64,000 bases of DNA from Gammaproteobacteria bacterium. GTDB lineage: Bacteria > Pseudomonadota > Gammaproteobacteria > DSM-16500. Below, one piece after another: positions 1 through 64,000 of the stretch. Within the stretch, counting starts at the first letter, position 1. Every line of letters starts with the position of its first letter. Where the stretch lies: assembly GCA_013286085.1 (NCBI GenBank), contig JABDGK010000003.1, positions 19,115 through 83,114 of the forward strand, read 5' to 3'. A model generated the notes under the pieces. The model did no database searches. It worked only from the letters and a program-made list of their open reading frames with translations, and had not been told where the DNA came from. The position numbers and the translations under genes were made by a program.

Positions 1-666
1 TGGATGACTCGTCAGTATAAACACAAAATTGATGCAGACGTGCTGTTAAAAATTCCGCATTACTCCCGTTTGGCAGAGCAATTACTCAATAGTGGCGAAG
101 TTCATGTTTTTGATCTTTCCGTGGGTCTGCCAGGGTTTGTTATCATGGTGTTATATTTTTCGCATTCAATAGAAGATTCGGTTCAATATTCGATTGGAAT
201 TTCAGCGGGTTTTTCGCCACTTGAAGCGCTGACGAAAGCATTGAATGAACTCTGGTTGGATTATAGCTTTCTTTATACATCATTCGCTGTTTGGGGGAAG
301 GTCGAAAAAGTTCCTGACGGGAAAAAATATACTATTCGACATCTAGAGGATAATAACGTAGAAAAAACTAAAAAAATTATGTCATATGATTTAACAGCTG
401 CTTCTGATATGACAGCAGAAGATTTTCTTAAATTACCTAAAATAACAACCTCTGACGCATTAGCAAGTATTCGAACTATTTCAGATCAAGTATTTTTATA
501 TCATAAAAATGATCCTCGTGGTGATTATCATTATACAAAAATTATAAGCCCTGATTTTTTCTTGCATATGTCAGTGAGTGACAAGCTCAATATAGATAAT
601 CTTTATTTTAAAAAATTAGGTTATGATCCGAATAATCTGTATCGTCACGTGATTCCCTTCCCATAA
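1..666 (+). CDS. mcbD: McbD-like YcaO cyclodehydratase (microcin B17 synthetase subunit D homolog), 5'-truncated by the window edge
   Basis: Frame open from position 1. Motifs GEVHVFDL..LPG, QYSIGISAG..ALTKALNELWLDY, ISDQVFLY, YTKIISPDFFLHM and C-terminal IPFP match recalled E. coli McbD (YSTGLS..ELWQSY, YTKIVSPDFFLHM, VPFP). Confidence 0.85.
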   Translation, partial: WMTRQYKHKIDADVLLKIPHYSRLAEQLLNSGEVHVFDLSVGLPGFVIMVLYFSHSIEDSVQYSIGISAGFSPLEALTKALNELWLDYSFLYTSFAVWGKVEKVPDGKKYTIRHLEDNNVEKTKKIMSYDLTAASDMTAEDFLKLPKITTSDALASIRTISDQVFLYHKNDPRGDYHYTKIISPDFFLHMSVSDKLNIDNLYFKKLGYDPNNLYRHVIPFP

Positions 667-681
667 AAAAGGAGCTTTGGT

Positions 682-2706
682 GTGGCCACTATCAAACAAA
701 TTACATCTCTTTATCCGCATTCAAATATCATTGTTGCTGATATCAGCAGTTTTTTTACGTCACCTTATAAAGCGGCCATTGATATGGCAACACAGATCGA
801 TGAAGATGCTTTAAATACAATTAACCAAATGATTAAAGCGCCCTGGGTAACAAAGCAATACAATTATCAAACAGATTACTGGGTAGATATAGAATCCATT
901 GGAAATATAACAGCAATTAAAACCAAAGAATTAGTGGCTTTTTTAAGCGCTAAAATAACAGAAAATACGTTATTAGTTGTTAATTTGAATCATTCTGCAT
1001 TAGATGACGATAATGCATTATTTTTTGAATTCTTGCGTCGCTATTTGCCTAATTTAACTATTCATTTTAATAGCACAGAAAACCAAGAAAATAGCCCTAG
1101 TTATTATTTAATTCATCAAGAACAAAAAAATCTATCTTATTTAATAGATGATGTTTTGGTTCTCAATAACAAGTTAATTTTTATTGAGGTACGTGATAGC
1201 AGCGCAAAACAGTATTATCAAAATAAGTTATCTGCATTTGTTACCAACAATAATGCGGTTTTACCAGAAGAGATCATCCAGCATGCTTGGTCAGCCGCCT
1301 ATGTAGGTGCGATCCATTTAGCAACTCGCCTACTGAAACAGTATTATAATGAAAGCAAAAACATGGCTTATCTCGCACATCTGCAATATATACGCCTAGT
1401 TTCTGGCTATTTTCATGATGTGGTCAATGAGCCCTATGAGGATTTCACCGGCGATCCATTGCTATTGAATAGGCTTTTTTATGCAAAAGCTTATTGCGCC
1501 GTTTTGACTAATAATATAGAAGTTGCTGGCATTTATTTCCAAAAAATGGGCATGCATGCCGATAAATCGCTTTCTGATTTGCAGTCTTTGTATCATGCGA
1601 ATATTTATGCTTTATACCAACATCGATTAGGAAATCTCCAAACAGCGTCTGATCTTGAGCACAGAATTGAAAGTCAGTTAGATAGCGATAATGAAATTCA
1701 TACGCAAATTCGTTATATCAACTCCCTTAATCTGGCGAGATTGTATCGTTTTATGGGTGATGTTGAAAAAGCAAGATATTACTTTGACTTAGCCTATCAA
1801 AGTATTAACGGCGTCATGTTAGAAGCTGATTATGTTTATAGAAATGTGAATTATGCTTCTCTTTATGAAAAAACAGGCGATATTAAGAATGCCTTTCATT
1901 GTTGGTTAAGAGCCACATTGCATTGGATGGCTATGCGTTATCCTGAATCGCTAGGATGGCGAATCAGCAGGGCTATTTTAAGAAAGGAAATGCATCCTGG
2001 TAAGGCTTTACCCTTAGATGAAGTTAGTAATGTATTTTATAAAAATTTACATGCATTAGCAGAACGGTTAAATCTTGATTTTGAAGAGCGCGATGTTGAT
2101 GTTGATCTTTATATCAAACAGGTAAAATATTTTGATGGAAACTTTGAGCAAGCTCAATATTACGGAAAAGATAATCAGGTAGGATTCATCGGTGCTGTTT
2201 CCTCGTTGACTGATGAGTGGTGTTATCACCAACCTCGCGAGCTTAAACAACTTGTTTTAAAGTGTCTTGCCGCTCTACATTGTTTACCCGATGTAAAACA
2301 CTGCAACACACTTGTTATTGATACGGATCATGATACAGAGATGCCTATCATGTTCCATCAAGCTATTAAGCGTTGTATTTTTCTGAATATTCCTACACTA
2401 AATTGGGATGAAACAGTAATCGATATAGCAAAATATAAAGAAGAATTACTAAAAGGTGTCATGATAAAGCTCTCGCCATCCCAAGCTTCTTTGACAACCG
2501 AAGATCAACAACAGCGTGTAGTCTATAAACGGTATAAACAAAATATATTGATACAGCCTGAAGTATCTACCTTATTGAAAGATATGAAAAAACATACTTA
2601 CATAGATGCTGTTAAACAATTCACATCAAAGATTTTACAGGATTTGGAGCGAGAAAAAATAATCTATTTCGATTTTGACCCGGAAAAAATGCCTGATTTC
2701 GTATAA
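682..2706 (+). CDS. TPR-like hypothetical protein, possible C-terminal PqqD/RRE-like domain
   Basis: 674-aa ORF, GTG start with GGAG RBS 15 bp after the mcbD-like stop; helical repeats such as NLARLYRFMGDVEKARYYFDLA and NYASLYEKTGDIKNAFHCWLRA. Confidence 0.7.
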   Translation: MATIKQITSLYPHSNIIVADISSFFTSPYKAAIDMATQIDEDALNTINQMIKAPWVTKQYNYQTDYWVDIESIGNITAIKTKELVAFLSAKITENTLLVVNLNHSALDDDNALFFEFLRRYLPNLTIHFNSTENQENSPSYYLIHQEQKNLSYLIDDVLVLNNKLIFIEVRDSSAKQYYQNKLSAFVTNNNAVLPEEIIQHAWSAAYVGAIHLATRLLKQYYNESKNMAYLAHLQYIRLVSGYFHDVVNEPYEDFTGDPLLLNRLFYAKAYCAVLTNNIEVAGIYFQKMGMHADKSLSDLQSLYHANIYALYQHRLGNLQTASDLEHRIESQLDSDNEIHTQIRYINSLNLARLYRFMGDVEKARYYFDLAYQSINGVMLEADYVYRNVNYASLYEKTGDIKNAFHCWLRATLHWMAMRYPESLGWRISRAILRKEMHPGKALPLDEVSNVFYKNLHALAERLNLDFEERDVDVDLYIKQVKYFDGNFEQAQYYGKDNQVGFIGAVSSLTDEWCYHQPRELKQLVLKCLAALHCLPDVKHCNTLVIDTDHDTEMPIMFHQAIKRCIFLNIPTLNWDETVIDIAKYKEELLKGVMIKLSPSQASLTTEDQQQRVVYKRYKQNILIQPEVSTLLKDMKKHTYIDAVKQFTSKILQDLEREKIIYFDFDPEKMPDFV

Positions 2707-2789
2707 CAACGGTGTCCGCACACTGGAAGGGCACTGTGTGACTACTATTTTTAAAATTGAAGCTACATTTCACTTCTGTGTTCAGATCG

Positions 2790-2931
2790 TCGTCCTGAAA
2801 AACCTTACGCTCACTATTTTTTAACGAAGCCAATGTGCTATCACGTAAGGTTTATTCAGGATCCATGAGCGGAGAGTATAACGTTCAAGATAATCTACTA
2901 TTAATACTGAGCTGTTAGAAATCAAAAGAAG
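2790..2931 (+). repeat. Structured dispersed repeat family B, copy 1
   Basis: 142 bp, 3 mismatches to 4999-5140; nested hairpin tcctga-aaaaccttacg-loop-cgtaaggttt-attcagga. Confidence 0.95.
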
Positions 2932-3025
2932 AAAAATCATGCCGACCATCTATACTTACATTATGTCGAACAAAAGAGAATAAGAGTGTGGCCTGACACT
3001 CTTATTCTTTATCGATTGCCAAGAA

Positions 3026-3757
3026 TTACATGACGTTGGCGTGAGGCTTTTGTTGCAACACTTGACTACTACGCAATTCAAGATATCGATAAGTTGTAGA
3101 GATTGCATGATTTAAACGTCTCATAAAAGAACCGTTGTGATCTATATTAGATAGGTTAAATCTCATTTGAGATAAATAATCCAACGTTTCTTCAATGGAT
3201 TTTTCTTTGATTTGTTCAACTAAAGATTTAGCTTCACTAATATGGTGCCTACCCCAGTGCCCCTTCCAAAAGCAATTTGAATGATAGTCTTTAAAAAGCT
3301 TGGTAATGTTTTGATGGAAAGTTTTATCATCTTGGCATTGAGTTGATAATAGATCATGATAAGAATAGGGGGGATTTAATAGATTCATAGGCTTTCCACT
3401 ATTCAAGCTATACTCGTAAATCCGTTGATTCAACTCTATAACATTATTGCGATTAGTTTTTAGCGTACAGTGACTTGGATTTTCTTGAGCTATTTTATTC
3501 TTATCATCCAAAATTAATATTGATGAAAAAAGAAAAACCCAAGTAGGGTTAGGCGCTTTGTATTGGGTTTTTAGATAGTTTATATAACTGTCTACTGCCG
3601 CCTGTGAGTCAAGCAATATTAGATTAGAATAATTCAAACCTACATAACGGTCTATGTAGTAAGATCCGTTAAAAGTACTAGAATAGAGCCTAGGGCCTAC
3701 TGCTGAAGAAGATGATCTAACACCAGCAAACGCATAATATTTTCTCACTGAAGACAT
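3026..3757 (-). CDS. DUF5617 (RavJ C-terminal-like) domain protein, putative Dot/Icm effector
   Basis: LFKDY...FWKGHWGRHH...GSFMRRL resembles the Legionellales DUF5617 signature; GAGG RBS upstream. Confidence 0.7.
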   Translation of the reverse strand: MSSVRKYYAFAGVRSSSSAVGPRLYSSTFNGSYYIDRYVGLNYSNLILLDSQAAVDSYINYLKTQYKAPNPTWVFLFSSILILDDKNKIAQENPSHCTLKTNRNNVIELNQRIYEYSLNSGKPMNLLNPPYSYHDLLSTQCQDDKTFHQNITKLFKDYHSNCFWKGHWGRHHISEAKSLVEQIKEKSIEETLDYLSQMRFNLSNIDHNGSFMRRLNHAISTTYRYLELRSSQVLQQKPHANVM

Positions 3758-3804
3758 AGGTTACCTCGTGTGTAATTAAATTTTATTTATGAATGTCGAC
3801 ATAG

Positions 3805-3850
3805 ATAGTACACAATAAGCGCTGACAATATGATGACAGAATCATTACAA
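3805..3850 (-). promoter_or_regulatory. Pho-box-like triple direct repeat plus -10 box upstream of the DUF5617 gene
   Basis: Minus strand TTGTAAT-gatt-CTGTCAT-cata-TTGTCAG (11-bp period), then 11 bp, then TACTAT. Confidence 0.6.
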
Positions 3851-3872
3851 TTTTGCAGGGGTGAGTAACAGA

Positions 3873-4013
3873 GTAAGCGTATGGAGAACTGCTTTTCTCC
3901 ATATGCTTACGTTTCCGCTCATAGATCCTGAATAAACATTCCGCCTCAGAAGAATTGTTTCGCTAAAAAATGTGGGCGGAATATTTTTCAGGACGACGAA
4001 GCGGGTGGGTTTA
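3873..4013 (-). repeat. Divergent inverted copy of repeat family B plus an adjacent long hairpin (3873-3910)
   Basis: Minus strand reads taaacccacccgcttcgtcgtcctgaaaaatattccgc-loop-gcggaatgtttattcaggatctatgagcgga; same scaffold, different inner stem. Confidence 0.85.
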
Positions 4014-4180
4014 TTACGTAGTTTTAATGGGAACTGACACTCTTATTCTTTAACAACGGTGTCCGCATCATTTACTAATATAGCAAGTATAGCAGTTTTT
4101 CGAAGAATAAAAGTGTCAGTCCTTTTATTCCTCTTATTTCTATTTTGTAATTTACTGATATATATTGTAATTCCTCCCAT

Positions 4181-4212
4181 CTTAAGCACTTTTCAAGTGC
4201 ATGGTATATACT
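4181..4212 (+). promoter_or_regulatory. Possible PmrA-type box with -10 element
   Basis: cTTAAgcac-tt-tTCAAgtgc (11-bp period) then TATACT; degenerate match to the Legionellales PmrA consensus. Confidence 0.3.
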
Positions 4213-4246
4213 TATTTAAGAATCGCTTAAACCCCAGGAGGTTGAT

Positions 4247-4936
4247 ATGTCAAACAGTGCGCGAAAAACGATAGATAAACTATCTAGTGAAGAGCTAAGC
4301 GATAGTATAAATTCAGCATTTAATATTATCGAGACAAAAAAAAATGCGTTACAGGATAATGAAAAAAGTATCATTGATACTTTTGTGCAAAGCTGCCGCA
4401 CGCAAGTAAAAAACAATAAAGACAATAAAAAAGACGCCATAGCAGCCATAATGGGAAATATTCGTGCAATAAGAGACGAGGTGACTGCCAAAATAATAGA
4501 TAATAATACTTCTTCATCTAAATCCAAACAGGCTGGATTGGTTATTAGAGATCAGTTACACGAATTACTAACTTATTATGGAGAAGGATATCGACGACTG
4601 CAAAGTCAAAAACAGGCATCGGAAATGCAGAAATTGCCTGTGCCTGAGAAGTTAGAAAAGGCTATGACAAAGGTGCTGAATCAATGTATGTTCGCTGATG
4701 GAGAGACAACCAAGGCGATTGCACTCCATCTCAATAATATCAGAAAATACTATAGGGAAGGTTCGCAAAATGAATTAACTCATGAAATTAATAGCTTAAA
4801 ACAGTATGTTGAATTATGTACGCCGGGTCTTAAATTTAATGCGGCAGGTGCTAAAGAGGGGATGAAAAACGTGGTTGCAGATTTAGAAAAAGAACTCAGT
4901 CTTACATTACAACACAAACCACCAACACCGATGTAA
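4247..4936 (+). CDS. Helical/coiled-coil hypothetical protein, effector-like orphan
   Basis: 229 aa, strong AGGAGG RBS, no recognisable motif. Confidence 0.7.
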   Translation: MSNSARKTIDKLSSEELSDSINSAFNIIETKKNALQDNEKSIIDTFVQSCRTQVKNNKDNKKDAIAAIMGNIRAIRDEVTAKIIDNNTSSSKSKQAGLVIRDQLHELLTYYGEGYRRLQSQKQASEMQKLPVPEKLEKAMTKVLNQCMFADGETTKAIALHLNNIRKYYREGSQNELTHEINSLKQYVELCTPGLKFNAAGAKEGMKNVVADLEKELSLTLQHKPPTPM

Positions 4937-4981
4937 TTGGCGGAACGTTTACTTAACGTGTATAAGTTTAATCTTGATCTG

Positions 4982-5149
4982 TAAATCTCCCCACTTCATC
5001 GTCCTGAAAAACCTTACGCGCACTATTTTTTAACGAAGCCAATGCGCTATCACGTAAGGTTTATTCAGGATCCATGAGCGGAGAATATAACGTTCAAGAT
5101 AATCTACTATTAATACTGAGCTGTTAGAAATCAAAAGAAGGAGTTAAAT
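4982..5149 (+). repeat. Structured dispersed repeat family B, copy 2 (longest)
   Basis: Direct repeat of 2790-2931; ends shared with the 22776-22900 copy. Confidence 0.95.
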
Positions 5150-5153
5150 ATTG

Positions 5154-5933
5154 TCAATTCCATTTATTCCTTACTTCAATTAAAACCTTATCAAAATCAC
5201 TCACTTTAATTTTACCCATGCGAGGATATTCTAAATTAATGATAAGGAATATAGTGACAGAAGTTATCAATACGTAGCTAAATATATAAAGATTGGTGTC
5301 TGCCTTTTTCTCTGCTGTACTATAACCAGATAAGAAAGAGCCTAACGTAGCCAGTGCTAATAACAAACAAAAAATAACGAGCGGCGGATGAACTCTTGTC
5401 ATTTGATAACCGCCATCCGCAGCATCAAACATGGCATATACGCCGGGAATTACAAGAGAGGTCACGGTATCGTTATGCGTGGCTTCAGTGGCGGCGATAA
5501 CTTGACTCCACAACATCCGCTTAATGTTATCTGAATTTTTTAGTTGATCGCTAAGAGATGGTCCACCGATGGCAACGAGTTTATAAACTAACAAACGTGA
5601 ATCCAGATAATGTTTGAAAGTATCTCGTAAATCAGCTTGAGTGCGTGTTGTTAATAGATTAATCCCCAAGTACGCTGTTTGATATGCGTTGGCTTCGTCT
5701 ATAATATGAATTTTTCTTGTTTGAAACCTATCGTAGGCACCTGAGAACGTGAAGGCAATCAGTAATCCTAATAAAGCAAAAACGGCACCTTCGGCAACAC
5801 CAATAATTCCTAATTCATTTTCTTTTTGCCGACTTATTTTCCATTTACCGATCCGGCGACCTATAAAAGAACTACATAAAAGCAAAATAAAGACTGCCAA
5901 ATAAAACCAGTAAGAAGTGATTATCTTAATCAT
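5154..5933 (-). CDS. DUF4239/bestrophin-like membrane protein
   Basis: LLGLLIAFTFSGAYDRF..EANA and LEYPRMG motifs; about 4 TM segments. Confidence 0.75.
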   Translation of the reverse strand: MIKIITSYWFYLAVFILLLCSSFIGRRIGKWKISRQKENELGIIGVAEGAVFALLGLLIAFTFSGAYDRFQTRKIHIIDEANAYQTAYLGINLLTTRTQADLRDTFKHYLDSRLLVYKLVAIGGPSLSDQLKNSDNIKRMLWSQVIAATEATHNDTVTSLVIPGVYAMFDAADGGYQMTRVHPPLVIFCLLLALATLGSFLSGYSTAEKKADTNLYIFSYVLITSVTIFLIINLEYPRMGKIKVSDFDKVLIEVRNKWN

Positions 5934-6116
5934 CGGTATAAGACCCCAAAAAAAACCTGAGTTGCAGTAGAATCATATCAAAATTTAATACGCTATTCAT
6001 GCCATCTTCTAACATTAGGTGTTTTCCCTAATGCTAAAATTATTTACTTTCATCTATCATATTAATCTAACGAGTTTACTCATTATTTCTTCTATATTCC
6101 TGGAGGATGGACCATC

Positions 6117-6584
6117 ATGAAACAAACAATAGCCAAGTTAACGCTCATTGCTTTAGTTATTAGCTTAACAGCTTGTTCCACGAATACACGCGACCAAAAT
6201 ACCGCTGCAGGCGCAGGCACTGGCGCAGTTGTCGGTGGAGTAGTTGGTGCTTTGGCGCACGCAGGCAGTGGTTGGGTTATCGCAGCAGGCGCAATAGTGG
6301 GTGCCTTAGTTGGTGGTGTGATTGGTCACTCCATGGATAGCACTGACAATAGTCATATGAATACAGCGATGGATAAAAATTCAATTAATGCACCATCACA
6401 TTGGACAAATGATAAAACCGGCATTTGGTATAAAATAGTGCCGACTAGTGGTGTAATGGCTTATAAAGGTAGCACATATTGCCGTCATTATGTGGCATAC
6501 GGAAAATCCCACCATGGTAAAACTATGAAGACAAGAGGCATTGCTTGCCGCTCAGCAGATGGCATGTGGCAACAAGTTCGGTAA
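6117..6584 (+). CDS. 17-kDa surface antigen-like glycine-zipper lipoprotein
   Basis: Lipobox LTAC, glycine zipper, YCRHY...ACRSADGMW C-terminus. Confidence 0.85.
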   Translation: MKQTIAKLTLIALVISLTACSTNTRDQNTAAGAGTGAVVGGVVGALAHAGSGWVIAAGAIVGALVGGVIGHSMDSTDNSHMNTAMDKNSINAPSHWTNDKTGIWYKIVPTSGVMAYKGSTYCRHYVAYGKSHHGKTMKTRGIACRSADGMWQQVR

Positions 6585-6586
6585 TC

Positions 6587-6670
6587 AAATGCCATTAAGT
6601 TAAGAACCGTAGGGTGAACACGCTGCGCTTTGTTCACCCTACGGTTCTTTTGACGTTTAACTTAATGGCA
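6587..6670. mobile_element. Miniature element with IS4-like inverted ends enclosing a GTAG-REP hairpin
   Basis: 14-bp IR tgccattaagttaa/ttaacttaatggca around gaaccgtagggtgaacacgctgcgctttgttcaccctacggttc. Confidence 0.6.
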
Positions 6671-6691
6671 GCGGCAGGTCTGGCCCCAATT

Positions 6692-7099
6692 TCATTCAAT
6701 CATCTTTTTTGATTTTAGCCAATCCAAAATAATTACGGTGACAGGTGAACACTGTATTTTATCTTTGTGATTTAACCAGGTCACTTCTTCAATTTCAGCA
6801 TTCGCTTGTATCTCTCCCGTAAATTCTGCGAAATAACAGGTAATTTTTACCGGCATCCCATCCGGTTTGTCATGCGCTTGTGCTTTGAAAGTTTCGACAT
6901 ACTCAATTGTTGATGGCAAGAGATCAACAGAAATCTCTTCTTTAATTTCTCGGATAAGCGCTTCGTGATCGTTTTCGCCTGTATCTCTTTTTCCACCTGG
7001 AATGTAATAGATATCTTTTCCCTTTGAGCGCGCGCCAAGAAGTTGCTTATTCTTAATATATAACCATGCTAGCTTATCGATTTCATTCATTGGAGCCAT
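6692..7099 (-). CDS. NUDIX hydrolase
   Basis: Nudix box GGKRDTGENDHEALIREIKEEIS. Confidence 0.9.
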   Translation of the reverse strand: MAPMNEIDKLAWLYIKNKQLLGARSKGKDIYYIPGGKRDTGENDHEALIREIKEEISVDLLPSTIEYVETFKAQAHDKPDGMPVKITCYFAEFTGEIQANAEIEEVTWLNHKDKIQCSPVTVIILDWLKSKKMIE

Positions 7100-7226
7100 G
7101 CCTTCTAATTAAAGTGCAATATTATCCCATAAACCAGTATAATTTACTTTTATTTATCAAGGTGTGTGCTATTATTGTCCGGAATTTTGCTTTACCTGAA
7201 TCATAGACCACTCGAGGAGATATATA

Positions 7227-7682
7227 ATGATAAAAAACAATAAATTAATTCCGATCATGGGGTTATCCGTTTTAATGATAGCAACAACCGTACACGCTGC
7301 TGCAGATAATTTTAATTGTCCCCAACCATCACAAATTCAATCAACCGATTTTACAGCACCTTCTGTTTGGATCGCACCACCGGTTGCACATTCAGCTCCA
7401 CATGAAGTTGGCGCGGGATTGGGCGGCAGAAAAGTGAAAGAATTCATTGGTGCTGAAGCGGCTGAAGTGAATCATAAACAAGGTTGGGTATGTGTTTATA
7501 AATCAGAAGGTGGTATATCTGTTCATGAGTACCAAGCGAGAATTAGACAGATCGCAGAATCCAATCACTATTTAAGAAAATATTTAGCCAAAGTAAATAA
7601 AGCATTTAATGATGCAGAACCTTACTTGAAAAAATATCCGCAAGATGAAGCGATTGGTTTTGTGGGTTACCAAAGTAGATAG
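7227..7682 (+). CDS. Secreted hypothetical protein
   Basis: Signal peptide ending VHA; Cys pair; GAGGAG RBS. Confidence 0.75.
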   Translation: MIKNNKLIPIMGLSVLMIATTVHAAADNFNCPQPSQIQSTDFTAPSVWIAPPVAHSAPHEVGAGLGGRKVKEFIGAEAAEVNHKQGWVCVYKSEGGISVHEYQARIRQIAESNHYLRKYLAKVNKAFNDAEPYLKKYPQDEAIGFVGYQSR

Positions 7683-7696
7683 AATGTTTATCACCT

Positions 7697-7730
7697 CTGT
7701 CATGCCAGCATGCTTTTAGCTGGCATCCAG
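7697..7730. repeat. REP-like palindrome (gtcat...atcca type)
   Basis: ctgtcatgccagcatgcttttagctggcatccag. Confidence 0.6.
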
Positions 7731-7753
7731 AACTAGTTACAAGGAAATAATGC

Positions 7754-9772
7754 ATGACCACCCAGAACCCATTTATTCATTCCTCAGCAAAAATGCCCGA
7801 AATTACCTTGAGAGGTTTAATCTTAGCGCTATTTTTAATTGTCACACTAACAGCTGCAAATGCCTATTTAGGTTTAAAACTGGGAACAACAATTTCTGCA
7901 TCAATCCCTGCTGCAATTGCTGCAATGGGTATCCTGGGTTTATTTAAAAATTCAAATGTACTCGAAAATAATATCGTACAAACGGCCGCATCAGCAGGTG
8001 AGTCGGTTATTTCAGGTGTCGCTTTCATTTTACCGGCAATGCTGATAACGCACTGTTGGACGCAGTTTAATTATTGGGAAACTGTTTATATCTGCATGAT
8101 TGGTGGCATCATCGGGGTAATTGTTTCCATTCCATTGCGACGTATTTTACTGACCGATACACATTTACGATTTCCCGAAGCCACTGCTATTGGGCATGTG
8201 TTAATTGCAGGATCAAGTGAAAAATCAGGCTTAAAATATTTAGTGGGCGGTGCATTAGTCGGTGGTTTAATTAGTCTTGCACAAGCTGGATTTAAAATCT
8301 TTAAAGACACAATCATGCTTTGGTATGGCACATCACAACAAGTTGTTTACGGTTGTGCGATTGGATTTGATCCCGCATTATTGGCCGCAGGCTATATTGT
8401 TGGCGAGAGTGTTGCTGTTAGCACATTGGTAGGTGTCATCATCGGCTGGGGAGTCGGTATTCCTTTGTTGAGTCATTTGCATCATGGTGAAGCTCTCGGC
8501 AGTACACCGACTGATATTGCTTACACGTTATGGAATCATTATATACGCTATATTGGTCTTGGTACCATGCTAGTGGGTGGACTTTGGATCTTATTAAATT
8601 TATTTAAGCCGCTTTGGCATGCTTGCAAGGCATCAATTGACTCGTTAAAAACATTTCGACAAGCGGGTAAGCATCAAATCGATCGTCTTGAGCAAGATAT
8701 CCCATTGCATTTCTCTGCATTATGCATGCTGTTAGTTTCCATTCCGTTATGTTTTTTAATTTTTCATTATGCGAATGCGCCTCAATTAGGGCTTTCGTTG
8801 TCATTAAAAATAGTAACCATGGTTGTTGTGACGTTATTTGTATTGATTGTTGGTTTTATTTTATCAGCATTGAGTGGTTATTTTTCCGGATTAATTGGTT
8901 ATACCAATAGCCCAGGATCAGCATTGATTTTAATTTCAGTGATTATGATAGCTTTTATCACACTGGCATTGTTCGGCTTAGAAATTCATTTTAATTCACA
9001 ACAAGTTCTCTATGCAGAAGCTTTTGTTATTCTTGTGGCATGCATTATTGCCACACTGAACTCACTGACCGGTGAAACGATTCAAGATTTAAAAGTCGGT
9101 CAAATTGTGGGGACAACACCTTGGAAACAACAGGTCATGTTGATCTTGGGTGTGATCGTGTCGTCTTTTATTATTCCTTGGATTTTTCAATTGTTATTTG
9201 ATGCGTATGGCATGGGTGGTGTTTTTCCACGGCCCGGTATGAATCCATCCGAAATGCTTTCTGCACCTCAAGCAGCGTTAGCGAGTGCCTTAGTGCAGGC
9301 AACTTTTAATCATCAATTACCTTGGGACATGATGACGATTGGCGGTGTGATTGCTGTTGTCGGTCTTATCATCGATCATAAATTGCGAGAAAGAAATATG
9401 AGCTTGCCCGTGCTCGCTATTGGTTTAGGAATTTATTTGCCTGTTGAAGTGAGCGCGCCCATGATTTTAGGTGGCTTAATGCATTTAGTCATTGGAAAAA
9501 TCGCACAATCAAAAATAAGTGATGTAACTCTATTGAAAGAACGTAAGCAACGCGGTTTAATTTTGGCGTGTGGCATAGTCGCAGGCGCTGCCTTAATGGG
9601 TGTGTTACTTGCGATTCCATTCACGATTTCACACTCAACGGAAATATTAAAACTGGTGGGTGATAACTTCGATTTTTACGCGAGCCTTTTGAGTTTTGTT
9701 TCGCTTTTTGGATTGATGTTTTGGTTTTATTGGGTGGTTGCGGGTGGCATAAAACTTCTAATAAAAGCTTAA
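7754..9772 (+). CDS. OPT-family oligopeptide transporter
   Basis: EITLR, ANAYLGLKLG, LENNIVQTAASAGE, QDLKVGQIVGTTPWKQQ, APQA motifs. Confidence 0.92.
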   Translation: MTTQNPFIHSSAKMPEITLRGLILALFLIVTLTAANAYLGLKLGTTISASIPAAIAAMGILGLFKNSNVLENNIVQTAASAGESVISGVAFILPAMLITHCWTQFNYWETVYICMIGGIIGVIVSIPLRRILLTDTHLRFPEATAIGHVLIAGSSEKSGLKYLVGGALVGGLISLAQAGFKIFKDTIMLWYGTSQQVVYGCAIGFDPALLAAGYIVGESVAVSTLVGVIIGWGVGIPLLSHLHHGEALGSTPTDIAYTLWNHYIRYIGLGTMLVGGLWILLNLFKPLWHACKASIDSLKTFRQAGKHQIDRLEQDIPLHFSALCMLLVSIPLCFLIFHYANAPQLGLSLSLKIVTMVVVTLFVLIVGFILSALSGYFSGLIGYTNSPGSALILISVIMIAFITLALFGLEIHFNSQQVLYAEAFVILVACIIATLNSLTGETIQDLKVGQIVGTTPWKQQVMLILGVIVSSFIIPWIFQLLFDAYGMGGVFPRPGMNPSEMLSAPQAALASALVQATFNHQLPWDMMTIGGVIAVVGLIIDHKLRERNMSLPVLAIGLGIYLPVEVSAPMILGGLMHLVIGKIAQSKISDVTLLKERKQRGLILACGIVAGAALMGVLLAIPFTISHSTEILKLVGDNFDFYASLLSFVSLFGLMFWFYWVVAGGIKLLIKA

Positions 9773-9822
9773 TAATATAGATATCGTATAGTAAGAAGAT
9801 TAAGTTCAGATTAAATATCAAA

Positions 9823-9889
9823 CATCCCTGGCGCGTCGTCCACAGGACTTCTGAGTATAACTGAGCTATCACGGCGCGCGATCCGGGAT
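9823..9889 (+). repeat. REP-like hairpin with a 31-nt CCAC-initiated loop
   Basis: catccctg-gcgcgtcgt-[31 nt starting ccac]-acggcgcgc-gatccgggat. Confidence 0.7.
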
Positions 9890-10178
9890 AGCGGCATTGA
9901 GAAGACCACATTCGGGTTTTCTTTATCCGAGGCTTTTGAGAAGTGACATTAATAAATCCCATCTTTTTGATTTATATAAAAAACCACTTACACGGCTTTG
10001 TCGCGGCGTTGTTGCATAAGTCGTGCCCCCATCCGCGTTTTTTTGTGGGGAGGATAATTTGATTGATGCAACAGCCTCTCTATCCACAAGTTTCTGTTGT
10101 TTTCATATCTTAATCCCGTAAAATCTGTTACAATTCTGCACAATTTTGCAAAAAAATAACCATGAAATAGGAATAATC

Positions 10179-10415
10179 ATGCAAACAGGCACAGTCAAAC
10201 GATTCAATAAAATTAAAGGCTATGGCTTTATCGCCCCTGATACAGGTGAGGGTGAAGTATTTGTGCATTTTTCAGAATTGCGCATTGTCGGCTACAAAGA
10301 ATTAAAAGAAGGCCAACGTGTCAGTTATACACTTGCAACCGGGGAGCGAGGCGAATACGCAACAGCCGTGCAGCTTTTAGATGCCAATATACTCACTGCA
10401 CGAGGCGTCGGTTAA
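10179..10415 (+). CDS. Cold-shock protein (CspA family)
   Basis: RNP1 KGYGFI and RNP2 VFVHF; ATG at 10179 preferred over the ORF-track start. Confidence 0.92.
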   Translation: MQTGTVKRFNKIKGYGFIAPDTGEGEVFVHFSELRIVGYKELKEGQRVSYTLATGERGEYATAVQLLDANILTARGVG

Positions 10416-12022
10416 TGTTAGATATTCGCGGCATCACCATGGAGTACGGGCAAAAATCCTTATTTGAGGATGTGAATTTAATTTTATTGCCTACTCAACG
10501 TTATGGTGTTGTTGGCGCAAATGGCACAGGTAAGTCAACTTTTTTAAAAATTTTAGCGGGCGAAGAACAATCTAGTCACGGAACAGTCGAGAAAGCGAAA
10601 AGCATTAGTTTAGGAATTTTAAAACAAGATCATTTCCGTTATGAAGAAAATCGCCTCATTGATGTCGTGATTCGCGGTAATACAATACTGTGGGATGCGC
10701 TGGTAGAAAAAGAAAAATTATTCACGAAAGAGGATTTTACCGAAGCGGATGGTTATCGTCTCAGCGAATTGGAAGAAATCATCATGCATCAAGGTGGCTA
10801 TGAAGCAGAAGCTGATGCGAAAAATTTATTATTAGGTCTCGGTATCGTTGAAAAATATCATGATGGCCCTCTCAGCGCTTTATCAGGTGGTTACAAATTA
10901 CGGGTCTTGTTAGCGCAAGTTCTCTATCAAAAACCGGATATCATGTTATTAGATGAGCCGACTAACCACTTAGATATTGTTTCCATCGCATGGCTTGAAG
11001 TTTTTTTAAAAACCACTTTTAAAGGTTTGTTAATTTATATTTCACACGATAGAGGATTTTTGAATAACCTATCGACTAATATTCTCGATATCGATTATGG
11101 CACCGTGTTAGATTATCCAGGCAACTACGAAAAATTTTGTGTCACGAAAGAAGAAAGACTGCGCCTAAAACAAAGCGAATTAAAAAACCAAGAAAAGAAA
11201 ATTGAAGCCTTACAAGGTTTCGTCGATCGTTTTGGTGCAAAAGCCAGTAAGGCAAGCCAAGCCGCTTCAAGACAAAAAATGATTGATCGAATTGAATTGG
11301 TAGAAATTAAAGATTCCAATATTTTTAAGCCCTATTTCCATTTTGTACCGAAAAGACCGTCTGGTAAATCTGTCGTTAAAGTCGAAAATTTACATAAAAA
11401 ATTCGATGAAAGAGTATTATTAAACGATGTCACATTTAACATTCATCGTGGTGATAAATGTGCGGTGATTGGCCCCAATGGCATTGGTAAATCAACGCTA
11501 CTGAAAATTTTATTAAATGAACTGGAAGCAGATCAAGGCAGTTTTGAATGGAGTGATACGGTGCAAGTTGGGTATTTTGCACAAGACTATCGAACGCAAT
11601 TATTGCCCGAGCAAACGATTTGGCAATGGATGCAAGATAATATTGTCGCACCCGATCAAGATATCCGTAAAACGTTGGGCCAAATGTTGTTCCGTGGTGA
11701 TGATGTTCATAAAAAAATAGCGATGCTAAGCGGCGGAGAATCTGCGCGTGTGGTCATGGCTAAATTAATTTTACAAAAAAATAATGTCTTAATTCTCGAT
11801 GAGCCAACCAATCACTTAGATCTTGAATCTATTGATGCATTAGTAGAAGCATTGCAAAAATTTCCTGGCGCGGTATTATTTGTTAGCCATAACCGTTATT
11901 TCATTGATCATATTTCAACGCGTGTGCTAGCTGTCACAGAACAATACGGTGTGCAGAATTATCTAGGTAATTATCACGATTATCTTGACCAATTCGGTAA
12001 AGATTACCTAGCAACAGCTTAA
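10415..12022 (+). CDS. ABC-F family ATPase (YbiT-like)
   Basis: Two ABC domains (GANGTGKS, GPNGIGKS, LSGG, DEPTNHLD x2), no TM segments. Confidence 0.93.
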   Translation: MLDIRGITMEYGQKSLFEDVNLILLPTQRYGVVGANGTGKSTFLKILAGEEQSSHGTVEKAKSISLGILKQDHFRYEENRLIDVVIRGNTILWDALVEKEKLFTKEDFTEADGYRLSELEEIIMHQGGYEAEADAKNLLLGLGIVEKYHDGPLSALSGGYKLRVLLAQVLYQKPDIMLLDEPTNHLDIVSIAWLEVFLKTTFKGLLIYISHDRGFLNNLSTNILDIDYGTVLDYPGNYEKFCVTKEERLRLKQSELKNQEKKIEALQGFVDRFGAKASKASQAASRQKMIDRIELVEIKDSNIFKPYFHFVPKRPSGKSVVKVENLHKKFDERVLLNDVTFNIHRGDKCAVIGPNGIGKSTLLKILLNELEADQGSFEWSDTVQVGYFAQDYRTQLLPEQTIWQWMQDNIVAPDQDIRKTLGQMLFRGDDVHKKIAMLSGGESARVVMAKLILQKNNVLILDEPTNHLDLESIDALVEALQKFPGAVLFVSHNRYFIDHISTRVLAVTEQYGVQNYLGNYHDYLDQFGKDYLATA

Positions 12023-12028
12023 AAAAGC

Positions 12029-12367
12029 TACCGAGCCGCGCGCGTCAGCACATACCTTTATACACAAGTTAAAGAAGAACTGTCACCCCGCAAAAATTTC
12101 GTCCACAATAAGATTGAGAAAAATGCTGTTTCACGAAATTTTGTGCGGGGCCTGGTGAATAACCTTGGGGTGGAGCGTCTTTTTTTCAAAATTTGCACCG
12201 GGCCCCGCACAAAAACGCGAATTGGATTTTGTTTCCTTTTCACAAAAAGTGGCGCGTTTTTTGCGGGGTGACAGTTCTTCTTTAACTTGTGTATAAAGGT
12301 ATGCGCGTCAGCAAGCGTCACTGGACTGAACGTCTTGTGACGCTTGCTGACGCACGCGGCTCGGTAA
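12029..12367. repeat. REP doublet (gagccgcgcgcgtcagcaagcg family) interrupted by a MITE
   Basis: Removing 12051-12313 restores a doublet homologous to 44955-45027. Confidence 0.9.
12051..12303. mobile_element. MITE-like element 1 (253 bp) with four-arm core
   Basis: Perfect 46-bp IR catacctttatacacaagttaaagaagaactgtcaccccgcaaaaa; 10-bp TSD cgcgtcagca at 12041-12050 and 12304-12313. Confidence 0.92.
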
Positions 12368-12391
12368 CAGCGACAAAAGTTGATTAATGTA

Positions 12392-12829
12392 TTAAAGCTT
12401 AGGATGTTGATGTATATCAGAAACATAAAGCAACAGCGTATGCCCATTCACAGCATAACCACCGCCATAACAGCCCAACCCAGAAATAGTAATCTTAGGA
12501 TCCCCAGGCGCTAAAAACTCGACTTTATACGCACAATCTTGTTTCCCTGTGAAAACAATACTAAAAACATCATTAGCACCAAGATGAGGGTAAACAACAC
12601 CGTAAGTTGCACTCATTTGATGCGCTGGGAGTAATGTTTTATTTTCTAATGTAGGAGCAAGAGACGCTTCACCTGCATCCAGTTGGAAACTAATACCGAC
12701 ATTTTGAGCAGTACGATTCTCCATTTGTACAAAAAAATGCGGAGTCGGGTCAGCCACCCCAAGAAAAGGTGTTGCCTGTACTGCTGTTGCAACCAATGCA
12801 CTACTTAAAAGCATTATTTTTTTAAACAT
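12392..12829 (-). CDS. Secreted hypothetical protein
   Basis: Signal peptide ending VQA; beta-rich; Cys pair. Confidence 0.75.
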   Translation of the reverse strand: MFKKIMLLSSALVATAVQATPFLGVADPTPHFFVQMENRTAQNVGISFQLDAGEASLAPTLENKTLLPAHQMSATYGVVYPHLGANDVFSIVFTGKQDCAYKVEFLAPGDPKITISGLGCYGGGYAVNGHTLLLYVSDIHQHPKL

Positions 12830-13027
12830 AAACTATCCATCCTTTGATCAAATAATAAGAAAATCGCCTAGATCTTAGCGGATTTTTTTGAATTTATAAA
12901 TAATAACGAAATACTTGCTATTCTTTTTAAGAGCACGCAAAATACCGCTGCTTTGAATTATTAGAGTGACAATGGTTACAATTTATAATAATTCATAATA
13001 AATCAAACAGTTAAGTATGCTTCACCA

Positions 13028-13113
<86 letters not shown>

Positions 13114-13325
13114 TTCTTTTTATAATCAACAGTTTCATTAATAGGCATTATTCATTATAATGTCGCGCAAAGGGACATCCTCTGGGGAAGCCCCTTATTT
13201 TTTTGTGATGAAAATTTCCTGATACCGGCTTTCCATATCATATGAAAAGCGGGCTGGACTTAAGAAAAAGCATATCCATGCGATATGCTTCATGGAATAC
13301 ACATTGGGTCATTATTGAGGTTATT

Positions 13326-14621
13326 ATGCAAGTATCAGTTGAGTCACCAACGAAGCTCCAGCGACGTCTTACCGTCACAGTTCCTGTAGAACAAATGGAT
13401 GCGGCGTTTAATAAGCGTCTTACACAGTTAGCTAAAACAGCAAAAGTCAAAGGCTTCCGCCCCGGCAATGTTCCTATGACCCATATTAAACAGCTTTATG
13501 GTGATGCAGCTCGCCAAGAAGCATTGAGTGAAGTGATCCAATCCTCATTATATGCGGCGATTACCCAAGAAAAATTGAATCTCGTTGGTGTTCCAACCGT
13601 CGAACCCAAGAATATTACACCAGGCCAATCAATCGAATATATTGCTACCTTTGAAGTATTGCCTGAAATTGAGGGTGTTAAATTTGCAGCGAAAGACATT
13701 GAAAAACAAGTAGCCACTATTTCAGATACAGACGTTGATAAAGTCATTGATCGATTAATCGAGCAATATATTACTTGGAAAGAAGTATCACGCCCAGCTC
13801 AAGAAAAAGACCAAGTGGTGATTGATTTCCGTGGCTCGATTGACGGCAAAGTCTTCCCAGGTGGTGAAGCACATGATTATCCTATCATAATCGGCAGCAA
13901 AACCATGATTCCAGGTTTTGAAGATGGCGTAATTGGCATGAAAGCAGGTGACGAAAAAACAATTAACGTTACCTTCCCATCTGATTATTTTGCCAAAGAA
14001 TTTGCGGGTAAAGTGGCTGAATTTGTTATCCAAGCTCGTAAAGTCTCTGAGCCACAATTACCCACTATTGATGAAGAGTTAATTAAAAAGTTTGGTATTA
14101 AAAGTGGAAAAATGGATGAATTACGTGCCGAAATTAAAAAGAACTTAGATCGTGAAGTAGAGCGCGTTATCAAAGCGAAATTAAAAGCAAAAATCTTTGA
14201 TTTATTGATTGACCAAAATCAATTTGACGTTCCAAAAGCATTAATTGAGCAAGAAGCAAAGCGCATCCATGATGAAATGCATCCACATCATGCAGGTCAA
14301 GATCATGGCCATAGCGAGCAAGAAATGTCAGGCTTTAATGACGCAGCTAAGCGTAATGTTGCTTTAGGCTTAATTATGGGGGCATTTATCAAGCAACATG
14401 ATGTCAAGCCTGACAAAGAGCGCGTTCAAGATCATATCGCAACGCTATCAGCCTCTTATGAGAATCCAGCTGAAGTGGTGAAATGGTATTCTAGTGATAA
14501 GCGTCGTATGGCTGAAGTCGAAATGCTCATCTTAGAAGATCAAGTCACTGATAAGTTGCTCGAAGGTGTTTCCATTAAAGAAAAGACCATGGGTTATGCT
14601 GAATTGATAAAGAATCAATAA
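13326..14621 (+). CDS. tig: Trigger factor
   Basis: GFRPG ribosome-binding motif, FKBP domain MIPGFE; start MQVSVE with GAGG RBS. Confidence 0.97.
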   Translation: MQVSVESPTKLQRRLTVTVPVEQMDAAFNKRLTQLAKTAKVKGFRPGNVPMTHIKQLYGDAARQEALSEVIQSSLYAAITQEKLNLVGVPTVEPKNITPGQSIEYIATFEVLPEIEGVKFAAKDIEKQVATISDTDVDKVIDRLIEQYITWKEVSRPAQEKDQVVIDFRGSIDGKVFPGGEAHDYPIIIGSKTMIPGFEDGVIGMKAGDEKTINVTFPSDYFAKEFAGKVAEFVIQARKVSEPQLPTIDEELIKKFGIKSGKMDELRAEIKKNLDREVERVIKAKLKAKIFDLLIDQNQFDVPKALIEQEAKRIHDEMHPHHAGQDHGHSEQEMSGFNDAAKRNVALGLIMGAFIKQHDVKPDKERVQDHIATLSASYENPAEVVKWYSSDKRRMAEVEMLILEDQVTDKLLEGVSIKEKTMGYAELIKNQ

Positions 14622-14832
14622 GCGGTGGGAGTGGCATCTACATAAAATTGGCGCGTACCCGCTCATTTCGTGCTTTTTTGCGAAATGAGTAAACGTGCTA
14701 TTAACGAGTTATCTTTATTCGTTAATTTATAGTATGACTTTGTTTTATAATGGATTACTATTATAGTTAATAGGATTGAATTGCCGATTGGCAAGGATGA
14801 GTGGGTTAAAACAACAGAGAGGGAAAGCGTAA

Positions 14833-15489
14833 ATGAGCTACGATCAATATAGTAACATTGTGAATTCCAATCTTGTGCCAATTGTTGTAGAGCAGACGGC
14901 AAGAGGGGAGCGTTCTTATGATATTTATTCACGCTTGCTCAAGGACCGCGTTATTTTCATTGTCGGCCCTATCGATGACTATGTAGCGAATGTAGTAGTA
15001 GCGCAATTACTGTTTTTAGAGTCAGAAAATCCAGACAAGGATATTTCAATTTATATTAACTCACCCGGTGGTGTCGTGACCGCGGGTTTGGCAATTTATG
15101 ATACAATGCAATTCATCAAACCCGATGTGAGCACGATGTGCATCGGTCAAGCCGCCAGTATGGGAGCGTTTTTATTAGCTGGTGGCGCAAAAGGCAAAAG
15201 ATTCTGTTTGCCAAATATTCGTGTGATGATTCACCAACCGTTAGGTGGTGTGCAAGGTCAGGCTTCTGATATTGCAATTCATGCGGAGGAAACATTAAAA
15301 ATCCGTGCTCGTCTTAACAAGTTACTATCTCACCATACAGGGCAACCTGAGGAGGTAATTGCGAAGGATACAGACAGAGATAATTTCATGAGCGCTGAGC
15401 GTGCCATGGAATACGGCATTGTTGATAAAATACTAGGACACCGAAAAACGAGTCATAGTCATAATGAAAAGCATGAGAAAGGTTCTTGA
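14833..15489 (+). CDS. clpP: ClpP protease subunit
   Basis: [23 protein letters not shown]. Confidence 0.98.
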
Positions 15490-15546
15490 TTTTAAGAGAT
15501 GTGACCATATCTTAATTATGAATCGACACTTAAAGAGAGGTTACGC

Positions 15547-16851
15547 ATGAGTTCAGACCAACGAGGTAATGGGGGAAAAGATAGGGTGCTACATTGCTCG
15601 TTTTGTAGTAAAAGCCAACATGAGGTTCGAAAACTTATCGCTGGGCCTTCGGTCTATGTGTGTGATGAATGCGTCTCACTGTGTAATGAAATTATTAATG
15701 AACAAAGCCACGACCCTAAATCGCCAGGAGAAGGGTTACCTAAATTACCTATTCCTGTCGAAATTCGTCGTACGCTAGATGAATACGTGGTAGGGCAGTC
15801 CTACGCGAAAAAAACCCTAGCCGTGGCCGTTTATAACCACTATAAACGTCTTAACTGCAAAGCCAAAGCAGATGATATTGAACTGAATAAAAGTAATATT
15901 TTGCTTATTGGCCCAACAGGTAGTGGTAAGACACTGCTTGCTGAAACGTTAGCGCGATTATTGAATGTCCCGTTTGCTATAGCAGATGCAACTACCTTAA
16001 CCGAAGCAGGTTATGTCGGTGAAGACGTTGAAAACATTATTCAAAAGCTGCTACAAAAATGTGACTATGATGTCGCTAAAGCGCAAACCGGTATTGTTTA
16101 CATTGATGAAATCGATAAAATTTCACGTAAATCTGAAAACCCTTCCATTACTCGCGATGTTTCGGGTGAGGGCGTTCAGCAAGCACTTCTCAAGCTCATC
16201 GAAGGCACTGTTGCTTCCGTACCTCCGCAAGGTGGTCGTAAGCATCCACAACAAGAGTTTATCCAGGTGGATACACGCAATATACTCTTTATTTGCGGTG
16301 GTGCGTTTGCGGGCCTCGAAAAATCCATCCGTGACCGCGCTGAAAAACCAGGTATTGGTTTCTCAGCTGAAATTCACGGTAAAGGCGAAGCAAAAACCGT
16401 GGATCAACTGTTCCGTGAAGTTGAGCCAGGTGATTTAATCAAATATGGTTTAATACCCGAGTTGATTGGTCGTCTCCCTGTTTTAACAACACTTGAAGAG
16501 CTAGATAAAAAAGCGCTAATTAAAATTTTAACAGAACCTAAAAACGCGTTAATTAAGCAGTATCGTAAGCTTTTTGAGATGGAAAATGTAGAATTAGAGT
16601 TCTCTGAACAAGCTCTAGATAAGATCGCTGAATCGTGTGTAGAGAAAAAGACAGGTGCTCGTGGTCTACGTTCTATCTTAGAAAAAGTCCTCTTAGATGT
16701 TATGTATGAACTTCCCTCACAAGAAAATGTTTTAAAGGTTGTCATTGATGAAGCAACGGTTAAAGGTGAAGCTAAACCGACCATCATCTATGGTGCCAAA
16801 AAAGAAATAGAAACCGTTTCTCACGAACAACCTTTACTCGCAGCTGAGTAA
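15547..16851 (+). CDS. clpX: ClpX ATPase
   Basis: Zn finger [27 protein letters not shown] loop. Confidence 0.98.
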
Positions 16852-16968
16852 AGGTTGGTTTTTGGTAGCGAACGCTATTTTAAAGAGAGAATACATTTTC
16901 TAACTACTATTAATAAACACTTATTCACAGTTATCATCATTCAATGATGTTATTTCTGAGGACACTAT

Positions 16969-19389
16969 ATGCCGTCAAACAAAAATGACAGAAATCTCTT
17001 AGGGATCCCTGTATTACCTTTAAGAGACGTTGTTGTTTACCCATTCATGGTTATCCCTTTATTTGTGGGACGTGATCGTTCGATTAAAGCATTAGAAGTA
17101 GCGATGGCTGCCGATAAACAAATTTTATTAACGACACAAAAAAGCGCTTCCGAAGATCAACCAACCGAAGATGATTTATTTCAGATCGGTACATTAGCGA
17201 CCGTGTTGCAGCTATTAAAACTACCCGATGGCACAGTAAAAGTTCTCATTGAAGGGGTCCGACGTGCAAAGGTGGCTCGTTTCATCAGTAATGAAACCTA
17301 TTTTTTAGCGGATGTTGAGTTAATTTCGGATGTTAATACCTCGTCACGCGATATTGAAATTTTAACACGCTCATTAAAATCACAGTTTGAGCAATACGTA
17401 AAATTAAATAGAAAAATTCCAACCGAAATTTTAGCCTCTGTTGTTGCTATTGAGGATGGTGGGCGTCTTGCCGATACTATTGCTGCACATTTAGGACTAA
17501 AAATAGAAGAAAAACAAAAACTTCTCGAAATTATCGATCTTGTGAAGCGTCTCGAAAAACTGGTCGGCATTATGGAATCAGAAATTGATTTACTGCAAGT
17601 TGAAAAACGTATTCGTGGTCGTGTGAAACGACAAATGGAAAAAACCCAACGCGAATATTATTTGAATGAGCAAATGAAAGCGATTCAAAAAGAACTTGGC
17701 GAACTCGAAGAAGTCCCTAATGAGCTTGAGTCCCTCGCGAAAAAAATCGAAAAAATCGGCATGTCAAAAGAAGCCAAAGAAAAATGCGTTGCCGAATTAA
17801 ATAAATTAAAAATGATGTCGCCCATGTCTGCGGAAGCCACGGTGTCACGCAACTATTTAGATTGGATGCTATCATTACCTTGGAATAAAAAAACCAAATT
17901 ACGCGCCAGCTTAGCAGAAGCTGAAAAAATTCTTGAAGCAGAGCATTATGGTCTTAAAGAAGTGAAAGAGCGTATTCTTGAATATCTTGCTGTGCAAAAA
18001 CGCGTTAAAAAACTCAAAGGCCCCATTCTATGTTTAGTGGGTCCCCCAGGCGTTGGTAAAACATCGTTAGGTGAATCGATTGCCAATGCAACAGGACGAA
18101 AATTCGTTCGCATGTCGCTGGGTGGCGTACGTGATGAAGCTGAAATTAGAGGCCATCGACGTACTTATATTGGCGCGATGCCAGGAAAAATTGTTCAAAA
18201 AATTTCCAAGACAGATGCCAATAATCCATTTTTCTTATTAGATGAAATTGACAAAATGTCGATGGATTTTCGCGGTGATCCGGCGTCAGCATTACTTGAA
18301 GTATTGGATCCAGAACAAAATAACTCTTTCAACGATCATTATTTAGAAGTGGATTATGATCTTTCTGATGTCATGTTTGTGGCAACAGCAAACACATTAG
18401 AAATCCCACCCGCACTGCGTGATCGCATGGAAGTTATTCGCATTCCAGGTTACACAGAAGACGAAAAAATTAATATCGCAACACGTCATTTAATTCCAAA
18501 GCAAATGACAAATAATGGCTTGAAAGCATCAGAAGTCAAAGTATCTGCCACAACTGTACAACATATTGTGCGCTACTATACACGGGAAGCTGGTGTGCGA
18601 AATCTTGAGCGTGAGATATCAAAAATTTTCCGCAAAATTGTGAAAGAAATCCTGCTGAAAAAACGCGGTAAAAAAATCTCTGTTGATCCAGTGGACTTGG
18701 AGAAATATCTCGGCGTGAAGCGTTTCCGTTACGATGTTGCTGCTGAAAAAGATCAAATCGGTCAAGTGAAAGGATTGGCATGGACAGAAGTGGGCGGTGA
18801 ATTACTGGAAATCGAAGCGGTTACCTTACCAGGTAAAGGTAAGACTACCTACACCGGTCAGTTGGGTGAAGTCATGCAAGAATCCATTCAGGCTGCGATG
18901 ACAGTGGTTCGTTCACGTGCATCTCGCTTGGGAATTCCAAAAAATTTCTTCGAGAAACATGATATTCATATTCACGTTCCAGAAGGTGCAACACCAAAAG
19001 ATGGTCCGAGTGCCGGCATTAGTATGTGCACGGCTTTGGTATCTGTTTTAACAAATATTCCAATACGTGCAGACTATGCAATGACTGGTGAGATCACTTT
19101 GCGTGGCGAAGTGCTACCTGTTGGGGGTATTAAAGAAAAACTGCTTGCAGCGCATCGTGGTGGCATTAAGAATGTTCTTATCCCGTCAGAAAACATTAAA
19201 GACCTGAAAGACATTCCTGATAACATCAAAAAAGATTTAAATATCAAACCAGTACGTTGGATTGATGAAGTGTTAGCTTATGCACTGAAAGATTACCCAC
19301 TGCGTCCAATGGTAAAAAGCAAAAAAGTAAAACCCATTGTTAACAGTCCACGTAAAGTTCGTAAAACAGTACGCGACAGAGCACACTAG
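16969..19389 (+). CDS. lon: Lon protease
   Basis: [24 protein letters not shown]. Confidence 0.98.
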
Positions 19390-19397
19390 CTGTATAC

Positions 19398-19484
19398 GTA
19401 GCCCGTATGTAGCGAAGCGTAATACGGGATTGGCCTACTACTACCCTACCAATCCCGTATTACGCTTCGCTACATACGGGCTAC
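19398..19484. repeat. REP doublet, GTAGCCCGTATG family
   Basis: gtagcccgtatgtagcgaagcgtaatacgggattgg and its inverse; related copies at 43910 and 50604. Confidence 0.92.
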
Positions 19485-19652
19485 TTTGCTCAATGGACAT
19501 GCTACGTTACTGACTAACCTTCACAACTTCACTTGACACCAGTTTAGCGCAATTGGTAATCTGAGCCGCAACCGTGAGGAAGCGTTCGTTGCCAGTGATG
19601 CTTGCTGACAAATGTGTAAACTTTTTCAACTTATGGATAGAGAAGAGGATTT

Positions 19653-19937
19653 ATGAATAGAGCGGAACTTATTGAGCTTATTGCAGATAAAGCTGAACTA
19701 ACAAAAGCAGCAGCAGCTCGTGCATTGGATGCGTTATTGGATGGTGTGGCGGTATCTTTGCGTAAAGGCGATCCCGTGGTACTGGTTAATTTCGGTACAT
19801 TTGTTGTTAAGCAACGTGCAGCACGTGAAGGACGTAATCCACAAACAGGTCAAAAAATTGATATCAAAGCAGCTAAAATCGTCGGTTTCAAAGCTGGAAA
19901 AGCATTGAAGGATGCTGTCAAGGATAAAGACCGCTGA
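19653..19937 (+). CDS. hupB: HU DNA-binding protein
   Basis: [27 protein letters not shown]; position after lon. Confidence 0.95.
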
Positions 19938-20095
19938 AAGAGTTAATTTTTTTCATTCTTTTTTAAAAAATCTTTTGCATTTTATTTTAAAAACGAATAC
20001 CTTACTCGACCTAGTGATTAGTAACCGTAACGGTTCAAAGCAGTAGAGAACCGCAAGTTACTAGGCGATTTTTTGCACAAAACATGGTGACAGTT

Positions 20096-20171
20096 GGGTG
20101 CTTAGCTCAGCTGGGAGAGCATCGCCCTTACAAGGCGAGGGTCGTGGGTTCGATCCCCTCAGCACCCACCA
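20096..20171 (+). tRNA. tRNA-Val(TAC)
   Basis: 76-nt cloverleaf, anticodon TAC, CCA. Confidence 0.97.
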
Positions 20172-20214
20172 TATTTAAGGATCTAGATACGTGATATATC
20201 TGGGTTTAGCTTCA

Positions 20215-20291
20215 GGAGTGGTAGTTCAGTTGGTTAGAATATCGGCCTGTCACGCCGAGGGTCGCGGGTTCGAGTCCCGTCCACTCCGCCA
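20215..20291 (+). tRNA. tRNA-Asp(GTC)
   Basis: 77-nt cloverleaf, anticodon GTC, CCA. Confidence 0.97.
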
Positions 20292-20298
20292 TCAACAC

Positions 20299-20334
20299 AA
20301 AAGGTGTGTCTTAAGCAAGATACGCCTTTTTTTA
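20299..20334 (+). terminator. Intrinsic terminator after the tRNAs
   Basis: aaaaggtgtgtctt-aagc-aagatacgcctttttttt. Confidence 0.8.
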
Positions 20335-20362
20335 TAGTTAACGATTTAATGAGACTACCGTT

Positions 20363-22264
20363 ATGCTACAAAGCATTCGCGATCGTACACATGGATGGAT
20401 TGCTGGAATTATCATCTCGTTAGTAATACTTTCATTCGCTCTCTGGGGAATTCATAGTTATTTAGAGGGTGCGGGTACTTCTGATGTTGTTGCGAAGGTA
20501 AATGACAGTGAAATCACAAAGCGTCAACTAGCGGCTGCTTATGAGCCATTACGCAATCAAGTCCAAATAGCAACGAATACCAGCATCTTACCTGAGTCTG
20601 TTGAAGCAGGCTTAAAGCGCCGTGCGTTAGACTCATTAATTGGCGTGCAAGTTTTAAAGCAAGCATCTGTTTCACAACATTTCCGTGTTTCTGAGCTGCA
20701 AGTTGAAATGTATATGCAAAGAATGCAAGAGTTTCAGGTCGATGGCCAATTTTCATTGCCGCGTTTTAAACAATTATTAGCCAGTAACTCGTTATCAGTG
20801 GGTGAGTTTCTACAGTTAATTCAAAATACATTATTGATTGATCAACCCAAAGCGGGCATCGTACTAACATCATTTGCATTACCAAATGAAGTAGATAGTA
20901 CTGTGGCGCTCTTGAATCAAGAACGGGATATTGCCTATTTGATATTACCACGCACATCTTTTTTGAAAGATGTGTCTGGTGTAACAGATGCTGAAATTAC
21001 AACCTACTATCAACAGCATCAAGATCAATTTAAGACACCAGAGCAGGTTAGTATTGACTATCTTGAGTTATCAACTAAAGCATTAGCAGCAGACGTGCAT
21101 CCATCTGCAGATGAATTAAAAAACTATTATAATGATAATATTGCTACGTATACGCTACCTGCAGAATGGAAATTAGCGGAAATTTTAGTACCCGTTGCTG
21201 AGCAAACGACTGAAGCGGAAATTAAAAAAGCACAACAAAAAATTACCGAACTACAGATGAAATTAACGAGCGGTACTGCTTTTGAAACGCTTGCTCATAC
21301 GTACCCTGCAGGTGATGCCAATAAAGATTGGGTGACGTTAAATCAAATACCTGCTGACCTTCAAAAAATAGTCGCCTCATTAACTAAAAAAGATGCGGTA
21401 AGTGAACCCGTTAAAGTTTCTAAAGGTTTGATGTTAGTCAAAGTGATTGATACCAAGCCTGCGCAAGTTCAATCCTTTGAACAAGTCAAAGATAAAGTAC
21501 TTGATGCTCTAACAAGACAGAAAGTACAAGAAAAATTTGCTGAGACAAAAGAAAAATTAGCCAGCCTAGCCTATGAGCATCCAGATTCACTAGATACGGC
21601 GGCAAAAGCATTAAATTTAACAACCAAAACATCGCCATTATTTACCAAAGATAAAGCCACTGCGGGTGATATTAGCGACAATAAAAAAGTTCGTGAGTTA
21701 GCATTTTCAAACGACGTATTAACATCACAAAACAATAGTGATGTATTGCAATTAACACCTGATAGTGTGGTTGTTATCAGAGTGAAGTCACATATCCCGG
21801 CTTCAGTAAAACCACTGGAAGCTGTCAAGGTGGATGTCGTGGCAAAAATACAAGAAGATAAAGCAGAACAAAAAGCTACTGTTTTAGCGCAAGAAATTAA
21901 ACAGAAATTAATTGACGGTGTTTCTGCTGAAAAAATAGCACAAGACTATCATCTCGATTGGAATAAAGTCGGGTTTATTGGTCGCAATGATAAAAAGGTA
22001 GATGCAGTGATACTGAATACAGCGTTTACTTTGCCACATTACCAAAAAGATGCTCATCCATCCTATGGCACAGTAAAAACACCTACCGGCTATGCTGTCG
22101 TTGCAACATTATCAGTACGTGATGGCCAAATGAATACAGTGAAACCTGAGCAGCGTGAAATGTATACTGATCAAGTTCAAAATACCAATGGGTTGCTAGA
22201 ATATAAGCTATACGAACAAAGCTTGGTACATCAAGCTAAAGTTAAAATTACGGGTGAATTATAA
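20363..22264 (+). CDS. ppiD: PpiD periplasmic chaperone
   Basis: MLQSIR..N-terminal TM, SurA-N-like and parvulin-like regions; syntenic with lon-hupB. Confidence 0.9.
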   Translation: MLQSIRDRTHGWIAGIIISLVILSFALWGIHSYLEGAGTSDVVAKVNDSEITKRQLAAAYEPLRNQVQIATNTSILPESVEAGLKRRALDSLIGVQVLKQASVSQHFRVSELQVEMYMQRMQEFQVDGQFSLPRFKQLLASNSLSVGEFLQLIQNTLLIDQPKAGIVLTSFALPNEVDSTVALLNQERDIAYLILPRTSFLKDVSGVTDAEITTYYQQHQDQFKTPEQVSIDYLELSTKALAADVHPSADELKNYYNDNIATYTLPAEWKLAEILVPVAEQTTEAEIKKAQQKITELQMKLTSGTAFETLAHTYPAGDANKDWVTLNQIPADLQKIVASLTKKDAVSEPVKVSKGLMLVKVIDTKPAQVQSFEQVKDKVLDALTRQKVQEKFAETKEKLASLAYEHPDSLDTAAKALNLTTKTSPLFTKDKATAGDISDNKKVRELAFSNDVLTSQNNSDVLQLTPDSVVVIRVKSHIPASVKPLEAVKVDVVAKIQEDKAEQKATVLAQEIKQKLIDGVSAEKIAQDYHLDWNKVGFIGRNDKKVDAVILNTAFTLPHYQKDAHPSYGTVKTPTGYAVVATLSVRDGQMNTVKPEQREMYTDQVQNTNGLLEYKLYEQSLVHQAKVKITGEL

Positions 22265-22331
22265 AATTTAAAGATGAGTGTGTAGCCACAAAAAAAAATA
22301 CTCGACACAAGCTTATTACGAGTAAATTATT

Positions 22332-22778
22332 ATGATGAGTGGAATTCTAGTAATCACGCAAGCCATGGCCAGTCAAAATACAGTGGGAGTCGAGTATACT
22401 GAAAATGCGTTGCAAGAATTAAGCGATCAGTGTGAGCAATTAATTAGCGCAATTGCCAACCTAAATCAGTTAGAAGATGAATATGATGCGCATTTTGAAC
22501 AACCCCAACTATTTGAACAAAAGGCGAAAAAATTAAAGTTATTTGAGAGTGTTACTACACCATTACTGCCTGATTTGGGATTAAGAAAAAATATACAAAA
22601 AGAGAAAGAGCGACTACAAGAATTGCACTACAGTTTTTTATATGAATTGTGGGGGTTTCCTGAAGGCCTAAAAAAACATACCCAATATATTGCTGTAAAA
22701 AATAGATATAATGAAGAGATTGCCTATCACTTCCGCGCGGAAGAATCCCATGTGGTAACAGCTAATAAGCTAAGATAA
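22332..22778 (+). CDS. Helical hypothetical protein
   Basis: 148-aa ORF filling the gap; no motif recognised. Confidence 0.6.
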   Translation: MMSGILVITQAMASQNTVGVEYTENALQELSDQCEQLISAIANLNQLEDEYDAHFEQPQLFEQKAKKLKLFESVTTPLLPDLGLRKNIQKEKERLQELHYSFLYELWGFPEGLKKHTQYIAVKNRYNEEIAYHFRAEESHVVTANKLR

Positions 22779-22900
22779 ACCTGCCCACTTCGTCGTCCTG
22801 AAAAACCTTACGCTCACCACATCCATAAGTGGAGAACACAACGTTCAAGATACGCTACTATTAATACTGCGCAGTTAGGAAGCCAAATAAGGCGTTAAAT
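22776..22900 (+). repeat. Internally deleted copy of repeat family B
   Basis: Left arm gtcgtcctgaaaaaccttacgctcac joined to atccataagtggaga..aacgttcaagata..ctactattaatactg..gttaaat. Confidence 0.88.
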
Positions 22901-22921
22901 CAAAGTCTGAACTATTCCACT

Positions 22922-23266
22922 TTAGACTTTCTTGACAAATTGCGACTTCAATTTCATGGCACCAATACCATCCACTTTACAATCGATATCGTGATCACCT
23001 TGAATAAGGCGAATATTCTTAACCTTGGTTCCTACCTTCACAACTAATGACGAGCCTTTTACTTTTAAATCTTTAATTACCGTTACAGTATCGCCATCTT
23101 GAAGTAGATTTCCATTCGCGTCTTTGATTGTTAGCGCGTTTTCTGTAGTGGTAGATTCTTCAGCTGTGTTTTTCCATTCATATGCGCATTCGGGACAAAT
23201 AAGCAATTCATTATCTATATAAGTGTATTCTGAATTGCATTTCGGGCACGTTGGTAAAGACTTCAT
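22922..23266 (-). CDS. yjdM: PhnA/YjdM zinc-ribbon protein
   Basis: [31 protein letters not shown]. Confidence 0.92.
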
Positions 23267-23303
23267 TTTTTACTCATGTATTTTTGAATATATAGGAAAT
23301 AGA

Positions 23304-23334
23304 ATAAAACCCTGTGGCTAGATAACCACAGGGT
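23304..23334 (-). terminator. Intrinsic terminator of the small secreted gene
   Basis: accctgtgg/ccacagggt stem followed by a T-run on the minus strand. Confidence 0.6.
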
Positions 23335-23346
23335 AGGGATAAAAGA

Positions 23347-23568
23347 CTATCCAATTAAAGTAGGGTTTAGTGTTGCGGTAGTGATACTGCGTGAAATATC
23401 TTGGCCGCCATACACAATAGCAAAGCTACCTTTATTGGAGGTGCTCGCTTTGTGGACATTTAAAATGGACTTTGCAAGAGCAGTTGCATCTAAAGAACCA
23501 GCATTCCCTGCAAACACATTAGAAGCAATGAGCAGAGTGCCTATCACCAAAAAAGCCATCTTTCTCAT
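23347..23568 (-). CDS. Small secreted hypothetical protein
   Basis: MRKMAF...VFA signal peptide; AAGGAG RBS before ATG 23568. Confidence 0.65.
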   Translation of the reverse strand: MRKMAFLVIGTLLIASNVFAGNAGSLDATALAKSILNVHKASTSNKGSFAIVYGGQDISRSITTATLNPTLIG

Positions 23569-23693
23569 ATTTTCTCCTTTGAACAAAAGTTGGTACTAGT
23601 GAAGCTAGGGTCATTATACTAAAATAATATACAGATACAAAGGGTTATTTAAGATTAATAGGCTATTTTATCTGTTCAAAAAAAATATCAGAA

Positions 23694-23723
23694 GCAGGGT
23701 GGACAAAGCGCAGTGTGTCCACC
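23694..23723. repeat. GTAG-type REP (GTAGGGTGGACAAAGCGCAGCGTGTCCACC family), single
   Basis: Near-identical to copies at 24576, 31384, 37933, 46917, 58604, 59687, 60999. Confidence 0.88.
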
Positions 23724-23728
23724 GTTTT

Positions 23729-24526
23729 TTATTTAACTTCTTCTTCTAAATCCATAGGAGAAATGCAATGAAACCCAGCATCGACATGCAGTATTTCACC
23801 CGTAATACCCGAGGCTAAATCCGAGCATAAAAATGCGGCAGCATTACCCACTTCTTCTGTAGTCACATTTTTACGCAGTGGAGAAGTTTTTTCATTGAAA
23901 GAAAGCATTTTACGGAATTTTTTAATACCGGCTGCTGCGAGAGTACGAATGGGGCCGGCAGAGATGCCATTTACGCGTATCCCTTTAGGACCTAAGCTAG
24001 CCGCTAAATATTGTACGTTGGCCTCCAGGCTCGCTTTAGCAACCCCCATGACATTGTAAAAAGGTACGGCTTTTTCTGCGCCAAAATAGGTAAGAGTGAT
24101 AATAGAACCATTACGTCCCGCCATCATTTTATAGCCGGCTTTAGCAAGGGCTGCAAGGCTATAGGCGCTAATATCGTGGGCAATACGAAACCCTTCACGA
24201 TTCACAGCATCTAGATAGTCACCTTCTAATTGATCTGCAGGGGCATAAGCAACAGAATGGACAATGATATCCAAACCATCCCAGTGCTTTTCAAGCGTTT
24301 TAAACAGGTCTTGAATCTGTTCATCACTGGCAACATCACAAGGAATGGTTGCAACCGCATTCCAGTTTTTTCCCATGTCTTCAACGCGACTTTTTAGCTT
24401 ATCTCCCTGATAGGTAAGAGCTAATGTGGCGCCTTGTTTATGCATAGCTTCTGCAATTCCCCAGGCAATAGAACGGTCGCTTGCGAGCCCAACAATTAAT
24501 ACACGTTTACCTTGTAAAAAACCCAT
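23729..24526 (-). CDS. fabI: Enoyl-ACP reductase
   Basis: [27 protein letters not shown]. Confidence 0.97.
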
Positions 24527-24575
24527 AATAGTTCCTTGTATCCTATGTTGTTTTAGATGGCGGGCATTCTATCAT

Positions 24576-24620
24576 GAATCGTAGGGTGGACAAAAGCGCA
24601 GCGTGTCCACCCTACGATTC
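24576..24620. repeat. GTAG-type REP hairpin
   Basis: gaatcgtagggtggaca..tgtccaccctacgattc. Confidence 0.9.
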
Positions 24621-25816
24621 TACGTTTCCTCATTTTCTACTGGTAATAATGCCGCTTCAGAATGAATCCCGTCTAGTTCTACTTTTTCAATTTGCCCAAA
24701 ACGAGCGCTGATTTTTTTTGCGGAAATATGTACTTGATCGACTTCTGTATGCGCTTTAGCAATATGACGAGCGACATCGTCCATGCGTTTTTGAAAACGA
24801 TTAAAATCATTTGCCAATAAACGCAAATGATCTTGAATGATATTTAATTGCTGCCGTGTTGCCGTATCTTTTAATACTGCTCGTGCGGTAGTTAGGATAG
24901 CCATCATGGTAGTAGGAGAGACCATCCACACTTTCGCGCGATGTGATGCGTCAACTAAATCTTGATGATGCGCATGGATTTCAGCAAACACAGCTTCTGC
25001 AGGGATAAACATCACGGCACCATCGGCTGTTTCACCTGGAATAATGTATTTTTCACTGATATCTTGAATGTGTTTGCGAATATCTTTTTTGAATTGCGTT
25101 TCAGCGAGCACCTTATCAACATCCGATACTTGAGTATCCGTCATTAACCGAAAATTCTCGAGCGGAAATTTCGCATCAATAACCATGTTGCCTGTTGGCT
25201 CGGGTAAAAACAAAATGCAATCGGCACGTTTATCATTGCTGAGTGTGTATTGAAAAGAAAAATGTTGCTCTGGTAAAACATTTCTAATTAAAGCGGATAG
25301 TTGTACTTCACCGAATGCGCCGCGTGAACGTTTATCATTGAGAATTTCTTGTAAGCTAACAACATTGGTAGAGAGTTCAGTAATTTTTTTCTGAGCGGCA
25401 TCAATCAATGCGAGACGTTTCACAACATCAGTGAATGTTTCAGTGGTTTTTTCAAATCCTTCTGCTAAGCGTTTTTCAACTTGTAGATTAATTTCTTTCA
25501 GGCGCGCATCCGTGGTTTGCGTCAATGCTTCAACACGCTTACCAACTTGATTCGCATAATCTGTTAGCGCCTCTTTGACATTTAAGCGCGTGTCGTAAAC
25601 ACCTTTTTGTAACGTATCTTGTAAAATCTTCAGCGCTTCCATCTGGCGTTCATCAAAACGTGATTTATGGTCACTGAGTGACTGTTGTTGCTGTAGCTGT
25701 GCTTCGTTAAGTTTTTGCACCACACTTTCTTTGAATTGATAACCAACTCGCTGCACAAATAAAATAATGGCGGTGGCGATAGCAAAAGCAATCAGTCCGT
25801 AAATCAGAAAAGGCAT
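24620..25816 (-). CDS. rmuC: DNA recombination protein RmuC
   Basis: RGAFGEVQL, IDAKFP, MFIPAEAVF, VSPTT. Confidence 0.95.
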   Translation of the reverse strand: MPFLIYGLIAFAIATAIILFVQRVGYQFKESVVQKLNEAQLQQQQSLSDHKSRFDERQMEALKILQDTLQKGVYDTRLNVKEALTDYANQVGKRVEALTQTTDARLKEINLQVEKRLAEGFEKTTETFTDVVKRLALIDAAQKKITELSTNVVSLQEILNDKRSRGAFGEVQLSALIRNVLPEQHFSFQYTLSNDKRADCILFLPEPTGNMVIDAKFPLENFRLMTDTQVSDVDKVLAETQFKKDIRKHIQDISEKYIIPGETADGAVMFIPAEAVFAEIHAHHQDLVDASHRAKVWMVSPTTMMAILTTARAVLKDTATRQQLNIIQDHLRLLANDFNRFQKRMDDVARHIAKAHTEVDQVHISAKKISARFGQIEKVELDGIHSEAALLPVENEET

Positions 25817-25819
25817 ACA

Positions 25820-26749
25820 TTATTCCTGTGTCACCACATAACGCGTGATCGGTTGAATAGTTTTAATTAAGCCATTTTTTTGCATAAACTGTGCAAAATG
25901 CAAAAAGGCGGGTTTATCTATCTTCGCTGGCTCTTTTGTAAAGTACGGTATTGTAGCAAACCAAGCGCGACGATTTAATTCATTATTTAATTCTGGATGG
26001 GTTTTTACAAAGATTTGCCATGTTTCTTCGGGATGTTTGCGCAAATATGAAACACCTTCAGTTAGCGCCATTAAAAACCGTGAATTGCGTGAATCGTTGG
26101 CCTTTGTTAGCTGTGATACAAAAACCAATTCGCTGTAGTTGGGCATCCCATTTTCTTCTGGATAAAACGCCCGGCCTGGCATGCCAGCTAATTCCATTTG
26201 AATCATTTCAAAATTTCGCATCATGCCAGTGACCGCATCGACTTTTTTGGCAAGCAGCGCCTGGGTTAAATCGTAATGAATATTTAATAAATTAACTGCA
26301 TTTAAATTTACACCATTTTTTTCTAACATAATTTTAACCGTTGCATTATTTTTTCCGCCACCGCTGTAGCCAATGGTTTTATTTTTTAAATCTTGAATGG
26401 ATTTGATAGGACCATTTTTTAAAACGACTAAACAACCAAGTGGTCTATTGATTAACGTACCGATCATCGTGAGCGGCAAGCCTTGATCAACCTGTTCTAA
26501 AAATTCGGGTTGATACGTAATAGCAATATCGGCTTTGCCAGCAGCGACTAATTTAGGTGGATCGGAAGGATCAGCAGGGCCAATTAACTCAACGTCTAAA
26601 TTCTGTTTTTTAAAAAACCCTTGTTGTTGCGCAACAAACAAAGGCGCGTGATCTGGATTTGCAAACCAATCTAACAGGACAATTAATTTATCAGTAGCAA
26701 ATAGATTGTTGCAAAAACATAGTAACAACAAAGCAAATATTTTTTTCAT
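25820..26749 (-). CDS. thiY: NMT1/THI5-like ABC substrate-binding protein (ThiY-type)
   Basis: LDWFANPDHAP, GMMRNFE; in a TPP-regulated operon. Confidence 0.85.
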   Translation of the reverse strand: MKKIFALLLLCFCNNLFATDKLIVLLDWFANPDHAPLFVAQQQGFFKKQNLDVELIGPADPSDPPKLVAAGKADIAITYQPEFLEQVDQGLPLTMIGTLINRPLGCLVVLKNGPIKSIQDLKNKTIGYSGGGKNNATVKIMLEKNGVNLNAVNLLNIHYDLTQALLAKKVDAVTGMMRNFEMIQMELAGMPGRAFYPEENGMPNYSELVFVSQLTKANDSRNSRFLMALTEGVSYLRKHPEETWQIFVKTHPELNNELNRRAWFATIPYFTKEPAKIDKPAFLHFAQFMQKNGLIKTIQPITRYVVTQE

Positions 26750-26753
26750 GTTA

Positions 26754-27497
26754 TTAATTCTCAGGTTGCCAAAAAACAGCAGCAGTTAATAATTTATTGA
26801 TAATGAAATACAATACCAACGAAAATAAAATGATAGTAAACAGTGCGGCAAACATAAGATCAATTTGCATGCGCGCATTCGCATTTAACATTAAGTAACC
26901 TAGTCCATGGCTCGCACCGACCCATTCACCAATAACAGCACCAATAGGCGCGATCGCTGTTGCAACGCGCAACCCTGACGCTAAAGAGGGTAATGCAGCA
27001 GGAATGCGAATAAACCAAAATATCCGCCATTTTTTTGCATTCATCGTCTTGGCTAAATCAAGCCAGCCGAGTTCCGTACGCTTTAAACCATCATGAAATG
27101 CACTCGTAATCGGGAAAAATAACATTAAAATAGTCGTAATAATTTTGGATGTTAACCCATAGCCAAACCAAATAACAAGTAGTGGCGCAATGGCAAAAGT
27201 CGGCAGCGCTTGACTAATTAATAATATTGGCAATATCCAGAGTGTCACAGGACGAAAAAAAGCCATCAGTAGTGCAGTAGAACAACCTAAAATAGTTCCC
27301 AATAACAAACCTAATAGTGTTTCTAAGAGAGTTGGTATCGCTTCATGCATAATGAGAATTCGATTGTGATACCACGCTTTAAAAACAGTTATCGGGTCTG
27401 GTAAAATATAGGGAGGTAATTGAAATGCGCTCACTAAAAATTGCCAAAATATAAATAATCCACTCAGTAAAATGATGCCACGAGTAAAAATATTCAT
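26754..27497 (-). CDS. thiX: ABC permease (ThiX-type)
   Basis: IWFGYG, PAALPSLASGLR, GAVIGEW. Confidence 0.82.
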   Translation of the reverse strand: MNIFTRGIILLSGLFIFWQFLVSAFQLPPYILPDPITVFKAWYHNRILIMHEAIPTLLETLLGLLLGTILGCSTALLMAFFRPVTLWILPILLISQALPTFAIAPLLVIWFGYGLTSKIITTILMLFFPITSAFHDGLKRTELGWLDLAKTMNAKKWRIFWFIRIPAALPSLASGLRVATAIAPIGAVIGEWVGASHGLGYLMLNANARMQIDLMFAALFTIILFSLVLYFIINKLLTAAVFWQPEN

Positions 27498-28285
27498 ATA
27501 CGTTCACCTTGTAAGCGAGTCAGCTCATGCAGCAACTTAATTTGTAACTCAATCAATCCTGATTCGCTTGGATCACGCGGTGTGGGTGTTGTTAAATCAA
27601 GTGGTGCATGCACTATCGCAGGATGTCCGGACATAATATAAATTTCATCAGACAGTCTTAATGCTTCCAGAGGGTCGTGTGTAATCAGTAAAACCGTACG
27701 ATTTTTTAATAGTTCCGCCGCTAAGGTTTGTAATTTGTAGCGTGTAATCGTATCTAATGCAGAAAAGGGTTCATCCATTAAAACAATGGGTTTGTTTTCA
27801 AAAAGAGTCCGTGCCAGTGCCACACGTTGTTTCATGCCACCGGATAATTCATTTGGTAATAAATTAGTAGCGTGATTTAAACCGACCTGCTGAAGAATTA
27901 ATTCTGCTCGTTTTGTATCATCCGATGTTAATAAACCTCGCAAGCGTGCGCCAAGCAAAACATTATCACGTGCTGTTAACCAGGGTAGCAGTAAATCCGC
28001 CTGCGCCATGTAAGCAACTTGTGCTGATATTGCGATGTTATTATTACATGTTATTGCCGCACGAACTGTCGTGTTTTCTCGTTTTGCTATTTCGGGTGTA
28101 ATAAGATTCGCAATTAAACGCAGTAGCGTACTTTTCCCAATGCCGCTGGGACCCAGCAAGCTTGTGATTTTTCCGGCGGGTAATACAAAATTTAAATTAT
28201 CAAATAAAACAGTATCACGAAATGCAAGGAAAGCATGTTTGATATGAATCGAGGGTGCTATCAATTGGCTATTTAACATGGTCAC
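27494..28285 (-). CDS. thiZ: ABC ATPase (ThiZ-type)
   Basis: GPSGIGKST, LSGGMKQR, DEPFSALD; start may be ATG 28279. Confidence 0.85.
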   Translation of the reverse strand: MTMLNSQLIAPSIHIKHAFLAFRDTVLFDNLNFVLPAGKITSLLGPSGIGKSTLLRLIANLITPEIAKRENTTVRAAITCNNNIAISAQVAYMAQADLLLPWLTARDNVLLGARLRGLLTSDDTKRAELILQQVGLNHATNLLPNELSGGMKQRVALARTLFENKPIVLMDEPFSALDTITRYKLQTLAAELLKNRTVLLITHDPLEALRLSDEIYIMSGHPAIVHAPLDLTTPTPRDPSESGLIELQIKLLHELTRLQGERI

Positions 28286-28380
28286 TTCTACCTACGCCGG
28301 CATTATCCGGATCAGGTTGGTTGTAAAGGGTCGTTCTGAAATAAGAACCTCTCAGTCCCTGATGGGACTCCCCTGAGTGC
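28283..28380 (-). ncRNA. TPP riboswitch
   Basis: Minus strand ggggagtc..ctgagag..gaccc..aacctgatccggataatgccggcgtagg directly upstream of thiZXY. Confidence 0.95.
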
Positions 28381-28515
28381 AAGGGCAGACTATAGGAGTT
28401 TTAGGTTTTTTATGCAAGAGATTTGTTAATTTCACTCCTAACTTGCTCATTATAAATAAGAATAATTTTACTGAGCCAACAGAGTATACTTATAAGAATA
28501 ATAAAGGTAATTAAT

Positions 28516-29928
28516 ATGTTTTTCCGAAAAGCAGATGATCCGGTGAGTGAGTTAAATGCTATTCTACAGGCATATCAAACTGTAGCCGGTTCGAATCCAC
28601 AAAAACTACGAGGAAAAATTTCCCCAACCGAGGTTTGGCGTTTTTTTATTGATGGTTTTCGGCAGCGAAATGTGCGCGATTTAAAATCTGCGGCCGTCTT
28701 CAAAAAGCCATTATTTTATATTCATAACCCTTTGGATATTACAGTCAGTCACTATATAACGACTGTGGAAAAAATCGATATTAAGAAAGCGGAAACGAGT
28801 CATGTAGTAAACATGATAAAACAGTATTTCGGCTGGTCGTTATCGGATGAACAAATTGAACAGCTCACCTTACAGAATTTATTAGATTTGGATCGTGGTT
28901 GGTTTCCCTATGAGTTAAATGAACAGGGATATTTAAAAGCGATGCATCATGGTTTTTCAGTTATTTTTGATTTTTCTCACGATCTTAATCTTGATTTTAT
29001 CAAATTACTGCATGTGATGGTAACGAATGGAGTGAGCGGTACCTTGTTTGATTCTGCGGAACAAAAAACAGGGGAGTTTCGTCAGGAAAGTGATACCGGT
29101 CCTCGTATTACTTATCATTCTAAAGCGGGTGTGAAAAGTTTTGTATCTCAGATGAGAGATAACAACGAAGCTTATAAAGATATGAGTATTATTTTCAATT
29201 TTTATAACAAATTTATTTTTGACATTAATAATACTGTCTTACGCTTGGTTCTTAGCAAAGAATTTCAAGACAGTGATAATGAAACAAAAAGAATTAAACT
29301 ATTATCTTTTTATAAGAACGCCGAGATTCCAGATCAAATTGAAGGCTTAATAGCTGAATTGATGTTGATAAAAAATGTGGATGATTTCTCTGAATTTTTA
29401 TCTACCTATATAAAAGAGCAAGATAAAACATTTCACATACATTTATTAAATAACCAATCAAATAAAGATACTAAAAAACTAGAGTTGCTTATTACTTTTT
29501 TATTAAATCGATATAAGAAATCGATTGCGGAATCAAAAAGCCCATTAGATAAATTAGTAGCGATCATTGATTTTATACAGGACTGCGAGCGCACACACCC
29601 CTTTATTGATGCAAATACTAGAACCTTTAGTATGTTGTTGTTAAACCGTCTTTTAATGAATAATGGATTTCCATTGGCTATGCTAGATAATCCGAATTTA
29701 TTTGGCTCTTTGCTAAGCCGTGAAGAATTGGGTGGTGAAATCATAACAGGAATGCAAAATACCTTTGATCTAATTAAGAATGGCTATTTGCAAGGTGTTA
29801 ATACGGATGAATTATTTGAGTTAATTCATTCAAAATCGAGCCTGGCAAAAAATGCGGATTACTTCCTGACTGTGTGTGAACTAGAAAGAAGAGAGCGGAA
29901 TCATGTCCCACGCCAGTATGGAGCGTAG
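28516..29928 (+). CDS. AnkX-like Fic-domain protein without ankyrin repeats, putative effector
   Basis: Fic motif HPFIDANTRTF plus EVWRFFIDG, GWFPYE, FIKLLH, GEFR, NPNLF, collinear with the recalled AnkX catalytic region. Confidence 0.8.
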   Translation: MFFRKADDPVSELNAILQAYQTVAGSNPQKLRGKISPTEVWRFFIDGFRQRNVRDLKSAAVFKKPLFYIHNPLDITVSHYITTVEKIDIKKAETSHVVNMIKQYFGWSLSDEQIEQLTLQNLLDLDRGWFPYELNEQGYLKAMHHGFSVIFDFSHDLNLDFIKLLHVMVTNGVSGTLFDSAEQKTGEFRQESDTGPRITYHSKAGVKSFVSQMRDNNEAYKDMSIIFNFYNKFIFDINNTVLRLVLSKEFQDSDNETKRIKLLSFYKNAEIPDQIEGLIAELMLIKNVDDFSEFLSTYIKEQDKTFHIHLLNNQSNKDTKKLELLITFLLNRYKKSIAESKSPLDKLVAIIDFIQDCERTHPFIDANTRTFSMLLLNRLLMNNGFPLAMLDNPNLFGSLLSREELGGEIITGMQNTFDLIKNGYLQGVNTDELFELIHSKSSLAKNADYFLTVCELERRERNHVPRQYGA

Positions 29929-29950
29929 CGCTGAGGTATCCCCAAGAACC

Positions 29951-29992
29951 AAGTCTGTCTTTCCCTCGAAGGCGGGAAAGACAGGCTTTTTT
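29951..29992. repeat. REP (TGTCTTTCCCGCGAAGGCGGGAAAGACA family) with T-tail, probable terminator
   Basis: Copies at 32772, 40183 (interrupted) and 53032. Confidence 0.85.
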
Positions 29993-30014
29993 CGATTACG
30001 TAGGGGTACACTTA

Positions 30015-31370
30015 CTATAACCGCAAAATATCATTCGCCAATGCTCGCATCATCAATAAGAATAACGCAATGATCCCAAAACGATAAAGCAATAGCTGTG
30101 CTCGCTGAGCAAGTGGTCGTTGGAAAATAAATTCAATCGTTTGAAATAATAAATGCCCACCATCCAGTCCTGGGATAGGAATAACATTAATAATACCAAT
30201 TGAAATACTCAAAAACGCTAAAAAACTTAAGAAGGGTATAAAACCATTATTCAGCGCTGAGCCGGCACTTTCAAAAATAGTAATAGGTCCACCTAAACTC
30301 TCGAGAGAAATTTTTCCGGTCAGCATTTTTTCAAAGACAATTATATTCATGGTAGTAAAAAGCTTCACATCTGCCCACGCATGGGAAGCAGCATTTAATG
30401 GCGAGTATTGATTACTAATCAGCATATCTTTAGGCCATTCAAACGCCGGTGTCATGCCAACATAACCGTATTTGTGTGAAAAAATAGGATTCATGATACC
30501 AATTGTAATCGGTAAGTTGAGGGTTTTCTTATGACGTTTCACGGTAAATAAAAATGTTTCACCGGGATGCGTCGTAAATTTTTGCACGAGAGAGATCCAG
30601 TCACCGGTTGGTAATTTATTCACAGCTATGATTTGATCACCCGAACGAAGCCCGGCTTTTTCAGCAGGCGAATCCGGCATGACCTTGCCAATCACATTCG
30701 GAATAACCGGTTCGTAAATTCCAATTCCTAAACTGAGTAAAGGATCCGGTCGTAAGTCATCCATGTGCCAATTTGTTAAGTTTAAATCATAGTTTTTTAT
30801 ATTGTTAGTATGGATATCTTTGGCTGCAATAAGAAGCGTGTTTTTATCGCCAGTGCGAGACAGAATATCAACAATGACGCTCATCCAATTATGTGTTTCT
30901 TGATGATCAACGCTAATAATGGCTTGTTGTGCATGTAAACCTGCTTGTTCAGCGATCGAGTGCGGCTCAATTTTACCAATGATAGGAGCAACCGAGGTGA
31001 AGCCAATAATAAATAATAGCCAATAAATAAAAAATGCGAAAAGAAGATTAGAAGCAGGGCCAGCAGCAATCACTGCAAATTTTTTGTAAATGGGTTGGCG
31101 ATTAAAAGCCAAATGTTTTTCATTTTCAGGAACAGCGTCTTCCTCTTCATCCAGCATTTTAACGTAACCACCTAAAGGGATGGCTGCTAATATATATTCT
31201 GTGCCTGATTTATCATGCCAAGAAAATAAAGTTTTACCAAAACCAATGGAGAATTTCAGCACTTTGATACCGGATAATTTCGCTACGAGAAAATGCCCGA
31301 GTTCATGCACACCAACAACTAATAAAATCGTGATTAAGACACCAATAATCGAGATAATTAAATGTGGCAT
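30015..31370 (-). CDS. rseP: RseP intramembrane metalloprotease
   Basis: HELGH, two PDZ domains, NVIPIPGLDGG. Confidence 0.96.
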   Translation of the reverse strand: MPHLIISIIGVLITILLVVGVHELGHFLVAKLSGIKVLKFSIGFGKTLFSWHDKSGTEYILAAIPLGGYVKMLDEEEDAVPENEKHLAFNRQPIYKKFAVIAAGPASNLLFAFFIYWLLFIIGFTSVAPIIGKIEPHSIAEQAGLHAQQAIISVDHQETHNWMSVIVDILSRTGDKNTLLIAAKDIHTNNIKNYDLNLTNWHMDDLRPDPLLSLGIGIYEPVIPNVIGKVMPDSPAEKAGLRSGDQIIAVNKLPTGDWISLVQKFTTHPGETFLFTVKRHKKTLNLPITIGIMNPIFSHKYGYVGMTPAFEWPKDMLISNQYSPLNAASHAWADVKLFTTMNIIVFEKMLTGKISLESLGGPITIFESAGSALNNGFIPFLSFLAFLSISIGIINVIPIPGLDGGHLLFQTIEFIFQRPLAQRAQLLLYRFGIIALFLLMMRALANDILRL

Positions 31371-31383
31371 AAGACATCCTTTT

Positions 31384-31444
31384 CAAAGCGCAGCGTGTCC
31401 ATCGGGTGGTACACGGTGGACACGCTGCGCTTTGCCCACCCTAC
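31384..31444. repeat. GTAG-type REP doublet (left arm truncated)
   Basis: caaagcgcagcgtgtcca..tggacacgctgcgctttgcccaccctac. Confidence 0.88.
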
Positions 31445-31453
31445 AAATGTGAT

Positions 31454-32755
31454 TTACGTGCTTTCTATAACAAGTTTACGGGAGCTATCTTGTGCAACCA
31501 TTGCCAGCGGACTTTTGAGACGAATATTAAGAACACCTATCCACGCAACTAAAGCCCAGAAAATAAAGTAGGCACTCAATATCGCCGCGCCATGCGGCAT
31601 TTTAATAAATAGCATAGCAAGCAAAGGGGTAGTGCCACCCACCAACATACCGGCTAGATTGTAACCGAAACCCACACCACTGTAGCGCACATTCATTGGA
31701 ATTAATTCCGCAATGGTAATCGGTAAAATGCTTGTAAATAACGGCGCAATCAAGCTAATACCTAAGTGTCCAGCAATAATCCATAGTATATGATTCGTTT
31801 GTAAAAGTAGATAGTAAGGATAAATTCCTAACATCAAACCAATAATTCCCGCATACAACAACGGTTTTCTACCAATGCGGTCGGATAAAATAGCCAGAAA
31901 TGGAATCATGATAACTTGCACTAACAAAGCAATACTGTTAATGCCCAATGCTTTTGACATGGAAATATGCGCCAGCTGTGTCATGTAGGTCGATGACCAC
32001 ACATAAATGAGATAGCAAACAATCATGTAAAAACAAGTTAAACTGAGCAATAGTAATAATTGTTTTTTCTGATGTAAAAATACTTCAACCAGCGGTGGTT
32101 TTTCACGTGATATTTTATCAAACGACATGGTTTCGACAATTTCATAACGCAAATAAAGACAAAGAATACCGCCTAGCGTGGCTAACACAAACGGTATGCG
32201 CCAACCCCATAATGCCAATTGTTCTGGATTACATAAATGCGAAATGAGCCAACATAAAATAGACGCCGTGAGCAAGCCTAAATTGCCGCCGCAAGTTGCC
32301 CAGCTGGCAACAAAACCCTTTTTATGCGGTGGCGCTTGTTCCATTAAAAAAATCAATGATCCAACATACTCGCCTGAAAAAGATAAACCCTGAATAATGC
32401 GAAAGACAATAAGTAGGATAGGGGCGGCAATACCAATTTGACTTGTGTTGGGCAATAACCCTATGCCTGCAGTTGCTAGAGACATTAACAAGATGGTTAA
32501 AATAAGCGTTTTTTTACGGCCAATCGTATCGCCTATATGACCAAAAATAACCGAGCCTATAGGTCTGACAATAAAACTCACCATGAATACAGCCAGTGTA
32601 TTGAGTAACGCAACTTTTTTACTGCTACTCGGAAAAAAATTTGCAGCAATCATCGTAGCAAAATAACTATAAATCGACATGTCATAGATTTCAAGCATAG
32701 TGCCAATTAAATTGGCCATGATCAATTTGCGTTGTGGGTTGATGCTGTTTGTCAT
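31454..32755 (-). CDS. MFS transporter, ProP/MHS family
   Basis: GTMLEIYD, RPIG..GDTIGRK, WGWRIPF, SDRIGRK. Confidence 0.92.
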   Translation of the reverse strand: MTNSINPQRKLIMANLIGTMLEIYDMSIYSYFATMIAANFFPSSSKKVALLNTLAVFMVSFIVRPIGSVIFGHIGDTIGRKKTLILTILLMSLATAGIGLLPNTSQIGIAAPILLIVFRIIQGLSFSGEYVGSLIFLMEQAPPHKKGFVASWATCGGNLGLLTASILCWLISHLCNPEQLALWGWRIPFVLATLGGILCLYLRYEIVETMSFDKISREKPPLVEVFLHQKKQLLLLLSLTCFYMIVCYLIYVWSSTYMTQLAHISMSKALGINSIALLVQVIMIPFLAILSDRIGRKPLLYAGIIGLMLGIYPYYLLLQTNHILWIIAGHLGISLIAPLFTSILPITIAELIPMNVRYSGVGFGYNLAGMLVGGTTPLLAMLFIKMPHGAAILSAYFIFWALVAWIGVLNIRLKSPLAMVAQDSSRKLVIEST

Positions 32756-32771
32756 GTTTTATACCCGTCCC

Positions 32772-32813
32772 AAGCTTGTCTTTCCCGCGAAGGCGGGAAA
32801 GACAAGCTTTTTT
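32772..32813. repeat. REP hairpin with T-tail
   Basis: aagcttgtctttcccgcgaaggcgggaaagacaagctttttt. Confidence 0.88.
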
Positions 32814-32887
32814 AATTTTCTTGCGATAATCAGCGCTGCGCGGAGTTTACCTCGTTATGCTTTTAAACGGGGTCCACCCTATGTTTC

Positions 32888-33784
32888 TCATAAATTCTGC
32901 GTTGCCTCTAATTTATTATGCACACCGGCTGATTTAAGAATTTTACTGGCGCGATTCGCAGAAGCAACATCTTTAAATGGTCCCACTTGCACATGAAATA
33001 ATTTCGCGGAGCGATTGATTTTCACGGGGGCGGCTTGTAATGCAGCCAGGCGTCTTTTTAAAATCTCAGCATGGGATTTTTTATGAAACACACCCGCTTG
33101 TAAGTAAAGACTTCGATTCGCTATTGCACGATGATGCTGAGCAACATGTTTTTGCCGAGATGATGTTGATTTTGCATAATATAAAAAGTCTTTCGTGGTG
33201 GGTTGTGTAGCACGATTTTCAGGTGCTGCTTGCGCAAATTGCGTCGTCGTGTCAGGCATATCGCGAGGATCAACCGACTTGACATCAACATATGTTGTGC
33301 CATGACCAAGCATCCCCAGTTTTTTTGCAGCAACATACGAAAGATCAATCAAACGATTCGATTCAAAAGGACCGCGATCATTCACTTTGACAATAACTTT
33401 TTTACCGTTTTTTAAATTGGTGACTTGCACATAAGTAGGTAACGGTAAGGTTTTATGTGCTGCAGTCATGGCAAGCATATTATAGCGCTCACCATTGGAT
33501 GTGTGATGCGAGTGGAATTTAGTTCCATACCAGGAAGCAATACCCACTTCTTCATAGTTTTTACTCGACCGTAAAACATAATAACGTCTGCCAAAAACAG
33601 TATAGTGATCCATATTACCGGATCGGCTGAGCGGTTCGCGTTTTGGAACCGCATTAGGAATTTTAGATTCATCAACATAAAAATTCGGCGGACCATCTTT
33701 AGTTTGCATATGTGAACAACCACTGAGTAACGTGATAGTGGATAACACCAATAGCCATAGTAATTTTTGCATAAATTTAGGCAT
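32888..33784 (-). CDS. rlpA: Septal lytic transglycosylase RlpA
   Basis: Lipobox LSGC, ASWYG, TAAHKTLPLP, NDRGPF, C-terminal SPOR; exact start uncertain. Confidence 0.93.
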   Translation of the reverse strand: MPKFMQKLLWLLVLSTITLLSGCSHMQTKDGPPNFYVDESKIPNAVPKREPLSRSGNMDHYTVFGRRYYVLRSSKNYEEVGIASWYGTKFHSHHTSNGERYNMLAMTAAHKTLPLPTYVQVTNLKNGKKVIVKVNDRGPFESNRLIDLSYVAAKKLGMLGHGTTYVDVKSVDPRDMPDTTTQFAQAAPENRATQPTTKDFLYYAKSTSSRQKHVAQHHRAIANRSLYLQAGVFHKKSHAEILKRRLAALQAAPVKINRSAKLFHVQVGPFKDVASANRASKILKSAGVHNKLEATQNL

Positions 33785-34781
33785 GTCGTAATTTCTCCCG
33801 TAGCGACTCAATGTAGTAACTTAGCTGGTAAACAGCCATGGCATATAAGTTACTTGGATTGTAACGCTTAATGACATCAAAATTATTTAAGCCAACCCAG
33901 TATTCTTGGCCGCGAGTGCCTTGTAACTGGATGACTTTCACTTTTTGGTTAGATGGAATTTTTGAATACGGATAAAGCCCATATTCAGCTAGCTCGTCTT
34001 GTGAAAGCAATTGTGATGGTTTGCTATTTAATAAAAATCGATATTGATTGCGCGAAACCATCGTTGGAATAACAACCGGTTGATTGGTTTTCCAGCCGTG
34101 TTTTTGATAATAATTAGCAATACTGCCAATAATGTCATATTCATTATTTGATAAATCAATGTGATTATTACCAGAAAAATTAACAGCATAGTGACGGTAA
34201 CTACTCGGCATAAACTGTGGTTGGCCAATCGCACCGGCATACGAGCCGCGCACTGTTTCTGGATTTAAATGTTGCTCTCGCGCTAACAGTAAAAACTCTT
34301 CCAGTTCAGTGCGGAAATAATTTGCTCGAGATGAATCGCTAAAAGCAATACTGGCGAGTGCATCGATAACAGGGTATTCACCCTTATTTTTTCCGTATTT
34401 GGTTTCAACGCCGATGGTTGCGACGATAATACTCGCCGGTACGCCATATATTTTTTCAGCGCGCTCTAATGCCTCTTGATGACGATCCCAAAACTCAACA
34501 CCTTGTCGAATATGCGATTCATTAATAAATACTAATTGGTAGGTTGACCACTGTTGTGCTTCGAGTGGTTTACGAATGCTTTGCATGATACGAGAACGGA
34601 TTTTTATAGTACTAAATAGTCTGACTAAATCAGTACGATTAAAATGGTGCTTCTGTACCATCTTATTTATAAAGCTTTGCACATCAGGTTGATTAACAAA
34701 CTGAGCATCTGCATTTGCTGTTGTTGCAAACAACAAGACAAATACGCCTAACCAAAATGATAGAATATAGTCCTTTAACAT
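33777..34781 (-). CDS. mltB: Lytic murein transglycosylase B
   Basis: IGVETKYG, GSYAGAIGQPQFMPSSY, RYNPSNLYAMAV. Confidence 0.95.
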   Translation of the reverse strand: MLKDYILSFWLGVFVLLFATTANADAQFVNQPDVQSFINKMVQKHHFNRTDLVRLFSTIKIRSRIMQSIRKPLEAQQWSTYQLVFINESHIRQGVEFWDRHQEALERAEKIYGVPASIIVATIGVETKYGKNKGEYPVIDALASIAFSDSSRANYFRTELEEFLLLAREQHLNPETVRGSYAGAIGQPQFMPSSYRHYAVNFSGNNHIDLSNNEYDIIGSIANYYQKHGWKTNQPVVIPTMVSRNQYRFLLNSKPSQLLSQDELAEYGLYPYSKIPSNQKVKVIQLQGTRGQEYWVGLNNFDVIKRYNPSNLYAMAVYQLSYYIESLREKLRHA

Positions 34782-34791
34782 GAGTGCTCTT

Positions 34792-35934
34792 TTATGTCGT
34801 TAATAATTTACGATGTGTTTGTATAGACATTAGGATACCGAAACTTGCCATCAACGTCACCATTGATGAACCGCCGTAGCTAATAAGTGGTAAAGGAATA
34901 CCCATCACTGGCAAAACTCCAGTCACCATGCCCATGTTGATAAAAAAAGACACAAAGAAAGTGATTGTTAAACTACCCGCTAATAACCGTGTAAAAGTAT
35001 CTTGAGCATTAATTGTGATAAATAAGCCCCGCATAACGATAGCCATAAATAGCACAATAAGAATAATACTCCCAATTAAACCAAATTCTTCACCGCAAGC
35101 AGCAAAAATAAAATCGGTTGAATGTTCAGGTAAAAAATGTAAATGGGATTGCGTGCCATTTAGCCATCCCTTACCAAATAAACCACCAGAACCGATGGCT
35201 ATTTTTGATTGAATAATATGATAGCCGGAACCAAGCGGATCTCGTTCTGGATTTAAAAAAGTAATAACGCGTTGGCGTTGATAATCATGTAAGAAAAACC
35301 AGAAAATCGGTGCGCCCACTCCCACAAGACCAAGAATGGAAGAAATAATCCACCAACTCAAACCCGCTAAAAATAATGTTGTCACACCAGAAATAACCAA
35401 GATGATGGCTGTACTTAAATCAGGTTGTTTTGCGGTAAGTAATGTGGGTATTAAAATAAGAATTGCAGAAAAAAAGACGGTTCTGAGATGTAAAGGCAAA
35501 TGAATTTTATGATAGTGCCAGGCTAATACCATCGGGATTGCTAGCTTCATTATTTCCGATGGTTGCAAATGCATGACACCCAGACTTAGCCAGCGTTGTG
35601 CACCTTTACCGGTATGTCCCATAATCAATACAGCACATAATAAAACGATGCCAATAATATAGATGATAGCCGCCCAGCGCTGATACGTAGTTGGTGGAAT
35701 TTGCGCAAAGATAAACATAACACCCAGCGCTAACCCAATATGCAAAGCTTGTTGCTCAACCACATTTAAATCGTTACTGCTCGTGCTGTATAAAATAATT
35801 AAACCTAAGCTCATCAAGAGTAGTAACGCGAAAAGTAGTGGAATATCAATATGAATACATTGCCAGATAGTACGGTATTGACTGCCATTATCGCGATTTT
35901 GTAATCGCTGTTTCATTGTATTAACTGAGAACAT
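34792..35934 (-). CDS. rodA: SEDS protein RodA
   Basis: GAQRW, QPSE, QPDL, LPEHSTDFIF, SYGGSS; follows mrdA. Confidence 0.96.
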   Translation of the reverse strand: MFSVNTMKQRLQNRDNGSQYRTIWQCIHIDIPLLFALLLLMSLGLIILYSTSSNDLNVVEQQALHIGLALGVMFIFAQIPPTTYQRWAAIIYIIGIVLLCAVLIMGHTGKGAQRWLSLGVMHLQPSEIMKLAIPMVLAWHYHKIHLPLHLRTVFFSAILILIPTLLTAKQPDLSTAIILVISGVTTLFLAGLSWWIISSILGLVGVGAPIFWFFLHDYQRQRVITFLNPERDPLGSGYHIIQSKIAIGSGGLFGKGWLNGTQSHLHFLPEHSTDFIFAACGEEFGLIGSIILIVLFMAIVMRGLFITINAQDTFTRLLAGSLTITFFVSFFINMGMVTGVLPVMGIPLPLISYGGSSMVTLMASFGILMSIQTHRKLLTT

Positions 35935-37861
35935 GCGGCTTTCCTGTGGTTTCTAACGGTTTAATATGATTGATGGCACTTTTTGTCGGTGTCGTTACGG
36001 GAGTCGGTGCTATATTGAGTATTTGTAATAAATAATAGTCCAGCACAGCACGGGCAATTTTCGTTGCTTCATTGCTATTTTCAACAACCACTGCAATAGC
36101 AATTTGTGGATTCTCAGCAGGAGCAAAAGCAATTAATAGATGGTTATCACGTAATCTTTCGGGAATATTTTCTTCATTGACTTGGCTGTTTTCATTTTCA
36201 TAATGTGTTTTTGAAAATGAATAAACTTGTGCAGTACCTGTTTTTGCAGCAACCGTGTAGGGCGCATGACTTAATTTAAATCCCGTTCCTTCGGAAGAAT
36301 TGACCACACCTTGCATACCGTTAATAACCATATTCCAAAAATTATTATTTACAATATCCACGTTATTAACGAGTGCTGGTTTTTGGGGTTTATACGATTT
36401 TCCAGGGTCTTGAGAGGCTAATAGTAGATAAGGCGTAAAATGTTTACCGCGGGTTGCTATCGTTGCAACACCACTCGCAAGCTGTAATGGTGTTACCTGC
36501 ATATAACCCTGGCCAATTCCCGAGTTGATGGTGTCCCCCTCATACCAAGCAACACCTTTCACTTTACGTTTCCAGCTAGGCGATGCCACTGTGCCGCCTA
36601 ATTCATCATCCAGATCAATTCCAGAGACGTCACCAAAACCAAATTCATTTAAAACATGATCAATGCGTTGGATACCCATTTTAGAAGCAAGATCAAAAAA
36701 ATACGTATCACACGATGTAATGATCGCGCGGTTAAGATTCACGATACCATGACCATGTCGACGCCAGTCATGAAATTTATGCGAGCTATTTTTGAGTTGA
36801 AACCAACCTGGATCATAGAGAGTAAAATTAGGTGTAGCGATACCTGAATTTAAACCTTCGAGAGCGAGAAAAGGTTTGATCGTTGAAGCCGGTGGATAAA
36901 GCCCACGTAACGCCCTATCATACAATGGACGATCTGGTGATGTTTGGAGTGCTTGAAAATCTTTTGAGCTAATGCCGGCAACAAATAAATTCGGATCATA
37001 ACCGGGTTGACTCACCATTGCTAATACTTGTCCTGTGCTTGGTTGGATGGCAACAACAGCACCACGATGGCCTTCTAGTGCTTTCTCAACAGCAATTTGG
37101 AGGCGACTATCTAATGTGAGATATAAATTTTTACCCGGAACAGGATGGATTTGATTTAAAACACGAACCGGTTCGCCACTCGCATCATTTTCAACTTGTT
37201 GATATCCTACTGTGCCGTGTAATTCATCTTCATAAAATTTTTCAATACCCAATTTACCAATATAGTTTGTTGCGCTGTAATTTGTCGCATCAATATCACC
37301 TAATTCATCAATATTGATTCGACCCACATAACCCAGCACATGACTCAAGCTTGCTTCAAAAGGATAGTGACGTATTAAACGTGCCTTGATAATAAAACCA
37401 GGGAAACGATAGGCATTCTCGGCAAATTTAGCGACATCCGATTCGGAAAGACGCATCTTTAAAGGGATTTCATCAAAACGGCGATGTTGTTTCAATTGCT
37501 TCTGAAATTGAACGATATCCGTATCATCAAGCGCAATAATTTTAGCAATTTCCGAGAGCGCTTTTAATAAGTTACCCGCTTTATACGGCGTTACATCCAA
37601 GCTAAAGACAGGGGTATTTTCTGCTAATAACATACCATTGCGATCGTAGATTAAACCACGTGTCGGCTCAACGGGAATAAGATCTAACGAATTTTTTTGT
37701 GACAGTGTTGTATAAAGTGTATGTTGAGAAATTTGTAAATACGCTAATCGAACGAATAACAATAAAATTAAAATAACCATGAAAATGAAAGCAATAATTG
37801 ATCGCTGGCTGATCAACTGAATTTCTTGTAGGTGATTTTTAATAGGGGTTTTTTTGTACAT
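35921..37861 (-). CDS. mrdA: Penicillin-binding protein 2
   Basis: RGLIYDRNG, STIK, SCD, KTGTAQ. Confidence 0.96.
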   Translation of the reverse strand: MYKKTPIKNHLQEIQLISQRSIIAFIFMVILILLLFVRLAYLQISQHTLYTTLSQKNSLDLIPVEPTRGLIYDRNGMLLAENTPVFSLDVTPYKAGNLLKALSEIAKIIALDDTDIVQFQKQLKQHRRFDEIPLKMRLSESDVAKFAENAYRFPGFIIKARLIRHYPFEASLSHVLGYVGRINIDELGDIDATNYSATNYIGKLGIEKFYEDELHGTVGYQQVENDASGEPVRVLNQIHPVPGKNLYLTLDSRLQIAVEKALEGHRGAVVAIQPSTGQVLAMVSQPGYDPNLFVAGISSKDFQALQTSPDRPLYDRALRGLYPPASTIKPFLALEGLNSGIATPNFTLYDPGWFQLKNSSHKFHDWRRHGHGIVNLNRAIITSCDTYFFDLASKMGIQRIDHVLNEFGFGDVSGIDLDDELGGTVASPSWKRKVKGVAWYEGDTINSGIGQGYMQVTPLQLASGVATIATRGKHFTPYLLLASQDPGKSYKPQKPALVNNVDIVNNNFWNMVINGMQGVVNSSEGTGFKLSHAPYTVAAKTGTAQVYSFSKTHYENENSQVNEENIPERLRDNHLLIAFAPAENPQIAIAVVVENSNEATKIARAVLDYYLLQILNIAPTPVTTPTKSAINHIKPLETTGKPHVLS

Positions 37862-37932
37862 TTTCTTTACCTAAACCTAACGGCCGGCCAGTGTACCTGG
37901 ATTGGGGGCGAACTTCCAGAAAGTAACCTGGC

Positions 37933-38018
37933 ATATTTGGTGGACACGCTGCGCTTTGTCCACCCTACTTACGATTCAAATTGTAGGGTGGACAAAGCGC
38001 AGCGTGTCCACCAAATAT
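37933..38018. repeat. GTAG-type REP doublet (GTAG ends facing inward)
   Basis: tatttggtggacacgctgcgctttgtccaccctac-spacer-gtagggtggacaaagcgcagcgtgtccaccaaata. Confidence 0.92.
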
Positions 38019-38027
38019 AATACAACC

Positions 38028-38588
38028 CTAGTTAAATTTATATCCAAGATTAAGTATCAACGGGACAGTAATACCGGAATTATGCGCACATAAACGCCCA
38101 TTCGAATAATGCAATGCACTCAAAGTCGCATAAAATCCTTTCTTTTTACCAAAGAGCGCGCCAATCCCCACTTCATCTTGGAAAGTGTAATGCATACCTA
38201 AATTTTGCGTGGAGAAGCGTGTACGATTCACATATGCGGGACCAATACTTGCTTCTAAATAGGGGGAGAAATGCTCGGTTTTTGTCAAATAGAAACGTAA
38301 AACGGGTGCCAGCGCATAAATATTAATAACAGCATTTGATTTAGCACCATGAGCCCACCAGTGGCCAACACCACCTGCAAAATATAAATTAAAGTGCCCC
38401 CAAATAAGGGATTCTGGTTGATACCAAGCAACAGCACGATAACCATGCACACCCGCAGGATCTTTGCTTTTTAATAAAATCGGTAGCGTGACACCAAATT
38501 GAAAAGCGGTTGCAAATGCAGTGGAAGATATGAATAACGAGCCAATAGCGGCACAAGCATAGCGATTAAATTTGTTCACAAGTGTCAT
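38028..38588 (-). CDS. pagL: Lipid A 3-O-deacylase PagL-like beta-barrel
   Basis: FQD, HYSNG..NSG motifs, signal peptide; start 38588 has AAGG RBS. Confidence 0.85.
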   Translation of the reverse strand: MTLVNKFNRYACAAIGSLFISSTAFATAFQFGVTLPILLKSKDPAGVHGYRAVAWYQPESLIWGHFNLYFAGGVGHWWAHGAKSNAVINIYALAPVLRFYLTKTEHFSPYLEASIGPAYVNRTRFSTQNLGMHYTFQDEVGIGALFGKKKGFYATLSALHYSNGRLCAHNSGITVPLILNLGYKFN

Positions 38589-38727
38589 CCTTAACACAAT
38601 GATTTTTATATAATAACACATAGAAATCGCATTGAAAATAATACCATCCTCTAGTTGAGCAAACACAGGAAACATTGACAAAAAAGCCTAAAAAGCGCAC
38701 ACTTCCCCCTCTTTTTTCGAGGCGCCC

Positions 38728-40176
38728 ATGGCTACTACCGCAAGAGGCTTTTTCAACTCCACAGCCCATAAAACCACTCTCTTACGCGCGCTTGCCAGCA
38801 CAGCCTCGATGTGGCCCAACTCGACAGAGTTGGCGAATGTTACCGATACGGACGACAGCAATGATAAAGGCATTAACTTAGCCTCGAAAGAAGCGGTCAT
38901 TGGGGTTAGCTGTATTGCTGTAAGCATGGTGCTTATCACCGCTTTTTTTTGTGCCTCCGCCAAAAGAAGAAACCAAAATAGCGAAAGCATTATTTCCGTT
39001 CACATTAAAAGAAATAATGCACACTCATGTGGAGATAGCATTGTCATTCAACAATTAAATGTTAGTCGTGATCTCTCCGAAGAGGAGCAACTTGCAATTG
39101 AAGCAATAGGGCTGCGACCTTTTCTACTAAAAGAAATTACCGCCGTCATCCAAGATAAATTCGCAAAGAATGAGACAATCCAAGCCGGTTTAGCCATCCA
39201 ACAAGTCATTAATGTGTTTCTTCCACAAAGTAAAACAACACATGATATGGGTCCGTATGATTTAATAGAAGATATCACTGTAAAATACAATCCCAGAAAA
39301 AATCGTTGTAATTTCTTTGCAACCATACTACCACCCTTAACGCAAACAACACTGTTATTTGAAACCCTATTTGGCGCAGTGCAAGACCTGGGTTCAATGC
39401 AATTATCTCCGAGTATTCTTCCTATCAGTAGATCGGCAAGTAATGATATTTCGATTTTCCAGATCGTGTTATCAACTGTGTTTGGGTTGGGCATGTTATA
39501 CATCAGTCCTGGTCAAGCGTTCATGGGTGATCTTGGTTCAAAAATAGATAGAAAATTAATTAATTTATTTACCTGTAGAAAAGAAAATACCCCCTCTGAG
39601 CCTGCAGCAGATATATCGAAAGCCGTGAAAATTAAAATTCGCTTAGCACAGGCAGCTTTAGCGCTCTTTGTTTTAAATAGTTTGTACGCAGCGGTGATTG
39701 GTGACTATCAATCAACAGTTTCACTCAACGACAGAATTAATGCGCTCGATGATTCACTCATTCCACCGTGGGCTGTATTATTTTGCTCTATGATGGAGTT
39801 TGGCTTGAATCAATTAAATGATCCTGTGATGCTTTTTAGTGAATTACTCATGGGGACAACGTTAATTTATGCTTATTTCAATAACAAACCAAAACCAAAA
39901 GCGATAGCACAGCTTGAAGAAATAAAAACAGATGCCATGAAAAAAGATATTGTCGAAAAAGACGATGAAACAGGAGAAGCAGCGATAATACCAACTCCAT
40001 CGACACCACCACCAACAAATGGATTGCAGACACTTGGAAAGTTTTCTCCGAAACGTACAACCACACCGCCTGCCAATTCAACGCCTCCTAAAATTAATTT
40101 AACTAGCCATCAAGAAGACCTACGTCAACCACTCTTGTCAACAGAAGAGAAAAAAACATCTCTTACCAAAAATTAA
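38728..40176 (+). CDS. Multi-pass membrane orphan with Pro/Thr-rich tail, effector-like
   Basis: 482 aa, several hydrophobic segments, low-complexity C-terminus; GAGG RBS. Confidence 0.65.
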   Translation: MATTARGFFNSTAHKTTLLRALASTASMWPNSTELANVTDTDDSNDKGINLASKEAVIGVSCIAVSMVLITAFFCASAKRRNQNSESIISVHIKRNNAHSCGDSIVIQQLNVSRDLSEEEQLAIEAIGLRPFLLKEITAVIQDKFAKNETIQAGLAIQQVINVFLPQSKTTHDMGPYDLIEDITVKYNPRKNRCNFFATILPPLTQTTLLFETLFGAVQDLGSMQLSPSILPISRSASNDISIFQIVLSTVFGLGMLYISPGQAFMGDLGSKIDRKLINLFTCRKENTPSEPAADISKAVKIKIRLAQAALALFVLNSLYAAVIGDYQSTVSLNDRINALDDSLIPPWAVLFCSMMEFGLNQLNDPVMLFSELLMGTTLIYAYFNNKPKPKAIAQLEEIKTDAMKKDIVEKDDETGEAAIIPTPSTPPPTNGLQTLGKFSPKRTTTPPANSTPPKINLTSHQEDLRQPLLSTEEKKTSLTKN

Positions 40177-40202
40177 CAACACCTGTCTTTCCCGCCTTCG
40201 CG

Positions 40203-40467
40203 CAGTAGTGTCCGGTTAATCTGTGCATAAGTAGAACTGTCACCCCGCAAAATTATCAGCCACAGTTTTAAGAAGGACACAGAATTCGTTCTGATAATTT
40301 GTGCGGGGCCTGGTTGACGAACTTAAGTGATACGCAGTTTCTCTTAAAATTTGCACCAGGCCCCGCACAAAAACGCGAATGAAGGTTTATTTTTCTTTTA
40401 AAGAGAAGTGGCGCGTTTTTTGCGGGGTGACAGTTCTACTTATGCACAGATTAACCGGGCACTACTG
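40203..40467. mobile_element. MITE-like element 2 (265 bp): same core as 12051-12303, different termini
   Basis: About 50-bp IR cagtagtg(t/c)ccggttaatctgtgcataagtagaactgtcaccccgcaaaa, one mismatch; 10-bp TSD cgccttcgcg at 40193-40202 and 40468-40477, inside a tgtctttcccgccttcgcgggaaagaca REP. Confidence 0.92.
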
Positions 40468-40545
40468 CGCCTTCGCGGGAAAGACAAGCCGGGGATGAGC
40501 ATTCGGTGGACACGCTCACCCTACGTTTCTTTTTTATTAAAACGT

Positions 40546-41529
40546 TTACCAATCTTGGATTATATTAAAGAGAATATTTACTAAAGAGTCGGTATGTAAT
40601 TGACTATCATTCAATGCAGCAATGTATTCAAATGAAGTGCCGCCCGCATCAAGAAATTGTTCTTTACCACGAATCGCAATTTCTTCGAGTGTTTCCAGGC
40701 AATCAACAGGAAAACCTGGGCAGATAACTTGAATATGTTTGATATTTTTTTGTGGTAATTCTGCTAATACTTTATCGGTATAAGGTGTTAGCCATTTCGT
40801 TGGACCTAAACGCGATTGAAAAGCCACTGACCATGCATCGTCTTCCAATCCTAGTGCTTTAGCCACTTGATTTGCTGTGGCATGACATTGATCCGCATAG
40901 GGATCACCAAGATCGATGTAACGTTGCGGGATGCCATGAAATGAAAATAACAAATACTGTTTTGCATGCGTTTGCCAATGCTGGCGAATAGATGCGCTGA
41001 GTGCTTGAATATAATGTTCATGCTGAGAGTATTCATTTAACATGCGAATTTCGGGGATATGACGCCACTTTTTAAATGTTTTTGCCACACAATCAAAAGT
41101 CGATGCCGTGGTTGTTGCGGAGTATTGCGGATATAAAGGGAAAACGAAAATACGGTCTACTTTTTTACTGCGCAATTCTTCTAGAGCCGTTTTAATCGAT
41201 GGATTTCCATAGCGCATACCCACTTGCACAAAAACGTCTGTAGCTAATTTATTTGATAAGACTTGCTCTACACTATTCGCTAATTCTAACGAATAATAGA
41301 GAAGAGGGGAGCCATTCACAGTCCATATCTTATTGTATAATTCAGCGGATTGTTTTGGGCGGGAGCGTAGCAAAACACAGTATAGAAATGGCTGCCAAAG
41401 AATTTTTGGCACTTCAACAACACGCGGATCGGATAAAAATTCTTTTAAATAACGACGTACCGCTGATATCGTTGGTGCATCGGGTGTGCCAATGTTTGTT
41501 AATAATATACCGATTTTTTTGGCTATCAT
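40546..41529 (-). CDS. hemH: Ferrochelatase
   Basis: NIGTP, LYPQYS, FSFHG, FQSR, DCLETLEE. Confidence 0.97.
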   Translation of the reverse strand: MIAKKIGILLTNIGTPDAPTISAVRRYLKEFLSDPRVVEVPKILWQPFLYCVLLRSRPKQSAELYNKIWTVNGSPLLYYSLELANSVEQVLSNKLATDVFVQVGMRYGNPSIKTALEELRSKKVDRIFVFPLYPQYSATTTASTFDCVAKTFKKWRHIPEIRMLNEYSQHEHYIQALSASIRQHWQTHAKQYLLFSFHGIPQRYIDLGDPYADQCHATANQVAKALGLEDDAWSVAFQSRLGPTKWLTPYTDKVLAELPQKNIKHIQVICPGFPVDCLETLEEIAIRGKEQFLDAGGTSFEYIAALNDSQLHTDSLVNILFNIIQDW

Positions 41530-42581
41530 GATTGTTTATTTATCTTAAAGCCCAGAGCAGCAAGCCGATCTACCATATTAGGATGCGTAGAAAATAAATC
41601 CGCAATAGATGCTACTGGCTCAAAGCCTGCTTGAATGGGATCAAAAATATAAGCTTCACGACGGACATTTTCATGTGGCGTTTGTTGATAAGCCGCCGCG
41701 TAGGCATCTTGATTGTTGGCATGATCGTTTTGGATTTTTAATAGTGCAGAAATTAAAGCTTGATTATCACGCGTTAATTCAACAGCACCGGCATCAGCCA
41801 TGTATTCCCGACGTCTGCTCAAGTACAGTAAAATAATGATATTAATCACGGGTAACAAATAACGTAATAAAATAATAATAGGCACGAGCGTATTGCGTGA
41901 TTCACTGCGGGAGTCACGATTAGAAAAGATGGCGCTATAAAAAAATATATCTAATACCATCAACATTAAATTAGCTAATACCGATGCCATTAATGTCAAT
42001 TTGATATCCATGTGACGAATATGACTAAGTTCGTGCGCCATAACTGCTTGTAATTCGCTACGATTTAATTTTTCCATTAAACCGCGTGTAATAGCAACCA
42101 TCGCTGATTTTTCACTATAGCCACTGGCAAATGCATTCATATAATCCGCTTCAATAACAAACACTTTGGGCATATATTGCAGCCCGGCGGCGATTTTCAT
42201 TTCATCAACGACGTTATATAGCTGAGTTTCTTTTTCACTGCGTGCCGAATTAGGGCTAATTTCACGATACTCCGTGCCAAGCAGCATCAGTTTATCGGAC
42301 AGAGCGAAAGTCACAAAAACAGAAATAAAAGCAACAGCGACCATGACGATGGTTGCATACGGTGTCAGCGCAAAGGTAATAAGAGCGTGAAATAATTGTG
42401 GAATGGTTGCACGTGGATATTGTTCTGAATAAATGAACATATCAACTAACAAACCTAACGCTAAATAAATCGTGAAAAACAAACTAATCACAAAATAAGT
42501 GCGCCGACTGTTGCTGCGCAATGCAGCGCGCCAATCAACAGCCGTCGTTACATACTGATTAAAATTTAATGGGCTTGTCAT
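41526..42581 (-). CDS. htpX: HtpX zinc metalloprotease
   Basis: NAFASG, HELSH, REYMAD, STHP. Confidence 0.93.
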   Translation of the reverse strand: MTSPLNFNQYVTTAVDWRAALRSNSRRTYFVISLFFTIYLALGLLVDMFIYSEQYPRATIPQLFHALITFALTPYATIVMVAVAFISVFVTFALSDKLMLLGTEYREISPNSARSEKETQLYNVVDEMKIAAGLQYMPKVFVIEADYMNAFASGYSEKSAMVAITRGLMEKLNRSELQAVMAHELSHIRHMDIKLTLMASVLANLMLMVLDIFFYSAIFSNRDSRSESRNTLVPIIILLRYLLPVINIIILLYLSRRREYMADAGAVELTRDNQALISALLKIQNDHANNQDAYAAAYQQTPHENVRREAYIFDPIQAGFEPVASIADLFSTHPNMVDRLAALGFKINKQS

Positions 42582-42586
42582 AAATT

Positions 42587-43162
42587 TTATAATTTAACAG
42601 TGTAGTCTTCTTGCTGAGCAACTTTGTCTGCACTTAATTGCCAATAGGCGAAATCAAAATCTAATTTGCCACGGAAAATTCCCACAATCATGGCTGTGAA
42701 AAATGATTTTTTTGTCGCATTATAATGCTCAACGCTGTCGTTGAATGATTGTTTCGCGTAAGCTAATTTGTTTTCGGTGTTGACGATTTCTTCTTGTAAC
42801 TGCAGGGCGTTTTGATTAGCTTTTAAATCAGGATATTGCTCAAATACCACATTAATATTGGATGCAATCTTAGAAATTTGATCTTCGGCATTAATACGCG
42901 CTTGTGTGTCGCCAGACGCTTTCGCTTTTTCGGCTTGACTGCGCAGAGCGACAACATCTTTTAGGGTGGTTTGCTCATAATCCATGTATTTTTTAACGAC
43001 ATTGATTAACGACTCAAATACTTTAAAACGACGATCTAATTGGATATCAATTTGTTTTTGATTATTTTTGGTTGCTTCAATCTGGGCGATCAGCGTATTG
43101 TAGGTCATTACAATAAAACCGCCGAGGAGGACAAGAACAATAAGGATAATAATGCCAGTCAT
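42587..43162 (-). CDS. lemA: LemA family protein
   Basis: IDIQLDRR, EQYPDLKAN, TENKLAY; N-terminal TM. Confidence 0.93.
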   Translation of the reverse strand: MTGIIILIVLVLLGGFIVMTYNTLIAQIEATKNNQKQIDIQLDRRFKVFESLINVVKKYMDYEQTTLKDVVALRSQAEKAKASGDTQARINAEDQISKIASNINVVFEQYPDLKANQNALQLQEEIVNTENKLAYAKQSFNDSVEHYNATKKSFFTAMIVGIFRGKLDFDFAYWQLSADKVAQQEDYTVKL

Positions 43163-43243
43163 GACTTTTAACTCCGAGGTTAGTCTTTGAGTTTGCAATA
43201 ATCTACTATTATATCTTTTTCCATTTGAACCAGGAAGCCAAAT

Positions 43244-43906
43244 ATGTCAGATGCAACGTTAAATTTAACGCCTAAAGTCTATACTTATTTGCAAGAAGTT
43301 TCCTTGCGCGAACCGGAGGTATTAAAGCAGCTGCGCCTGCAAACGCATAAAATGAGTATGGCGCAAATGCAGATTTCACCCGAGCAAGGGCAATTCATGC
43401 GCTTATTGATCGAGCTAATAGGCGCCAAGAAAACCCTCGAAATCGGTGTCTTTACAGGATATAGCGCCCTCGCCGTTGCATTATCGTTACCCAGTGACGG
43501 TAAAGTGGTTGGCTGTGATATCAATGGCGAGTGGACAAAAATCGCTCGGAAATATTGGGAGATGGCGGGTGTTGCCGATAAAATGGATTTGCGACTAGCG
43601 CCGGCGCTGGAAACATTGCAATCATTATTAGATGAAGGCCAAGAAAATACGTTTGATTTTGCTTTTATTGATGCAGATAAAGTAAATTATCCGCATTACT
43701 ATGAAATGTCACTGCGCTTAGTACGACCTGGTGGATTAATCGCTATTGATAATGTGTTATGGGATGGCGATGTTGCTGATTTCTCTATTACGGATGCCAA
43801 GACCGTTGTTCTACGAGAGTTAAATGCAAAATTACATACAGATGAACGCATAACAATAAGCATGTTACCACTTGGCGATGGCTTAACACTGGCTAGAAAG
43901 CGATAA
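43244..43906 (+). CDS. SAM-dependent O-methyltransferase (CCoAOMT-like)
   Basis: LEIGVFTGYS, FIDADK, IDNVLW. Confidence 0.93.
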   Translation: MSDATLNLTPKVYTYLQEVSLREPEVLKQLRLQTHKMSMAQMQISPEQGQFMRLLIELIGAKKTLEIGVFTGYSALAVALSLPSDGKVVGCDINGEWTKIARKYWEMAGVADKMDLRLAPALETLQSLLDEGQENTFDFAFIDADKVNYPHYYEMSLRLVRPGGLIAIDNVLWDGDVADFSITDAKTVVLRELNAKLHTDERITISMLPLGDGLTLARKR

Positions 43907-43909
43907 CCG

Positions 43910-43948
43910 GAGTAGCCCGTATGAAGCGCAGCGTAATACGGGCTACTC
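43910..43948. repeat. GTAGCCCGTATG-family REP, single hairpin
   Basis: gagtagcccgtatgaagcgcagcgtaatacgggctactc. Confidence 0.88.
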
Positions 43949-43968
43949 GAAAATCAGGTAACGATGAA

Positions 43969-44985
43969 ATGACAAAAAAGCGCATTTTTATAATTTGTAT
44001 TTCGGTGATGATCTCAATGACAATATTTAACGCCCACGCAGCGACATCACCCAAAAAAGGAATTATCATTGGTTTTGGCAACATGGGACGAAATCATTTT
44101 GAACGCTATAAAAAATTAGGCATCAACATTATTGCTGTGGTCGATATTGATGATACTGCTTTGAAAGTAGCAAACGATTTAGGATTGCAAACCTGTAAAA
44201 AAATTGAAGATTGTCATAATATTGAGCAAGCTGATTTTATCGATATCAGTACGCCGACTTATTTGCATTATCCCTTTCTTGAGCTAGCGATTCAAAAATA
44301 TAAAAAACATATTTTTGTTGAAAAACCGGTGGTTTTAACCGCTGAAGAAGCCGATAAACTTGCTGCATTAACAAAAAATTATTCGCCTATTATTTTTGTT
44401 GGCGAAGTAGAGCATTATAACCATCGACTAACTAATTTTTTATATAACGCTCGCAATGCACAATCAATTAAGATATCTCGATCTGTTAATCTGGAATATT
44501 TTTTACATGGGAAACGCCCTTGGTTTCTTGATCCAAAATTAAGTGGTGGATTGATTCTTGATTTAATGGTGCATGATTTGAGTGAATTGGATAGTGCATT
44601 TGGAGAAGCAACCATACTTGATGGCGCATTTAAACAAAAGAAATATAATTGTATTGATGAAGCAACAGTGAAATTGTCATACAAACAGGCGCACGTGAAT
44701 GCAGAAGTAACAGGAAGTTGGATTTCAGATAACTCACAACATCCTATTATTCTCACCGCTGAGATTACAGAACGAAATGGACACGTGAAAAAATTGGTAA
44801 TTGATGATTATGCTGTGCGCGGGAAAGTGTTAGATGAAAACGATGCTTATTTAAATGAGATAAGAGCATTTAATCAAGCGGTGAATACTGGAAAAGCACC
44901 ACATCCATTGGGCGAATATTTGCGTGTGGTGAAATTGGCAAATAGTATAATGTTACTGAGCCGCGCGCGTCAGCAAGCGTCGTAA
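43969..44985 (+). CDS. Gfo/Idh/MocA oxidoreductase with apparent signal peptide
   Basis: GFGNMG, STPT, VEKP, DLMVHD; the ORF-track start lies in a REP. Confidence 0.85.
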   Translation: MTKKRIFIICISVMISMTIFNAHAATSPKKGIIIGFGNMGRNHFERYKKLGINIIAVVDIDDTALKVANDLGLQTCKKIEDCHNIEQADFIDISTPTYLHYPFLELAIQKYKKHIFVEKPVVLTAEEADKLAALTKNYSPIIFVGEVEHYNHRLTNFLYNARNAQSIKISRSVNLEYFLHGKRPWFLDPKLSGGLILDLMVHDLSELDSAFGEATILDGAFKQKKYNCIDEATVKLSYKQAHVNAEVTGSWISDNSQHPIILTAEITERNGHVKKLVIDDYAVRGKVLDENDAYLNEIRAFNQAVNTGKAPHPLGEYLRVVKLANSIMLLSRARQQAS

Positions 44986-46908
44986 TACATTAAGTCCAGT
45001 GACGCTTGCTGACGCGCGCGGCTCGGTGCGTTGATAAACCAAAAACCGAAACAATGGCTGTCCATCTACCGTTTTTACATAATGGTAATTATTCCATGCT
45101 ATTTTAAAATTAGCATTTTCTGAAAAAAATCTTATGTAATCAAGTTGAGCTCTACCAAAATATTTTTTCACTTTTATTGCATTCGTATTACGCATGTCAA
45201 CAAATATAATATCCGGTTTATTTTTATTAATTTCATCGGCTATTGCATTCACAAGAAAATCCATGCTGTTTTTTTTCAATGCGTAAGCATGATGATATGC
45301 TTCAATATTATCGCTATATAATAATTCTGGCACAAATCCTAAGCAGCCAAAACGAGAAATAAATATTGATTTTGTGTATTCTGTTCCTGGGAAAGCAAAG
45401 TCGGCATTATCTGAAAGAAAATAAACGGTTTTATATTGGTATTCTTGCAAAACAGCTAACCACCTTTGATATTGTTTTGCGTTTGCTGTTGCTAAATTAT
45501 AAAGACAAGCACCTTGATAAAATGGATACGACAGTAATAAAACACCGATGGCAGCAGAAAAAATAAATGGTAATTTTTTTACTGCCTCTCGTTCTGGAAT
45601 ACAAAAAGCAAATACTAAAAATAAAAATAAAGTCACTATGAAAAACAAATGCACTTGCAAGGGTGAGTGTAATAAATACTGATTAAGTAGCCATCCGGTT
45701 GCCCATACAAAAACGGTAGCCGCCAAGATTTTTAAATAGTGTGTATAACGATAAGATCGATAAAAAATTAGTCCAAATATAACAGCAAATAAGCCAAAAT
45801 AACCGCCACTCTGAAATCGAATACTCAGTGTAATATAATCCATCCGCCAACAGAGATAACTAACAAACAAAAATGCCCATAATCCGAAGCTGATGTAATC
45901 CCAGCGGGTAAGACTTTTTGGGGTGATTAACAAGCTAAATAATAACACAATAAGAAGTATACTGGTGGAAACCATGGGTAATGCATGGTAATTCCATGGT
46001 GTGTGTTGTAGTAAAAATGAAAATAAAAAACCTACTGAAGCTAATGCCAACACAGTACTGAGTGCCGGATACGGATTATTCGCGCGTCGCAATACATATA
46101 ATACTATCGCAAAATACGTGAACCATGCTTGAGGAGAAAAAAGTATAGTCCTAAATGGAAACCCGTATTGTTGGTAATAAAATTTTGCAGCAAAGGGTAT
46201 AACAATAGTTAAATAATCACGGTTAAACACGATAATACTAAGAAAAAATAATAAACCAACTAACACAATACCGACTATTTCAGGGCGAAAAAAAGCTTTC
46301 ACACTGCCTTTTTTCCAACAAAAATATATTTCAACCAAGAGAAAACTCAATAGAAAATAGGGCTTAATAATAAATCCCACCCCTGAAAATAGACCAACCC
46401 ATGCCGCCATGAGAGTTGAATTAGCAGAAGAATTTTGTAGTCGATGCACTACTAACAAAAAATACGGCATCGTGAATATAATTAAGAGATGTTCACGTTG
46501 CCCGAAATCACTAAAAGGGAAAAGTAAAAATAAAATTGCCAGTGTAAATAAAAATAAATACCGCGTCAGAGAGTCTATTTTATTAGTCAATAAATAACAA
46601 AAGCAAAGAGAGCATAATGCTAAACAATCAACATAAATACGAATAGCAATATCGGTAGGAAAAGAAAAAATTTTGGCAATGAATACGGCAGGAATATAGC
46701 TATATAACACCATAGGCGGATTCATTTCAAAGAAATCGTGCGTATAAGTACCGCCTGACAATAGCCGTTGCGTAGCCACCATTAACCAACTTACGTCGGA
46801 GTTAAACAAAAAATGGCTTTGCAAAATCCAAGAAAGCAAATAAATACCAAAGATAGCACTTAAAAAAAATATTTTTTTCCCGTGTGTAGTCGGCATTGTC
46901 GAATCCAT
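44953..46908 (-). CDS. Polytopic membrane protein, probable GT-C glycosyltransferase-like
   Basis: Many TM segments; NSDVSW, FFEMNPP, FGQREH, IKP motifs. Confidence 0.6.
   Translation of the reverse strand: MDSTMPTTHGKKIFFLSAIFGIYLLSWILQSHFLFNSDVSWLMVATQRLLSGGTYTHDFFEMNPPMVLYSYIPAVFIAKIFSFPTDIAIRIYVDCLALCSLCFCYLLTNKIDSLTRYLFLFTLAILFLLFPFSDFGQREHLLIIFTMPYFLLVVHRLQNSSANSTLMAAWVGLFSGVGFIIKPYFLLSFLLVEIYFCWKKGSVKAFFRPEIVGIVLVGLLFFLSIIVFNRDYLTIVIPFAAKFYYQQYGFPFRTILFSPQAWFTYFAIVLYVLRRANNPYPALSTVLALASVGFLFSFLLQHTPWNYHALPMVSTSILLIVLLFSLLITPKSLTRWDYISFGLWAFLFVSYLCWRMDYITLSIRFQSGGYFGLFAVIFGLIFYRSYRYTHYLKILAATVFVWATGWLLNQYLLHSPLQVHLFFIVTLFLFLVFAFCIPEREAVKKLPFIFSAAIGVLLLSYPFYQGACLYNLATANAKQYQRWLAVLQEYQYKTVYFLSDNADFAFPGTEYTKSIFISRFGCLGFVPELLYSDNIEAYHHAYALKKNSMDFLVNAIADEINKNKPDIIFVDMRNTNAIKVKKYFGRAQLDYIRFFSENANFKIAWNNYHYVKTVDGQPLFRFLVYQRTEPRASASVTGLNVLRRLLTRAAQ
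44955..45027. repeat. REP doublet (gagccgcgcgcgtcagcaagcg family) lying within two convergent CDS ends
   Basis: gagccgcgcgcgtcagcaagcgtc..gacgcttgctgacgcgcgcggctc. Confidence 0.92.
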
Positions 46909-46916
46909 GACAGAAG

Positions 46917-46988
46917 CGTAGGGTGGACAAAGCGCAGCGTGTCCACTGAATACTGGTGGTGGACACGCTGCGCTTTGTCCACCCTACG
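46917..46988. repeat. GTAG-type REP doublet
   Basis: cgtagggtggacaaagcgcagcgtgtccac and its inverse. Confidence 0.92.
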
Positions 46989-46996
46989 TTACATTA

Positions 46997-49900
46997 TCAA
47001 ACACGAGCAATTGCATAATGCTCAAATAAATAATCCACCCACAAATTACTAAGCTGTTCTTGCAAACGATTTTGAATTTGACGTTCATCAATATTATCAA
47101 AATCAATCAACTCTAATGGCTGTTCTGGCCATGAGCATGCAAATACTGCTTTGGTACGCTTACCCGTCTCAGGATCCACTTGCCATTGCAAGCATTGCGC
47201 ACAAACACCTTTGAGCATGCATTGCATCGTACTGTATACAGAGCCAGAAACACGAGGTTCTTTGACGAGAAATTCTTTTAAGCTGGTTTTGCGAGCTTCT
47301 TGAAATCGACGTAAAAAATCTGTGCCGCCAATTAAATGAATACGGTCAATATCAGCTAAAGCAATTTCCGGATGTGGTTTGCTTGCAGCTAATTTTCCAC
47401 TGGCATAACAAAGTAGCGCTTCTATACTATCAACCGATGTTGTGTAATCTTGCGGACGTCTCGGTGTGATTAGTTCGCCACTTTGAGTAACCCAAATAAT
47501 AATATCCGCAGCACTTTCAAGTTCATCTTGGCAATAAACTTCTTCTTTATTTTTAAAGTGGCCCACATAAATGACACGATTACCCGCAGCACGCAGTGCA
47601 GTACCATAGCTATTCAGTAAAGCAATGCTCAACTGATTACCCATTAATAGAATAGTTTCATGCTCATGCGCAATTTTATTTCTAGTCCCTGTCGGCCCCA
47701 TGAGAGAGACAGGATCATTAACGCGTAGTGTCGAACAAATTTTTGAGCTAGTACCAGATTCAATGACAATAAATTTTAAATTACCCTGTGTGCGTTCAAC
47801 ACCGGCAGCAATGAGTGCTAATGGCTCCATTTGTAGCGCTGTATGGTCAATGCGTGGGGCAAAAGTTTCAAAATTTTGTAAGCGATAAAATTGGCCTGGC
47901 TGGTAATGTTTAGCAGCCAATGGCGAATGTATGGTTAGTTCCACCACATTATTAGTGCGACGTTCAATTTTAGCAACGCGTGATTGAAATAATGAGGCCA
48001 TATGGTGAGAAAAATTTTCGTACTCTGAGGCGTCGCCAACCTTGTTTAGCTTATCTTTCAGAACAGCAAGAATCTTGGGATATGTACGCATACCCGATGC
48101 AATGGCTTTTACCACATTCCCGTGAAAAACAGGATGCGTATCACCAATCAAGCTCACGCGATAATGATCTTTGTGATAAGACGTAAATGGCCCAAAGTCC
48201 GGCTCTTTGCAATGTGTAATGCCATGCGGAATAACTAATTCTTTGTTTTTATCTTCATAATGCTGATATTGAAAACCTTGGCGTGAAAACGTGCCTTTGT
48301 GTTCAAATTCATAGGCAATATTGGGTTGTGTTCCCGTGGCAACAAAGATGGATCGTGCAGGTAAGCGCACTTCTTCCATCGTTGCTTCCCATTCATCTGG
48401 CGTTTTACGCAAGCGACGATGACAAACAAGCGTTTCCACGTGACCGAATTGATTCAATGCAACCGTAGTCGGCTCTAATGCTTCAGCGTAGTAAATACCT
48501 TCTTCTAACGCTTTTTTTAATTCTTCGTGATTATTAATATAAGCAGGGGAGTCTTGCATCATGCGACGATAAGCAATTGTCACGCCACCCCATTGACGAA
48601 TCAATTTAATGAAATCCGGTTGTTGGTTGTGTGCTTTAGCGCGCTCACGCTCTTTCTTGACAGCACGACCATGATGAATAAATTCATCCAGAATTTCGCG
48701 CGAAGCAGAATCTAATGGATTTAAAACATAATCTTCGCCATAAATTTCAATCAGTTTTTCATAGCGCACTAAGGTTTTTTCAACTTGTGAGATGTAATAC
48801 GCTTGCACTTCGGTAGCCGTATCAACACCTGTCAAACCACCACCGATAATGACAGCAGGTAAGCGGACTTGAATATTCGTTAAACTACTCGCCTTCGCAG
48901 CGTTACCTAATTGCAATGCCATCAAGAAATCATTTGCTTGGCGCATACCAGGTGCCAAACTGCCTGGAATAGGTAATGCTTTCGGTAGACCAGCACCAAC
49001 AGCAATGACAAAATGATCGAAGCCCATGCTCCAGGCATCATCGACCGTCACCGTACCACCAAAACGTACGCTACCAAATACTTGGAAGGTAGGACGACGC
49101 ATCAAGCTAATATAAATTAATTTTAAAAAATTCTTATCCCAGCGAACGGTAATCCCGTATTCGGCAACACCACCGAAACCCGCCATCAAACGTTCATCGA
49201 GATTTTCTTTAATATCATTGAAACGATAAATCGGTTCTTTAATGAGTTTTTCGTCGAGAGGCTCAATTTTTAAGCCATCGAAACCAACAATGGCAAACCC
49301 TTCTAATAACAAGTGATGTGCAAGTGTAAAACCAGCAGGACCCATGCCCGCAATCATGATTTTGAGACCGTTATAAGGTTTCATCACATATTGTTTTTGA
49401 CGCAGTGGATTCCAACGCGTCAGCAAATCATAAATTTCTACACCCCACGGTAAAGCGAGTACATCAGTTAAAATACCTGTTTCGACTTGTGGAATATTGA
49501 CTGGGTCTTGTTTTTGATAGATACACGCTTTCATGCAGTCATTGCAAATTCGATGACCTGTAGCAGGACACATGGGATTATCCACCATGACCATTGCAAG
49601 CGCTGCTAAAGTATGGCCATCGCGTTTTAGCACATGCATCTCAGAAATTTTTTCTTCTAGTGGGCAACCCGTCATCGTGAGATCGAGAGGATTTTTTTTC
49701 AAGCCTTGCGTAGGATCGCCTTTTTTGACAGGAAAACCTTTCGAGCAAAAGTCCCCGTCATGATCATGGCAATAAATACAATAATTCACTTCATCTTGTG
49801 TTTCACGTGGTGTCATACGTGGATCAGTTAACTTAAATCCATCACGTAAGCGAAATTGTGTATCTGGAACTGTTAAGCGCTCAACTTTATCATGTAAAAC

Positions 49901-50521
49901 AGCGACGGTAGGAACGAGGTTGCCATATTCAATTCGTTCTGGAATACGAAAACTTGTCCAGCCAGCAACAACTTCTTTGCCAGTAGGTGATACGATGGCT
50001 TGTACGCACCATTGCACAAGCTTATCAATTTCAGGGGTAAATTGATCTGGATTAGTCAGGTAGTAATTACCAAGTAAAGCGATTGCTAATTCTTTATCAT
50101 CGGCTTTGAGTGGTGCTGTGTTTAACTCTGTATTAAGCCAAACATCCAATTCGTGAAAAGCAGGATAACTATTTACCTTGAGTAAATCTTTTTTTGCTCG
50201 TCGCAAAACAAAATATTTTTTAAAGGCTGAAATAGGATTATAGGAAAGCGTTCTTGCCTCAGCAATAGCAGCAGCTTCTTCGATAGCAAATAAATCAATT
50301 AGAAATTTTTCTAGTATGGGTGCAGAAGTAAGCAAAAGTTCGCTAATAGCCAGCGGCGCCGTATTGTATGTTCCTTCGCGATAGGCCAGTAATCCGGCGT
50401 GCGCATCTGGATTAACCACCGCCAATTGAGATAAAAAAGCCTCATCTAGTCGTTTTAATCCCTCTGCCTGAAATAACTCAGCAAAGGTGAAACCGTTCAG
50501 TTTTAAGCTTGGATTCGGCAT
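46997..50521 (-). CDS. GltD/NfnB-like Fe-S flavoprotein fused to a PyrK/NfnA-like domain
   Basis: CIYC..GCP..RICNDCMKAC, GMGPAG, GGGLTGVD..YRR, then PGQF..MGPTG..MQCMLKGVCAQC. Confidence 0.85.
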   Translation of the reverse strand: MPNPSLKLNGFTFAELFQAEGLKRLDEAFLSQLAVVNPDAHAGLLAYREGTYNTAPLAISELLLTSAPILEKFLIDLFAIEEAAAIAEARTLSYNPISAFKKYFVLRRAKKDLLKVNSYPAFHELDVWLNTELNTAPLKADDKELAIALLGNYYLTNPDQFTPEIDKLVQWCVQAIVSPTGKEVVAGWTSFRIPERIEYGNLVPTVAVLHDKVERLTVPDTQFRLRDGFKLTDPRMTPRETQDEVNYCIYCHDHDGDFCSKGFPVKKGDPTQGLKKNPLDLTMTGCPLEEKISEMHVLKRDGHTLAALAMVMVDNPMCPATGHRICNDCMKACIYQKQDPVNIPQVETGILTDVLALPWGVEIYDLLTRWNPLRQKQYVMKPYNGLKIMIAGMGPAGFTLAHHLLLEGFAIVGFDGLKIEPLDEKLIKEPIYRFNDIKENLDERLMAGFGGVAEYGITVRWDKNFLKLIYISLMRRPTFQVFGSVRFGGTVTVDDAWSMGFDHFVIAVGAGLPKALPIPGSLAPGMRQANDFLMALQLGNAAKASSLTNIQVRLPAVIIGGGLTGVDTATEVQAYYISQVEKTLVRYEKLIEIYGEDYVLNPLDSASREILDEFIHHGRAVKKERERAKAHNQQPDFIKLIRQWGGVTIAYRRMMQDSPAYINNHEELKKALEEGIYYAEALEPTTVALNQFGHVETLVCHRRLRKTPDEWEATMEEVRLPARSIFVATGTQPNIAYEFEHKGTFSRQGFQYQHYEDKNKELVIPHGITHCKEPDFGPFTSYHKDHYRVSLIGDTHPVFHGNVVKAIASGMRTYPKILAVLKDKLNKVGDASEYENFSHHMASLFQSRVAKIERRTNNVVELTIHSPLAAKHYQPGQFYRLQNFETFAPRIDHTALQMEPLALIAAGVERTQGNLKFIVIESGTSSKICSTLRVNDPVSLMGPTGTRNKIAHEHETILLMGNQLSIALLNSYGTALRAAGNRVIYVGHFKNKEEVYCQDELESAADIIIWVTQSGELITPRRPQDYTTSVDSIEALLCYASGKLAASKPHPEIALADIDRIHLIGGTDFLRRFQEARKTSLKEFLVKEPRVSGSVYSTMQCMLKGVCAQCLQWQVDPETGKRTKAVFACSWPEQPLELIDFDNIDERQIQNRLQEQLSNLWVDYLFEHYAIARV

Positions 50522-50603
50522 ATGAGAGGTTTTTCATGGTATTAAGTGTGGCTGCATTATAACAAGTAGCCCGAATGAAGCAAAGCACTGAGTATTGTAG
50601 TGT

Positions 50604-50683
50604 CGTAGCCCGTATGTAGCGCAGCGTAATACGGGGTGGTATGCGCCAAATCCCGTATTACGCTGCGCTACATACGGGCTACG
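50604..50683. repeat. GTAGCCCGTATG-family REP doublet (degenerate extra arm near 50565)
   Basis: cgtagcccgtatgtagcgcagcgtaatacggg and its inverse. Confidence 0.92.
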
Positions 50684-52439
50684 TGTAGAGCAGAAGATAT
50701 CTTTTGAGACCAGAGAGGAGTGCACAATGCTCAGCCGGATATTGCGACAAAACCGGCCAGCATAGCTTCAGAGTTTGCTCTGCAGCAGCCAAATAACGAG
50801 ACTCTTTCGTCAGTGCTCCTAGTTCGATTAATGCTTGCACGGCAACACCATTTCCAGAAGGAAGTGATTCATCCATCAAGGTCTTAGGTCGATACAAAAG
50901 CTTTTCATGATCATCCGCGGTGAAGTAAAAACCACCCGCAGTAGGGTCATAGAAATGCGTTAGCAACGTATCAGCCAGTTCTTTCGCAAATTTCAAATAT
51001 TTTTGATCCGATAAAATGCGATAAGCAACCAATGAAGCATCTAGCAAGAAAGCATAATCATCTAAATAGGCAGGCAAACTAGCCGCACCATCTTTATAGC
51101 AAGCAAATAATCGCTGATTCGACCAGCAATGTTCAAATAAAACCCCCAAGGCTTTTTTGGCTGATTTAATGAATGTTGGCTCATGCAGTTGGTCGCCAGC
51201 AATCAACAAACTTTTAATCATTAACGCATTCCATGCTGTTAAAATTTTCTCGTCGCGATAAGGTTTGATACGACGCTGACGAGCAGCGAGTAATTTATGT
51301 TTTGCCGAAACCAACACAGCTTTTTCGTGCGCGTTTTGGAGTGCTTCAGCAATATGGAGATGCCACATGCCTTCAAAATTAGGCGCATCATCTAGACCAT
51401 AATAAATTTTAGTAATTTGAAATTCTTCGCGCAAAAGCAGTTTATCAATTTCTTGAATATCCCATACATAAAATTTCCCCTCATGATCTTCTGAATCAGC
51501 ATCCAAGGTAGCGTAATAACCGCCACTAGGCGCTTGCATTTCATCGAGCACCCAATTGGCAGTGTCTCGGGCAATTTCCGCAAAATAAGGCTCGTCAAAT
51601 AAAGGGGCTGCGGTTGCATATAAAGAAATTAATAACGCATTGTCATATAACATTTTCTCAAAATGAGGAATATCCCATAAAGCATCAACACTGTAGCGAA
51701 AAAAACCGCCGCGAAGTTGATCATAAATGCCACCTTCAGCCATTTTGAATAATGTCGTTAAAACCATCGGTGATTTTTCGGTAAGTAAAAATTCTAATAT
51801 TGTACATTGTGGAAATTTAGGTGTGTCACCAAAGCCACCATTTTTACAGTCAAAAATGTCTTCAATAGCAGTCAACGCATTGATAAGTGGTTCGTCATTA
51901 AATTGAAATTGCTCATCTGTTATTTTACTGGGGCGCTGCACGACATCCCGCAAGCTTTGATTTTGTTTTTGAATATCATCTTGACGGTCACGAAATAACC
52001 CCGCAATTTTTTGCAAAACTTCTTTGAATGCCGGCATCTGCTGGCGACGCCCTAATGGAAAATACGTTCCACTAAAAAAAGGTGTTAAATCATCGGCTGT
52101 TAAAAACACAGTTAAAGGCCAACCGCCACTGCGTTGCGTCAATAAATAATGTGTTGTTTGATAAATTTTATCGAGATCAGGCCGCTCTTCGCGATCGATT
52201 TTAATATTAACAAATAACGAATTCATTAAATCCGCTGTCGCTTCATCTTCGAATGACTCATGCGCCATAACATGACACCAATGACAAGCTGCATAGCCAA
52301 TGGAAAGCAGAATAGGCTTATTTTCTGCGCGTGCTTTAGCAATCGCTTCTGGCCCCCAAGGATACCAATCAACGGGATTTGAGGCGTGCTGTAGTAAGTA
52401 AGGGCTTGACTGATGAATTAAATGATTTTGCTTTACCAT
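50679..52439 (-). CDS. YyaL/SSP411 thioredoxin-domain protein
   Basis: [31 protein letters not shown]. Confidence 0.93.
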
Positions 52440-52561
52440 GTCGCATCCTTGTTACCTGTATTGTTATAAATTTACACGATTTGGCACGTGTTTTCAAATT
52501 GCTTGACATCGGTTTATACCCACGTTTAACTTTGGGATCACTTAAGATAAAGGATTAGATT

Positions 52562-53017
52562 ATGAAACTGCGTCAGCTTATTGTTTTAACAGGCATTACT
52601 TTGCTTAGCCAGGCTGCTCTGGCAAATATTACTGTGCAATCATTTTCACTCGCGGCAGGCCAAGGGTGTGATAATTTTACGGGGAAATGGGCGGGTGGCG
52701 GTACAGTCAAAGCAACTGTTATTTTTCCTATTACATGCCACTACAATGGTATTGCAACAGTTGTACCCAATCAGAATGGTTACAATGTCCATGTCGATTT
52801 AACTAAAGATTCCGGAATATGCCCAGACCACGAGTCACTGGATCTGCCTGGCACTTGTCAAAATGGTGCTATCAAATTACAAACAGACAGTGCTAACTTA
52901 CATGGCGAGATGAACCCAGCCGGTACTGAAGCTAATTTAGCAGGGACAGTAAAATTTAATATAGCCGGTAGCACAGTCAATGCAGATATCAGCGATATGC
53001 ATTTGAAAAAACAATAA
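52562..53017 (+). CDS. Secreted beta-rich hypothetical protein
   Basis: Signal peptide ending ALA; four Cys. Confidence 0.75.
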   Translation: MKLRQLIVLTGITLLSQAALANITVQSFSLAAGQGCDNFTGKWAGGGTVKATVIFPITCHYNGIATVVPNQNGYNVHVDLTKDSGICPDHESLDLPGTCQNGAIKLQTDSANLHGEMNPAGTEANLAGTVKFNIAGSTVNADISDMHLKKQ

Positions 53018-53031
53018 TTAACATTAGATCA

Positions 53032-53070
53032 CTGTCTTTCCCGCCTTCACGGGAAAGACGAGCTTTTTTT
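53032..53070. repeat. TGTCTTTCCCG-family REP with T-tail
   Basis: ctgtctttcccgccttcacgggaaagacgagcttttttt. Confidence 0.8.
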
Positions 53071-53105
53071 GTAGAAAAAAATTCGTGAGGATATCTCAAT
53101 AGCGC

Positions 53106-53133
53106 CTTGAAAATTATTTTTTTACCCCCATAT
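53106..53133 (+). promoter_or_regulatory. Sigma-32 heat-shock promoter of htpG
   Basis: CTTGAA-14 bp-CCCCATAT. Confidence 0.88.
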
Positions 53134-53179
53134 TTATTCATAATCGTCATTTCAATTTTATTAGGAGTGAAAGCCCAAT

Positions 53180-55102
53180 ATGAGCGCCCAAGCACAACAA
53201 GAAACCTTAAGTTTTCAAGCTGAAGTCAAACAATTATTAAATATCGTTGTTCACTCATTGTATAGCAATAAAGAGATTTTTTTACGGGAATTAATATCAA
53301 ATGCGTCAGATGCGGCAGATAAATTGCGCTTTGAAGGATTATCTGACTCAGCGCTCTATGAAAACGAGGCAGAACTCAATATCAAAGTGAGCTTTGACGA
53401 AAAAACAAAAACCATCACGATCAGAGATAACGGCATTGGTATGAGCCGTGATGAGGTAATCGCCAATTTAGGTACCATCGCAAAATCGGGAACACGCGAA
53501 TTTTTATCCCGCTTAACAGGGGATCAGAAGAAAGACTCTCACATGATCGGTCAATTCGGTGTGGGTTTTTACTCTGCATTTATTATCGCGGATAAAGTGA
53601 CAGTGATCACGCGTCGCGCTGGTTTAACAGCGGATCATGGCGTGCGCTGGGAATCCAATGGTGAGGGTGCTTACACCATTGCTAACGTAGAAAAGAAAAC
53701 TCGCGGTACTGACATTATTTTACATCTTAAAGAAGGTGAAGATGAATTTTTAAATGATTGGCGCTTACGTACCATTATTTCTAAATACTCAGATCATATT
53801 AATTTGCCCATTATGATGCGCAAATTACCAGACGCCAACACAAAAGAAGAAACGGATATAGCACCGATAGAGTGGGAAGCTGTTAACCGCGCAACTGCAT
53901 TATGGACACAACCCAAAAATACGATTACGGCGGAACAATATAAAGAACATTACAAACATATCTCACATGATTTTGAAGATCCTCTCTTGTGGGCACATAA
54001 TCAAGTAGAAGGTGGGAATCTCGATTATATTAGTTTGCTATATTTACCCGCGCATGCACCATTTGATTTATGGAATCGCGAACGTCAGCATGGCTTAAAA
54101 CTCTATGTTCAGCGTGTATTTATTATGGATGATGTTTCACAATTCATGCCACATTATTTACGTTTCATGCGCGGCGTTGTTGATACCAACGCATTGCCAT
54201 TGAATATTTCGCGTGAAATTTTACAAGATAATCCAACCATCACCAAATTACGTAACGCTCTTGTGAAACGTGTATTGGATATGCTAGAAAAACTAAACAA
54301 AGATGAACCGGAAAAATACGCTACGTTTTGGGGCGAATTTGGTAACGTTATCAAAGAAGGGCCAGCAGAAGATTTTGCTAATCGTGACAAAGTTGCCAAG
54401 TTACTGCGTTTTGCATCAACACACACAGATACAGCTGTGCAAGATGTTTCATTCGATGATTACATTAAACGCATGAAACCAGAACAGAAGAAAATTTACT
54501 ACGTGACAGCAGAAACCTTTAACGCGGCGAAATCCAGTCCCCATCTCGAAATTTTCCGTAAAAATAATGTTGAAGTCATATTATTATCCGATCGTATTGA
54601 TGAATGGTTAGTGAGTCATTTGTCTGAATATGAAGGTAAAGCATTACAATCTGTTGCAAAAGGCGAAGTGGATTTAGGGGAAATTTCTACGGAAACACCC
54701 GCTGAAAAAGAGCAATTAAAACAAACTGAAGAAAAAGCGAAACAAGCGTTTGAAACAGTACTGACGCAAGTCAAAACTATTTTAGGCGACCAAGTAAAAG
54801 AAGTGCGTTTAACACATCGTTTAACTAATTCCCCAGCTTGTTTGGTTTCTGATAATCAAGATATGGGCTTACAGTTACAACGTTTATTAAAAGCAGCAGG
54901 TCAGGAAATCGGTGAAATTAAGCCAATTTTTGAATTGAACCCAGAGCATCCTTTATTACTTAAACTGAAAGCTGAAACCAACCAAGAGCATTTTACTGAC
55001 TTAACGCAGATCTTGTTCGATCAAGCGGTATTGGCTGAAGGTGGGCAATTAAAAGATCCGGCTTTATTTGTACAGCGTCTCAATAAAATGTTATTAAACT
55101 AA
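53180..55102 (+). CDS. htpG: Hsp90 chaperone
   Basis: [34 protein letters not shown]. Confidence 0.98.
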
Positions 55103-55123
55103 AAAGACTGTTGATTTCATTAG

Positions 55124-55160
55124 AAAATCCCAGATAAATTCACTCTTCTGGGATTTTTGT
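55124..55160 (+). terminator. Probable htpG terminator
   Basis: aaaatcccaga/tctgggatttt stem with T-run. Confidence 0.65.
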
Positions 55161-55233
55161 TAATTTATTTGTATATTGACAGATCAATTGATTGTAATTA
55201 TCTTATTAAAAGTACAAAAATAACCTAGAGGTA

Positions 55234-55578
55234 TTGTTTATGCCATGGCCGTTCCTAAAAAAGAAAGATGTTCCGCTTGATGCTGATTTAATGGGTGGAT
55301 CACAACACCAGACAGTGCTCCCAGGGCATTCAGCTGTCTATGCAGCAAACTATGCGGCTCCTACTGTTACATCAACTGCTCCAGCTGTTAACTCAGCGGC
55401 ATCAGCAACTCAAACAAAAGCGCCCGCCAGTACGAATGACGAAGCACAACCCGGTGGATGCTGGGCATGGTTATTCGGCAATAACAGTAATAAAAAGAAA
55501 TTAATGGCTGGCAAAAACCAGCGTAGCGATGACCTTGACGAATCCTATAAGATAAACACAGGTCCATGGCATAATTAA
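55234..55578 (+). CDS. Small low-complexity hypothetical protein
   Basis: GAGG RBS, Ala/Thr/Ser-rich; start probably ATG 55240. Confidence 0.55.
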   Translation: MFMPWPFLKKKDVPLDADLMGGSQHQTVLPGHSAVYAANYAAPTVTSTAPAVNSAASATQTKAPASTNDEAQPGGCWAWLFGNNSNKKKLMAGKNQRSDDLDESYKINTGPWHN

Positions 55579-55731
55579 TTAAATCGACCCTAGAGGCTGC
55601 ATTCATGATGCAGCCTTTACAATTCATTTCTCTTGCCTAAAACCGATACAAGCCCATAAAAATATCAATTTAATTCTCTATCTATTCTCCCTATAATACC
55701 TCCCTAAGGAAACATTCATCAGGGGAAAGCT

Positions 55732-56847
55732 ATGTTAATTGGCGTACCAGCAGAAATTAAAAATCATGAATATCGTGTCGGTTTAGTACCCAGTAGCGTG
55801 AGAGAATTAATAGCACAAGGACATCAAGTCATTGTTCAGCACGACGCTGGCGCAAAAATTGGTTTTGATGATGCTGCCTATGAACAAGTTGGCGCAACCC
55901 TTGCACCAACAGCAGCGGATGTGTTTCGCACCGCGGATATGATTGTCAAAGTCAAAGAGCCACAACCACAAGAATGTAAAATGCTCCGCAAAGACCAAGT
56001 CTTATTTACCTACTTGCATTTAGCACCCGATCCAGAACAAGCAAAATTATTACAAGAATCCGGTTGTGTGGCGATCGCCTATGAAACCGTCACCGACAAT
56101 CGTGGCGGCTTGCCTTTGCTTGCACCGATGAGTGAAGTCGCAGGACGCATGTCAATTCAAGCGGGCGCCAAAAGCTTAGAAATTGTGAATGGTGGTAGTG
56201 GTATCTTACTTGGCGGCGTACCAGGCGTTGCGCCCGGCAAAGTTGTTGTGCTGGGCGGTGGTGTAGTGGGAACTAATGCTGTGCGCATGGCGATGGGCAT
56301 GGGTGCGCAAGTCGTGGTGATTGATAGATCCATCGAGCGATTAAATCTATTAGATCTACAATTTGGCTCAAAAATTATTACCATTTATTCAACGACAGAT
56401 GCAATTGAACGTCATGTTGCACGTGCTGATTTAGTCGTTGGCGCTGTATTAGTACCGGGTGGTTCTGCACCAAAATTATTAACCCGTGAAATGATAAAAA
56501 AAATGCGTCCCGGTTCCGTTGTGGTGGATGTCTCAATTGATCAAGGCGGTTGTTTTGAAACAAGTCGCCCAACAACACATCAAGAACCCACTTATGTAGT
56601 AGATGGTGTTGTGCATTATTGTGTAACGAATATGCCAGGTGGTGTACCACGCACATCCACTTTTGCATTGAATAATGCAACCTTGCCATTCATTTTAGCA
56701 CTTGCCAAGTTAGGCTATAAAGAAGCAATGAAACGCGATCCGCATTTATTAAAGGGCTTGAATGTTTGTAAAGGCCATTTAACACATAAAGTCGTTGCAG
56801 AAGCATTAAAGAAAGAATATGTCACTGCTGAAGTGGCGATGAACTAA
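55732..56847 (+). CDS. ald: Alanine dehydrogenase
   Basis: [29 protein letters not shown]. Confidence 0.97.
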
Positions 56848-56856
56848 ATCTTATTT

Positions 56857-56982
56857 CTCCCTTCTCCCGCTCGTGGGAGAAGGGTTGGGGATGAGGGCTT
56901 TGACGTCAACACCATTCTTAACAGAAGCCGTGTAACACTAAAATCCCTCACCCTAACCCTCTCCCATCAATGGGAGAGAGGA
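56857..56982. repeat. REP doublet, CCCTCACCCTAACCCTCTCCC type
   Basis: cccttctcccgctcgtgggagaagggttggggatgaggg..ccctcaccctaaccctctcccatcaatgggagagagga. Confidence 0.85.
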
Positions 56983-57003
56983 TTATTTAGAGAGGGATAA
57001 ACC

Positions 57004-58380
57004 GTGCTGACCTGTTTTGTAAAAAACAATGCTGAAAAATCAATTCCTATTTCAGTCATTGCCAGCAGTGACTTTCCGCAATGGCTAGAGAAACAAGACA
57101 ATATTGTAAAAAACTGGCTAAAAACCACTAATTTTCGCGCTGATAACGGTAATATGAGCTTACTACCCGACACAACAGGGAAATTAATCCGTATTATTTT
57201 TTGTATAAATGACCTTAAAAATTTTTTTGCTATAGGCAGTTTACCGACTTCACTTCCTGACGGGATCTACTGTTTTGATTTAACAAATTCAACTTACAGT
57301 ACGCATTATGCAACAGCATGGGGATTAGGAGCTTATCAATTTTCTCGCTATAAAAAACCCAGCAAAATCCCAGCAAAATTAGATCTAGAAAACATTAGCA
57401 ATGCTGATCAGGTAATTAACACCATCGAATCAATTTACTTGGTGCGTGATTTAATTAACACACCAACAGATGATATGGGGCCATCTGAGCTTGCTGGTGT
57501 TGCCATCAGTCTTGCCAGTGAATTTTCTGCATCAATCACGCAAATTGTTGGGGATGATTTGTTAGCACAAAACTTTGCATCCATTCATACCGTGGGCAGA
57601 GCAAGCGATGATTTACCCCGTTTGATTGATATGCGATGGGGAAATGAAGCACATCCTAAAATTACTTTAGTCGGTAAAGGCGTGTGTTTTGATACCGGCG
57701 GTCTTGATATTAAGCCATCATCCGGTATGTTATTAATGAAAAAAGACATGGGCGGCGCTGCGCATGTGTTAGGTTTGGCGCGCATGATTATGCAAGCAAA
57801 GCTACCCGTTAGATTACGCATCTTGATTCCCGCTGTTGAAAATTCAATTTCAGGTAATGCCTATCGTCCTGGCGATGTTATTAAGAGTCGCAAAGGATTA
57901 ACGATTGAAATTGGCAACACTGACGCTGAAGGGCGTGTGGTATTAGCGGATGCGTTGACAGAAGCGGTCAGTGAAAAACCAGCATTATTAATCGACATGG
58001 CAACATTAACCGGTGCTGCACGTATTGCGGTTGGTACTGATATTGCAGCCATGTTCACGAATTCAGATAAACTCGCGACAGATATTTTAAAACATGCCGA
58101 AACACAAAATGATCCTATTTGGCAGTTACCCTTATTTGTTGGCTATCGTGATTCATTAAATAGTTCCATTGCTGATATTAATAATAATGCCGCTGATTCT
58201 TATGCCGGCGCAATTACAGCTGGATTATTTTTAAAAGAATTTGTACCAGACACCGTACCATGGCTGCATTTTGATATCATGGCATGGAATTTAAAGACAC
58301 GTCCTGGCCGCCCACAAGGTGGTGAAGCAATGGCGTTGCGCGCATTATTTAGTTATTTAGTGGCGAAATATAACGGATAG
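57004..58380 (+). CDS. M17 leucyl aminopeptidase (PepB-like)
   Basis: VGKGVCFDTGG, MKKDMGGAA, NTDAEGR, ATLTGA. Confidence 0.95.
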   Translation: MLTCFVKNNAEKSIPISVIASSDFPQWLEKQDNIVKNWLKTTNFRADNGNMSLLPDTTGKLIRIIFCINDLKNFFAIGSLPTSLPDGIYCFDLTNSTYSTHYATAWGLGAYQFSRYKKPSKIPAKLDLENISNADQVINTIESIYLVRDLINTPTDDMGPSELAGVAISLASEFSASITQIVGDDLLAQNFASIHTVGRASDDLPRLIDMRWGNEAHPKITLVGKGVCFDTGGLDIKPSSGMLLMKKDMGGAAHVLGLARMIMQAKLPVRLRILIPAVENSISGNAYRPGDVIKSRKGLTIEIGNTDAEGRVVLADALTEAVSEKPALLIDMATLTGAARIAVGTDIAAMFTNSDKLATDILKHAETQNDPIWQLPLFVGYRDSLNSSIADINNNAADSYAGAITAGLFLKEFVPDTVPWLHFDIMAWNLKTRPGRPQGGEAMALRALFSYLVAKYNG

Positions 58381-58384
58381 CGTG

Positions 58385-58477
58385 GAAAAACAGGGTCCTA
58401 GAGAGTTGGTAAATACTTCTCGTCCATAAGAAAAAACAATTATCATCCTCTAGGACCAATACAGAACTCTCTAGGTG
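58385..58477 (-). ncRNA. Candidate small RNA
   Basis: TTGCAT-16-TATAAT (58510-58483) precedes about 90 nt with end-to-end pairing and a T-run. Confidence 0.45.
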
Positions 58478-58603
58478 GGCATATTATACCCGTCTCGAAA
58501 TAGAATGCAAAAAATCATTTTTATTCTTGAAATCATCCAGTTGTCAAAATGTTACTTCCAGTTTCCCCTGATATTTTGTCATCTATTTCTTACAAAATAG
58601 TCA

Positions 58604-58633
58604 CGTAGGGTGGTCAAAGCGTAGCGTGTCCAC
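58604..58633. repeat. GTAG-type REP, single
   Basis: cgtagggtggtcaaagcgtagcgtgtccac. Confidence 0.85.
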
Positions 58634-58647
58634 GATTTCCTAATGGT

Positions 58648-59673
58648 CTAACTCCAGTTTAATAACACTTTACCACTTTGCCCGGTATTCATCACAGAAA
58701 ATGCTTTTTCATAGTCATTGCAATGAAATTGATGCGTAATCACAGAGTGAATATCTAACCCACTTTGCAACATGCAAATCATTTTGTACCACGTCTCAAA
58801 CATTTCACGGCCATAAATACCCTTAACGGTGAGCCCTTTCATAATAACTTGGCTCCAATCAATTTGCGTTTCTTTGGGTAAAAAACCTAACAGAGCGATT
58901 TTGCCCGCATGATTCATGTGTTCTAGCATGCCATTAAATGCGTTTGCATTGCCTGACATTTCCAAGCCAACATCAAAACCTTCGTGCATGTTAAGAACAT
59001 TCATGGCATCACGTAAGGTATGTTTGCTGCTATCAATCGCCAGGGAAACACCGATTTTTTTAGCTAATTCTAAGCGATAGGGGTTCACATCCGTAATAAC
59101 CACATGACGCGCGCCCACATGGCGTGCAATAGCAGCCGCCATGATACCTACGGGGCCAGCACCGGTTACCAAGACATCTTCACCCACTAAATCAAACGAT
59201 AAAGTCGTGTGTGCAGCATTGCCCAGCGGATCTAAAATCGCTGCTTGTTCATCGGCAATGGATTTCGGAATAGGGTAGGCATTGACTGCTGGAATCACGA
59301 CATATTCTGCAAAACAACCAGGACGGGTGACACCCACGCTTTCATTTTTGCGACATAAATGGCGTCGACCAGCGCGACAACTACGACAGAAACCACATGA
59401 AATATGCCCTTCACCAGCAACACGTGTACCAACTTGTAGCCCAGTCACTTCTTTGCCAATTTCAACAATTTCACCCACAAATTCATGACCGGTCACTAAT
59501 GGTACGGGGATGTGTTCTTGTGCCCAAGCATCCCAGTTATAAATGTGGATATCGGTACCGCAAATAGCGGTTTTTTTCACTTTGATTAATACATCATTAT
59601 GACCGACAACAGGCATCGGAACATCCATCATCCAAATACCAGGTTCTGCCTTTGCTTTCACGAGTGCTTTCAT
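58648..59673 (-). CDS. tdh: L-threonine 3-dehydrogenase
   Basis: CGTD, GHE, structural Zn Cys cluster, [12 protein letters not shown]; follows kbl. Confidence 0.97.
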
Positions 59674-59686
59674 GTTGCAATCCTTC

Positions 59687-59722
59687 CGTAGGGTAGACAC
59701 GCTGCGCTTTGTCCACCCTACG
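59687..59722. repeat. GTAG-type REP hairpin inside the kbl-tdh operon
   Basis: cgtagggtagacacgctgcgctttgtccaccctacg. Confidence 0.88.
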
Positions 59723-59731
59723 TGATTATTT

Positions 59732-60925
59732 TTAGTGGTTAATAATGCCTAGTTGTTTACCTATTTTTTCAAAAGCAGTAATCGCTTTATCTAAATGGCT
59801 TTTTTCGTGCGCCGCTGACATTTGTGTGCGAATACGTGCTTGACCATGCGGGACAACCGGATAAGAAAAGCCAATTACATAAATACCTTCTTTCAGTAAA
59901 GCATCCGCCATATTTTTAGCAAGCGTTGCTTCACCCAGCATCACAGGAATAATAGGATGTTCACCGGGGATTAATTTAAAGCCTAATTTTTCTAAGCCAT
60001 TGCGAAAATAACGACTATTTTCATGTAATCGTTTCGGTAAATCATGACTGGATTCTAACATCTCTACTACTTTAATGGATGTGGCAGTAATCACAGGTGC
60101 TAGTGTATTTGAAAATAAATAGGGGCGTGAACGTTGTCGCAACCACTCTACAATTTCACGCTTACCACTTGTGTAACCACCAGAGGCACCACCGAGTGCT
60201 TTACCTAACGTTCCCGTAATAATATCAATACGATCGATGACGTTATGATAATCGTGTGTACCACGGCCATTTTTACCCATAAAACCTACCGCGTGTGAAT
60301 CATCGACCATGACCATCGCATCGTATTGATCAGCTAAATCACAAATAGCCGGTAAATTAGCGATAATACCATCCATCGAAAAAACACCATCGGTTGCAAT
60401 TAAGCGATAGCGAGCATTTTTAGATTCTTTGAGTTTTTCTTCGAGATCATGCATATCATTATTGGCATAGCGAAATCGCTGTGCTTTGCAAAGTCGAATA
60501 CCGTCAATAATGCTGGCATGATTGAGAGCATCACTGATAATGGCATCCTCAGGGCCAAGCAACGTTTCAAATAAACCACCATTCGCATCAAAGCAAGAAG
60601 AGTAGAGAATGGTATCTTCCATTCCTAAAAAATGACTGAGTTTATTTTCGAGTTCTTTATGAACATTTTGTGTGCCACAAATAAAACGCACAGATGACAT
60701 ACCAAAACCGTATTCATCTAACGATTTTTTAGCAGTTTCAATCAGTGTGTTATGATTAGCAAGACCAAGATAATTATTCGCACAAAAATTTAAAACAGGC
60801 GAACCATCAGCCACAGTAATTTCCGCTTGTTGTTGTGAAGTGATAATTCTTTCACCTTTGAATAAGCCAGTTTGTTTTAAGTTATCGATTTCACGCGAGA
60901 GAAATGGGAGAAAATCATTTTTCAT
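59732..60925 (-). CDS. kbl: 2-amino-3-ketobutyrate CoA ligase
   Basis: [27 protein letters not shown]. Confidence 0.97.
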
Positions 60926-60998
60926 GTGGATATCCTATCAAGGTATTTTTTGTGGGAGAATTATGAAATAGTTTATGTGAAATTGCTATGTCATTTTT

Positions 60999-61030
60999 CG
61001 TAGGGTGGACAAAGCGCAGCGTGTCCACCG
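60999..61030. repeat. GTAG-type REP, single
   Basis: cgtagggtggacaaagcgcagcgtgtccaccg. Confidence 0.9.
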
Positions 61031-61038
61031 CGCGAACT

Positions 61039-61320
61039 CTACTTCGGGCGAGGGCTTTTAGGTGCTTTTTTAGCTTTAGGAAGATTTTCACAATACTGAC
61101 ATAAGGGATACAACTTTCTATAATGTGGATCGGCTTTTTTTATCTCAGGCATATAATAAAATAGTAAATTAATTAACGTTGCAACTTTGGCGGAATAGAC
61201 TTGCGTCTCCTCAAATTTTTTCGTTTTCAAGCGCATTTTAACCGCATCAATACGTTCGGGTGTTTTGACATCCCGACGAATTACATTGAGATAGCTAAAC
61301 ACTTTTGCCCGTAAGTTCAT
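61039..61320 (-). CDS. Small basic hypothetical protein
   Basis: 93 aa, Lys-rich tail, CQYC; fills the intergenic gap. Confidence 0.55.
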   Translation of the reverse strand: MNLRAKVFSYLNVIRRDVKTPERIDAVKMRLKTKKFEETQVYSAKVATLINLLFYYMPEIKKADPHYRKLYPLCQYCENLPKAKKAPKSPRPK

Positions 61321-61420
61321 ATTCTCACCGTATGATTTTACTATTCAATGCGTTGTCATCCTTGATAAACTTTAACACTTTTCAACAACTCTAAGTATAG
61401 ATCACATTTTGCGGGGCATT

Positions 61421-61678
61421 ATGACAATAACCGAAGTTCCTCCCCAATTACGCTGGGCGTGCCGCCGCGGCATGCTAGAACTTGATGTTTTATTAGGGAA
61501 TTTTTTAGAAGAAGCTTTTTTATCACTGACTGAGCAAGATCAAGCCATTTTTGTAAAATTACTAAGCGAAAATGATCAAGATTTATTCATGTGGTTAACG
61601 GGGCATAAAATACCAGAAAATACCAAATTCGCTGGAATGGTAGGGAAAATACGTCATCATGCACAGAATAGACATTAA
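61421..61678 (+). CDS. sdhE: SdhE FAD assembly factor
   Basis: WACRRGMLELD, DQDLFMW. Confidence 0.95.
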   Translation: MTITEVPPQLRWACRRGMLELDVLLGNFLEEAFLSLTEQDQAIFVKLLSENDQDLFMWLTGHKIPENTKFAGMVGKIRHHAQNRH

Positions 61679-62114
61679 CTTGCAGCCATCTGCTTACTTT
61701 AAGTGGCTCTTATGCTTGATTACACTTGGCAGCCTATTCATCTCATTTTCACTGCCTGTTCACATTTTAATTAGGTTTTTTTTAGCCAGCATTGTTATTA
61801 TTTACGCGGTATCTATTTTTTATTCTGGGTATTGGATGAAAAGCAAGAAGTCTATTGCAGGGTTATTATTTAACGATGGTAATTGGCAAATATTCTGCCT
61901 AAATAAGCGATTAGACGTTAAGCTTTGTGGCGAGAGTACCGTGACAAATTGGGTTAGCGTATTGCGGTTTCAAGTACTGAATACACGGCAAAAATACACG
62001 AGTATTATCTTTAAAGATGCGATGAATGCAGAGGATTATCGGCGCTTAATTGTACTGCTGCGCACAACCAGAGCCTATCAAGCAGAGCGTACTCGAAAGT
62101 CGCGTTTTGCTTAA
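61659..62114 (+). CDS. ygfX: YgfX/CptA-like membrane protein
   Basis: Two N-terminal TM segments, D..YRRLIVLLR; overlaps sdhE. Confidence 0.8.
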   Translation: MHRIDINLQPSAYFKWLLCLITLGSLFISFSLPVHILIRFFLASIVIIYAVSIFYSGYWMKSKKSIAGLLFNDGNWQIFCLNKRLDVKLCGESTVTNWVSVLRFQVLNTRQKYTSIIFKDAMNAEDYRRLIVLLRTTRAYQAERTRKSRFA

Positions 62115-62197
62115 AAATTACGGCATTTCAACTTTAAAATAGTATCTCATCACAAAATACGTTATTATTCGCACCTTTAGCCGGTATTCTGAGAACT

Positions 62198-63991
62198 ATG
62201 CAACATATTCGTAACTTTTCAATTATTGCCCATATTGACCATGGCAAATCCACCTTAGCAGATCGCTTAATTCAACTCTGCGGCGGTCTTGCTGACCGTG
62301 AAATGGCGGAACAAGTGTTAGATTCCATGGATCTTGAGCGTGAACGTGGTATTACCATTAAAGCACACAGTGTTACCCTGAATTATAAAGCACTCGATGG
62401 ACAAATTTATCAGCTGAATTTTATTGATACGCCGGGGCATGTGGATTTCTCCTATGAAGTGTCACGCTCTTTAGCCGCTTGCGAAGGCGCTCTTTTAGTT
62501 GTCGATGCAGGTCAAGGTGTTGAGGCGCAGACACTCGCCGTTTGCTATACCGCATTAGAACAAAACTTAGAAGTGATTCCTGTTCTCAATAAAATTGATT
62601 TACCCCAAGCAGACCCCGATCGTGTCATCAATGAAATTGAAGAAATTATTGGTCTTGAAGCAAAAGACGCTGTACGTGTTAGCGCGAAACAAGGTATCGG
62701 CGTTATTGATTTACTAGAAAGATTAATTACCCGTATTCCAGCACCTATAGGCGATCCCAATGCACCCTTGCAAGCACTGATTATCGACTCTTGGTTCGAT
62801 AGTTACTTAGGTGTCGTTTCACTAGTTCGCGTTAAGAATGGTCGCATCAAAGTCGGCGATAAAATGCTAGTGATGTCGACGGGCCGCAGTCATGAAGTAG
62901 GCGGTGTCGGTGTATTCACACCCAAACGCACACCAACCGGTGTGTTGAGCGCGGGTGAAGTAGGGTATGTTGTTGCCGGCATCAAAGAAATTAATGGTGC
63001 ACCGGTGGGTGACACACTCACACACACACACAAGCCGGCTACTGAAGCGTTACCCGGTTTCAAAAAAGTGCAGCCGCAAGTTTATGCGGGATTATTTCCA
63101 ATTAGTTCCGATGATTTTCCTGCATTTCGCGATGCGTTATCAAAACTTTGCTTGAATGATGCCGCTTTATTTTTTGAACCCGAATCATCTGAAGCACTGG
63201 GCTTTGGTTTTCGATGTGGTTTCTTAGGTATGTTGCACATGGAAATTGTGCAAGAGCGCTTAGAGCGTGAATATAATTTAGATTTAATTACCACCGCGCC
63301 AACGGTTGTTTACGAAGTCATAACAACCAAGGGTGAAACCATTTATGTTGATAACCCTTCTAAACTGCCTGTTACAAATTATATCGAAGAAATTCGCGAA
63401 CCGATTGTTAAAGCCAATATTTTAGTACCACAACAATACCTCGGTAATGTCATGACCTTATGTGTTGAAAAACGCGGCATCCAAAAAAATATGCTTTATC
63501 TTGGTAATCAAGTTTCATTAACCTATGAAATCCCCATGAATGAAGTGGTGCTCGATTTCTTTGATCGCTTAAAATCGGTGAGCCGTGGTTATGCATCATT
63601 GGATTATCATTTTTCCTATTTCCAAGTAGCGGATTTAGTAAAATTAGATTTGTTAATTAACAGTGAAAAAGTCGATGCATTAGCGTTCATTGTGCATCGC
63701 GATCAAGCGGTTTACAAAGGCCGACAAATTGCCGAAAAAATGCGAGAACTCATTCCACGCCAAATGTTTGATGTTGCGATTCAAGCAGCGATTGGCGCAC
63801 AAATTATCTCGCGCTCAACGGTAAAGGCATTACGTAAAAATGTAACGGCAAAATGTTATGGCGGTGACATATCGCGCAAACGTAAATTATTAGAGAAACA
63901 AAAAGAAGGTAAAAAACGCATGAAACAAGTAGGTAATGTTGAAATTCCACAAGAAGCGTTTTTGGCGATTTTGAAAGTTGACAGCAAGTAA
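62198..63991 (+). CDS. lepA: Elongation factor 4
   Basis: [28 protein letters not shown]. Confidence 0.98.
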
Positions 63992-64000
63992 AGTAAAAAA

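Follow-up and report, generated by a model that had tools for sequence, protein, structure and literature searches.

Ssn nucleases, described with their Ssn-related motifs (SRMs) in 2025 by Chenal et al. in Nat Commun, are single-domain GIY-YIG enzymes of ~94 aa whose genes are laid out NTS-ssn-NTS (PMC11893778). They bind the hairpin solely as ssDNA and cut a few bases 5' of its foot, and a site supplied as two halves on separate oligos is still cleaved (PMC11893778). The CDD family that defines Ssn is cd10448. We compared this system with eight long hairpins in a 64,000-nt stretch of contig JABDGK010000003.1 from a Gammaproteobacteria bacterium (the window; Table 1). The hairpins are probably extended-apex SRMs, that is, ssDNA sites for predicted Ssn-type GIY-YIG nucleases. 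As in the SsnA/NTS system of Neisseria meningitidis, a small single-domain GIY-YIG gene (95-102 aa in the full copies found elsewhere in this genome) lies between two outward-facing oriented hairpins, the 5' flank reads (C/T)GTCA, and a C directly follows the palindrome. In both systems many intergenic copies lack the gene, and other genes are sometimes bracketed. In relatives from the same bacterial family, GIY-YIG homologues are flanked by outward-facing hairpins starting with (C/T)TGTCA, many of them near-identical to the Neisseria NTS consensus (for example, TGTCATTCCCGCGAAGGCGGGAATCCAT). In contrast to the published SRMs, the hairpins of the window measure 72-80 nt rather than 20-50 nt, and carry an upper stem of 10 bp with a bulged base and a ~31-nt loop where a 0-5-nt tip is expected; some copies also bear additional outer arms together with 10-bp target duplications. 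The hairpins of the window are missed by the published degenerate search sequence; family C matches its 5' half only and families A and B match neither half, and under this sequence, which allows 0-5 nt, the loop would be 45-49 nt. The three REP scaffolds of the original prediction are better read as sequence variants, three in number, of a single known class of motif, the SRM, than as independent REP families.

Table 1. Features of the window and hairpin-bracketed genes on other contigs; SRM and ssn assignments are predictions, and stems are given as 5' arm/3' arm.
Feature	Position	Strand	DNA fold	Details
Family-A long SRM, left end	2787-2867	+	-13.4 kcal/mol, z -4.54	5' flank TCGTCG; foot TCCTGAA/TTCAGGA; upper stem AAACCTTACG/CGTAAGGTTT; bulged A 2854; loop 34 nt (2810-2843); 3' flank TCCATG
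Leader and truncated ssn (GIY-YIG) gene start	2868-2983	+		ATG at 2939, 14 codons (MPTIYTYIMSNKRE), then stop (2939-2983); compared with intact copy L004:1502-1789
DUF5617 gene, effector-like, 243 aa	3026-3757	-		PF18493, E 2.6e-09
Family-A long SRM, right end, A2 subtype	3920-3999	-	z -4.52	Upper stem AAATATTCCGC/GCGGAATGTTT; loop 29-31 nt, CCAC at start; siblings at G000:C2, C5, C15, and C18
Family-A long SRM	4996-5076	+	z -4.93	97% identity to 2787-2867 (repeat family D4)
Family-B long hairpin, solo, degenerate	9823-9889	+	z -0.39	Foot ATCCC(T)GG/CC(G)GGAT; upper stem CGCGTCGT/ACGGCGCG; loop 31 nt
Ca miniature element	12051-12303 (12041-12313 with duplications)			7 copies; repeat family I4; duplications CGCGTCAGCA at 12041-12050 and 12304-12313
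Family-C long SRM	12080-12155	+	z -5.37	5' CTGTCA; foot CCCCGCA/TGCGGGG; upper stem AAAATTTCGT/ACGAAATTTT; bulged G 12143; loop 30 nt (12103-12132); 3' CCTGG
Family-C long SRM, partner end of 12080-12155	12199-12274	-	z -3.26	Upper stem AAAAACGCG/CGCGTTTTT; loop 33 nt
Third family-A left end and ssn leader	22776-22900	+		Repeat families D3 and D7
Cb miniature element	40203-40467 (40193-40477 with duplications)			4 copies; duplications CGCCTTCGCG at 40193-40202 and 40468-40477
Family-C long SRM	40237-40313	+	z -3.72	Upper stem AAATTATCAG/CTGATAATTT; loop 31 nt
Family-C long SRM, partner end of 40237-40313	40356-40433	-	z -4.28	Loop 34 nt
Small GIY-YIG genes bracketed by hairpins	C9:56776, C2:18578 (family C); C5:33510 (family A)			

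All eight hairpins of the original prediction were present where it had placed them. DNA folding gave z scores of -3.3 to -5.4 for seven, with 0-1 of 200 shuffles equally good; the common fold proposed for the whole set was weak at the family-B hairpin, for which 65 of 200 shuffles folded as well. This hairpin, a single copy in the genome, has a foot resembling the TGTCATCCCGG..CCGGGATCC SRMs of relatives. A ninth copy, of family A, was found at 22790-22817 with an internal deletion after CCTTACGCTCAC. The loop at 3920-3999 measured 29 nt in the DNA fold versus 31 nt in the original prediction. In each hairpin, a 7-bp foot is followed by an upper stem of 10 bp, with one bulged 3' base, and the loop spans 29-34 nt, so that the supposed outer arms and 9-12-bp inner stem form one continuous 17-bp helix. 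Families A and C carry this layout (7 bp, 1-nt 3' bulge, 10 bp, ~31-nt loop) on different feet.

A set of 68 distinct family-C hairpins, drawn from 14 Coxiellaceae-like genomes, was used to examine stem pairing. The foot was conserved and seven of the 10 upper-stem base pairs varied, with 98.8% of cells paired (86.7% when shuffled; 31-66% in slid controls). Double changes occurred at eight of the 17 pairs, in 126 cells compared with 27.8 in shuffles, showing that compensatory change maintains pairing, and the covariation that had been predicted was strong. G-T wobble was found in only three of 1156 pair cells; together with the high pairing, its near-absence points to pairing at the DNA level. 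Two findings had been set beforehand against the original prediction, namely, loops that are decayed homologues and a lack of significant covariation; the former was seen, whereas the latter was not.

A genome-wide search for stems of 8 bp or longer that run directly into CCAC, with a loop of 28-36 nt, yielded 47 matches versus 0-5 in shuffles (27 of family C, one of family A, and 19 of a GGTGGACA REP). The GGTGGACA REP contains CCAC by happenstance and is unrelated to the long hairpins. Family C was present in 14 of 86 genomes and seven of 21 genera, and family A in four genomes (G000, G042, G082, and G084), with ~150 copies in G042. Family-A pattern matches in G003 and G066 look like chance. 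Among 185,579 species scanned, only Legionellales and Coxiellaceae records contained true hairpins.

A search for enzyme genes flanked by the motif, as had been suggested, showed that the hairpins flank small GIY-YIG genes. PF01541 (GIY-YIG) matched five genes in this genome, three of which are small genes between long hairpins, and homologues occurred in 48 of 86 genomes of the same family. PDB and NCBIfam searches with the GIY-YIG proteins returned only weak, generic GIY-YIG matches. The four Y1_Tnp genes of the genome are on other contigs, none beside long hairpins. A substrate for an ssDNA nuclease, as originally proposed, is still the best reading, the enzyme being a predicted Ssn-type GIY-YIG nuclease and not the HUH/Y1 type given as an example; GIY-YIG had been listed among the enzyme genes to be sought. 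The hairpin at 2787-2867 also flanks an intact 95-aa GIY-YIG gene at G000:C5. In the window, it precedes a truncated ssn start (the intact 95-aa copy begins MSTAYTYIMSNKKHGTLY), and the DUF5617 gene takes the position of ssn between outward-facing SRMs. The 80-nt ssn leader is repeated at 5070-5149 and 22821-22900 (repeat family D3), and the hairpin at 4996-5076 is followed by this leader (5077-5149) without an ssn reading frame.

REP/REPIN repeats with RAYT (Y1 HUH) and BIMEs are similar in being short palindromic intergenic repeats in inverted doublets, in having one small linked gene with repeats on both sides, and in the single-strand hairpin as presumed substrate. However, the enzyme here is GIY-YIG rather than Y1/HUH, and the GTAG-type head is absent. 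Integron attC sites share the recognition of a folded single strand (predicted here), a conserved foot, an extrahelical base, and a variable apical structure whose shape is kept while its sequence varies. In contrast to attC, the hairpins have no RYYYAAC/GTTRRRY core sites, stand in inverted pairs rather than same-orientation arrays, and are linked to a predicted nuclease rather than a tyrosine recombinase gene.

The loop was nearly constant in length, as had been claimed (29-34 nt; of 80 true hairpins taken from public genomes, 54 have a loop of 31 nt). CCAC did not hold up as a fixed start, opening 14 of these 80 loops, compared with 24 for CAAC (TCAA, 8; CAGA, 6). Loops align as diverged copies of a single ancestral sequence with conserved positions (C1, T10, A13, A15-18, G24, T28, and C31); apart from a few positions and an A-rich center, their sequence drifts almost freely. 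Family-A loops scored 15-16 against the family-C loops of G023, versus 9.2 ± 1.3 for shuffles. The variability ascribed to the loops applies between subfamilies, but within each subfamily of this genome they are identical or nearly so, and one loop recurs unchanged in 6-7 copies. Genes of two separate Ssn clades (support 100/98 and 100/100) have long-loop sites on their flanks; in the sister Ssn lineages, the same foot bears a short tip (CACCCCGCA-CTTGT-TGCGGGG and CGTCGTCCCGCG-CTTTAT-GCGCGGGATCC). The nearest relatives of both scaffolds likewise combine the same foot with a 4-5-nt loop. Present on two scaffolds that belong to two such clades, the apex behaves as a shared cassette, in good agreement with the idea of a small module taking the place of REP loops.

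The ~51-nt apex could be a functional or selfish module of its own, either bound by a second protein or itself a tiny invader of hairpin tips, with its size and loop positions under selection rather than inherited. Its like geometry and loops on two feet and in two Ssn clades with short-tip sisters, the prevalence of the 31-nt loop, and the conserved positions agree with this, and the conserved length and positions mean that the loop may have a function missed by a purely structural reading. SRM pairs and miniature elements also lie repeatedly at the exact center of longer palindromes. Nevertheless, we consider such a module unlikely. Loop variation within the genome is about that of non-hairpin spacer, no consensus secondary structure was found within the loop, the module was not found outside SRM-like feet in this genome, indels are few and compatible with plain descent, and there is no second linked gene.

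The family-C pairs of the window lie in miniature elements, Ca and Cb. Ca, inserted in a ACCGAGCCGCG-type REP, has a pair of inward long SRMs within outer inverted arms of 29 nt; each of its seven copies has its own 10-bp duplication. The Cb duplication has its center at the tip of a short REP that resembles an SRM (GTCTTTCCCGC-CTTC-GCGGGAAAGAC); this REP matches the published SRM search sequence and has eight copies. An ISL3 insertion interrupts one Ca copy, showing that these loci lie in transposon-rich DNA. Outer arms of 29-34 nt and clean 10-bp duplications inside REP hairpins are unexplained by a hydrolytic nuclease alone, and another enzyme may move Ca and Cb. These features would suit ordinary MITEs with structured subterminal repeats, moved by a DDE transposase encoded elsewhere with GIY-YIG as a passenger; IS-derived MITEs such as the Coxiella QMITEs (PMC5896051) share units of 260-290 bp, terminal inverted repeats, 10-bp target duplications, and REP hairpins as insertion sites. 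We regard this as quite unlikely, because no transposase gene or parent IS with matching ends was found here and the arms occur in this genome only with the hairpin core. Moreover, the Ca arm, the sole arm searched, was found in none of 85 related genomes, the hairpin pairs of other genomes wholly lack such arms, and GIY-YIG genes lie between hairpins on two scaffolds and in several genera. Unlike in IS-derived MITEs, the conserved core is a predicted pair of nuclease sites common to three different outer-arm types. A role as RNA (small RNA, terminator, or processing site) or of the loops as guides or captured spacers, prompted by stable intergenic hairpins, some right after genes (9823 follows an OPT transporter gene), and a spacer-like loop size, is very improbable and largely refuted, since wobble pairs are nearly absent, both strands are used equally as inverted pairs, the loops have no promoter, T-tract terminator, or Rfam family, and they are mutually homologous, often identical, and match the rest of the genome over no more than 14 nt.

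Judged from sequence, the eight hairpins probably mark, in pairs, the ends of small selfish elements in which a gene for a predicted Ssn-type nuclease is present or has been lost. Two inverted long SRMs with feet outward bracket a unit of ~600 bp, which exists in an autonomous-looking form that keeps the nuclease gene (contigs C2, C9, and C5), a form that has lost it (the pairs at 12.1 kb and 40.3 kb), and a form with other cargo (the DUF5617 gene). The nuclease would read the conserved foot; the candidate signals are (C)TGTCA or CGTCGTC on the 5' side, the lower stem of 7 bp, the first A:T pairs, the bulged base, and YCYGG or TCCAT on the 3' side. The distal 7 bp of the stem and the ~31-nt loop make up a ~51-nt cassette in place of the usual 4-5-nt tip. 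Its role would be structural, keeping both halves of the foot together and perhaps spacing the long inverted repeat so that it is tolerated in duplex DNA, and it would carry no information. New in these elements is a ~51-base extension of conserved shape where the hairpin usually has a four-base tip.

The original prediction described eight hairpins of one design in the window, and all eight were found where it had placed them. They belong to three sequence variants distinguished by the foot, or 7 bp lower stem: families A (TCCTGAA), B (ATCCC(T)GG), and C (CCCCGCA). When folded as single-stranded DNA, seven of the eight adopted the same structure, consisting of a 7 bp lower stem, a single unpaired 3' base, a 10 bp upper stem, and a 29-34 nt loop. 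The z values of these seven ranged from -3.3 to -5.4, and equal folding was obtained in no more than one of 200 shuffled sequences, bearing out the shared design. The solo hairpin at 9823 folded no better than its shuffles (z of -0.39). A ninth hairpin, a family-A copy with an internal deletion, was detected at 22790. The ~51 nt beyond the foot (upper stem, bulge, and ~31 nt loop) is referred to here as the apex. A generic search (stem of at least 9 bp, 28-36 nt spacing) was rejected as a hairpin detector because it was non-specific and swamped by unrelated REP doublets. Two further abundant REP families, arranged as inverted doublets, were present at many sites across the window (6607-61034; GTAGGGTGGACAAAGCGCAGCGTGTCCACC; GTAGCCCGTATG..CGTAATACGGG). 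Rfam identified a TPP riboswitch and three tRNA genes at 28271-28384 (minus strand), 13029-13110, and 20096-20288, all unrelated to the hairpins.

Pairing in the stem was assessed using an almost gapless alignment of 68 distinct family-C hairpins from 14 genomes. Across the 17 bp helix, 98.8% of the cells were paired, compared with 86.7% after column shuffling and 31-66% with a slid partner. Two-sided changes were counted in eight pairs (126 cells versus 27.8 in shuffles), and the same helix was recovered by RNAalifold. No variation was seen in the GTC, in the foot, in the first four A:T pairs, or at the bulged G; the variable positions were those of the loop and of the 7 bp of stem next to it. 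Wobble pairs occupied only 3 of 1156 cells; their near-absence fits DNA-level pairing, or a mechanism holding the two arms in exact complementarity, better than it fits an RNA structure. One hairpin (locus L100:264-341, from the related genome G081) was mispaired, with a 5' arm (TTCTTGT) of one upper-stem type and a 3' arm (ACGAAAA) of another, and looks like a recombinant of two site subfamilies.

Ssn nucleases are single-domain GIY-YIG enzymes of ~94 aa that bind an oriented hairpin repeat (the Ssn-related motif, SRM; in Neisseria the NTS, CGTCATTCCCGCGMAVGCGGGAATCYRG) only as single-stranded DNA and cut a few bases upstream of it; ssn genes typically have the repeat on either side (Chenal et al. 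2025, PMC11893778). A motif search of the whole genome (G000; a 2.32 Mb draft assembly, 73% complete) showed that the long hairpins were arranged as inverted pairs and not scattered singly. Family C (CTGTCA-CCCCGCA...TGCGGGG-CCTGG) formed 14 pairs, 12 of them ~118 bp apart. Pairs of families C and A also enclosed reading frames (see the table), whose products of 102 and 95 aa matched PF01541 (GIY-YIG) at 53.3 and 45.5 bits, respectively, and carried no further domain. In both families an ssn-type gene was flanked on each side by inverted hairpins, and the same bracketing layout was found in five other genomes (G023, G070, G073, G051, and G042). In the window, the hairpin at 2787-2867 was followed by an ssn remnant comprising the leader and the first 14 codons before a stop (2939-2983), and an effector-like gene occupied the place that ssn holds in intact elements. 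The segment 2787-3999 looks like a cargo replacement within an SRM-bracketed unit.

Coordinates of hairpin-bracketed genes and miniature elements (G000, this genome; C numbers, its contigs)
Feature	Location	Strand	Description
Family-C pair	G000:C2:18407-18937		Encloses a 102-aa reading frame
Family-C pair	G000:C9:56640-57171		Encloses a 102-aa reading frame
Family-A pair (CGTCGTC-CTGAA...TTCAGG-ATCCAT)	G000:C5:33340-33945		Encloses a 95-aa reading frame
DUF5617 effector-like gene	window 3026-3757	-	243 aa; between outward-facing hairpins
Terminator hairpin of the DUF5617 gene	window 2977-3008		
Ca element with duplications	window 12041-12313		Gene-less; inverted family-C hairpin pair
Cb element with duplications	window 40193-40477		Gene-less; inverted family-C hairpin pair

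The long hairpins shared the oriented, non-palindromic frame of the SRM, with GTC(A) ~3 nt ahead of the palindrome and a C directly after it. In the family-C alignment of 68 sequences, columns 4-6 (GTC) were invariant and C74 was conserved in at least 90%; the flanks of 80 public copies read GTCA(T/C) on the 5' side and (A/G)(T/C)C(C/T)G on the 3' side, and those of family A read CGTCGTC and TCCAT. The protein had the size (~90-100 aa) and single domain of the Ssn family (CDD cd10448). Its 1803 homologues ranged from 56 to 181 aa and, where named, were annotated as "GIY-YIG nuclease family protein" or "putative endonuclease"; PDB and NCBIfam searches returned just weak generic GIY-YIG matches (UPF0213, and a group I intron endonuclease below the cut-off). 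The long hairpins did not match the published SRM search sequence, HGTCWYN(0-2)YYVSBRHN(0-5)WNVSBRGN(0-2)RNCYNB, which allows a loop of 0-5 nt where they would require 45-49 nt. Family C matched its 5' half alone (TGTCACCCCGCAA), and families A and B matched neither half. Measuring 72-80 nt with a 29-34 nt loop, they were also too large for the short-looped SRMs of 20-50 nt. Judged by sequence and layout, the long hairpins appear to satisfy the functional definition of an SRM, an oriented hairpin repeat bracketing an Ssn-type gene. Since they fit this definition and not the search sequence or the size range, we filed them as an Ssn/SRM variant and not as canonical members. The system itself is known; the novelty lies in an apex that is extended, strict in its geometry, and present on two feet. 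No long hairpin was present within 1.2 kb of the four Y1_Tnp genes of this genome (contigs C22, C16, C45, and C25), so none of these RAYT-like genes was flanked by the repeat. The one at C25:15033 had four GTAGGGTGGACAAAGCGCAGCGTGTCCACC REPs within 1.2 kb.

The loop was 29-34 nt long among the 80 public copies and exactly 31 nt in 54 of them. CCAC, which had been proposed as a fixed loop start, proved to be merely one frequent start among these copies. In 50 distinct 31 nt loops, positions C1, T10, A13, A15-18, G24, T28, and C31 were conserved, and neither pairwise covariation nor RNAalifold indicated a consistent helix inside the loop. Rfam returned nothing at the hairpin sites. The loop as a promoter was rejected, because sigma-70-like sites were absent and counts equaled those in shuffles. 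The suggestion that the loops act as guides or captured spacers was not supported: the loops were mutually homologous with conserved positions, the loop of a subfamily was identical in up to seven copies within this genome, and the best match there beyond sibling copies was 14 nt. In the related genome G070, loop variation was comparable to that of the spacer separating two hairpins, and the stems were invariant.

Relatives supported the link to the Ssn system. Within the same bacterial family, 48 of 86 genomes had homologues of the family-C protein; those with 49-60% identity had near-canonical NTSs in their flanks. One homologue came from Aquicella lusitana. The outward-facing hairpins flanking these homologues were of three kinds: a short one close to the canonical NTS (TGTCATTCCCGCGAAGGCGGGAATCCAT), a 63-69 nt form paired along its whole length (TGTCATCCCGGA-ATTTAGCG...CGCTTAAT-G-TCCGGGATCC), and the long-looped form seen in the window. 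The second kind (loci L039, L041, L045, and L047; genomes G025, G036, G048, and G042) had a similar bulged G past its foot and a fully paired apex of ~21 bp with a 6 nt loop, giving a total length near that of the long-looped form. A public scan of one genome per species (185,579 species), using a pattern that permitted 29-36 nt loops, yielded 80 matches with the upper stem, all in Legionellales-type records; the record titles of genomes with the family-C hairpin named Legionellales and Coxiellaceae. A further 26 matches, from unrelated phyla, had no upper stem and approximated the chance expectation for the pattern. Genome G042 (same family, other genus; 2.4 Mb; e.g., L103-L131) contained ~150 true family-A long hairpins; the raw pattern matches numbered 168, and symmetric hairpins may match on both strands. 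The true hairpins were frequently arrayed in tandem as alternating pairs ~125 bp apart, and in one subtype a 2 nt upper-stem mismatch was fixed in all copies.

The gene-less elements Ca and Cb resembled IS-derived MITEs in having terminal inverted repeats and a target-site duplication: every copy examined had 29-34 nt outer inverted arms and exact 10 bp duplications (in the window, CGCGTCAGCA and CGCCTTCGCG). A hydrolytic GIY-YIG nuclease by itself does not account for the 10 bp duplication. No parent element with the same ends and a transposase was found in this genome (73% complete), where the arms occurred only around the hairpin core, and the Ca arm, the sole arm searched in relatives, was present in none of 85 related genomes. 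The 2.9 kb pair at G000:C15:28520-31448, a candidate autonomous element encoding a classical transposase, was rejected: it is a Ca copy into which an ISL3-family element has inserted. The insertion had an 8 bp duplication (AAATTTTG) and included a group II intron reverse-transcriptase fragment, and the split junction was seen again in another soil metagenome (run X2). A lone arm at C2:41112 was likewise rejected as a truncated end adjoining type II/IV secretion genes. The center of the Cb duplication coincided with the 4 nt tip of a short REP resembling an SRM (GTCTTTCCCGC-CTTC-GCGGGAAAGAC). This REP (TGTCTTTCCCGCGAAGGCGGGAATCTAT, eight copies in this genome) itself fits the published SRM search sequence, so the sites are nested one inside another. 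In other genomes, hairpin pairs occurred without such arms or at the exact center of other palindromes. In the empty-site comparison, congeners were ~75% identical and synteny stopped at the ABC-F gene stop; G077 had neither REP nor element at the corresponding place, and an empty site could not be delimited precisely. Two soil-metagenome DNA runs (contigs only) showed the element, with one identical half in the second study; neither a joined nor an excised form appeared in these contigs, a result that counts neither for nor against excision.

Families A and C had different feet and identical geometry. In a maximum-likelihood tree of 35 Ssn-like proteins, long-looped sites flanked two separate clades (A, support 100/98; C, 100/100), and the starred branches forced at least two changes. 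In the nearest relatives of both clades the foot was unchanged and the tip was short (CGTCGTCCCGCG-CTTTAT-GCGCGGGATCC next to clade A, CACCCCGCA-CTTGT-TGCGGGG next to clade C). The original description of a module that replaces REP loops was fair. Family-A loops of this genome were significantly similar to family-C loops of the related genome G023 (TTTAA-CGAAG..ATATGCTATC), with local scores of 15-16 compared with 9.2 ± 1.3 (maximum 14) in shuffles. These comparisons suggest that the apex behaves as a cassette common to two site families. Exchange of the apex between site families fits the data, as does an ancestral apex followed by several losses. A more far-reaching and rather unlikely version of the shared-cassette reading is that the ~51 nt apex moved between SRM families of different Ssn clades and, generally, that site pairs insert at or grow from single-stranded hairpin tips. 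Insertion at tips would produce nested palindromes, the outer arms entering a short SRM tip, the SRM pair lying within the arms, and the apex cassette within the SRMs. If true, this would imply that an element built on a hydrolytic nuclease spreads in a tip-targeted, single-strand mode, and a second factor might bind the apex.

The analysis confirmed the original observation, upheld part of its interpretation, and uncovered no new kind of system. Ssn nucleases, first described in 2025, are being promoted as programmable single-stranded DNA cutters, with sites defined as 20-50 nt hairpins with 0-5 nt loops. Because the present sites contain a 51 nt apical insertion, the published search overlooks an entire site class in Coxiellaceae-like bacteria. 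The long-apex variants provide a natural indication that recognition may lie solely in the foot of the hairpin, which agrees with the reported cleavage of split sites and bears on enzyme engineering. The effector-like gene in the place of the nuclease echoes the finding in Neisseria that such sites bracket host-interaction genes, and this cargo suggests a route of gene turnover in intracellular Legionellales.
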